Assembly: GCA_003194425.1 (NCBI GenBank) | Contig: PQXB01000003.1 | Location: 31,615 to 63,614 of the forward strand | Length of the DNA: 32,000 nt | Origin: Candidatus Methanophagaceae archaeon | GTDB lineage: Archaea; Halobacteriota; Syntropharchaeia; Alkanophagales; Methanospirareceae | Direction of reading: 5' to 3' | In this document: positions 1 to 32,000 of the stretch, piece by piece | How positions within the stretch are numbered: the first letter of the stretch is position 1 | How the letters are laid out: each line of letters starts with the position of its first letter | Program-made: the position numbers and the translations under genes | The notes under the pieces: generated by a model | What the model was told of the DNA's origin: nothing | The model's database searches: none | The model's input: only the letters and a program-made list of their open reading frames with translations

Positions 1-482
1 TTCCCCGTGGGGTCGTCAATTATTAAAGTCACTTTCTCCTCTCCTTCGCCCGATTTTATTTTCTCTAACCGCTTCAAAACCGCTTCTGCACGCTTCTTTT
101 CTTCGTTCCTTGCATTTCTGCTCAGCATTTTCACCACCTTCTCCACCCGCTTCAAGACGCCTTCAACCGTAGAAATAAACGCCTCCCCTCTCCTCGGCTC
201 TACGCTGACGCCCAGCTCGGGAATTTCAATCCGCCCGAACGACGACCTCACTACCCGAGCATTTAAGTCCCGCACCGACGAAATCTCAAACTCGCACCTC
301 CTTCCCCGCCCACTCCGCTCTCCGCTCTCTCCCTCCCCCGCCAGCAACATCAAATCGGCAGACCGAAACCCACACAAGGGGCAGACAGCGGTAAAAAAAA
401 GAGCCTCGCCAAAGTGCGGGATTTCGTACGGCAGAAACTCCAACTCGCTCTCCGCCCCGCAAATCGGGCAACGCTCCTTCAC
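1..482 (-). CDS. ZPR1-type zinc-finger protein (C-terminus cut by the window edge)
   Basis: I translated the minus strand from the GTG at 482. It reads VKERCPICGAESELEFLPYEIPHFGEALFFTAVCPLCGFRSADL...RIEIPELGVSVEP...VTLIIDDPTGN. Two CxxC pairs, IPHFGE and IIDDPxGN are typical of archaeal ZPR1 (COG1779). An in-frame stop at 492-494 fixes the start. The ORF is absent from the track because it runs off the edge. Confidence 0.8.
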   Translation of the reverse strand, partial: MKERCPICGAESELEFLPYEIPHFGEALFFTAVCPLCGFRSADLMLLAGEGESGERSGRGRRCEFEISSVRDLNARVVRSSFGRIEIPELGVSVEPRRGEAFISTVEGVLKRVEKVVKMLSRNARNEEKKRAEAVLKRLEKIKSGEGEEKVTLIIDDPTG

Positions 483-486
483 CTCC

Positions 487-891
487 CTACCTCACATTCA
501 ACTTCTTCCGTTCCAACTTAATCCCAGTCGGCGCTACAACAACCAGGTCGTCTCCAATTCCCGCAATGTCGCCTCGCACATCAAGCGCCGCCATTTTCAA
601 GTCTTTCACCGCCTTCTCTACTAAAACCTTGTCCTGCTTCGCCCGCGAAATGTCCAAGATTAAAATATTGCCCGCGTAAATTTCCTTCTTTAACTCAGGA
701 ATGTCAAACAGACCCGTCAACTCCGCCGTTTTTATGTACAACCTCGCACGTTCGTCCTCCAGGTCCTCCTCGTACTCCTCAATGTCCAAGTCCAGGTAGT
801 CCTTTTCAATCCCTACCCCTTCCCCTTCTCCTACCCCTCCCTCTCTCTTCCCCTTCGGAAGCAGCTTTCCTAAACCGCCTTTTAGCCTCAT
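487..891 (-). CDS. sepF: Cell division protein SepF (DUF552 family)
   Basis: 134-aa ORF. The C-terminal half (IYAGNILILDISRAKQDKVLVEKAVKDLKMAALDVRGDIAGIGDDLVVVAP) follows the SepF/DUF552 pattern. Its stop lies 4 nt before the ZPR1 GTG, suggesting an operon. Confidence 0.7.
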   Translation of the reverse strand: MRLKGGLGKLLPKGKREGGVGEGEGVGIEKDYLDLDIEEYEEDLEDERARLYIKTAELTGLFDIPELKKEIYAGNILILDISRAKQDKVLVEKAVKDLKMAALDVRGDIAGIGDDLVVVAPTGIKLERKKLNVR

Positions 892-920
892 TTTCCCCTT
901 CCCTCTCCTTTTCTCCTCAT

Positions 921-1802
921 TTATTTAAATAAAAAAATCTTCTCTTTTATCCTTTTTATCCGCCCAACCACTTCCGCAGTTGCGCCTGCTTCCGCGTCCA
1001 ACGGAGCCGTCCCTTCCAAATCCGCCTTCACCAACGCCTGCTCGTAAGGAATGGTCTCAAGCAGCGGAATGCCGAACTCCCGCAACTTCGCCTCCACCTT
1101 CTCCACCGCACCCGAGTCCGTAACCTTGTTCAGCACCGCCACGACTTTTTTAATACCAATGTCTTCGGCGAGTTTTTTTATTCTGTCCACCGTCTCAACT
1201 GACCTCATTCCCGGCTCCACCACAGCAAGCATCAAGTCAACGCCCTTCGCAGTCCCCCGCCCCAAATGCTCTACGCCCGCTTCCATATCCAGCACGACCG
1301 TGCTCTCGCGCTCCTTGAACAACAAATGCCGCAGCAGAGCGCGTAGAAAAGCGTTCTCAGGGCAGACGCACCCCGTCCCGCCCTGCACCACCGTTCCCAT
1401 CACCAGCAGCGTCACTCCATCCGGACCCCTCGCACCGTACCGCTCAATTATGTCGCTCACCTTCGGGTTCAGCCTGTAGACGCCAGTCCAGGCGGCAGAG
1501 GCAGAAGCAGAGGCAGAGCCAGAGCCAGAGGCAGAGGCAGAGCCAGAGCCAGAGGCAGAGGCAGAGCCAGAGCCAGAGGCAGAAGCACCAGCAGCAGTCC
1601 GCTCGAAAATCAAGTCCTTCAGTTCCGAAATCGGCGCAGGGTTCTCTTTAACGCCCAACGCGAACTTCAAATTCATCGCAGGGTCGGCGTCTACTGCAAC
1701 TACGGTTTCCCCTTCCTTCGCCTCCCTTGCGAAAAGGCGAGCCAACGTGCCCGCGATCGTCGTCTTGCCGACTCCTCCTTTTCCCGCAACCGCTATTTTC
1801 AT
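921..1802 (-). CDS. cooC: CooC/AcsF-type nickel-insertion ATPase (MinD/ParA superfamily)
   Basis: It has the deviant Walker A MKIAVAGKGGVGKTT, VDADP, and the CxC metal motif GTGCVCPENAFL characteristic of CooC. It carries an (SGSGSASA)n insertion. Confidence 0.8.
   Translation of the reverse strand: MKIAVAGKGGVGKTTIAGTLARLFAREAKEGETVVAVDADPAMNLKFALGVKENPAPISELKDLIFERTAAGASASGSGSASASGSGSASASGSGSASASASAAWTGVYRLNPKVSDIIERYGARGPDGVTLLVMGTVVQGGTGCVCPENAFLRALLRHLLFKERESTVVLDMEAGVEHLGRGTAKGVDLMLAVVEPGMRSVETVDRIKKLAEDIGIKKVVAVLNKVTDSGAVEKVEAKLREFGIPLLETIPYEQALVKADLEGTAPLDAEAGATAEVVGRIKRIKEKIFLFK
1495..1587. repeat. In-frame tandem repeat in cooC: 24-nt unit gcagaggcagagccagagccagag, 3 perfect copies (1507-1578) plus partial flanks
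   Basis: Read directly from the sequence. It encodes ASGSGSAS repeats on the minus strand. Confidence 0.9.
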
Positions 1803-1827
1803 TCTTACTTCAACAAACCTCCCTCCT

Positions 1828-2100
1828 TCACGGCGAGAGAATTTCCATTACTTTCACCGCAACGATTAGTGCGAAAATAATTAGCATCGGCACGATTGTG
1901 ATTGCCAGGCTTCCTGTCAGAGATTTTAGCCGCTCCTTGACGAGGGGGTTGTAGACTTCATTTTCGTAGGCGCTGCTCAGCTCCTTGGCGATCAACGCGA
2001 AAATCAAGATCCATGTACCAATTACACTCAAAGCGGCTGTGATTCCTAACGAGGTGGTGGCAACTACTACGGTAGTAGTGGTAACGGTGATGACGCTCAT
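1828..2100 (-). CDS. Small hypothetical membrane protein (two predicted TM helices)
   Basis: The ORF track gives 1828..2124. I prefer the ATG at 2100 (MSVITVTTTT...) because a TTTAAATA box at 2130-2137 lies about 30 nt upstream. The segments are hydrophobic and I recognise no family. Confidence 0.4.
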   Translation of the reverse strand: MSVITVTTTTVVVATTSLGITAALSVIGTWILIFALIAKELSSAYENEVYNPLVKERLKSLTGSLAITIVPMLIIFALIVAVKVMEILSP

Positions 2101-2161
2101 TTTTTTCTTATATTTATAGGACAAGGGGCTTTAAATAGTTTTTGTAGTTAAAATAAAACAG

Positions 2162-3820
2162 GTGCAAGAGGAGCTAAAAATGGAGTTGGAATATTTGTTG
2201 GCGGGGCTGTACGCATTTCTGATTTACTGGGTTGTCGTGTTAGTTCTAAACAAGCGGGGCGTTCTGCAGCGGTACAACATCGCCGCGTTCGGACCGATTT
2301 TGATGTTAAGGACGACGCGAGGGCAGAAGTTGTTGGAGTGGTTGGCGAGGGGGCGAGCAAGAGAACGGTTTTGGCGGGCGTTCGCAAACATAGGGACGGT
2401 TTTAGTGTTTTTCGCGATGGTTTTTATGTTTGCTCTCGTCGTGCTCGGAGCGGTTGCTACTTTCACGGTTCAGCCGGAGCTGACGGAGTTGCACTCGCCC
2501 AAGAACTGGCTGCTTATTCCGGGGTTGAACGATTTTATTCCGCTCTGTGCTTGGTTTGGGTTTGTGGTTGCGTTGGTGGTGCACGAGCTCGCTCACGCGG
2601 TCTTGAGCACGGTGGAGGGGATAAAAGTGAAGTCAATGGGGCTTTTGGTCGCAGTTGTGCCTGTAGGAGCGTTCGCAGAGCCAGACAGCGAGCAACTCTT
2701 CGGCGAGAAAGAGGAAGGGAAAGTGAAAGTAAAAGTGAAACCAAAAGCAACAGCCCGCGAGAGAACCCGAATTCTCGCTGCAGGCGTGACGAGCAACTTC
2801 TTCGTGGCTTTCCTCGCTTTTGCTCTCTTCTTCTCGATTTTGTCCGCGGTTCAGCCGGTCAGCGAGGAGGTGCTGTTTGTTCAGGAGGTGGTGCCAGGCA
2901 GCACAGCGGAGAAGGCAGGACTGCAGCCCGGAATGTTCGTCACAAAGGTCAAGAACACAAGCACGGCGGAAGTGAATCTGGACAGAGCGGTCGAGCGGAG
3001 AGAAGCGGTTGTTTTAAGCGTCTTAGACAAAACAGGGAAGGCGAGCGAGGTAGCGGTGGAAGGGGGTTACGAAAGTGAGGGCGTTAGAGTAGTGCAAGTT
3101 GTGGACGGGTTTCCAGCCGCGGACGCGGGCATTTGTGCAGGAATGAGTATAATAAAAATGGACGGCGTGAATGTCAGTGGCTACCGCGATTTTCGAAATT
3201 TTATGCAGCACACCGTTCCGGGTCAGACCGTAGAAGTGCAGACGAAAGGCGGCGAGAAGTTCTCTGTAAAGTTAGCAGTAGCCCCGAACGGGAGCGAGGA
3301 CGAAGACGAGGCAAAAGGCTTCTTGGGTGTCTCGCTTCTCGCAAACAACGGATTAGGAATCTGCGTTACTGAGTTTCCAACGAGAGGCTACTTGGAACAC
3401 CTGCGGAGCATTCCCTCCTCTCTCGCGTCGTTTTCAAGTCACAGCAGAGGCTGGCTGTGGCTGACAGCCCTACCATTTTTACCACCTCCCAACGGCTTCC
3501 GCAGTTTCAACCCTCTGCTCTCGCATTTCTACGAGCCAGTGGGTACTGCAGCGTCGTTTCTGGGCGACGGTATTTTCGTGGTCGCTGACTTGCTGTTTTG
3601 GGTGGGCTGGATAAATTTTTATGTCGGGCTGTTTAACTGCCTGCCCGCGGTTCCTCTCGACGGCGGCTACGTGTTCCGCGAGCTGCTGAACCCTGTGCTG
3701 CGGCTGGGCATAAAAGACGAGCGGAGGAAAGAGAAGGTCTCAAAAGCAATTACCGCAGCGCTCGCGCTTTTTGTCGCCGCTTCCATCGCCTTCACTCTGG
3801 TCGGCCCTCGTCTCTTGTAA
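2162..3820 (+). CDS. Site-2 protease, M50 family metallopeptidase with central PDZ-like region
   Basis: It has the HELAHAV zinc motif, the second S2P motif NCLPAVPLDGG, several TM segments, and PDZ-like stretches (PGSTAEKAGLQPGM, FPAADAGICAGM). The start could instead be the ATG at 2180. Confidence 0.85.
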   Translation: MQEELKMELEYLLAGLYAFLIYWVVVLVLNKRGVLQRYNIAAFGPILMLRTTRGQKLLEWLARGRARERFWRAFANIGTVLVFFAMVFMFALVVLGAVATFTVQPELTELHSPKNWLLIPGLNDFIPLCAWFGFVVALVVHELAHAVLSTVEGIKVKSMGLLVAVVPVGAFAEPDSEQLFGEKEEGKVKVKVKPKATARERTRILAAGVTSNFFVAFLAFALFFSILSAVQPVSEEVLFVQEVVPGSTAEKAGLQPGMFVTKVKNTSTAEVNLDRAVERREAVVLSVLDKTGKASEVAVEGGYESEGVRVVQVVDGFPAADAGICAGMSIIKMDGVNVSGYRDFRNFMQHTVPGQTVEVQTKGGEKFSVKLAVAPNGSEDEDEAKGFLGVSLLANNGLGICVTEFPTRGYLEHLRSIPSSLASFSSHSRGWLWLTALPFLPPPNGFRSFNPLLSHFYEPVGTAASFLGDGIFVVADLLFWVGWINFYVGLFNCLPAVPLDGGYVFRELLNPVLRLGIKDERRKEKVSKAITAALALFVAASIAFTLVGPRLL

Positions 3821-3853
3821 CCCTCTCCCTCATTTCACGAAGTCTCTTCTAAC

Positions 3854-4369
3854 TTATTTCACGAAAACGCGGATTACATCGGCTCTCGCGATTATTCCGA
3901 CCAGCCTGCCGCCCCTTCTTCCGCCGCCCGCCTCCACCTCGTTGACCACAGGAATCCTGTTAAAGTCGTTCTTGTGCATTATCCGAGCAGCGTCCGAGAT
4001 TGAGGCGTCGGGCGAAATCGTTACCGGCTTTCTCGTCATCACTTCCCTCACCTCCCCCTCAAACAACGCCGCAACCTCCTCTGGAACCCGCTCCACCTCT
4101 TTAAAGTAGGCGGAGATAGGGAAGACGCCAAAAGGGTTGAGCGGGTCGACGACGGGGAACGGAATTGTCGCGTTCAATTTCATAATGTCCGCCTCGCTAA
4201 CCACGCCGACAACCCTTCCCTGCTCGTCAACCACTGGCGCACCGCTAATTCTCTTCGCCCTGAGCGTCTCTGCGACTTCCCTAATCTTGTCGCTGGGCTT
4301 GAACGTCACTACTTCGGTCGTCATCAAGTCCTTGACCTTTACATTTAGTTTTGCTTTTGTTTTTTGCAT
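3854..4369 (-). CDS. CBS-domain pair protein
   Basis: Two CBS repeats are visible (VKDLMTTEVVTF...ISGAPVVDEQGRVVGVVSEADI and VREVMTRKPVTISPDASI...NRIPVV...LVGIIARADV). It has a GGGRRGGR insertion. Confidence 0.85.
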   Translation of the reverse strand: MQKTKAKLNVKVKDLMTTEVVTFKPSDKIREVAETLRAKRISGAPVVDEQGRVVGVVSEADIMKLNATIPFPVVDPLNPFGVFPISAYFKEVERVPEEVAALFEGEVREVMTRKPVTISPDASISDAARIMHKNDFNRIPVVNEVEAGGGRRGGRLVGIIARADVIRVFVK

Positions 4370-4374
4370 TTTCC

Positions 4375-4860
4375 TTACACGTCGTAAAGCGAGGCGATTA
4401 TGTCCGCCCTCGTAACAATTCCGACCAACCTGCCCGTTCCCTCGCTGTCCACAACGGGCAACCTGTTGAAGCCCGTGTAGTGCATAACAAACGCAGCGTC
4501 GTCAATCGAAGTGTTCGGCGAGACCGTTCGAGGATCCTTTGACATTACTTCTTTCACTCTCGTCTCCCCCGCTCTCTCGATCTCCTGCTGCAGATCGTGC
4601 AACTTCTCGCCACCGCCACCACGGCCACGCAAATGCAGAATCTCCAGAGCAGTGAAGAACGGCGTGTACCACTTGAAATTGTCCAAGAGCTTCAAAATGT
4701 CCGCCTCGCTAACCACTCCAACCACCTCCCCTCGTTCGTTCACAACCGGCGCACCCGATATCTTCTTCTCTCTGAAGACCTCCGCGACCCTAACCACCGT
4801 GTCCTCCTCTTTCACCGTAACCACCTCCCTCGTCATAATTTCCTCCACTTTCTCCTTCAT
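4375..4860 (-). CDS. CBS-domain pair protein (tandem paralogue)
   Basis: The architecture matches the neighbouring CBS protein. The ORF extends to 4911, but the extra N-terminus overlaps a 17-nt (non-3n) tandem array. I therefore prefer the ATG at 4860 (MKEKVEEIMTREVVTV). Confidence 0.75.
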   Translation of the reverse strand: MKEKVEEIMTREVVTVKEEDTVVRVAEVFREKKISGAPVVNERGEVVGVVSEADILKLLDNFKWYTPFFTALEILHLRGRGGGGEKLHDLQQEIERAGETRVKEVMSKDPRTVSPNTSIDDAAFVMHYTGFNRLPVVDSEGTGRLVGIVTRADIIASLYDV

Positions 4861-4888
4861 TTTTCCTTTTTTACTCTCCCCGTACTCT

Positions 4889-4956
4889 CTTACCCCTTCA
4901 CTACTCTCCAATCTACACTACTCTTACCCCTTCACTACTCTTACCCCTTCACTACT
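4889..4956. repeat. Intergenic tandem repeat: 17-nt unit cttaccccttcactact, 4 copies (third-position copy 4906-4922 degenerate)
   Basis: Counted directly: 4889-4905, 4906-4922, 4923-4939, 4940-4956. A weaker fifth unit follows. Confidence 0.9.
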
Positions 4957-4977
4957 CTTCAACTTACATTCCAACCC

Positions 4978-5664
4978 CTACACCGCACTCCTTATCCCCA
5001 ACGCTTTTCTAATCACAACTGTCAAAGGAAACGAGCAGACGAGATACCAGAACATCCAGTACGGCAGGGAGAAGACAAAAGTCTCCGTGAGTTCTTTCGT
5101 TCCGATTAGAGGAAAAATCACCGTTCCGCCGCCGGAATAAACTGCTGCGTACTTCCAGAGCCACATAAAAACTGGAAAAGTGATAATGCCGATGTAAGCC
5201 ATCGGTTTCATCTGCTGCTTCATCAACTCGCCCGAGAACTGCGCCTGCTTGCTCATCACCTCCGCCCGCCTCTTCTCAAGCCGCTTCATCCTGTGGCTGT
5301 TCTTCTCCTTCCTCGCCTCAAAATACTCCTTCTGAATCTCCCGCATCTGCTTCTGATATTTCTTCGACTTCTCCATCAGTTCCCAGTTCATCGTGTATTT
5401 CTGCACTAGCGAGGTGTAAATGCCTGTGACCACGGTTAAGAGCAGGACAGTAACCAAGAAATTATCAGGACCCACGAACTCTGCGAGCGGTCCAAGAACG
5501 ACGTTCAGGGCAGTCCCCATTTTTTCGCGGAGCCCTGGAATTATGACAATGCCGAACAGGACGAAGAAACCCAAGCCCATTCCTGCTCCCTCTACAAGCT
5601 TCTTCAACTGCTCTCTCTTTTTCTTTTCTTTCTGCTCTGCCTGTTTATTTTTCTTGGTTGCCAT
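4978..5664 (-). CDS. DUF106 family membrane protein (archaeal YidC/Oxa1/EMC3-like insertase)
   Basis: A TM helix is followed by a long basic coiled segment (KYQKQMREIQKEYFEARKEKN..RLEKRRAEVMSKQ) and then more TM helices. This is the layout of Mj0480-type DUF106 proteins. Confidence 0.7.
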   Translation of the reverse strand: MATKKNKQAEQKEKKKREQLKKLVEGAGMGLGFFVLFGIVIIPGLREKMGTALNVVLGPLAEFVGPDNFLVTVLLLTVVTGIYTSLVQKYTMNWELMEKSKKYQKQMREIQKEYFEARKEKNSHRMKRLEKRRAEVMSKQAQFSGELMKQQMKPMAYIGIITFPVFMWLWKYAAVYSGGGTVIFPLIGTKELTETFVFSLPYWMFWYLVCSFPLTVVIRKALGIRSAV

Positions 5665-5752
5665 TTTCTTGTCTCTGTTTGTTAAGAGTTTGAGAAATAA
5701 AAGAGAAGAGCAAGTATTTAAAGTTTAAGTAAAGGAAAAAAGAGGAGCGGAA

Positions 5753-6484
5753 ATGTTTGTTTTTGGGCATCTCGGGGTAACGCTGGGAGTCGTATTTTTG
5801 GCGCTACGGCTCTTAAAATTAAGAACAAAACTTGAAATCAAGTTCAACCGCCGTCTCTATCTTTTTGTCTTCACGGGCTCGCTCTTGCCTGATTTAATTG
5901 ACAAGCCAGTAGGCGAGATTTTGCTGGCAGGTTCAATCTCAAACGGCAGAATCTTCGCCCACACGCTCCTCTTCAACTTTCTCCTGCTACTCTTTTGTCT
6001 TTGGCTGTACAAGCGAAGCGGCAGCCGAGAAGGGAGAGAAGGGAGCAGAGAAGAGAGAGAAGGGAGAGAAGGGAGCAGAGAAGAGAGAGAAGGGAGAGAA
6101 GGGAGCAGAGAAGAGAGAGAAGGGAGAGAAGGGAGCAGAGAAGAGAGAGGGCTAGGAGGAAACAAGAATGGTTTTGGGTTTCTGCTCTTCAGTTTTGCTT
6201 CTTTTCTTCACCTCTGCGAGGATCGGATGTGGCTCACTCCAGAGACGCTGTTCTTCCCTGTTTTTGGGTTTGAGTTTCCGCAAGGCGCGGTAGAATCGCA
6301 CTGGTGGGACTTTTTTTTAGGCTGCTTTTTCGGGACTTACTCGCCTTTGAGGGGTGCTGAACTCTCGTACGTGTTTGTCTCTGAAATGGTAGGCTTTTCG
6401 GTCCTGCTGGCGTTCGGTTTGCATCATTTCCACAGTTTTATCCTCCGCTACCGAATGTCGAACCAGAGGTGGAGTTCGCGGTAA
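5753..6484 (+). CDS. Membrane-bound metal-dependent hydrolase-like protein (DUF457/YdjM-like)
   Basis: It begins MFVFGHLGVTLG and contains LLPDLIDKPVG and AHTLLF, which are DUF457-like motifs. It is interrupted by (EGREGSREER)x4. Confidence 0.5.
   Translation: MFVFGHLGVTLGVVFLALRLLKLRTKLEIKFNRRLYLFVFTGSLLPDLIDKPVGEILLAGSISNGRIFAHTLLFNFLLLLFCLWLYKRSGSREGREGSREEREGREGSREEREGREGSREEREGREGSREERGLGGNKNGFGFLLFSFASFLHLCEDRMWLTPETLFFPVFGFEFPQGAVESHWWDFFLGCFFGTYSPLRGAELSYVFVSEMVGFSVLLAFGLHHFHSFILRYRMSNQRWSSR
6031..6150. repeat. In-frame tandem repeat: 30-nt unit agggagagaagggagcagagaagagagaga, 4 copies, almost pure purine
   Basis: Copies lie at 6031-6060, 6061-6090, 6091-6120 and 6121-6150, with one mismatch at 6150. 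Confidence 0.95.
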
Positions 6485-7212
6485 GGCTCGGCTGCTGCAG
6501 CATTTTCACTTGGATTTCCGCTTAGTCTGAACAAGAGGAACTCCAGTTTCTTCATTCCGTAAATGTCCAACCAGCCGTCGTCCTTCTTTTTGACTTTTAG
6601 CCCGTAAGTTTTGTTGCTGCCGCTGATTTTTACGGTCGCTCTTTCCTCTTCCGTGTCGAGAACTATTCTGGCAAAGTTTTCGTCCTTAACAATGAAAATA
6701 TTTTCCTCGTCCGCGGACTTGAAGATTTCCACACCCTCTTCTCCCGCCCACTCAATTTCAAGCGCGTCCACGAGGTAGTTTAAGAGCTGCTCGCTCTCGT
6801 CTCCGGGAACGTTCTGCCAGCGAAATAAGTAAGTTCCGTACACTTTACCTTCTCCTGCCCCTGTTCCTGACGCGGTAAAAGAAAAAGGGAACTCCACAGT
6901 TTCGTTGTGTGGCAGCCGTATTTTCTTCTCGGCGATTGTTTTGTTTTCCACCACCACCCTGAGCAGGTAGGAGACGTTCTCGTATTCGTGGTTGCCCACG
7001 CCAATTATTAGATTTCCCTGCTCGCCTGCTGAAAGGCTTGAGGGGTAGCCAGCCGCTTTACCGCTCTCGTTGAGAATGTAGAATTCGGTGAATTCTTCGC
7101 CCTTCTTTGGCGTTACGACCACATAAATAATGAGCACAAGTGCTACGAGAATAGAAATAATCAGGAGTGCGGAGAGGATTTTGTCACGAGTTTTCGGTTT
7201 AGACTTGGGCAT
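6448..7212 (-). CDS. DUF1616-like membrane-anchored protein
   Basis: From the MPKSKPK start, a basic N-terminus and one TM helix are followed by EFTEFYILNESGKAAGYPSSLSAGEQGNLIIGVGNHEYENVSYLL. The protein ends PYRELHLWFDIR, a pattern I associate with archaeal DUF1616. An alternative GTG at 7326 overlaps the mtd stop. Confidence 0.5.
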   Translation of the reverse strand: MPKSKPKTRDKILSALLIISILVALVLIIYVVVTPKKGEEFTEFYILNESGKAAGYPSSLSAGEQGNLIIGVGNHEYENVSYLLRVVVENKTIAEKKIRLPHNETVEFPFSFTASGTGAGEGKVYGTYLFRWQNVPGDESEQLLNYLVDALEIEWAGEEGVEIFKSADEENIFIVKDENFARIVLDTEEERATVKISGSNKTYGLKVKKKDDGWLDIYGMKKLEFLLFRLSGNPSENAAAAEPYRELHLWFDIR

Positions 7213-7240
7213 AGAAAATTTTAGAGCGTTTAGAGCGGTG

Positions 7241-7317
7241 AGAGGAGAAGGAGAGGAGAAGGAGAGGTGTGGAAAAGGAGGAGAAGGAGGAGAGGAGAGG
7301 GAGAGAGAGGAAAGCAG
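7241..7317. other. Homopurine/homopyrimidine tract (27-nt and 47-nt purine runs split by tgt)
   Basis: Read directly: agaggagaaggagaggagaaggagagg tgt ggaaaaggaggagaaggaggagaggagagggagagagaggaaagcag. It lies between the mtd stop and the MPKSK start. Confidence 0.9.
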
Positions 7318-7322
7318 CTCAC

Positions 7323-8189
7323 TCACGCACTCGGTTTCTCCAGCAACCCGACCTTCCTCATTATTTCTCCGCTCCTTGCGTGCGGCTCGCGGACGAGGCT
7401 GTCGGTCTGCTTCTCCATTTCCCGTGCCTCGAAAGCGAGTTTCGCGGCTTCACGCAAGAGTTCGTGCGCCGCCGCTACAACAGGCACGTACTCCTCAGGC
7501 TTCTGCATCATAAAACAGCCCTTCACATCCAGCTCCGCCACCTTCTCGGTCATACTGTAAGCCGCGAGAGCCTTCGCTTTTGCGTACGGGTTCGAGAACC
7601 CCGCCCGTTCTACCGACTTCTCCGCGGTCGCGATTATCTGCGGTAATTTCACTTCCTCGCCGCTTGCACCGCTCGGACCGCTCGCTCCGCTCTTCACAGC
7701 TTCTACGACCGCGTCAATCTCCTCCTGCAACAACTTCGCCACGCCCGTAATTGAGAGCACCGAGAGTACGTCGGCGTTAAACAGGCTCATTTCTACGGGG
7801 TCTAAAAACTCCCGCCTCGCTCCGATCATCGGGTCGCCGGGAATAATAATGTAGCCAAAACCACCCTCCTTCAACTTCGGCACCGCCTTCTTCGCAGGTG
7901 CGTCCGAGATAACAATGCACGGCTTGCCCTTCTCTTTCGCCATCTCACGCGCTCGCTTCGGTCCTGGAAGAGCCGCGTTCGGGCTCACTACCACCACCAA
8001 ATCCGGGTCCCAGTCAAGCAACCGCGAAGCGTCCGCAGCGCAGTCTGGCGTCATTTTCGCTCCCGTCCCCAGCACACGAACATCCACATCCTCTCTGTCC
8101 GCTCTCTCGTCCAGCAACAAATCCACAATCCTCGAAGCACCGATGTTCCCCAATTTCACAAATCCTACTTTCACTATTTCCTTCGCCAT
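7323..8189 (-). CDS. mtd: F420-dependent methylenetetrahydromethanopterin dehydrogenase
   Basis: It resembles Mtd over its full length: VKVGFVKLGNIGAS...LDERADRED..VRV.GTGAKM...VVVSPNAALPGP..ARE...GKPCIVISDAP...GFGYIIIPGDPMIGARREFLDP. Confidence 0.92.
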   Translation of the reverse strand: MAKEIVKVGFVKLGNIGASRIVDLLLDERADREDVDVRVLGTGAKMTPDCAADASRLLDWDPDLVVVVSPNAALPGPKRAREMAKEKGKPCIVISDAPAKKAVPKLKEGGFGYIIIPGDPMIGARREFLDPVEMSLFNADVLSVLSITGVAKLLQEEIDAVVEAVKSGASGPSGASGEEVKLPQIIATAEKSVERAGFSNPYAKAKALAAYSMTEKVAELDVKGCFMMQKPEEYVPVVAAAHELLREAAKLAFEAREMEKQTDSLVREPHARSGEIMRKVGLLEKPSA

Positions 8190-8285
8190 TTTAATCTCTC
8201 TTACCTTTTGCGCAGGCGGGCATAAAAAGATATTTCTTTTCTTTTAAAATCAAAAACCAAAATAAAAAATACAAAAAAGTAAAAA

Positions 8286-8358
8286 AGTCCCGTGGTGTAG
8301 CGGTCAAGCATACAGGCCTTTGGAGCCTGTGACAGGGGTTCGAATCCTCTCGGGACTA
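8286..8358 (+). tRNA. tRNA-Gln (anticodon UUG)
   Basis: Folded by hand. Acceptor AGTCCCG/CGGGACT; D stem GTGT/GCAT; anticodon stem CAGGC/GCCTG with loop CTTTGGA; T arm AGGGG-TTCGAAT-CCTCT; discriminator A. No CCA is encoded. Confidence 0.88.
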
Positions 8359-8446
8359 CTTTTGTCAAAATCGGTTCTTTTGGTAAAGATTTTCTTTTCC
8401 GCGATGCATTTTAATCAAACTTTTAAAAAGTTTGAAATAAAAGGTT

Positions 8447-9145
8447 TTACTTCAGCACCTCCAGCAATGCAACCCGCTCCAAGACCAACTTCCCTAACTT
8501 CTCCTCGCCCTTCCCCTTTCCCTCACCCTTTCCCTCACCCTTTCCCTCACCCTCACCCTTTCCCTCGCCCTCGCCCTTTCCCTCGCCCTTTCCCTCTCCC
8601 ACCGCCCTCAACTCCGCTTCGGTTACGCCAAAGAACTTTTTTATTCGCTCCCTCTTCGCCTCATTCAATTCTAAAACCGCCTCTTCCTCCAACCCCGTCT
8701 TCCTCTTCACCTCCGCCGCCACCGCCTCCAAATCCAACTCCTTCTTTCTCTTGCCCTCTCCCTCCCTCACTGCGTCAAAAATAACGACCGCAACACTCTT
8801 CTCGTCGCCTTCGCGCTCTGACGCCGAGACGCCAATTTCCAACGCCCGTCCAATCTGCCTTCTACCCGCAGCGTACAAGAGAACCTCCAAGCCCAGGTCG
8901 CTCGTTAGGTTTCTTCCGCTCTTTTCGGCTCTCACCGCCTTCTGAACCGCTGACTTTAAGTGCTCCTCGCCTGCCACTAAGTTCGCGTTCAGAGCTTGCA
9001 CCACCACGCCGTCGTAGTTGGAGGCAACGCTTTTCAGCGTAGCAAGAAAAGCCTTTAAATTCGGAATGCGGACTTTACCGGCGAGTATTTTGGTGTTTAT
9101 TTTGGAGTTTTGTTCCCGCTCTAAATATTTTTCTTGGTTTTGCAT
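8447..9145 (-). CDS. cgi121: KEOPS complex subunit Cgi121
   Basis: VQALNANLVAGEEHLKSAVQKAVRAEKSGRNLTSDLGLEVLLYAAGRRQIGRALEIG matches the Cgi121 core pattern. A C-terminal (GEGKGE)n insertion is present. Confidence 0.7.
   Translation of the reverse strand: MQNQEKYLEREQNSKINTKILAGKVRIPNLKAFLATLKSVASNYDGVVVQALNANLVAGEEHLKSAVQKAVRAEKSGRNLTSDLGLEVLLYAAGRRQIGRALEIGVSASEREGDEKSVAVVIFDAVREGEGKRKKELDLEAVAAEVKRKTGLEEEAVLELNEAKRERIKKFFGVTEAELRAVGEGKGEGKGEGEGKGEGEGKGEGKGEGKGKGEEKLGKLVLERVALLEVLK
8504..8600. repeat. In-frame tandem repeat in cgi121 (6/12-nt units ccctttccctcr, about 8 units)
   Basis: Read directly. It encodes GEGKGEGKGEGEGKGEGEGKGEGKGEGKGKGE on the minus strand. Confidence 0.9.
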
Positions 9146-9231
9146 TTTGCATTTTTTTACAGTTGCATTTTTTTACAGTTTGTTATTGTTTTGCTTTACT
9201 AGTTAACAAATAAAGGGAAATAAATGGGAAA

Positions 9232-9792
9232 ATGAGTGGTAAAAAAGAACGAGTCTGCCCTGTTGAAAGAGCAGGGATGCTTGATAAGAGGATAAGAAAA
9301 TTATTGCAGAACCCCAAAAAGATTTTAGAAAACTATGTTAAAGAAGGGGCGACAATTTTGGATTTAGGCTGCGGTCCCGGATTCTTTTCTGTGGAAATGG
9401 CTAAAATGGTCGGTAAATCCGGCAAAGTTATTGCTGCCGACCTGCAGGAAGGAATGCTTCAGAAATTGAAGAACAAGATTCAAGGAACAGAAATTGAAAA
9501 GAGAATTGAGTTACACAAATGCGAAAAGGATAAAATTGGAATTTCGGAGAAAGTAGACTTTGTTTTGGCTTTTTATATGTTTCACGAAGTTCATAATCAA
9601 GAAAAATTCTTGGAAGAGATAAAATCGGTTCTAAAGCCAAGTGGGAAATTTTTTATCGTAGAGCCAAAATTTTTTCACGTTTCAGAGCAGGCATTTGAAG
9701 AAACGATAAAAAAAGCCAAAAAAGTAGGATTTAAACCCACCGAAAGACCAAAAGTATTTTTTAGCAGGGCTGTTGTTTTGAAAGTATTATGA
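9232..9792 (+). CDS. Class I SAM-dependent methyltransferase
   Basis: It has motif I ILDLGCGPGFFS, and downstream VIAADL and FVLAFYMFHEV. GC is clearly lower than in the neighbouring genes. Its stop overlaps the asd start (ATGA). Confidence 0.8.
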   Translation: MSGKKERVCPVERAGMLDKRIRKLLQNPKKILENYVKEGATILDLGCGPGFFSVEMAKMVGKSGKVIAADLQEGMLQKLKNKIQGTEIEKRIELHKCEKDKIGISEKVDFVLAFYMFHEVHNQEKFLEEIKSVLKPSGKFFIVEPKFFHVSEQAFEETIKKAKKVGFKPTERPKVFFSRAVVLKVL

Positions 9793-10955
9793 AAAACAGG
9801 AAGAAGATAAAAGTAGGGGTCTTGGGAGCGACGGGAAGCGTGGGGCAGAGGTTCGTGCAGCTTTTAGACGGACACCCCTGGTTCGAGCTCGCGGGGCTCT
9901 TCGCATCTGAGAGGAGTGCAGGGAAAAAATACCGCGAGGTGGCGAAGTGGTTCCTGCCGTCTGAAATGCCAGAGGAGGTTGCGGAGACGGTAGTACGGTC
10001 AGTGGACGAGGCGGGTGCTTCAGTGAGAGGAGACGGAGGAGACGAAGATGAAATCGCAATTATGTTTTCCGCTCTGCCGGGGTCGGTTGCGAGCGAAGTG
10101 GAGAAGAGGTGCGCGGCTGCGGGTTTCGCGGTCTGTACAAATGTCTCGGTGCACAGAATGGATCCCGACATTCCGCTGGTCATTCCGGAGTTGAACGCTG
10201 ACCATTTGGCTTTGATCGAGGTGCAGAAGAAGAGGAGGGGCTGGGACGGACGGGGCGGGTTCATCGTGACGAACCCGAACTGCTCTGCGATTGTTCTGAC
10301 TTTGAGTCTGAAGCCGCTGATGCAATTAGGGAACGGGATAAGGGAGGTGCGGGTAGCGACGATGCAGGCGGTCTCGGGCGCCGGTTACGCAGGCGTGCCC
10401 TCGATGGCGATTATTGACAACGTGCTCCCTTTCATCGGAAACGAGGAGGAGAAAATGGAGACCGAGCCACTCAAGATTCTCGGCACGCTGGAAGTGGAAG
10501 CGGGAGCGGGAGCAGGAGCGGGAGCGGGAGCAGGAGCAGGCTGGAAGAGAATAAAAAATGCTGAGTTCAAGGTCTGTGCCTCTTGCCACCGCGTTCCTGT
10601 TTTAGACGGGCACACAGAGGCGGTCTGGGTGCGGTTTGAGGACGGGGAAGGAGGGGAGGATGGGGAGAGTGTGGGGGTGGAAGAAGTGAAATCGGCGTTC
10701 AGAAACTTCGCTACGCCACTAAAAACGCCGTTCGCACCTGAAAACCCGATAATTCTGCGTGAAGAGCCGGACAGACCGCAGCCGAAGTTGGACAGGGACG
10801 CGGGTGGGGGAATGAGCGTCTCGGTCGGTCGGGTGAGAAAAGGGCGGGCGGAGAACGAAGTGAAATTTATCACGCAGGGGCACAACACAGTGAGGGGCGC
10901 TGCCGGTGCCTCGATTTTAAACGCCGAGGTGCTGGTTGAGAGGGGCTACATTTAA
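9789..10955 (+). CDS. asd: Aspartate-semialdehyde dehydrogenase (archaeal type)
   Basis: It has the KVGVLGATGSVGQRFVQLL NAD(P)-binding N-terminus, the active-site region TNPNCSAIVL, and GHNTVRGAAGASILNAE at the C-terminus. It carries a (GA)n insertion. Confidence 0.88.
   Translation: MKNRKKIKVGVLGATGSVGQRFVQLLDGHPWFELAGLFASERSAGKKYREVAKWFLPSEMPEEVAETVVRSVDEAGASVRGDGGDEDEIAIMFSALPGSVASEVEKRCAAAGFAVCTNVSVHRMDPDIPLVIPELNADHLALIEVQKKRRGWDGRGGFIVTNPNCSAIVLTLSLKPLMQLGNGIREVRVATMQAVSGAGYAGVPSMAIIDNVLPFIGNEEEKMETEPLKILGTLEVEAGAGAGAGAGAGAGWKRIKNAEFKVCASCHRVPVLDGHTEAVWVRFEDGEGGEDGESVGVEEVKSAFRNFATPLKTPFAPENPIILREEPDRPQPKLDRDAGGGMSVSVGRVRKGRAENEVKFITQGHNTVRGAAGASILNAEVLVERGYI
10500..10540. repeat. In-frame tandem repeat in asd (6-nt ggagcr units; 18-nt gcgggagcgggagcagga x2)
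   Basis: Read directly. It encodes AGAGAGAGAGAGAG. Confidence 0.85.
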
Positions 10956-11033
10956 ATTTAAATTGGAAGGGAAGGATTGAAGAAACCTAAAAAGCAAGAG
11001 GCTCTTTAGCAAGAAAGAGAGTTGTTATTGAAC

Positions 11034-11200
11034 AACTTTGTGACTATGAAATGAGGAGGGCTGCAGAGTCCACGTTCTCTTGTTTAAACGCAGATTCGGT
11101 GTGTTTGTGAGAGCAACCAAGTTTGAGAATATTGTTAAAGAAGTTGTGCTGAATTATGCTGTGCTGAATTATGCTGATTTGTTACTTATTAGACAAACCA
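11034..11200 (+). repeat. Intergenic repeat module, copy A (65-nt core 11034-11098, diverged spacer, 31-nt distal block 11170-11200)
   Basis: By-eye alignment to the reverse complement of 31506-31699. The core has 62/65 identity and the distal block 29/31. The spacer is recognisably homologous but diverged and differs in length (71 vs 98 nt). The module contains a 15-nt x2 tandem (11146-11175). Confidence 0.85.
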
Positions 11201-11220
11201 GTAGCAAACGCCACTTTAGG

Positions 11221-14031
11221 TTAGGCGGCGAACTCTACTCCTTCCAGCTCTTTTCCAATCTGCTTTGCGATCTCCTCGGGTTCTGCTTTTGCTTCTGCTT
11301 CTTGCGTGGCTCTTGGGTTGTACTTCCAATTTGCTGTCTCGCTGCTGATCGTCGCGTACGGCGCCGTCGGCTCCAACAACGCAACGTACCACACCGCGTC
11401 AAACCCCACCGCACCCCAGTTTCCTACCAGAATCGAAAAGTTGTAGGTCTGGTCGAAGTTTGGCGGCAGCGTGAGCGGCGTGACCAACATTTGCGACCAG
11501 TAGCCGTAACTTGGCAATCCTAAGTACCAGACGAAATAAGAGTCTACGTCCACCGCGGTTGGGTTTTTTAAGCCGATTGTGACTGTCATCGTCTCGCCGG
11601 GTTTGTAGCTCGGTTTGTTTGTTGTGACTAAGACTGTTGGTTGTTTGGGTGTTGAGGGTACCAAAGGCAAATAATCCCCTCCTTTTATTATCTCTCCTGA
11701 GCAATTGTAGGGTATCTGCCAATCCCCGATACCGTCCTCGTCTACGTCAAACCCTTTGTAGTCGCTCCAGTAGTTTCCGCCCAGGTAAGGACCGCCGATT
11801 ATGCTCGTTCCCGCAGTTTTTGTGATGTTCCAACGGTTGTTGCCGTCGTCATAGGCGTTGTTCGTGTTGTTTGCGAAGTAGTTGTTGTAGATGAGATTGT
11901 TGTTACTCAAATTCCACAACCCAATGCCGTAGCCGTTGTCAAATATGTTGTTGTCAGAGATTGTGTTGCTGGCGGAATTTTCAAGACCGATTCCCTCCTC
12001 ATCGTTTGAATAGATGCTGTTATTCGAGATTATATTGTTGTTACTCAAATTCCACAACCCAATGCCGTAGCCATTGTCAGATATGATATTGTCAGAGATT
12101 GTATTGCTGGCGGAATTTTCAAGGTCAATTCCCTCCCCATTGTTTGATATGTTGTTGTCAGAGATTGTATTGCTGGCGGAATTTTCAAGGTCGATTCCCT
12201 CCTCATCGTTTGAATAGATGCTGTTATTCGAGATTGTATTTCTGCTCGAATTATAATGCCAGAGGCCATCGTCGTTTGAATAGATATTGTTATTCGAGAT
12301 GAGGTTGTTGTCGGAAGAATCCAAGGCAATGCCGTCGCCACTGGTGTCGAAAATGTTGTTATTCGAGATTGTGTTGCTACTTGGATTGAAAACAAGGAGG
12401 ATTCCATGCTCATTGTTTGAATAAATGCTGTTATCTGAGATTATGTTATTTTTACAAAACGGATGCCCCAACTCAAAGCCACTGTTGTCGTTAGATGCAA
12501 TGTTGTTAGTCAAAATGTTGTTTGAACCTGTTATGAAGAAGCCGTCGTAATTGTATGATGCACTGTTATTCGCTAAAGTGCAGTTGCTTGAATGTAGGGA
12601 AAAGCCATCGCCATCGTTGTTATAGTTTGCAGTATTATCAGTTAAAATGCTGTTGTTAGAAGAGGACAGGAAAAAGCCTCCGCCGTTGTTATAGTTTGCA
12701 GTATTATCAGTTAAAATGCTGTTGTTAGAAGAGGACAGGATGATGCCCTTCCATTTGTTGTTTGAGCAGTTATTTTTTGTTATCTCGTTGTTGTTTGAAT
12801 AATAGAGGCTGATGCCATAACCATCGTTGTTTTCGCATTTGTTGTTTGTTATCTCGTTGTTGTTTGAATAATAGAGGTCGATGCCATCCTTGTTTGAGCA
12901 GATGTTGTTTGATATGGTGTTGTTGTTTGAATCCCTGAAGAAAATGCCAGTCCCTCTGTTTGAGGAGCAATCGTTGCTGGATATGCTACTGTTGCTTGAT
13001 TCCACGAGAGAGATGCCAGTCCCTCTGTTTGAGGAGCAATTGTTGTTAGTTAAAGCATTGTTGCTCGAAACAGATAGGTCGATGCCGCCCCAGTTGTTGT
13101 AGTCAGCGGTGTTGCTGGTGAGCGTGTTGTTACTTGAATCTCTCAACGCGATGCCATCCCAATCGTTAGAATTCACGATATTGTCAGTGAGAATATTGTT
13201 GCCACCTCCAAAGATAGAGATTCCTCTCCTATTGTTACCAGAAACAATGTTGTTAGTTAAAGCATTGTTGCTCGAAGAATCCAGCCGGATGCCGTGGCTG
13301 TTGTTATTGGCGGTGTTGCCGGTTAAAGTGTTACCGCTCGAATCCTGCAAGTAGATGCCGTAGTTGTTGTTCGCAGCGGAGTTACTGGTAAGGGTGTTGT
13401 TGTTTGAATCCCTGAAGATGATGCCATAGCCATTGTTTGAGTCTGCGGTGTTGCCAGTGAGCGTGTTGTCATTCGAAAAACCCACGCTGATGCCGCCGCC
13501 GTTGTTTGATACGATGTTGTTCGTGAGTGTATTACTGGGCGCCCACCACAGAGAGATGCCTGCGTCGTTCATCTTTACATTGTTGTTAGAAATGTTGCAG
13601 TGGCTCGTGCTGTTTGTTGGTAATGTAGAAAGCGTTGTGACGAGGTAAATACCTGCTTTTCCTGGTCCAGCCGCACCTGTTACCGTGAACCCGATGATGT
13701 TCACATATTCCGCGGTTACACAAAAGACATAGTCGTTTGGATTTGCTGCCCGAACAGTGGTCGTGGCGGGACCGTTCTCCGAGCGGATCGTGAGCCGCTG
13801 CTTGCTCACATCCACGTTCTCGGTGTAGGTGCCGTCGCGCACGACGATTGTGTCGCCGGGCGAGGAGGCATTCATCGCCTGCTGAATTGTTGTGTAGTCG
13901 TCGGGCACGTAAATTGTTGCTGCACTCACGGCAGCAGGCGCAAGGGCAAGGGCTACAAGTAGCGAAATCGCAAAAACTGTAGTCGCTATTTTTCTGTTGC
14001 TTATTTTGGTTTTCATTTTTTTTGTTTTCAC
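11221..14031 (-). CDS. Secreted/surface right-handed parallel beta-helix repeat protein (NosD/PbH1-like) with C-terminal Ig-like domain
   Basis: An N-terminal signal/anchor (IATTVFAISLLVALALAPAAVSA) is followed by IYVPDDYTTIQQAMNASSPGDTIVVRDGTYTENV. About 25 repeats of 22-23 aa follow (NNTLTxNTAxNNxxGIxL). GGNYWSDY..DEDGIGD is present near the C-terminus. Confidence 0.85.
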   Translation of the reverse strand: MKTKKMKTKISNRKIATTVFAISLLVALALAPAAVSAATIYVPDDYTTIQQAMNASSPGDTIVVRDGTYTENVDVSKQRLTIRSENGPATTTVRAANPNDYVFCVTAEYVNIIGFTVTGAAGPGKAGIYLVTTLSTLPTNSTSHCNISNNNVKMNDAGISLWWAPSNTLTNNIVSNNGGGISVGFSNDNTLTGNTADSNNGYGIIFRDSNNNTLTSNSAANNNYGIYLQDSSGNTLTGNTANNNSHGIRLDSSSNNALTNNIVSGNNRRGISIFGGGNNILTDNIVNSNDWDGIALRDSSNNTLTSNTADYNNWGGIDLSVSSNNALTNNNCSSNRGTGISLVESSNSSISSNDCSSNRGTGIFFRDSNNNTISNNICSNKDGIDLYYSNNNEITNNKCENNDGYGISLYYSNNNEITKNNCSNNKWKGIILSSSNNSILTDNTANYNNGGGFFLSSSNNSILTDNTANYNNDGDGFSLHSSNCTLANNSASYNYDGFFITGSNNILTNNIASNDNSGFELGHPFCKNNIISDNSIYSNNEHGILLVFNPSSNTISNNNIFDTSGDGIALDSSDNNLISNNNIYSNDDGLWHYNSSRNTISNNSIYSNDEEGIDLENSASNTISDNNISNNGEGIDLENSASNTISDNIISDNGYGIGLWNLSNNNIISNNSIYSNDEEGIGLENSASNTISDNNIFDNGYGIGLWNLSNNNLIYNNYFANNTNNAYDDGNNRWNITKTAGTSIIGGPYLGGNYWSDYKGFDVDEDGIGDWQIPYNCSGEIIKGGDYLPLVPSTPKQPTVLVTTNKPSYKPGETMTVTIGLKNPTAVDVDSYFVWYLGLPSYGYWSQMLVTPLTLPPNFDQTYNFSILVGNWGAVGFDAVWYVALLEPTAPYATISSETANWKYNPRATQEAEAKAEPEEIAKQIGKELEGVEFAA
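12615..12740. repeat. Near-identical 69-nt-period repeat inside the beta-helix gene (57-nt identical cores at 12615-12671 and 12684-12740)
   Basis: Read directly. A further identical 39-mer pair (11896-11934 and 12034-12072) has a 138-nt period. Confidence 0.85.
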
Positions 14032-14177
14032 CTTCTAATTTTTTTATTTTTGTGTGCTCTTGTCGCGCCGAGCGTTTGGATTTCTCTTTCTTTCCCCCTT
14101 CTCGCCCACACCCACACAACAATATTCACACATAATTAAAGATAAAACTTAACGCTATAAAATGGTTAAAGTTTAAC

Positions 14178-17176
<2,999 letters not shown>

Positions 17177-17204
<28 letters not shown>

Positions 17205-18346
17205 ACTACTGCGTCGTATTTCTTACGACCCAAAATCTGCTCGATTTCTTTTGACTGCGCACCTTTAATCAGGTCTATTTCAGAGGAGGAGTAGTTTGAG
17301 ATGCCCTTTGCGAATTCCACGCCACCTGCGTCGGCAATGCTCACCGGGTCGCCACTCGCGAACTCGCCTTCAACACCAACGACGCCAGAAGCGAGTAGGC
17401 TGCAGCGGTTTTCTGTCAACGCCGTCTTTGCACCTTCGTCCACCTTAACCTTGCCCTTCACTGCGGAAGCGAACCTGAGCCAGTGCTTGCGGTCGTTAAT
17501 CTTTTCTACGGCGTCAGCCTCTGGAAGAAAAATTGTCCCGACGCGTTCGCCTGCTACGATTCGTGCAAGAATGTCCGCCTTGTTGCCGTTCGCGATGACG
17601 AGAGGAATGCCTGCTCGGGTTGTGATTTTGGCGGCTTGAATCTTTGTCTTCATTCCGCCCACCCCTGTTTTTCCGCCACTGCCCGCTGCTGCGAGACGCT
17701 CAATCTCAGGCGTCACTTCCTCTACAATCGAGATGATTTCTATTTTCTTTTTCTTGTTCCTCCCCTCCTTCTTACTCTTGTTCCTCCCCTCTTTCTTACT
17801 CCTTGGGTCGTGAGTGTACAAGCCTTCGGTGTCGGTAAGAATGACAAGCAAGTCTGCACCGAGGTTGCTCGCTACCAGGGCGGACAAGTTGTCGTTGTCG
17901 CCGAGTTTGATTTCGTCCACCGCGACGGTGTCGTTCTCGTTGATTATTGGGACTACACCGGACTTGAGCAACGCGAGGAGCGTGTTTCGGAGGTTGAGGT
18001 AGCGGCGTCTGTTGAAGAAGTCCTCGTGGGTGAGCAAGAGTTGGGCGATTGTCTGCCCGTGCTTGGTGAAAAACCTGTCGTAAGTGCTCATCAGGACGCT
18101 CTGACCGACTGCAGCGGTTGCCTGCAGCACTTTAATGTCGCGAGGACGCTGTTTTATGCCGAGTTTCCCAATTCCTGCACCGATCGCACCCGACGAGACT
18201 AAAATAACCTCTTTACCCTGCTTCTTCAGTTCAACCACCTCTCTGGCGAGTTTCTCGACTTTTCGTGGCTCAAGCCGGTAGCTCTTGTCGGTTAGGCTGC
18301 TGGTTCCGACTTTTACTACGACCCTCCTCATTTTTTTATTTCTCAT
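17177..18346 (-). CDS. proB: Glutamate 5-kinase with C-terminal PUA domain
   Basis: It shows the amino-acid-kinase fold pattern (VVKVGTSSLTD, VILVSSGAIGAG, PIINENDTV, GDNDNLSA, LTDTEGLY) and a PUA-like C-terminus. It carries a (KKEGRNKx)2 insertion. Confidence 0.88.
17753..17800. repeat. In-frame tandem repeat in proB: 24-nt cttgttcctcccctccttcttact x2 (1 mismatch)
   Basis: Read directly: 17753-17776 and 17777-17800. Confidence 0.9.
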
Positions 18347-19052
18347 TCTCCAAATCCAAAGCCCAGAGAACCCCTCGCAAGTCTGTCAGAACGAACTCCT
18401 CTTCTTTCCTCCCGCTTCTCACCTCTCTTCTCTCCCCGCTTCTGCCCTTGCTTCTGCTCCTCTCCAGAAAGAAGGAATTCATTCCGATTTTTCGCGGGTT
18501 GAGAAAATCGAAGACCCAGTGGTCACCTGTGTGAACGACCGCCTGCGGCTCCACACCCAGAATCTCGCAGACCCGCTCGTAAAAACCGTTTGACTTCTTC
18601 ACCGCTCCGAAGTCAGAGGTTGCGGAAAAGGTGTGGGAAAAGAACTTTTTTATCCCACGAATTTGAAATTCAACGAACTCCGTCGGCGCGTTCGAGCAGA
18701 CAACCAGCTCAAACCCCGCCTCCTTCAAAACCCTCAAAACCTCCTCCGCCTCCTCGTAAATCCTCACCTCTCCCTCGCACCGCCTAAACAACTCCTCACG
18801 CGTTACCTCCCCCTCCAAGCCAAACTCCCGCAGCCAGTAGTCAATTTTGTACCACTCGACCCGCTCCTCGCCCACTCGGTCGTACCTGCTCTTCACGAAC
18901 TCAAACGCCTGCTCAAAGCTCAACCCCTGCTTCGCGGCGTAAGCCTCTGGAACGCCTCGCAGCCAAACGCAGTCCGCAAAGCCCTGACTCACCAAAGTAC
19001 CGTCAAGGTCGAACGAGAAGACCGCTAACTCTTTAGCCCTCAGTTTTTCCAC
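18336..19052 (-). CDS. HAD-superfamily hydrolase (phosphatase-like)
   Basis: It has HAD motif I FDLDGTLV, motif II VCSNAP and a late GDHWVFD. It overlaps proB by 11 nt and lies 15 nt after the aminotransferase gene. Confidence 0.75.
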   Translation of the reverse strand: MEKLRAKELAVFSFDLDGTLVSQGFADCVWLRGVPEAYAAKQGLSFEQAFEFVKSRYDRVGEERVEWYKIDYWLREFGLEGEVTREELFRRCEGEVRIYEEAEEVLRVLKEAGFELVVCSNAPTEFVEFQIRGIKKFFSHTFSATSDFGAVKKSNGFYERVCEILGVEPQAVVHTGDHWVFDFLNPRKIGMNSFFLERSRSKGRSGERREVRSGRKEEEFVLTDLRGVLWALDLENEK

Positions 19053-19067
19053 CTCCCTCTACCTCTT

Positions 19068-20219
19068 CTACCACTTCTCTACCTCTTCTACCACCTGCTC
19101 TAACGCCTCGATTGTCCTCGAGACCTCGTCCTCGGTTATGTTTCCCATCGTGGCGATTCGGAAAATCTTGCCCTTCAGCCGCCCCTGCCCGCCTGCTACT
19201 CTTACGCCTCTCTCCAGCATTCCGCCCCGAATCTGCTCGTCCCCGTCCACAAGCCCCTTGCCTTCAGGAATCTTGACCGCGGTAACCGTGTTTGAGTAAC
19301 TGCTCACCTCGTTCAGCCGTGGGAACAACTCAAGCCCAAGCCCTCTAACTGCGTTTCGAACCGTCTCCGCCAGCCTTCTGTGCCGTTCTACCCGCCTCGT
19401 CAGCCCCTCCTCTTTTACCACCTCCAACGCCTCGTGCAGTGCGAAGAAGAGAGGCAGAGCGGGCGTGTAGGGCGTCTGCCGCTTCTCAAAACTCTTCTTG
19501 TAAGCCACGAGGTCAGCGTAGTAAGGTCGTTTTTTATTTTTCTTTTCTTTCTCTTTTTCCTCTTTGTTCTCCTGAATCAAGTCCCACGCCTTCTCGCTGA
19601 CCGAGACCGCAGACAGCCCTGGCGGAGCACCTAAGCATTTCTGCGAGCCCACGATCGCGATGTCCACGCCGAACTCGTCCACCAGAACTTCGTCTCCCCC
19701 AATTGAAGTGACGCAGTCAAGCACAAAGACCGCGTCGTGCTTCCTCGCAAGCCGCCCTACTTCCCTCGCGGGATTGAGAATGCCCGTTGAGGTCTCGTTG
19801 TGCACCAGCGTAACCACTTTGGGTGCGGAGCTGGGACTTTCTTCCAAAGCCGCCTTCACCACTTCTAACTCAATCGGGCTTCCCCAGTCAAAGTTCGCCT
19901 CTCTTTTACGCTTCCCGCCTCCGCCCCCCGCCGCGATCTCAGAGAACCGCTCTCCAAATTTGCCGTTCGCTACGCAGACCACTCTCGTCCCCTCTGCAGC
20001 GAGGTTTTCTACTGCCGCTTCCATCGCGCAAGTTCCCGACCCGCTCAGCACAAAGAGGTCGTTCCTCGTCTGAAAAATCTCTTTCAGCCCCTCCACAATC
20101 TCCGCGTACAACTGCCCGAATTCTTCTCCCCTGTGAAAAATCATTGGCTTTGACATCGCCTCTCGAATCCGCGGCAGCACCGGCACCGGTCCCGGAATCA
20201 TCAACAACTCCTCTTCCAT
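19068..20219 (-). CDS. Class V aminotransferase (serine-pyruvate/phosphoserine/aspartate aminotransferase family)
   Basis: It contains LMIPGPVPV, SGSGTCAMEAAV, LVHNETSTG, DCVTSIGG and GSQKCLGAPPGLS (PLP Lys region). It carries a KEEKEKEKKNKK insertion. Confidence 0.85.
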   Translation of the reverse strand: MEEELLMIPGPVPVLPRIREAMSKPMIFHRGEEFGQLYAEIVEGLKEIFQTRNDLFVLSGSGTCAMEAAVENLAAEGTRVVCVANGKFGERFSEIAAGGGGGKRKREANFDWGSPIELEVVKAALEESPSSAPKVVTLVHNETSTGILNPAREVGRLARKHDAVFVLDCVTSIGGDEVLVDEFGVDIAIVGSQKCLGAPPGLSAVSVSEKAWDLIQENKEEKEKEKKNKKRPYYADLVAYKKSFEKRQTPYTPALPLFFALHEALEVVKEEGLTRRVERHRRLAETVRNAVRGLGLELFPRLNEVSSYSNTVTAVKIPEGKGLVDGDEQIRGGMLERGVRVAGGQGRLKGKIFRIATMGNITEDEVSRTIEALEQVVEEVEKW

Positions 20220-20518
20220 ATTTCTCTCAAATCCTTTCTTTCATTTAATCACAAGCAAATGCGACCCTTCGCCAAGCTCCGTTGAATTCTGCAACTTCAT
20301 ATTCCGCCCATCCAAAGTCAACGCAACCTCCTCTGGAACCTCCGAAGCTTCCCATGCCAAAGTCGTCCTCTCTCCTGCCGGAACCCCTACGCTGAGATTC
20401 CAAGTTCCTCTCTCCCGGTCTTTGTTTAGCTCAGTTGCAAAAAACTTATTCTCTCTTTCGCTTTTGCATCGTTTTCGCTTTCTTATTTTATTCTTCTTTT
20501 AGCACTTTTTAAAAAGTT

Positions 20519-21394
20519 ATGAAAGAGGTGCTGAGGCGGTTTGCGAGCGGGAAAATAAGTCTGGAAGAGGCGTGCGAGGTGTTGAAGACAGAGTTGAGGT
20601 TAGAGTTGAGGTCAGAGTTGAGGTCAGAGTTGAGGTCAGAGTTAAAGTCAGAGTTGAAGTTAGAGGGGGTGAGAAGAGTGAAGGATTTTGCGAGAATTGA
20701 CGCGGACCGACTGCAGAGGACGGGCGTGCCAGAAATAATCTTTGCCGAGGGGAAGAGCAGCGACGAGGTGGCGGAAATCGCTGTGGCACTCGCAACCGCA
20801 AAGGGCTTTGCGTTGGTGAGCAGGGCGAGCGGAGAAGACGCAGCCGCGGTAAAAGCTGCAGTAAAAGTGCGTGTAAAAAAAAATAAAAATAAAAGTAGAG
20901 ATGCAGAAGTAGAATTTGAGGTTGACTACAACGGTGCTGCGGGGACGGTTGTGGTGAAGAGGAGGGGGCACGAGTTTGAGAAGGCGGGAAAAATCGGCTT
21001 AATCGCGGCTGGAACCGCGGACATTCCTGTCGCCGAGGAGGTGAGGGTTGTGGCTGAGGTCTGCGGGTGTGAGGTGGTAAAAGCGTACGATGTGGGAATT
21101 GCGGGCTTGCACAGGCTTGTAGAACCGCTTGAAAAGATTTTAAGGGCTGGCGTGGCGGCGGTCGTCGTGGTCGCAGGAATGGAGGGTGCGTTGCCCTCGG
21201 TTGTAGCAAGTCTTGTGGACGTGCCTGTAGTAGGCGTTCCGACTTCGGTGGGCTACGGGTTGGGCGGCGAAGGAGTAGCAGCGATTCTTTCGATGCTGCA
21301 GAGCTGCTCGCCTGGTTTGGCGGTGGTAAACATTGACAACGGCGTCGGAGCGGGGACGTTCGCTGCAAAATGCGCGCGATATTTTCTCCGTTAA
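20519..21394 (+). CDS. larB: LarB-type (PurE-like) nickel-pincer cofactor biosynthesis protein
   Basis: D..R..RTG.PE.IFAEGKS is followed by a PurE-like C-terminal domain: IGLIAAGTADIPVAEE...VAGMEGALPSVVA.LVDVPVVGVPTSVGYG...L.SML.SC.PG.AVVNIDNG.GAG. An N-terminal (ELRS)n insertion is present. Confidence 0.8.
   Translation: MKEVLRRFASGKISLEEACEVLKTELRLELRSELRSELRSELKSELKLEGVRRVKDFARIDADRLQRTGVPEIIFAEGKSSDEVAEIAVALATAKGFALVSRASGEDAAAVKAAVKVRVKKNKNKSRDAEVEFEVDYNGAAGTVVVKRRGHEFEKAGKIGLIAAGTADIPVAEEVRVVAEVCGCEVVKAYDVGIAGLHRLVEPLEKILRAGVAAVVVVAGMEGALPSVVASLVDVPVVGVPTSVGYGLGGEGVAAILSMLQSCSPGLAVVNIDNGVGAGTFAAKCARYFLR
20591..20662. repeat. In-frame tandem repeat in larB: 12-nt gagttgaggtca x6 (outer copies slightly diverged)
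   Basis: Read directly. It encodes ELRLELRSELRSELRSELKSELKL. Confidence 0.9.
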
Positions 21395-21401
21395 ATAACC
21401 T

Positions 21402-22082
21402 TCAATCTAGCAAAACCCCGTCCCGCATCCTTTTTGTCATTCCTGCGCGTGCTGCAATCTCGGCGTCGTGCGTTACCACAATCACCGTCCGTCCCTCGCG
21501 ATTCAGTCCCTCCAAAATCTCCATTATTGCGTTTCCCGCCTCTGTGTCCACATTTCCAGTCGGCTCGTCGCCGATGACGATTTCGGGGTCGTTTGAGAGT
21601 GCACGTGCGATCGCGACGCGTTGCTGCTGCCCGCCGCTCAGCTCCGCGGGTTTGTGTTGCAGCCGGTCGCCGAGCCCGACCTTTGCAAGCAGTTCCTCCG
21701 CCCGCTCCGTTCGTGTCTCGTGCCGCACGCCCGCGAAGAACATTGGAAGCGCGACATTTTCAAGTGCGTTTAAGGTGTGAATGAGGTTGAACTGCTGGAA
21801 GATGAACCCGATTTTCTCACGCCTTATTTCCGCAAGCTCGTTCTCGGTCAGCGACGCGGTGTCGGTGCAGCCGATGAAAACCGCCCCGCTCGTCGGCTTG
21901 TCCAAGCAGCCGAGCATATTTAGGAGAGTGGATTTTCCGGAGCCAGACGGGCCAATTATCGCAAGAAATTCGCGGTCCGCAATCTCCAAATTCACATCCC
22001 GAAGTGCTTGGACCTCCACCTTGCCCATTTTGTAAATTTTTGTTAGGTGCTCGGTGCGAATCATTCTAACAATGTTTTTCAC
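21402..22082 (-). CDS. ABC transporter ATP-binding protein (MacB/LolD/FtsE-like), no adjacent permease
   Basis: It has Walker A GPSGSGKST, the signature LSGGQQQRVAIARAL and Walker B IVIGDEPTGNVD. Confidence 0.9.
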   Translation of the reverse strand: MKNIVRMIRTEHLTKIYKMGKVEVQALRDVNLEIADREFLAIIGPSGSGKSTLLNMLGCLDKPTSGAVFIGCTDTASLTENELAEIRREKIGFIFQQFNLIHTLNALENVALPMFFAGVRHETRTERAEELLAKVGLGDRLQHKPAELSGGQQQRVAIARALSNDPEIVIGDEPTGNVDTEAGNAIMEILEGLNREGRTVIVVTHDAEIAARAGMTKRMRDGVLLD

Positions 22083-22102
22083 GCATTTTTGTTTTTTCTT
22101 TT

Positions 22103-22141
22103 GCGTGTTTGTTTTGCGTGTTTGTTTTGCGTGTTTGTCTT
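22103..22141. repeat. Intergenic tandem repeat: 13-nt gcgtgtttgtttt x3
   Basis: Copies lie at 22103-22115, 22116-22128 and 22129-22141 (1 mismatch). The array sits in the divergent promoter region between the ABC ATPase and DsrE-like genes. Confidence 0.9.
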
Positions 22142-22204
22142 GTTTTTATAAAAGGAAAAAACATTTTTTAAAGGAAGGAACATTTATTTAAGTGGTGAGA
22201 AAAA

Positions 22205-22594
22205 ATGGCAGAAACCATAATATTGTGCAAGGAGGGGACAATAAGCTCGTATTTGGACAGTCTTGTTGTCGCCGCAAACCGAAAGAAGGCAGGAGAAGAC
22301 ATAGCAGTGGTATTTATGGACGAAGGCTTGGCAGCGCTGGTGGACGGGAAGTTCAGGTTCCCTGCAGGGTTGGAGAGCTACGCGGAGGAGATAAAGAAGA
22401 ACGCAGCGCGGATGGGTGTTCCTTCAGACCCATTCGAACTGATAAAAATGGCGAGCGGTGCGGGGGTGCCCTTGTACGCGAATTTTGCGTGGGCGAAACT
22501 CTTGGGGGTAGAAGTCCCGGAAGGGCTGCAGAAGATGGAGTTGAAGGAGTTTTTGGCGGAGTTAGGCAAAGCTAAACAGGTTATCTCGTTTTAA
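22205..22594 (+). CDS. DsrE/DsrF-like sulfur-relay family protein (COG2044-like)
   Basis: 129 aa. The N-terminal TIILCKEG...AVVFMDEGLAAL and the C-terminal ELIKMASGAGVPLYANFAWAKLLGV...EFLAEL...VISF resemble DsrE-family small proteins. The call is made by pattern only. Confidence 0.5.
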   Translation: MAETIILCKEGTISSYLDSLVVAANRKKAGEDIAVVFMDEGLAALVDGKFRFPAGLESYAEEIKKNAARMGVPSDPFELIKMASGAGVPLYANFAWAKLLGVEVPEGLQKMELKEFLAELGKAKQVISF

Positions 22595-22711
22595 CCGACC
22601 TAACCTGACTCCGCTAACTTGACTCCGCTTTTCTTCCCTCCTACCTCTCCTCTTAGGGAAAGGTGGAGAAGGGGGAAGGGGGAAGACTATTTTTTTATTT
22701 TTGTCTTTGTT

Positions 22712-24313
22712 TCAGTCCTTTCCGAACTGCTCCACCGCACTCTCCGCAGCGTCGACCATAACATCCCGATGCAACGAGACGCAGGGGTCAAAGCTCTTCT
22801 CCATTCTGCTCAACTCCTTCGCTGTCACCCCTTTTCTGATTGCGTTGCAGAGCCCGTCAATTCTGTCCGCAACCATTTCCTCGGAGACTAACTGCGCACC
22901 TACCAACCGCTCGGAATAAGAGTCGAAGAGCAATTTCACCGCCATTGTTTTCCTCCCTTGGTAGAACCTCGCTCTCGTTGGCTTTTCCTTCTTTCCGCTC
23001 ACCACTTTCATCCCGAACCTCGCAGCGGTCTCGGTTGTAATTCCTACCGTGCCTACTTGGAAGTCTGAGATCGTCGCCACCGCGGGGCTCAGGGCAGGCT
23101 CAAGCGAGTAGCCGACGCCCGTCAAATTATTTGCAACGACTTTCGCCTGCACCAGTGCGGAAGAGGCGAGTTGGCTCAGTCTCGGGCGAAGCGTAATTGC
23201 GTCTACGACCTCTACACAGTCGCCGAGTGCGTAGACATTTTTTATGTATTTTCCCCCCTCCGCCTGCCCCTGCCTTCTTTTAACCTGTAGGTACTGGTTG
23301 GTTACAATTCCGCCAGTCTCGCCGATTTGCAGACCTGCCTTCTCTGCCAATTCTGTATTTGGAATCATCCCTCTCGAAATCACGACAATATCTGCAGGAA
23401 TTTCCTCTCTTTCTCCCTCTCCCTCTCTTTCTCCCTCTCCCTCTCTTTCTCCCTCTCCCTCTCTTTCTCCCTCTCCCTCTCTTGCCTCTGGCCCTCCTAC
23501 CACGACTGACTTCACCTTTGACTTCACCTTCGCACCGTCGCCTTTTATCTCCTTCACCTGTTTTCCAAAAATGAACTCAACCCCCTCCTTCTCCAGCCTT
23601 GCACGAACTAAAGAGCCCATATCGGGGTCTAAAATGCTGGAGAGCGGTGTTGGATGCCCGACTACAACCCTCGTCTTCAACCCCTTTTTCAAGAAAGCGA
23701 GAGCCACCTGCAGCCCAATCGTACCACCGCCGAGAACCACTGCGTTCTTCGCTTCCGGAGAATTCATCGCCGCCTCTATCTTCTCGCCGTCTTCTACGGT
23801 GCTCATTGTGTAAACCCCTGCCAGTCCTCTCCCTTCTCCTTCTGCTCCAGGTATTTTAAGGACATCAGGGACACGAGGTCGCCGCCCGGTCGCGATTACG
23901 AGAAAATCATATTTTATCTCCTCTTCACTCCCGAGACTTCCAGGACTCCCAGGACTCCCGAGACTCCCAGGACTCCCGAGACTCCCAGGACTCCCGAGAC
24001 TCCCAAGACGCACGCTGCTCTCTTCTAAATTAATTCCCGTCGCTTCGGTCTCTGTTCGGTAGTCAATGCCGTGGCTAACGAAGGTCTCTGGCGGGTCAAT
24101 CTCCGCGACCTCCTTCATATTAAAAACCCCTTGCAATGCAAGTGGCACCGCGCAAATAGATGCAGAACCGCCCTTCTCCTTCTTCACAAGCGTTATCTCA
24201 AACTGCTTGAGAACCTCCGCCCCTTTCTTAAATAGTGCTTCCACCGTGTATGTCCCCGCGTCACCACCGCCAATTATCACTAATTTTTTCGCCATTTTCC
24301 CTCCTTTAAACAT
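22712..24313 (-). CDS. FAD-dependent pyridine nucleotide-disulfide oxidoreductase (CoA-disulfide reductase/NADH oxidase family)
   Basis: It has KKLVIIGGGDAG (FAD), a single redox Cys context SASICAVPLAL, VVLGGGTIGLQVA (NAD) and YALGDC. Two low-complexity insertions are present. Confidence 0.85.
   Translation of the reverse strand: MFKGGKMAKKLVIIGGGDAGTYTVEALFKKGAEVLKQFEITLVKKEKGGSASICAVPLALQGVFNMKEVAEIDPPETFVSHGIDYRTETEATGINLEESSVRLGSLGSPGSLGSPGSLGSPGSPGSLGSEEEIKYDFLVIATGRRPRVPDVLKIPGAEGEGRGLAGVYTMSTVEDGEKIEAAMNSPEAKNAVVLGGGTIGLQVALAFLKKGLKTRVVVGHPTPLSSILDPDMGSLVRARLEKEGVEFIFGKQVKEIKGDGAKVKSKVKSVVVGGPEAREGEGEREGEGEREGEGEREGEGEREEIPADIVVISRGMIPNTELAEKAGLQIGETGGIVTNQYLQVKRRQGQAEGGKYIKNVYALGDCVEVVDAITLRPRLSQLASSALVQAKVVANNLTGVGYSLEPALSPAVATISDFQVGTVGITTETAARFGMKVVSGKKEKPTRARFYQGRKTMAVKLLFDSYSERLVGAQLVSEEMVADRIDGLCNAIRKGVTAKELSRMEKSFDPCVSLHRDVMVDAAESAVEQFGKD
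23405..23476. repeat. In-frame tandem repeat: 18-nt ctctctttctccctctcc x4 perfect
   Basis: Copies lie at 23405-22, 23423-40, 23441-58 and 23459-76. It encodes (EGEGER)4 on the minus strand. Confidence 0.95.
23927..24007. repeat. In-frame tandem repeat: 9-nt actcccrrg x9
   Basis: Read directly. It encodes GSLGSPGSLGSPGSLGSPGSPGSLGS on the minus strand. Confidence 0.9.
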
Positions 24314-24332
24314 TCTCTATTTCAGTATAAAA

Positions 24333-25286
24333 ATGCAGGAAAGCCTGATGATGGAGTGCATACAGCGCATACAATGCGCCGAGGCGGTAGTAGAGTTAGA
24401 GGAAAACTGCGACCTCGTGTGTAAACGGCGAGTAGCGAAGCGGTACAGGGTAAAGGAAATAGACGAGCGGCTAAGGCGGGAGAGGACGAAGAGCGAAGCG
24501 AAAATAATCTCGGAAGCGAGGCGGAGAGGCGTCCTTACGCCAATTATTTTCGACATTTCCGACTACGAAATCGTGATGGAGCGGGTAGAGGGGGTCTTGG
24601 CGAGAGAGGTGTTTGAGCGGGAGGGCGAGGCAGACGAGGGCAGCGAAGTGGGTGAGGGCAGCGAAGTGGGTGAGGGCAGCGAAGTGGGTGAGGGCAGCGA
24701 AGCGGTAAGCGAGAAAATAGGCGAGTTTGTCGGCGTCTTGCACGAGAACGGGATAATTCACGGCGACTTGACTACCTCTAATATCATCGTCGTGAGACGG
24801 GACGGTAGGGAGAGAACCGTCTATTTCATTGACTTCGGGCTCTCCTTCTACGAATCGAGCGTAGAAGCGAGGGGCGTAGACGTGCACGTATTTTTCCAGA
24901 GCCTTCAAGGCACGCACGAAAGACACGAGCGTTTAAAGGACGGCTTTGTGCGGGGCTACAAAAAATCCTCCCCTGACGCAGCACGAGTGCTGAAAAGGGT
25001 AGAGGAAATCGAGCATCGGGGGCGGTACGTGAAGAGGAAGAGAGAGAAGACAGAGAACTGGAGAAGAGAGAAGACAGAGAACTGGAGAAGAGAGAAGAAG
25101 AAGAAAACTTCAACTCCAAAATTCCAAGACACTCACGTACGAGAGCGTTACAACCACCCCAGCGAGCAGCACGCCTGCAAAAATAGCACTAAACGCGTGC
25201 CTGCTGCGAATGCCGAAGACGAACGCGACTGCACACGCCGTCCAGGCTCCTGTTACGGGCAGAGGAACGGCGACGAACGGAATTAG
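24333..25286 (+). CDS. bud32: KEOPS kinase Bud32 (PRPK) with about 85-aa C-terminal extension
   Basis: From the ATG at 24333 I recognise GAEAVV, V.KRRV.KRYR....D..LRRERT..EA.....ARR.GV, IVMERVEG, IIHGDLTTSNI, YFIDFGLS, VD.HV and E.RGRYV. The first in-frame stop is at 25284-25286. The upstream 89 codons of the track ORF are antisense to the oxidoreductase gene. Confidence 0.85.
   Translation: MQESLMMECIQRIQCAEAVVELEENCDLVCKRRVAKRYRVKEIDERLRRERTKSEAKIISEARRRGVLTPIIFDISDYEIVMERVEGVLAREVFEREGEADEGSEVGEGSEVGEGSEVGEGSEAVSEKIGEFVGVLHENGIIHGDLTTSNIIVVRRDGRERTVYFIDFGLSFYESSVEARGVDVHVFFQSLQGTHERHERLKDGFVRGYKKSSPDAARVLKRVEEIEHRGRYVKRKREKTENWRREKTENWRREKKKKTSTPKFQDTHVRERYNHPSEQHACKNSTKRVPAANAEDERDCTRRPGSCYGQRNGDERN
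24636..24707. repeat. In-frame tandem repeat in bud32: 18-nt gagggcagcgaagtgggt x4 (last copy 2 mismatches)
   Basis: Read directly. It encodes (EGSEVG)n. Confidence 0.9.
25044..25091. repeat. In-frame tandem repeat at the bud32 C-terminus: 24-nt gagaagacagagaactggagaaga x2 perfect
   Basis: Copies lie at 25044-25067 and 25068-25091. It encodes (EKTENWRR)2. Confidence 0.9.
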
Positions 25287-25595
25287 CCCCAGAGACCCGT
25301 ATTTTTCCATTCGGTCGTTGTACCGCCTCGTTCGTGAGAAGAGCCAGTCAAAGAACCTGTCGAATGCCGAGAATCGCCGCAGCCAGTTTGAGACCGGCTC
25401 GAGAAAGAGGAGTAAAAGCACGACCGGCAGCATATTTCCTACTACCGAGAGAAGAAAGGCTCGTGAGGGCGGCATTCCGAAAAAGCTGATTGCAAACGGA
25501 ATGGAAGTCCGGAGCTCGCCAAACGGGACCGTAGCCATCAAGACCACCTGCAGGCTCTCCAACGCTGCTCCAGCAACAGCAAAACTGAAAGGCAT
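25110..25595 (-). CDS. Small multidrug export-like membrane protein (COG2426 / Sm_multidrug_ex-like)
   Basis: 161 aa with 4-5 TM helices. It contains PFGELRTSIPFAI and IPFVAVPLPVTGAWTA, which I associate with this family. Confidence 0.65.
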   Translation of the reverse strand: MPFSFAVAGAALESLQVVLMATVPFGELRTSIPFAISFFGMPPSRAFLLSVVGNMLPVVLLLLFLEPVSNWLRRFSAFDRFFDWLFSRTRRYNDRMEKYGSLGLIPFVAVPLPVTGAWTACAVAFVFGIRSRHAFSAIFAGVLLAGVVVTLSYVSVLEFWS

Positions 25596-25644
25596 ACTTC
25601 TTAATTAAGTTCGCACTTTTATAAAAGCAGGATAAAACCAAGCG

Positions 25645-27348
25645 ATGAAATTCGACCCAAAGCAGATAAGAGAAGAGACGAGGAGGGATTTTGAAGCCGC
25701 GTGGTTGGCGGGAACGAAATACGCGGGCGAGCGAAGCCTGAACGATAAATATCCGAGGTCCTTACTGCGTTTAGGTGTAGGAAAGCCGCACCCTGTTTTT
25801 GAGACGATTCAAAAGTTGAGAGAGGCGTACTTGCGGCTCGGGTTTGAGGAGGTGCTGAACCCGGTTGTGATTGAGGAGGCGGAAGTGAAGCGGCAGTTTG
25901 GAAAGGAGGCGCTTGCGGTTCTTGACCGCTGCTACTACCTCGCGGGTCTGCCTCGTCCTGACATCGGAATTTCAGACGAGCGGGTGAAGCGAATGAACTC
26001 GTTCCTCGAGGGGAAAGCGTTCTCGAAGGAAGCGGAGGAGGTAGAGGCGCTCAGGAGAACCTTGCACCGCTACAAGAAAGGCGAACTTGACGGCGACGAC
26101 CTGGTCTTTGCGGTGGCGGAGAGTTTGGACGTGGCGGACACGGAGGTGACGAAACTGCTTGACGGCGTCTTCCCGGAGTTGAAGAGCCTTGCTCCTGTCC
26201 CGCTCGGTTCAGCCGACTCGGGCAGTGGCAGGAGCACACTGCGAAGCCACATGACTTCAGGTTGGTTCTTGACACTTGCTGAGGTTTGGAAGAAGAGACC
26301 GCTGCCGCTGCGACTCTTCTCGGTGGACAGGTGCTTCAGGCGAGAGCAGCGCGAGGGCGAAATCCGACTCCGCAACTACCACTCCGCTTCTTGCGTGCTA
26401 CTCTGCGACGAGGCTGGTGACGAGGCTGGTGACGAGGCTGGTGACGAGGCTGGGGCAGGAAGAGGGGGAGTGAGCGTGGACGACGGCAAGGAGGTCGCGA
26501 CGGGGCTGCTTCTGCAGTTCGGGTTCGATAAAATGCGGTTCAGGGCGGACGAGAAGCGGTCAAAATATTACATTCCAGACACACAGACAGAAATTTTCTG
26601 CCACCACCCACGAATCGGGTGGGTGGAGGTGGCGACTTTTGGGATTTACTCGCCCACCGCCCTCGCACAGTACGACATTCCTTACCCTGTGCTGAATCTC
26701 GGGTTGGGCGTGGAGCGGTTGGCGATGATTCTGCACGACGCGGACGATGTGCGGGCGTTGGCGTTTCCGCAGTTCCACGCCGAGTGGCGACTGAGCGACT
26801 TGGAGTTGGCGGGGCTGGTGAGCGTTGCCGAGACGCCCTGCACCGCGGAGGGTGAGGAAATTGCGAGGGAAATTGTTCGGGTCTGCGAGGAAAAGGGCGG
26901 GGAGGAGTCGCCTTGCGAGTTCCTCGCTTGGCGTGGGTGCGTGTCTGGAGGAGGAGAGGGGAAGGGGGAGGTAGAGGTGTGGGTAGTGGAGTTGGAGGAA
27001 AAGACGCTTTTGTGCGGTCCCGCGTGCTTGAACGAGGTGGTCGTGCACGAGGGTTCGGTGCTTGCCGTGCCGAGGGGGAAGAAGGAGTGGGAAGCGGTCT
27101 TTGAGGCGGGCGTGCCGACTGGGATAAGATTTTTGGACGCTTTTGCTGCTCTTGCGGCTCGCAAGATTGAACTGTGGGGGGAGAGGGGGGAGGAGAAGAA
27201 CTGCGAGGTGAAGGTAAAAATGGTGAGGAGTGGGGCGGACGTGAACATAAAAATAGACGACTTGGCGGTGCGTTTTGTCACCTCGTGGAAGAAGAAGGTG
27301 GATTTGAGGGGACCTGTTTTTGTTACGGTGGTAGCTAAGCGGATTTGA
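25645..27348 (+). CDS. sepS: O-phosphoserine--tRNA(Cys) ligase (SepRS)
   Basis: The N-terminus is MKFDPKQIREETRRDFEAAW. It also contains YPR...GKPHPVFETIQKLREAYLRLGFEE..NPV, EALAVLDRCYYLAGLPRPDIGISDE and LRSHMTSGWF, which are diagnostic SepRS strings. It carries a (DEAG)4 insertion. Confidence 0.93.
   Translation: MKFDPKQIREETRRDFEAAWLAGTKYAGERSLNDKYPRSLLRLGVGKPHPVFETIQKLREAYLRLGFEEVLNPVVIEEAEVKRQFGKEALAVLDRCYYLAGLPRPDIGISDERVKRMNSFLEGKAFSKEAEEVEALRRTLHRYKKGELDGDDLVFAVAESLDVADTEVTKLLDGVFPELKSLAPVPLGSADSGSGRSTLRSHMTSGWFLTLAEVWKKRPLPLRLFSVDRCFRREQREGEIRLRNYHSASCVLLCDEAGDEAGDEAGDEAGAGRGGVSVDDGKEVATGLLLQFGFDKMRFRADEKRSKYYIPDTQTEIFCHHPRIGWVEVATFGIYSPTALAQYDIPYPVLNLGLGVERLAMILHDADDVRALAFPQFHAEWRLSDLELAGLVSVAETPCTAEGEEIAREIVRVCEEKGGEESPCEFLAWRGCVSGGGEGKGEVEVWVVELEEKTLLCGPACLNEVVVHEGSVLAVPRGKKEWEAVFEAGVPTGIRFLDAFAALAARKIELWGERGEEKNCEVKVKMVRSGADVNIKIDDLAVRFVTSWKKKVDLRGPVFVTVVAKRI
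26407..26454. repeat. In-frame tandem repeat in sepS: 12-nt gacgaggctggt x4
   Basis: Copies lie at 26407-18, 19-30, 31-42 and 43-54, with the last base of the last copy differing. Confidence 0.95.
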
Positions 27349-27356
27349 GTCTCTAA

Positions 27357-28916
27357 TCAAGACCCTCCCGCCGCCGCCCCACCGACCAAAATCCTCTTCA
27401 CCCGCACGTGCGGTGCGAATTCCGAGACCGGGACTTCTTGACCGTCCTTACCGCAGAACCCGATTGAACCTCGCTTCTTCTCCTGCCCCACCGCGTCAAT
27501 TTCTTTCAACACCTCCAGCGTCCTGCCCGAGAGCGAGACATTCTTCAGCCGCTTCGTGAGCCTGCCTTTCTCAATCAGGAACGCTTCTTCGGCGCTGAAC
27601 TGAAACTCGCCCCGCACCGTGTCCACCTGCCCCCCACGCATTCCCTTCGCGTAAATCCCAAACCGCACCCCCTCCAGCATTTCCTCAAAACTCCAACCTC
27701 TTCCCGCTCCCGCTCTCGAACCCGCTTCAACCACAGTGTTACTCATTCTGACCAGCGGAACTTCGGAATAATCAGCAGCCCTTGCGTTCGCAGTCGGCGT
27801 CGCCTCCAACCTGCCCGCGGTCTCCCTCGTGTGCAAGTAGGAGACCAGAACGCCGTTCTTTATTATTTCTGTCCTCCTCGCCCGCAGCCCCTCGTCGTCG
27901 TACTTGTAGTAGCCGTGCGACCCCACGACGGTCGGGTCGTCGGCAACGGTCAAGCCCTCGTAAGCTACCTGCTCGCCCAGTTTGTCCTTCAGAATTGACT
28001 CACCGCATAAAACGTGGTCGGCTTCCGCGGCGTGCCCGAGTGCCTCGTGCATAAAAACACCCGTGAGCTTGCTGTCCATTATTACAGGGAACTCGCCAGC
28101 AGGAGGCTGTTCAGCGTCAAGCAGCCTGACCGCCTTGTCCGCGGCCTTTACACCCACTACCTCGGGATTCCCCTCCGCTGCCACTCCCTCCGCTGCTACT
28201 CCCTCCGCTGCCACTCCCTCCGCTGCCTCTCCCTTCGCTACCTCTCCCTCTTCTGCCACGACCTCAAACCCAGCCACCGCTCCCACGCTCTCCACGCCTT
28301 CCTGCAGAACGCTGCCTTTCTTTGCAACTACACGCACGCGCAAAAAAACCGCAGGCATCTCAGTTACGACAAAACACCCCTCAGAGTCCGCGTAGGTCTT
28401 CTCCTCGTAGCCGTCCAAATACAAAATAGAAACGCTTTTTACGAGTGGGGAGTGCTGCGTTGCCGCTTTGTACGCTGCCTTAACCAGCCTCTTTTTCTCC
28501 TCTACGCTAACATCCTCAGGATTTATTTTCGGCTTCAGTTTAAAATGGTCGCTCCGCGGCTTCGCACCTGCCATTTTTACGGCTTCCTCCTCCCTCTTCT
28601 TCTCTAATTCTGACTTCTCCGATTCTAACTTCTCTGATTCTGATTTTGAGAGCGACAACGCCCTTCCAACCCTTAAAGCGTCCTCAAAAGCAGCCTTTAT
28701 TCTGGGCTTTGAGAGCTCGTTAGAGGAGGAGAAGCCCCACGAGTTTTTGTAGAGCACTCTTACGCCCACGCCCTCGTCAATTCCGTAACTCATTTCTCTG
28801 AAGACGCCGTCTCTCAATTCGAGGGTAGTTGCGTAACCTTTTTCGAGCCGAATGTCCGCGAATCTCGCCCCCTCCGAAATCACAAAATCCACTGCCTTTT
28901 TTATCTCTTCTTGCAT
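27357..28916 (-). CDS. tldD: TldD/PmbA-family metalloprotease (TldD-like)
   Basis: From the ATG at 28916 it reads MQEEIKKAVDFV...ADIRLE. It has the HEALGHAAEAD zinc motif, PLVRMSNT, and a GG-rich C-terminal fold. It carries an (AAEGV)n insertion. Confidence 0.88.
   Translation of the reverse strand: MQEEIKKAVDFVISEGARFADIRLEKGYATTLELRDGVFREMSYGIDEGVGVRVLYKNSWGFSSSNELSKPRIKAAFEDALRVGRALSLSKSESEKLESEKSELEKKREEEAVKMAGAKPRSDHFKLKPKINPEDVSVEEKKRLVKAAYKAATQHSPLVKSVSILYLDGYEEKTYADSEGCFVVTEMPAVFLRVRVVAKKGSVLQEGVESVGAVAGFEVVAEEGEVAKGEAAEGVAAEGVAAEGVAAEGNPEVVGVKAADKAVRLLDAEQPPAGEFPVIMDSKLTGVFMHEALGHAAEADHVLCGESILKDKLGEQVAYEGLTVADDPTVVGSHGYYKYDDEGLRARRTEIIKNGVLVSYLHTRETAGRLEATPTANARAADYSEVPLVRMSNTVVEAGSRAGAGRGWSFEEMLEGVRFGIYAKGMRGGQVDTVRGEFQFSAEEAFLIEKGRLTKRLKNVSLSGRTLEVLKEIDAVGQEKKRGSIGFCGKDGQEVPVSEFAPHVRVKRILVGGAAAGGS
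28171..28260. repeat. In-frame tandem repeat in tldD: 15-nt ccctccgctgccact, 4 good plus 2 degenerate copies
   Basis: Copies start at 28171, 28186, 28201, 28216, 28231 and 28246. Confidence 0.9.
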
Positions 28917-28984
28917 TTTTATAGAAACAAAACAGAATTTGTAGAAATAAAACAAAAGCAAAACAAAATCTAAAAAAGAAGAAG

Positions 28985-29058
28985 GGGGCTGTAGCTCAGA
29001 CTGGGAGAGCGCTCGGCTGAAGACCGAGTTGTCCCGAGTTCAAATCTCGGCAGCCCCA
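28985..29058 (+). tRNA. tRNA-Phe (anticodon GAA)
   Basis: Folded by hand. Acceptor GGGGCTG/CAGCCCC; D arm GCTC-AGACTGGGA-GAGC; anticodon stem CTCGG/CCGAG with loop CTGAAGA; T arm CCGAG-TTCAAAT-CTCGG; discriminator A. No CCA is encoded. Confidence 0.9.
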
Positions 29059-29079
29059 CTACGCCACTCTACCCAAGAA

Positions 29080-30495
29080 ATGATAACAATTGCGTTGGCA
29101 GGGAAGCCGAATTCAGGAAAATCAACATTCTTCAAGGCTGCTACGCTCGCCGATGTTGAAATCGCTTCGTACCCGTTCACGACGATTTCGCCAAATGTCG
29201 GGGTCGCCTACGCGAGGGTAAAATGCCCCTGCAAAGAGAGAGAGGTTCTGGAGGCTGTAGGAGGTGGTGGAGACGGCAGCGGAGACGGTGGAGACAGTGG
29301 AGACGGTAGAGACGGTAGAGACGGTAGAGACGGTGGAGACGGTGGAGACAATGGAGGTGGCGGAGGTGGCGGAGGCGGGTGTGGGAATTGCGTCGACGGG
29401 GTTCGCTTCGTGCCTGTAGGTCTCTTAGATGTTGCAGGTCTTGTCAGGGGTGCGCACGAGGGAAAGGGGCTGGGAAACGAGTTCCTGGACGAGCTCAGGC
29501 AGGCAGAGGCGATAATTCAGGTCGTTGACGCTTCTGGCGGGACAGACGCAGACGGGAATGTGGTGGAGCGCGGGACGCACGACCCCTACGAAGATGTCCT
29601 TTTTTTCCGGGAAGAACTGACCGAGTGGGTAAAGGGGATTTTAAGCAGAAACAAGCGGAAACTGGAGCGAAAATCTGAATTAGAGACAGGAGCAGGAGCG
29701 GGAGGCGGTGCGAAGACCGCACGGCTGCTTGCCGAGCAGTTAGCCGGCGTTGGCGTGACCGAGGAGCAGGTAAAAATCGCTATTTTGAAATCCCTCGTCG
29801 CGGGCAAGCCCAACCTAAAATCGTGGGACGGAGACGACCTCAAAGATTTAGCCGCGCAGTTGGTAAAGCAGAGTAAAAAAATGGTACTTGCCGCAAACAA
29901 GGCGGACGCAGCACCAGAGGCGGAGGAGAACATAAAAAAGCTGAAGGAACTTTGCGAAATTGAAGGAGAGGGCGAGGTAGTCCCGTGCTCTGCGGAGGCG
30001 GAGCTTGCGTTGAGAACTGCTGCAAAGAACGGGTTCGTAAAATACCTGCCCGGCGACACGGATTTTGAAATCTCTCCCTCTGCGTCGGCAGAAATTACAG
30101 AGAAGCAGAGACGAGGGCTGGAAAAAATACGAAAACTAATTCAAAATTTTGGCGGCACAGACGGCGGCACAGACGGTAGCGGCACAGACGGCACAGGCAC
30201 GGGAACTGGAACGGGCGTTCAAGCAATTATAAATCGTGTGGTCTTCGATTTGCTGGACTACGTGGTTGCGTACCCTGTAGAAGACGAGCACAACTTCAGC
30301 GACGGCTCGGGCAGAGTCCTGCCAGACGCGTTTCTTTTGAAGAAAGGTAGCACCGCGAGAGACCTTGCCTACGCAATTCATTCAGACATCGGCAGGGGCT
30401 TTCTTTACGCAATTGACGCGAGAACGAAGCGGAGGTTGGGGGAGAAGTACACACTGCGGAGCGGCGACATTTTGAAGGTCGTTTATGCGAGATGA
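29080..30495 (+). CDS. OBG/YchF-related GTPase (Ygr210-like) with C-terminal TGS-like domain
   Basis: From the ATG at 29080 it reads MITIALAGKPNSGKSTFF (G1). It also contains YPFTTI (G2), LLDVAGLV (G3), AANKAD (G4), and a C-terminal GDILKVV. The track start at 29029 would overlap tRNA-Phe. Two G/D/T-rich insertions are present. Confidence 0.85.
   Translation: MITIALAGKPNSGKSTFFKAATLADVEIASYPFTTISPNVGVAYARVKCPCKEREVLEAVGGGGDGSGDGGDSGDGRDGRDGRDGGDGGDNGGGGGGGGGCGNCVDGVRFVPVGLLDVAGLVRGAHEGKGLGNEFLDELRQAEAIIQVVDASGGTDADGNVVERGTHDPYEDVLFFREELTEWVKGILSRNKRKLERKSELETGAGAGGGAKTARLLAEQLAGVGVTEEQVKIAILKSLVAGKPNLKSWDGDDLKDLAAQLVKQSKKMVLAANKADAAPEAEENIKKLKELCEIEGEGEVVPCSAEAELALRTAAKNGFVKYLPGDTDFEISPSASAEITEKQRRGLEKIRKLIQNFGGTDGGTDGSGTDGTGTGTGTGVQAIINRVVFDLLDYVVAYPVEDEHNFSDGSGRVLPDAFLLKKGSTARDLAYAIHSDIGRGFLYAIDARTKRRLGEKYTLRSGDILKVVYAR
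29269..29379. repeat. In-frame tandem repeat: 9-nt rgagacggt / ggaggtggc units, about 12 copies
   Basis: Read directly. It encodes GDGSGDGGDSGDGRDGRDGRDGGDGGDNGGGGGGGGG. Confidence 0.9.
30151..30216. repeat. In-frame tandem repeat: 12-nt ggcggcacagac x2, then degenerate ggcacr units
   Basis: Read directly. It encodes GGTDGGTDGSGTDGTGTGTGTG. Confidence 0.85.
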
Positions 30496-30588
30496 ATTAT
30501 AACTTTTACATTTTCATTAAATAATTCTCCCTCTTCTCCTCCCCTTCTTACCTCTATTCTTTATGGCGTCTTTCTATTTACTATTTAA

Positions 30589-31155
30589 ATGCGTGTAATC
30601 GGAATAGACCCTGGAACTGCTCGCACAGGGTGGGGCGTTGTCGAGGTCCGCCAGCAGCACGGAGCCGAGAGACGCGGAGCCGAGGGAAAATTACAAACAT
30701 TAAAATCAATTGACTTTGGCTACATAAAAACAACCCCAAAGCACCCGAACTCAGAGCGGCTGAAAAAGATTTACGAGGCTCTGCTCGCGGTAGTAGAGAG
30801 CACGACGCCCGACGAAATGGCGATCGAGAAGATTTTTTTCAACGCAAATGTGAAGACCGCCTTGAGCGTTGGGCAGGCACGCGGGGTCTGCCTTTTAGCC
30901 GCAGCGGTCTCGGGGCTGCCCGCGTTCGAGTACAACACCTCTGAGGTGAAAAGCGTCGTAACAGGCTACGGCAGAGCGACAAAAAGCGAAGTGGCGAGCA
31001 GAGTAAAAGAGTTGCTTCGCCTTGAGGAGACGCCGAAGCCCGACGATGTTACCGACGCCCTTGCAATCGCTGCCACGCACATTTTTCTGAAATTCTCTGA
31101 AACTGGTGAAACTAAAACTAAAGTCGGACATTCAGGAGCAGCGAGAACGAAATGA
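30589..31155 (+). CDS. ruvC: Crossover junction endodeoxyribonuclease RuvC (bacterial-type Holliday junction resolvase)
   Basis: It contains MRVIGIDPGTARTGWGVV, MAIEKIFFNANVKTALSVGQARGV, EY....K..VTGYGRA.K..V, and PKPDDVTDALAIAATH. All four RuvC acidic catalytic positions are recognisable. Confidence 0.85.
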   Translation: MRVIGIDPGTARTGWGVVEVRQQHGAERRGAEGKLQTLKSIDFGYIKTTPKHPNSERLKKIYEALLAVVESTTPDEMAIEKIFFNANVKTALSVGQARGVCLLAAAVSGLPAFEYNTSEVKSVVTGYGRATKSEVASRVKELLRLEETPKPDDVTDALAIAATHIFLKFSETGETKTKVGHSGAARTK

Positions 31156-31462
31156 ACCAGAAAAAGACGGTCATAAAACCGATAGAAATCCAATCTTTCG
31201 CTCCTTTCAAGTCGGTGTGCAAGAACGGGTACACGAATTTCTGAAGCATAACCATAATAATTGCGACGAGCAGACCGTCTTCTGACGTGGGATTTTCCTT
31301 AAAAACGAAGAACGAAATGACACCTGCGAGAACGCCAAACAGAAGCGGCGTTAGCGTCTTCTTCAGCCCCTCCTCGTACACCTCCCTCTCCTTCTCTTCC
31401 TTCTCTTTCTTTTCCTTCTCCTTCTCTTCCTTCTCCCCTTCCTCTCTCTTCTCCCTCGCCAT
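31118..31462 (-). CDS. Small membrane protein with KE-rich N-terminal tail (possibly EMC6-like)
   Basis: 114 aa. A KE-rich low-complexity N-terminus is followed by 2-3 hydrophobic helices. The family assignment is a guess from size and topology only. Confidence 0.4.
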   Translation of the reverse strand: MAREKREEGEKEEKEKEKKEKEEKEREVYEEGLKKTLTPLLFGVLAGVISFFVFKENPTSEDGLLVAIIMVMLQKFVYPFLHTDLKGAKDWISIGFMTVFFWFISFSLLLNVRL

Positions 31463-31490
31463 TTTCTCAACTTATCTTAGAACTCCTTTT

Positions 31491-31699
31491 GGTTTGTCTA
31501 ATAATTGGTTTGTCTAATAATTAACAAGTCAGCATAGTTTTACCTGTCTAATCTAATCCAGCATAAACTAACTAACTTTCTTACCACACTCATAAACTTC
31601 TCTCATAATCAATCAAAATCTGAACAAGGCAGTTCGAATCTGCGTTTAAACAAGAGAACGTGGTCTCTGCAACCCTCCTCATTTCATAGTCACAAAATT
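31491..31699 (-). repeat. Intergenic repeat module, copy B (core 31635-31699; distal block 31506-31536; 16-nt x2 tandem 31491-31522)
   Basis: This is the reverse-complement homologue of 11034-11200. On the minus strand it starts 5 nt after the glutamate-synthase-like stop and ends about 30 nt upstream of the ATG of the small membrane protein. Confidence 0.85.
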
Positions 31700-31704
31700 C
31701 CAAA

Positions 31705-32000
31705 TTATAAATAGGACAAGCAGTCGTACCGCCCCACCAACTCTTTCACACTCTGCAGCCCGAGCCTCCTTAAAATGCTCACAAGCTCGCTCCGCCACGC
31801 TGCGTACAAATTTACCAGCCGCTGAGCACCCCACTCCACCTCAACAGCCCCGAAAAGTTCAGGGTCGGTCGTTGCAATCCCACGCGGGCAGCCCCTGCCG
31901 GACTCGCAGTTACCGCACCGCACACAGCCCAGAGCAACCAGCTCGGTTGTCCCGAGGACAACGCCGTCAGCACCCAGTGCAATCGCCTTCGCCGCGTCGT
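31705..32000 (-). CDS. Glutamate synthase-like FMN-binding domain protein (N-terminus beyond the window)
   Basis: My translation of the minus strand reads DAAKAIALGADGVVLGTTELVALGCVRCGNCESGRGCPRGIATTDPEL...ELVG. This is the GltB domain-2 C-terminal pattern. The M shown at 31923 in the track is an internal GTG. Confidence 0.8.
   Translation of the reverse strand, partial: DAAKAIALGADGVVLGTTELVALGCVRCGNCESGRGCPRGIATTDPELFGAVEVEWGAQRLVNLYAAWRSELVSILRRLGLQSVKELVGRYDCLSYL

Follow-up and report, generated by a model that had tools for sequence, protein, structure and literature searches.

Tandem repeat arrays in the window

The window, i.e., the whole 32 kb stretch of DNA analysed, carries housekeeping genes in mixed orientation together with two tRNA genes. 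At a TRF score of at least 50, 31 merged tandem repeat arrays were detected, 29 of them outside the gene of a beta-helix/NosD protein, whose 66-204 nt periodicities at 11889-13072 represent native coil repeats of that protein and are separate from the arrays. The 29 non-structural arrays, 20 coding and nine intergenic or at gene ends, correspond to 0.9 per kb and make up 1,808 nt or 5.7% of the bases. Array lengths were compared with those in 11 sibling contigs, independent assemblies showing 0.6-1.2% mismatch to the window; all sequences used here are metagenome assemblies. Features are given below with unit length, copy number (x) and the length differences found in siblings.

Coding arrays and tracts
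812-856, minus strand: SepF N-terminus, imperfect 6/18-nt array encoding KGKREGGVGEGEGVG; same length in all siblings
1494-1587, minus strand: CooC/CbiA-type ATPase, 6/24-nt array (24 nt x3.8) encoding (SASASGSG)n; siblings 0, -18, -30, -48, -54 nt
2707-2747, plus strand: S2P (M50) protease, weak 6/12-nt tract (KVKVKVKPK); siblings 0, +6 or +12 nt
6023-6149, plus strand: YdjM/DUF457 membrane protein, perfect 30-nt array x4.1 (TRF 6027-6149), 97% purine, encoding (REGREGSREE)n; siblings -9 to -60 nt
8503-8600, minus strand: Cgi121, 12-nt array x7.2 encoding (GEGK)n; siblings -12, -48 or -54 nt
10499-10537, plus strand: Asd, perfect 6/18-nt array (18 nt x2.2) encoding (AG)n; siblings +6 or +12 nt
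14799-16992, plus strand: DUF3160 protein, three separate arrays (TRF), as follows
14799-14825, plus strand: DUF3160 array 1, 12 nt x2.2
15321-15354, plus strand: DUF3160 array 2, 15 nt x2.3
16957-16992, plus strand: DUF3160 array 3, 9 nt x4.0 (GEAGEAGEG)
17745-17801, minus strand: ProB, 24-nt array x2.4 (SKKEGRNK x2)
18398-18460, minus strand: HAD hydrolase C-terminus, imperfect 12/24-nt array
20581-20665, plus strand: LarB/AIRC, 12-nt array x7.1 encoding (SELR/SELK)n; one extra unit (+12 nt) in sibling L040
23404-23483, minus strand: Pyr_redox_2 oxidoreductase, perfect 18-nt array x4.4 encoding (REGEGE)n, sense strand 100% purine; L040 18 nt shorter
23927-24009, minus strand: same oxidoreductase, 9/18-nt array x9.2 encoding (SLGSPG)n; siblings -9 and -45 nt
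24636-24702, plus strand: Bud32, perfect 18-nt array x3.7 encoding (GSEVGE)n; L040 18 nt shorter, L036 equal in length with a different mix of unit variants
25037-25109, plus strand: Bud32, ancestral stop codon site, 24-nt array x2.4; L040 24 nt shorter
26407-26453, plus strand: SepRS, perfect 12-nt array x3.9 encoding (DEAG)n; one unit fewer in three siblings
28171-28259, minus strand: TldD, 15-nt array x5.9 encoding (GVAAE)n; siblings -12 or -15 nt
28599-28643, minus strand: TldD, 15-nt array x3.0 encoding (SEKLE/SEKSE); one extra unit (+15 nt) in two siblings
29277-29375, plus strand: YchF-type GTPase, 9-nt arrays, x7.7 then x2.6; siblings -9, -9, -27, -48 nt
30151-30196, plus strand: YchF-type GTPase, 12/15-nt array x3 encoding (GTDG)n; siblings -15 and -6 nt
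30635-30649, plus strand: RuvC, 15-nt segment GCGTTGTCGAGGTCC, single-copy in the window
31383-31451, minus strand: EMC6 N-terminus, imperfect 15-nt array, E/K-rich, sense strand 100% purine; same length in all siblings

Intergenic and gene-end arrays
4887-4959: EMC3-CBS2 spacer, 17-nt array x4.3, non-3n; siblings -11, 0 or +30 nt
7240-7311: Mtd-DUF1616 spacer, GA/CT-rich array, TRF period 11, non-3n; siblings -9 to +30 nt
9147-9180: intergenic, perfect AT-rich 16-nt array x2.1, non-3n; one unit missing in one sibling (-16 nt)
11145-11176: intergenic, perfect 15-nt array x2.1
19057-19094: aminotransferase stop codon and spacer, perfect 20-nt array x1.9, non-3n
22086-22191: intergenic, T-rich arrays of 13 and 19 nt, non-3n; L040 31 nt shorter
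22600-22629: intergenic, 14-nt array x2.1, non-3n
31489-31522: intergenic, perfect 16-nt array x2.1, non-3n

Every array listed in the first-pass annotation was found by TRF in the gene named there, with unit and copy number about as given, and the weaker Mtd and S2P protease tracts mentioned there were seen again at scores of 30-45. Although all its entries are real, that list had missed the coding arrays of SepF, the HAD hydrolase and EMC6 as well as the nine intergenic or gene-end arrays.

Array excess and chromosomal context

Mononucleotide shuffles of the window yielded 0-1 arrays in comparison to the 31 observed, and the concatenated coding sequences contained 19 arrays versus a mean of 0.28 (maximum 2) in 100 codon shuffles. 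Other ANME-1 loci (26, totalling 253 kb) showed only 0.043 arrays per kb, covering 0.17% of bases, so that the density of the window is ~20-fold higher; perfect repeats of at least 24 nt numbered 23 in the window versus five in the 253 kb. The density had been called abnormal for a prokaryote at first reading, and this holds also against Borg elements, whose repeat fraction under the published Borg criterion is about half that of the window (0.62% versus 1.28% of bases; PMC9879509). The earlier observation is thus confirmed as real and stronger than first claimed, and nothing that had been named as speaking against it, i.e., orthologues with arrays, an ordinary density or an assembly artefact, was found.

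SepRS of the window shares 68-73% identity with 20 ANME-1 genomes, and the gene order oxidoreductase-Bud32-SepRS is kept in other ANME-1 loci. This conserved synteny points to a chromosome rather than to a Borg-like element as the source of the DNA. The sibling flanks outside the window (14.7 kb) contain 11 arrays or 0.75 per kb and are as repeat-rich as the window itself, which extends the trait beyond the window.

Private insertions and their turnover

As had been proposed, the arrays were inserted between conserved blocks specifically in this lineage, since no orthologue carries them in the alignments of SepRS, YchF GTPase, oxidoreductase, ProB, DUF3160 and Bud32; all three DUF3160 arrays are missing from the three ANME-1 orthologues aligned. 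SepRS is 567 aa long in the window versus 527-540 aa in nearly all relatives (few reach 558 aa), and the YchF-type GTPase measures 471 aa versus 400-426 aa in ANME-1 relatives, its 9-nt arrays forming a G/D-rich insert of ~37 aa between the CPC and CGNC motifs. In Bud32, the stop codon is lost at the 24-nt array and the open reading frame extends antisense into the convergent Sm_multidrug_ex gene. Seeds of the arrays already exist in orthologues, namely SLGT (oxidoreductase 9/18-nt array), RSKK (ProB), GEE and GTGTG, the last being a motif of sister lineages that adjoins the 12/15-nt array of the GTPase. On these alignments, each aligned array is a private insertion grown from sequence already at the site.

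The RuvC segment, which is tandemly duplicated in siblings L032, L035 and L040 and flanked by 2-nt GC microhomology, is a newborn array. Partial end copies of the 23 perfect arrays have a mean length of 5.0 nt versus 0.74 nt by chance, and 15 of the 23 reach at least 3 nt where 6% would be expected. Birth by duplication is therefore shown for one case, RuvC, and statistically supported for the rest.

Expansion had been suggested to be recent or ongoing. Indeed, 20 of 23 arrays vary by whole units among the 11 siblings at 0.6-1.2% divergence, and arrays contain 44 of the 50 small indels found in coding sequence, event counts here and below being upper bounds because sibling comparisons share phylogeny. 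Between the window and L040 (0.73% divergence), every covered near-perfect array (at least 86% unit matches) differs. Only the arrays in SepF, Mtd and EMC6 are invariant in length, and all three are imperfect.

Reading frame and encoded peptides

The claim that every coding array has a period divisible by three was borne out for 20 of 20 in the window, whereas seven of the nine intergenic or gene-end arrays have non-3n units. When seven coding arrays from the sibling flanks are included, 3n periods amount to 27/27 in coding versus 4/14 in intergenic sequence (Fisher 9e-7). Sibling indels behave likewise (48/50 coding versus 13/30 intergenic, Fisher 1.3e-7), the two non-3n coding indels being a compensating 2+16 pair. 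As non-3n arrays do occur between genes, the 3n periodicity within genes would stem from selection and not from the repeat-forming process. Array density is 0.79 per kb in coding versus 2.76 per kb in intergenic sequence, and this ratio of 0.29 is close to the one third predicted by a frame filter alone.

None of the residues I, M, F, H, C, Q, W or Y occurs in the array-encoded peptides, while G, E or S account for 61% of their residues. In AlphaFold2 models, the SepRS insert and both GTPase inserts show coil and pLDDT below 50, and the SepRS inserts fall into alignment gaps against PDB 2du3. The inserts are thus modelled as low-confidence Gly/Glu/Ser-rich loops in SepRS and GTPase.

Proposed mechanism and alternative explanations

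We consider it likely that the window derives from the chromosome of an ANME-1 (Methanophagaceae) lineage and that a high rate of tandem duplication and slippage is combined there with selection on frame and fold. In this lineage, short tandem duplications would arise and change copy number unusually often, inside and between genes. An array would be born when a segment of 9-30 nt with microhomology of a few bases at its ends is duplicated in tandem, likely through template slippage or faulty lagging-strand processing. From two copies on, arrays gain and lose whole units fast, strains ~1% apart being seldom equal in copy number. Within genes, 3n arrays and indels alone persist, presumably through selection, whereas any period is found between genes, and the coding arrays give flexible Gly/Glu/Ser/Ala/Arg/Lys peptides in loops or termini. 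Point mutations may then wear old arrays down to G/E/R-rich inserts that lack repeats, such as these proteins also contain, at which stage length change would cease. Our leading guess for the raised rate is a change in replication or repair, e.g., in flap processing or polymerase slippage. Judging by their freely varying copy number, most of the peptide loops probably ride along as tolerated passengers and are not designed features.

Alternatively, the arrays could encode adaptive disordered regions, i.e., flexible charged loops kept for solubility, stress tolerance, interaction sites or condensates, an idea put forward earlier for Borg amino-acid repeats. Persistence in essential enzymes, location in loops and exclusively disorder-promoting residues fit this explanation, as do low-complexity inserts that another lineage (P0040) carries independently at the corresponding SepRS position and that GTPases of sister lineages carry at a different position. 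However, copy number varies freely in both directions among strains ~1% apart, unit variants within arrays differ non-synonymously, unrelated proteins of all functional classes are affected, equally dense arrays lie between genes, and the coding density is near one third of the intergenic one, as a frame filter alone predicts. We therefore regard adaptive loops as unlikely.

Selection could instead act on nucleic acids, favouring purine loading of mRNAs with the peptides as by-product. On the sense strand, purines make up 78% of the coding arrays versus 58% of the remaining coding sequence, the lineage is G-enriched on this strand (SepRS 37.5% G versus 28.5% in a relative) and GC skew tracks gene orientation. 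The GGAG or GAGG motif noted in the first-pass annotation occurs in 16 of 20 coding units versus 11.8 +/- 1.8 in base-shuffled units (P=0.011); neighbouring Gly and Glu codons can account for this mild excess. Against purine loading, the CooC array, the sole coding array with a pyrimidine-rich sense strand, contains just 25% purine; five of the nine intergenic or gene-end arrays (9147, 11145, 22086, 22600, 31489) are not GA/CT-rich, most being AT- or T-rich; the codons for Gly, Glu, Lys, Arg and Ser(AGY) are themselves rich in purines, so that a peptide-level filter would yield the same bias; and only ~5% of coding bases come from arrays. Such selection as the driving force is improbable. Given the intergenic and CooC arrays, the repeat process appears independent of base composition; the purine bias and the mild motif excess may nevertheless mean that the process prefers certain sequences or that selection acts on RNA.

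Equally improbable is a dedicated or element-encoded repeat-adding activity, either machinery of the kind suspected for Borgs or an integrase-like copy-and-paste system. It would account for the matching Borg anatomy of perfect and unique units, 3n periods in open reading frames, flanking partial repeats and rapid turnover (PMC9879509). Moreover, candidate microhomology sites outside arrays are only 1.15-1.4 times as dense as in relatives, so that substrate supply fails to explain the 20-fold array excess, a point that also weighs against our preferred reading. Yet no candidate gene for such an activity was found within the window or the sibling flanks, the units are local sequence with none imported, and whole-unit gain and loss in both directions is typical of slippage.

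Short-read assemblers may miscount units and all data are metagenome assemblies, but an assembly or sequencing artefact is highly improbable, as a Logan SRR6664617 contig (L039) from another assembler matches 5.1 kb with five arrays at 100% identity, the same arrays recur at identical sites in NCBI, ENA, JGI and Logan contigs, no array reaches 130 nt, and artefacts would ignore the reading frame.

Comparison with known repeat systems

The closest known parallel is provided by Borgs and mini-Borgs, extrachromosomal elements of Methanoperedens with pervasive tandem repeats; the chromosomes of the host are reported to be virtually free of such repeats (Schoelmerich et al. 2023, PMC9879509; bioRxiv 10.1101/2023.08.02.551345). 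Borgs and the window have in common dense perfect or near-perfect tandem direct repeats, genic and intergenic, with in-frame units all divisible by three and most intergenic units not, as well as locus-unique units, flanking partial repeats, disordered encoded repeats, copy numbers that differ among close relatives and repeat-free homologues elsewhere. In contrast to Borgs, the window repeats would lie on the cellular chromosome of another methanotroph lineage (ANME-1), with mixed gene orientation, tRNA genes and a GC content above rather than below that of relatives. Essential housekeeping enzymes are affected instead of an enrichment in extracellular and membrane proteins, and the bias is toward G plus A (Gly/Glu/Ser) instead of A (Pro/Thr/Glu/Lys).

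Housekeeping proteins of Plasmodium falciparum carry lineage-specific, hypervariable, hydrophilic low-complexity inserts between conserved blocks of essential enzymes; insert composition follows the genome base bias, and a neutral, adaptive or nucleic-acid-level origin is debated. In this eukaryote the genome is AT-rich and the tracts are Asn/Lys homopolymer-like, whereas the window belongs to an archaeon with GA-rich minisatellites of 9-30 nt. On the Ehrlichia ruminantium chromosome, several percent of bases lie in tandem repeats whose copy number differs between isolates; these are mostly in non-coding DNA, whereas two thirds of the window arrays are in-frame within genes.

VNTRs or minisatellites that arise by microhomology-mediated tandem duplication and slipped-strand mispairing share with the window short flanking microhomology, stepwise whole-unit change among strains and higher-order units built from 6-nt sub-repeats (bioRxiv 10.64898/2026.02.28.708716). 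The window differs from these in its density far over the prokaryotic norm and in the concentration of arrays in conserved genes; archaea have been described as having fewer short tandem repeats than any other domain (~1 bp per kb; PMC12699852).

Short tandem repeats would thus occupy most essential genes of an ANME-1 methane-oxidising archaeon, with whole units gained and lost between near-identical strains. Reports of such a pattern have hitherto concerned chiefly Borgs, the giant extrachromosomal elements of Methanoperedens, rather than a cellular chromosome.

Gene content and chromosomal setting

According to ORF calls and Pfam searches, housekeeping genes are densely packed on both strands of the window. 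They encode SepF, a CooC/CbiA-type ATPase, an M50 site-2 protease (S2P), two CBS proteins, EMC3, YdjM/DUF457, DUF1616, Mtd, Cgi121, a methyltransferase, Asd, a 936-aa beta-helix/NosD protein, a lumazine-synthase-like protein, DUF3160, ProB, a HAD hydrolase, a class-V aminotransferase, LarB, an ABC ATPase, a Pyr_redox_2 oxidoreductase, Bud32, a small multidrug-export protein, SepRS, TldD, a YchF-type GTPase, RuvC and EMC6. Genes for tRNA-Gln and tRNA-Phe are also present, and an Rfam scan of the window returned nothing beyond these two tRNAs. Features discussed individually are:

11221-14031, minus strand: beta-helix/NosD protein
25037-25286: extended C-terminal part of the Bud32 ORF
25110-25595, minus strand: Sm_multidrug_ex gene, convergent with Bud32
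28985-29059: tRNA-Phe
29029-29079: start of the mechanical GTPase ORF (TTG at 29029), overlapping tRNA-Phe
30589-31155: RuvC, a bacterial-type resolvase (PF02075, E=4e-42)

The true start of the GTPase is the ATG at 29080, matching the 471-aa database protein. The bacterial-type RuvC sits in an archaeal chromosome and is found in the siblings as well, i.e., the near-identical contigs from independent assemblies. Bud32 has lost the stop codon found in relatives after ...RGRYVERK, and its ORF continues through a 24-nt repeat and for ~175 nt antisense into the Sm_multidrug_ex gene; the reality of the resulting C-terminal extension of ~80 aa is doubtful.

SepRS of the window is 68-73% identical to that of 20 ANME-1 (Methanophagales) species genomes, and the gene order oxidoreductase-Bud32-SepRS is also found in other ANME-1 loci. 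Borgs, the giant linear extrachromosomal elements of Methanoperedens, have low GC, a single coding direction per replichore and mostly unannotated genes, whereas the window carries ANME-1 housekeeping genes in conserved synteny and mixed orientation, with tRNA genes and a GC content of 52%. A Borg-like element with host genes was therefore rejected; the window is chromosomal DNA of an ANME-1 lineage, and an extrachromosomal element is ruled out.

The GC content of ~52% compares with 39-46% in all other fetched ANME-1 loci (L001-L026). Sense-strand G in SepRS amounts to 37.5% vs 28.5%, accompanied by I to V and K to R shifts and fewer N. Composition has shifted strongly in this lineage, perhaps in connection with the repeat phenotype and perhaps independently of it. 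IVYWREL content, an index of thermophily, was inconsistent from protein to protein.

The window is enriched in tandem repeats

The first-pass annotation, made from the sequence alone, had listed tandem arrays in most of the conserved genes. Tandem Repeats Finder (TRF) recovered every one of them, with unit and copy number about as stated; the tracts in Mtd and the S2P are weaker (TRF score 30-45). At a TRF score of at least 50 the window holds 31 merged arrays, two of which were set aside as native 69-nt coil repeats of the beta-helix protein. The other 29 arrays cover 1,808 nt, or 5.7% of the 32 kb. An identical procedure applied to 253 kb from 26 other ANME-1 loci returned 11 arrays, covering 0.17% of bases, so that the density proposed to be exceptional is 0.97 per kb in the window vs 0.043 per kb in those ANME-1 loci. 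Perfect repeats of at least 24 nt number 23 in the window vs 5 in the same 253 kb. Mononucleotide shuffles of the window gave 0-1 arrays. Shuffling codons inside each gene gave an expectation of 0.28 arrays vs 19 observed; amino-acid and codon usage thus do not create the arrays, and such composition was rejected as the source of the excess.

Under the published Borg criterion (at least 50 nt, at least 3 units, zero mismatch; PMC9879509), five regions of the window qualify, equal to 1.28% of bases, and such repeats make up 0.62% of the genome in an average Borg (PMC9879509). Sibling loci reach ~14.7 kb past the window, into genes for proteasome, DeoC, DHQS, DegT, ZPR1, DUF116, TiaS and others. 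A further 11 arrays lie there (0.75 per kb) and follow the same frame rule. The repeat trait is not local to the window.

The region 11889-13072 of the beta-helix gene, with 69-nt (23-aa) coils at 76-81% identity (PF13229 and PF05048), is the only one with the character of a structural repeat protein and stands apart from the array phenomenon. Adjacent coils at 12615-12747 are 95% identical, and a 138-nt double unit is repeated with 86-90% identity at 11881-12156. Such near-identical neighbours suggest that the process duplicating arrays may also be adding coils to this protein.

Arrays within genes preserve the reading frame

The consensus unit is a multiple of three in all 20 coding arrays. 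For SepF, an indel led to a reported period of 17; the consensus unit measures 18 nt and the reading frame is unbroken. The nine arrays situated between genes or across gene ends have periods of 17, 11, 16, 15, 20, 13, 14, 24 and 16, seven of them not divisible by three. With the sibling flanks included, the earlier observation that coding periods are divisible by three holds for all 27 of 27 coding arrays, and the period is 3n in 4/14 intergenic arrays (Fisher 9e-7). Genes hold 0.79 arrays per kb and intergenic sequence 2.76 per kb, a ratio of 0.29. This value, based on a small intergenic count, is near the 1/3 predicted if arrays form throughout with any period and genes retain only those of 3n.

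The same rule governs length differences among the siblings. Small coding indels are multiples of three in 48 of 50 cases, the remaining two forming a compensating 2+16 pair, whereas 17 of 30 intergenic indels are not (Fisher 1.3e-7). A frameshift in the GTPase of sibling L040, hinted at by a split gene call, was dismissed, as the array region was found in frame. The locus thereby offers a clean natural experiment separating mutation from selection, in which any period persists intergenically and 3n alone within genes.

Arrays are private insertions seeded by local sequence

Orthologue alignments bore out the suggestion that the arrays are lineage-specific, as they are absent from all orthologues examined. 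SepRS carries four private insertions, including (DEAG)n, none of which occurs in 19 aligned ANME-1 orthologues; the protein has 567 aa, whereas the top 120 relatives in the database almost all have 527-540 aa, with a few of up to 558 aa. The GTPase has 471 aa vs 400-426 aa in ANME-1 relatives, with inserts at four sites. Array inserts in the oxidoreductase, ProB, DUF3160 and Bud32 are likewise private.

In several cases a short orthologue sequence lies at the very spot of the array: SLGT corresponds to (SLGSPG)n, RSKK to SKKEGRNK x2 and GEE to (REGEGE)n, and GTGTG of the orthologues adjoins the (GTDG)n array. Judging from these alignments, such arrays evidently grew from the short sequence already present. 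In a repeat search no unit was common to two loci, the best being 60-64% matches between purine-rich arrays. Nothing is imported; each array is duplicated local sequence. A dedicated repeat-adding activity, which would build such arrays, is less well supported than duplication and slippage acting on any sequence.

Other lineages show inserts of their own. A SepRS protein (P0040, from the Logan loci L030/L031, SRR27899006/7) has an independent low-complexity insert, DRDSGGVSDRDRDRDSDGTGD, at the loop hosting the array of the window. Sister-lineage GTPases (P0123-P0138 and P0225) have independent low-complexity inserts, rich in E/G/K, at a site other than that used in the window. These sites look like insertion-tolerant hot spots. 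Loci of other Syntropharchaeia with a longer SepRS have an intermediate array density, 0.20 per kb in L028 and 0.43 per kb in the Alkanophagales locus L029. Together with the inserts of the sister-lineage GTPases, these densities suggest that the repeat tendency may vary by degrees within the group and peak in this lineage; the small samples support no more than that.

Array anatomy, composition and protein context

In the 23 perfect arrays, terminal partial copies have a mean length of 5.0 nt vs 0.74 nt by chance, and 15 of them end in a partial copy of at least 3 nt (6% expected). Many arrays show a 6-nt sub-period inside units of 12, 18 or 24 nt. The partial copies match both the flanking partial repeats of Borgs and the microhomology arms that are a trait of microhomology-mediated tandem duplication (bioRxiv 10.64898/2026.02.28.708716). 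Candidate microhomology pairs outside the arrays occur at only 1.15-1.4x their frequency in relatives. Against a 20-fold excess of arrays such a supply of substrate is insufficient, and extra microhomology was rejected as the cause; this lineage must differ in either the per-site rate or retention.

On the sense strand, coding arrays contain 47% G and 31% A, compared with 33% G and 25% A in other coding sequence. The encoded residues are 26% Gly, 23% Glu and 12% Ser (61% together), followed by Ala, Arg and Lys, and I, M, F, H, C, Q, W and Y are absent. Purine loading of mRNA would account for a sense-strand bias of this kind. Of the nine arrays between genes or at gene ends, five lack GA/CT richness and are mostly AT- or T-rich, and the sense strand of the CooC array is rich in pyrimidines; purine bias is thus not needed for array formation, and purine loading is a less well supported explanation. 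The frequent GGAG or GAGG noted at first pass is real, being found in 16 of 20 coding units vs 11.8 expected from unit composition (P=0.011). This mild excess is compatible with Gly-Glu codon adjacency. As a recognition motif GGAG/GAGG was discarded: four coding arrays lack it, and several of the intergenic ones consist largely of AT or T; the motif is therefore dispensable.

When SepRS is aligned with the A. fulgidus enzyme of known structure (2du3), the inserts lie in gaps. In AlphaFold2 models built from 35-sequence alignments, residues 186-194 and 259-272 of SepRS and 61-98 and 360-373 of the GTPase are predicted as coil with pLDDT <50, which places the inserts of these two proteins in loops. 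Other low-confidence segments in the models are short loops, taken to be motif-2 or switch loops. The inserts could on this basis be kept as adaptive disordered regions, an explanation that is less well supported than their persistence as tolerated products of duplication.

Arrays turn over among sibling strains

A metagenome scan with the GTPase and exact-protein look-ups with the GTPase and Mtd yielded 11 sibling contigs from JGI, ENA, NCBI and Logan samples, at 0.6-1.2% divergence in aligned bases. In the public collection, 50 blocks index a protein identical to Mtd of the window, and 23 contigs encoding it were read. Exact-protein look-ups for SepRS and CooC gave no match, and a SepRS protein search found no relative above 74% identity, though siblings exist, reached via the GTPase and Mtd only. 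One sibling contig, the product of another assembler, matches the window at 100% identity across 5.1 kb including five arrays, which excludes an assembly artefact.

Copy number is polymorphic among the siblings: length varies in 20 of 23 arrays and within genes always by unit multiples. Relative to the window, sibling lengths range from 0 to -54 nt in CooC, -9 to -60 nt in YdjM, -12 to -54 nt in Cgi121 and -9 to -48 nt in the GTPase, and SepRS is 12 nt shorter in three siblings. Of 50 coding indels, 44 fall inside arrays, which even when padded make up <15% of the window. The array-free genes (Mtd, EMC3, CBS2, methyltransferase) are constant in length in all siblings. In the Bud32 18-nt array, one sibling is equal in length and has a different mix of unit variants. 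Only the SepF, Mtd and EMC6 arrays are invariant, and all three are imperfect, in keeping with a cycle in which arrays arise, change quickly and then decay. One birth was seen directly: a 15-nt segment of RuvC, single-copy in the window, is a tandem duplicate with GC arms in three siblings. The region of the RuvC N-terminal hairpin is also polymorphic for a change of ~18 nt (33 nt to 15 nt in sibling L035).

Rearrangements and larger insertions

A 65-nt inverted repeat occupies 11034-11098 and 31635-31699, its arms 95% complementary and 20.5 kb apart. Three kinds of joins at this repeat occur among the sibling contigs, namely EMC6-repeat-Asd, DegT-repeat-Asd and the arrangement of the window. 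The repeat is either a multi-copy intergenic element driving rearrangements or one confusing assemblers.

At the 5' end of asd, three sibling strains have an insertion of 1,533 nt (window ~9807; L042:6898-8414, also L043 and L045). It contains a NucS_C/EVE-type nuclease-like gene (288 aa) together with a duplicated N-terminal fragment of Asd (65-67 aa), and looks like a mobile-element insertion. Two sibling strains have a 727-nt insertion between the S2P and CBS genes (window ~3827; L042:14302-15133, also L043), encoding a Pol-beta nucleotidyltransferase/HepT-like toxin-antitoxin pair. In the sibling L044 (GCA_026133975.1; L044:2387-2475 and L044:4368-4896), an intergenic 8-nt repeat, AAGTGGAG, is present in 11 copies, and fragments of IS605 OrfB and N6/N4-methylase genes lie immediately upstream of mtd, a position taken in the window by tRNA-Gln and cgi121.

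Discussion

The feature is real, reproducible and actively evolving. Its kind is already known, as VNTR-type and Borg-like amino-acid tandem repeats; unexpected is its location in core genes of a cellular archaeal chromosome. Archaea are the domain poorest in short tandem repeats according to surveys (PMC12699852). The Borg papers describe such repeats as virtually absent from host genomes, and pervasive perfect repeats serve to tell Borg from host DNA (PMC9879509; bioRxiv 10.64898/2026.05.22.727314). In the searchable literature, beyond which we make no claim, we found no report of tandem repeats in ANME-1/Methanophagales chromosomes, and a search on the sample accessions gave nothing relevant.

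Seven of nine defining features of Borg and mini-Borg tandem repeats are shared. The repeats are perfect or near-perfect, direct and dense within and between ORFs (29 arrays in 32 kb); units in ORFs are all 3n and intergenic ones mostly not (27/27 vs 4/14); each locus has its own unit sequence; partial repeats flank the arrays (mean 5.0 nt); unit number varies in the closest relatives (20/23 arrays among siblings); homologues elsewhere are without repeats; and the encoded repeats are rich in disorder-promoting residues and predicted to be disordered (pLDDT <50, two models). The two differences are the carrier and the base bias, as Borg units are adenine-enriched on the coding strand, whereas those of the window are purine-enriched with G leading (47% G, 31% A). 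As in VNTRs or minisatellites, strain length differences are whole units inside arrays (44/50 coding indels), and the new RuvC duplication with its GC arms and the excess of partial copies resemble microhomology-mediated tandem duplication. Phase-variable contingency loci, in which unit changes alter the reading frame or the promoter spacing of genes for surface or virulence factors, differ in that the units here are 3n and the carriers are housekeeping enzymes.

The simplest account would be a high, lineage-wide rate of short tandem duplication and slippage on any sequence. Selection would then purge frame-breaking and fold-breaking products, leaving in genes hypervariable in-frame minisatellites coding for flexible loops. 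Old arrays would decay into non-repetitive G/E/R-rich inserts of the kind that the CBS proteins, the aminotransferase, DUF3160 and TldD also contain. The molecular route might be slippage or flap mis-processing, and most inserts would presumably be neutral. The lineage is well sampled, and a comparison of replication and repair genes with repeat-poor sisters could reveal why this lineage in particular is affected.

Repeats that, by the Borg criterion, take up ~2x the sequence fraction seen in Borgs lie inside enzymes such as SepRS, Asd, ProB, TldD, Bud32/Cgi121 and YchF and turn over between strains diverged by 1%; a Borg is not needed for such repeats to form. Length-variable core genes will upset orthology, marker-gene and strain-typing pipelines for this group. 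A bolder reading, which we regard as rather improbable, is that prolific formation of perfect tandem repeats is a cell-encoded trait of some methane-oxidising archaea and not a Borg hallmark, a lineage-specific change in replication or repair or a novel repeat-adding activity reshaping the entire core proteome by adding disordered loops, a few or more of which have become functional. If this were true, the lineage would be a natural system in which to find the machinery behind Borg repeats. The main value of the finding lies in uncoupling the repeats from Borgs and in providing a tractable comparison for seeking their cause.

Follow-up and report, generated by a model that had tools for sequence, protein, structure and literature searches.

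Two intergenic segments of similar sequence and opposite orientation lie 20.5 kb apart in a contig of ANME-1, a methane-oxidising archaeon that has not been cultured and is known from metagenomes alone, and they raise the question of what kind of element they are and whether the DNA between them has been rearranged. The window analysed here is the whole 32,000-nt stretch that contains both. A sequence-only reading had described an inverted repeat of two intergenic copies, and it lies where that reading put it: the core arms (11034-11098 and 31635-31699) match at 62 of 65 positions (95% complementary) and the distal arms (11167-11200 and 31506-31539) at 31 of 34 (91%), with none expected by chance. 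Searching the window with either half of the core gives exactly two occurrences, against 0.00 expected from shuffles. The same reading saw a self-contained module of 170-210 bp; instead, both copies are 5'-truncated members of a dispersed intergenic repeat of 232-336 bp. They are probably immobile, left-truncated relics of a low-copy, MITE-like, non-autonomous family of IS5-family, IS903-like origin in ANME-1 (Methanophagales).

When full-length copies are compared with the window by blastn and alignment, the homology proves longer than first noted. Copy A (10971-11200, + strand) corresponds to positions 83-297 of a 297-nt full-length copy in contig L009, and is missing the left terminal repeat as well as the greater part of the left arm, which bears the promoter. 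Its homology starts 16 nt past the asd stop with a U block (10971-11021; GAAGGATTGAAGAAACC..AAGAGGCTCTT..AAGAAAGAGAG), which is shared with L004, L006b, L007, L009, L015 and L016 and is not an asd-specific flank. A type 1 insert follows (11022-11047; TTGTTATTGAACAACTTTGTGACTAT), found in some copies only; those without it have a type 2 segment with a T-run or, as type 3, a short junction. Next come the core (11048-11098; GAAATGAGGAGGGYTGCAGAGWCCACGTTCTCTTGTTTAAACGCAGATTCG), which is the segment that all copies conserve, an A-type spacer (11099-11177) holding a local TGCTGAATTATGCTG duplication, and the right terminal inverted-repeat region (11178-11200; TTTGTTACTTATTAGACAAACCA), all on the + strand. 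Copy B (31490-31699, - strand) corresponds to about positions 138-336 of a 336-nt copy in L007. It also keeps 14 nt of the type 1 insert, followed on the - strand by the core (31635-31685, located by repeat finding and occurrence counts), a B-type spacer and a tandem pair of right-terminal 15-mers (31490-31520; the pair at 31506-31520 and 31490-31504). The terminal 15-mer, TTATTAGACAAACCA, occurs three times in the window, once in copy A and as this tandem pair in copy B.

Copy A is flanked on the left by asd, encoding aspartate-semialdehyde dehydrogenase (9789-10955, + strand; Pfam PF01118 and PF02774), and at 11200 it abuts the 3' end of a convergent gene for a 936-aa NosD/beta-helix repeat protein (11221-14031, - strand), a junction with the right end of the element that is also present in L006b. 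To the left of copy B is the 3' end of gltB, a glutamate-synthase-domain gene (31705-32000, - strand; PF01645). Directly downstream of its right end is a gene for a KE-rich membrane protein, an archaeal EMC6 homologue (31118-31462, - strand; PF19094), whose start codon lies 27 nt from the end of the outer 15-mer. The gene distances given earlier are right (asd stop at 10955, glutamate-synthase-like stop codon at 31705-31707), but the placement 3' of amino-acid biosynthesis genes is incidental, as asd and gltB merely abut the truncation points. The left neighbours of full-length copies are divergently transcribed and of unrelated functions: a YkgJ-type cysteine-cluster protein, superoxide reductase, DUF3160 and a putative PHP-type gene, identified by its N-terminus alone. 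Between the two window copies lie proB and genes for a HAD hydrolase, an aminotransferase, an ABC ATPase, SepRS, PmbA/TldD, tRNA-Phe, a GTPase and RuvC, and no transposase, integrase, Cas1 or PolB was found there. A mobile island, casposon or composite transposon bracketed by the copies is ruled out because this interior consists of housekeeping genes.

Scanning the metagenome collection for an exact 23-mer gave nine copies in eight contigs, all from one ANME-1 (Methanophagales) lineage whose flanking genes are 96-99% identical to those of the window. Full-length copies measure 232-336 bp with discrete ends (TGGATTGTYGRATAA ... TTATTAGACAAACCA) and consist, in order, of a left terminal repeat, a left arm, a variable middle (type 1, 2 or 3), a 51-nt core, an A, B or B' spacer and a right terminal repeat. 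At least five left-flank types and at least five right-flank types meet the element at identical nucleotides, and the number of distinct flank types suggests roughly 6-8 copies per genome. All positions are intergenic, and 15-110 nt separate the ends from the start codons of divergent genes. In line with restriction to this lineage, the nearest other species (Mch 86% identical) has no element at its mch locus. Among GTDB representative genomes, a 20-mer from the first core half gave a single chance match, in the gammaproteobacterium L001, with no extension past the 20-mer; thus the lineage lies outside that set or lacks that exact 20-mer. No match to the core, the left arm or either end turned up in the viral contigs scanned, and there is hence no sign of a viral or plasmid origin. 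In the window's own strain, Logan contigs built with k=31 end precisely at the element, which is how a multi-copy sequence behaves. The element explains short-read assembly breaks at these ANME-1 intergenic regions.

The ends of the element point to an insertion sequence. The left end and the reverse-complemented right end agree at 12 of 15 positions, exactly at both homology boundaries, and with up to three mismatches the terminal 15-mer occurs only four more times in about 90 kb. Compared with the IS903B terminal repeat GGCTTTGTTGAATAAATC, read from plasmid NZ_MK552109.1, the left end TGGATTGTTGAATAAAAT matches in register at 13 of 18 positions, including a 12-nt identical run (TTGTTGAATAAA), and the right end at 12 of 18. 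In L031, a left arm is followed by a correctly oriented, frameshifted transposase remnant (..PEHSTL.., ..IVIDSTGIKVDGE..KRWKVKRKG..), which is identical to the IS903B transposase at 15 of 25 residues (E 1e-5) and matches Pfam PF13737 (DDE_Tnp_1_5) at E 0.0024 and 18.7 bits, under the gathering cut-off of 28.1. Neither an intact autonomous partner with the same ends nor, in a protein search, an intact relative of this remnant was found. The element itself, whose sole ORFs span 3-30 codons and are unconserved, encodes no DDE transposase (DDE_Tnp_1_5 and DDE_Tnp_1); with only the sub-threshold remnant in L031, it is at most an IS derivative and not a member IS. IS903-like parentage is the likely origin, and the canonical archaeal TATA box in the left arm (GGAAGTTTATAAAGG) would then be the former transposase promoter.

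Past transposition probably brought the copies to their sites, with target duplications that have since degraded. No clean target-site duplication surrounds any single full-length copy, and the flanks examined are AT-rich and shuffled. The best 9-mer candidate (8/9) is shared by the Cxx and EMC6 flanks, which are not adjacent today; another candidate is an 8-mer within a low-complexity T-run. Relatives with a Cxx about 65-67% identical (L024, L025) were inspected for the former Cxx/EMC6 adjacency that the 9-mer predicts and show no conserved synteny. A candidate unoccupied target site lies at 14661-14668 (AAAAAATG) in the 33-nt ribC/DUF3160 spacer, which is empty both in the window and in the independent contig L037. 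In L006 each side of this site runs into an element end, and both junctions carry about 8 nt (CATTTTTT); the 8-mer agrees at 6/8 between its copies and at 7/8 with the empty site. Judged from these sequences, L006 and the window may differ by an insertion into the ribC/DUF3160 spacer followed by an inversion, an additional step that the empty-site comparison needs.

That the inverted copies could serve as a substrate for inversion had been proposed from the window, and L004 bears this out in part. It runs from the 3' end of asd through the core and a B-type spacer into the gene for the KE-rich EMC6 homologue and RuvC, which is one of the two junctions expected from inverting 11099-31634; the reciprocal junction was not found. 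The broader idea of a recombination substrate is supported by many further flank exchanges at the same element among assemblies. The window holds the asd-NosD and gltB-EMC6 arrangements, and elsewhere the flanks are paired as Cxx-PCNA (L002, L026, L027, L029, L030), Cxx-mch (L014, on the same contig as L028), SOR-mch (L009, L016, L017), LF2-mch (L015), LF2-ribC (L005, L006), DUF3160-NosD (L006), PHP-EMC6 (L007) and asd-EMC6 (L004). The inside of the element is mosaic as well. Pairwise alignment agrees with the earlier description of a more diverged spacer of unequal length, but the divergence is not gradual: at least three alternative spacer variants (A, B and B'), each about 95-97% conserved internally, have been exchanged between loci. 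Even within one locus, each of three features (middle segment, core SNPs, spacer type) assorts independently of the others, and the SOR-mch locus has a different middle type in each of three strains. Identity of 85-97% among the copies would allow homologous recombination and gene conversion to exchange flanks and shuffle internal segments, and exchange between oppositely oriented copies would produce inversions.

These joins were seen in short-read metagenome contigs of mixed strains, so some could be chimeric, and a sceptical account would keep the repeat and ascribe every between-strain rearrangement to assembler joins at it. All rearranged contigs are indeed assemblies of this kind, and the breaks at k=31 fit such an origin. 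However, the longest exact run between different copies from the same sample or from the window is 26-71 nt, shorter than the read length and than k=141 (implied by the k141_ contig names), which counts against chimeric joins. The arrangements also recur in independent assemblies (SOR-mch three times, Cxx-PCNA five times), and the variant combination in L004 is its own rather than a splice of two known haplotypes; wholesale chimerism is quite unlikely. Were the joins genuine, they might still be the work of an invertase or a tyrosine recombinase with the palindrome-rich core (CTGCAG, GTTTAAAC) as its target, as the inverted copies, the sharply conserved core and the exchange of flanks at the element would suggest. 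Yet no recombinase gene adjoins any copy in Pfam listings covering about 350 kb of related contigs, and the independent assortment just described leaves the exchange points unfixed. Site-specific inversion is extremely improbable, and the recombination appears to be homologous.

Other accounts concern function rather than rearrangement. Conserved ends around a diverged middle had been taken as functional constraint, and the element might work in regulation or as a non-coding RNA, be it as an sRNA gene, as a 5' leader or as a portable promoter cassette under selection upstream of housekeeping genes, with the core as its working part. The core is somewhat better conserved than the spacers between the A and B subfamilies, near-invariant where the spacers differ by about 35-40%, which could reflect selection rather than gene conversion. 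The left arm has its TATA box, copy B has a TATA-like box 20 nt upstream of its core, and right ends are always 20-90 nt upstream of the start codons of EMC6, ribC, PCNA and mch. Against this, the conservation pattern is that of mosaic exchange between subfamilies, and 25 nt of the core are deleted in L027 and L029 at an otherwise intact Cxx-PCNA locus. There is no RNA signal either: an Rfam search at the gathering score and up to E 10 gave no match, folding z-scores are about 0 on both strands (-0.07 to -0.8), and the covariation check of the alignment with RNAalifold found no compensatory change in any pair, a positive covariation term and variable sites that break predicted pairs. A small ORF of 19-30 codons starting at ATGAGGAGG (MRR[AV]AE[ST]TFSCLNADS..) was rejected, as all its variation is non-synonymous and the L027/L029 deletion shifts its frame. 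Evidence is thus lacking for a structured RNA, for a small protein and for constraint on the core, and with the element missing from mch in the nearest sister species, a selected regulatory unit is unlikely. A related view holds that the element was co-opted as a switchable promoter cassette, in which gene conversion would swap the middle segment and toggle read-through into mch, PCNA, ribC and EMC6. The type 2 middle, unlike types 1 and 3, has a T7/T5 run shortly after the start site predicted for the internal TATA promoter, and the three middle types at SOR-mch are compatible with such switching without demonstrating it. This is very unlikely, though if true it would amount to recombination-based expression variation in an uncultured archaeon. 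There is a small but appreciable chance that the element was never mobile, being a native divergent-promoter intergenic region that was segmentally duplicated and rearranged and then homogenised by gene conversion, its inverted-repeat ends serving as paired transcription-factor sites. The lack of clean target duplications, the low copy number (one per roughly 20-kb contig), the promoter distance of both ends from divergent genes and the tandem repetition of the terminal 15-mer, overlapping a GTTTGT-N10-ACAAAC palindrome, all fit this account. Segmental duplication would, however, hardly give the same end points with five unrelated flanks per side, and the in-register resemblance of the left end to the IS903 terminal repeat, the IS903-type remnant behind the left arm and the unoccupied ribC/DUF3160 site in the window favour a mobile origin.

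Read as relics of a MITE-like family, the copies reveal no new class of RNA or regulator. The kind of element is ordinary, and it is first seen here in this host, where it ties a repeat of an archaeon to the IS903 group within the IS5 family. The copies also indicate that repeat-mediated inversions and flank exchanges set closely related strains of the Guaymas type apart beside the core genes mch, PCNA, ribC and asd.

Close known counterparts are MITEs that derive from IS elements by internal deletion, with archaeal examples in Sulfolobus and haloarchaea. Like them, the element is short, non-coding, bounded by terminal inverted repeats, present in several discrete-ended intergenic copies, variable between strains and linked to an IS-type transposase remnant; unlike them, it is very low in copy number and strongly mosaic inside, with three middle and three spacer types, and clean target duplications and an intact parent were not found. 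Other counterparts are IS903 and IS903B (IS5 family, IS903 group) of enterobacteria, with which it shares 13 of the 18 left-terminal nucleotides in register and, through the L031 remnant, the ..VIDSTGxKVxGE..WKVKxxG.. motif and the DDE_Tnp_1_5 region. IS903 duplicates 9 bp of target, the length of one candidate duplication here (8/9, its flanks now apart). The element differs from IS903 and IS903B in its archaeal host, its lack of a transposase and its terminal bases (TGG vs GGC), and the protein match of the remnant is short and under the curated Pfam cut-off. Correia elements of Neisseria and ERIC-type intergenic repeats are also small, bounded by inverted repeats and found near gene starts, with possible outward promoters and a role as rearrangement hot spots. 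The element is unrelated to them in sequence, occurs in another domain of life and has a promoter by prediction only, but it resembles them in its working, as a small, inverted-repeat-bounded recombination hot spot beside gene starts.

The inverted pair of repeats picked out by the sequence-only reading was recovered at the same place by a repeat search, with 65-nt arms at 11034-11098 and 31635-31699 (95% identity) and a second pair of arms at 11167-11200 and 31506-31539 (34 nt, 91%). Each core half has exactly two matches in the window, against 0.00 expected from shuffles, and the spacings that reading gave from the stop codons of asd and of the glutamate-synthase-like gene are correct. Alignment with sibling copies shows both window copies to be left-truncated, with extents of 10971-11200 (copy A, plus strand) and 31490-31699 (copy B, minus strand). 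Copy A has a single terminal 15-mer TTATTAGACAAACCA, and copy B has a tandem pair of it. Both window copies are truncated relics of what is probably a MITE-like, low-copy derivative of an IS5/IS903-type element, specific to this lineage. As a substrate for homologous recombination, the element would change which genes are neighbours in different ANME-1 strains.

A scan of representative genomes for the element gave a single match, due to chance, and an exact 23-mer scan of JGI metagenomes returned nine copies on eight contigs (L002-L009). The genes flanking these copies share 96-99% identity with the window, so the contigs derive from sibling strains. Additional contigs were gathered via look-ups of the Mch and YkgJ proteins. 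The retrieved sibling contigs of ~20 kb (L014, L026-L028) carry one copy apiece, and in the nearest other species the element is absent at mch. The YkgJ-type cysteine-cluster protein, encoded by the gene termed Cxx here, is identical to PXF51530.1 (‘Candidatus Methanophagaceae archaeon’), Mch of a sibling contig shares 82% identity with ‘Candidatus Methanospirareceae’ proteins, and the genes for Mtd, SepRS, and Cgi121 indicate a methanogen-related archaeon; these assignments place the host in ANME-1. In a sister ANME-1 species (L019, 7-3582), the MCM gene contains an intein with a LAGLIDADG endonuclease domain, according to its Pfam listing.

Full-length copies are carried by L002, L006 (copy L006a), L007, and L009 (237-336 nt), and by further contigs (232-323 nt). 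Their outer ends are TGGATTGT and ACAAACCA. The left end, TGGATTGTYGRATAA, is followed by a left arm with GGAAGTTTATAAAGG, a canonical archaeal BRE/TATA, then by one of three alternative middle segments (types 1, 2, and 3), a 51-nt core, a spacer of variant A, B, or B′, and the right end TTATTAGACAAACCA, which is tandem-duplicated in some copies. The element may supply promoter sequence to genes on its right.

The ends of the element are discrete. The same element nucleotide is joined by five different left flanks, namely YkgJ/Cxx, the unnamed gene LF2, superoxide reductase (SOR), DUF3160, and a putative PHP-type gene, taken to be such from its predicted N-terminus (MRYDLHAH) alone. The right boundary likewise joins PCNA, ribC, mch, EMC6 (a KE-rich membrane protein gene), or the NosD 3′ end. 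Aligned with the right terminus in reverse complement, the left terminus agrees at 12/15 positions, and only four other 15-mers in ~90 kb are comparable to the element termini. No clean target duplication is found among the copies compared. The best candidate emerges when L006 is set against the window, where the divergently oriented ribC and DUF3160 genes adjoin, 33 nt apart, an order also seen in an independent Logan contig. L006 has the ribC-NosD segment in the opposite orientation, with an element copy on either side, the two copies being inverted relative to each other, and ~8 nt of the ribC/DUF3160 spacer (CATTTTTT, one mismatch each) are kept at both new junctions. An insertion and a later inversion between copies would give this arrangement, as would a replicative event within one molecule, but the retained sequence is a T-run. 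A 9-mer (8/9 match) connects the Cxx left flank with the EMC6 right flank; in more distant relatives, synteny is too scrambled to bear on this link.

Conserved ends around a diverged middle had been taken as a sign of functional constraint. In the window the pattern is one of mosaicism rather than purifying selection, because part of the core can be lost and spacers move between loci: two independent assemblies (L027 and L029) share a 25-nt deletion that removes CGTTCTCTTGTTTAAACGCAGATT from an otherwise intact Cxx-PCNA locus, and spacers A and B behave as alleles exchanged from one locus to another. Rfam returned no match, either at the gathering score or with E up to 10, and folding energies on both strands are no different from those of shuffled sequence. 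RNAalifold on seven distinct copies gave a positive covariation term with zero compensatory pairs; variable sites are few, and they break the predicted pairs. A short ORF starting ATGAGGAGG was rejected as a peptide, its variation being exclusively non-synonymous.

Neighbourhoods of the element differ between assemblies. The element in front of mch has any of three left flanks: SOR (L009, L016, and L017), Cxx (L014, the same contig as L028), or LF2 (L015). Five assemblies join Cxx to PCNA, and one joins it to mch. EMC6 is paired with gltB in the window, asd in L004, and the PHP-type gene in L007. The partner of asd is NosD in the window, EMC6 in L004, and unrelated DNA in L003 and L008. Inversion between the window copies, proposed from sequence, gains from L004 exactly one predicted junction (asd-EMC6), but the reciprocal junction was not recovered in the retrieved contigs. 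Rearranged contigs could also be products of chimeric assembly, which is unlikely because different copies from one sample, or from the window, share exact runs of at most 26-71 nt. The k=31 Logan contigs from the window's own strain end at the element. Middle type, core SNPs, and spacer type vary from strain to strain even at a single locus, a variation that points to gene conversion and to crossovers whose positions differ, rather than to a fixed recombination site.

Ordinary chromosomal DNA fills the 20.5 kb between the copies, encoding a NosD-like beta-helix protein, archaeal riboflavin synthase, DUF3160, proB, a HAD hydrolase, an aminotransferase, an ABC ATPase, a pyridine-nucleotide oxidoreductase, a Bud32-like kinase, SepRS, PmbA/TldD, tRNA-Phe, an Obg-like GTPase, and RuvC. 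This interior contains no transposase, integrase, Cas1, or PolB, so the stretch bounded by the inverted copies is not a mobile island.

Several features of the surrounding genes were also observed. The full-length RuvC Holliday-junction resolvase (30589-31155, plus strand; PF02075, E 4e-42), the gene for which overlaps the EMC6 gene 3′ end to 3′ end, is of bacterial type, which is unusual for archaea, where Hjc is the normal resolvase. The longest ORF of the GTPase gene (29029-30495, TTG start at 29029) overlaps tRNA-Phe (28985-29059), and the true start is probably an ATG near 29077. The NosD-like protein (936 aa; gene 11221-14031) contains 69-nt (23-aa) repeats at 11881-13540; its L006 orthologue is shorter, with alignments in several registers, which shows that strains differ in the number of repeats. 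Many conserved housekeeping proteins of the window contain in-frame low-complexity tandem-repeat inserts (6027-6146, 8497-8600, 10491-10540, 20581-20664, 23404-23490, 23927-24010, 28171-28260, and 29263-29378), among them Cgi121 (GEGKGE..), asd (AGAGAG..), an AIR-carboxylase-domain protein (SELRSELR..), an oxidoreductase (GSPGSL.., EGEGER..), PmbA (AAEGVAAEGV..), and the GTPase (DGRDGRDG..). Their repeat number is strain-dependent; the asd AG-run, for example, is longer in L008. Just upstream of asd, this one sibling strain carries a ~1.4-kb segment (L008, 131-1552) flanked by a ~113-nt direct duplication of the asd 5′ end, encoding a 288-aa protein with a PD-(D/E)XK/NucS-like C-terminus and fragments resembling nucleotidyltransferase-type toxin-antitoxin genes.

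The comparison with IS903 used a reference found with a 77-nt Tn903 string, which occurs at 100% identity in thousands of plasmids, at sites adjoining genes annotated ‘IS5-like element IS903B family transposase’. The IS of NZ_MK552109.1 has GGCTTTGTTGAATAAATC at one boundary and an inverted copy of that sequence at the other. At the Cxx locus of L031 (260-575, minus strand), the element's left arm is directly followed, on the same strand, by a frameshifted remnant of an IS903-type transposase (..LPEHSTLHE.. and ..ITIVIDSTGIKVDGERIKKRWKVKRKGFLKI). After this remnant comes a direct repeat, two copies of CTCAATCTTGTAACCCC, with the contig end close beyond. The remnant matches Pfam DDE_Tnp_1_5 below the cut-off (E 0.0024) and is identical to IS903B transposase at 15/25 residues (E 1e-5). 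L031 would represent an autonomous or parental copy that has decayed, and the element's internal TATA box may be the former transposase promoter. The remnant supports the IS903 link independently of the terminal repeats, where the element's left end, TGGATTGTTGAATAAAAT, matches the IS903B repeat at 13/18 positions in register, including a 12-nt identical run.
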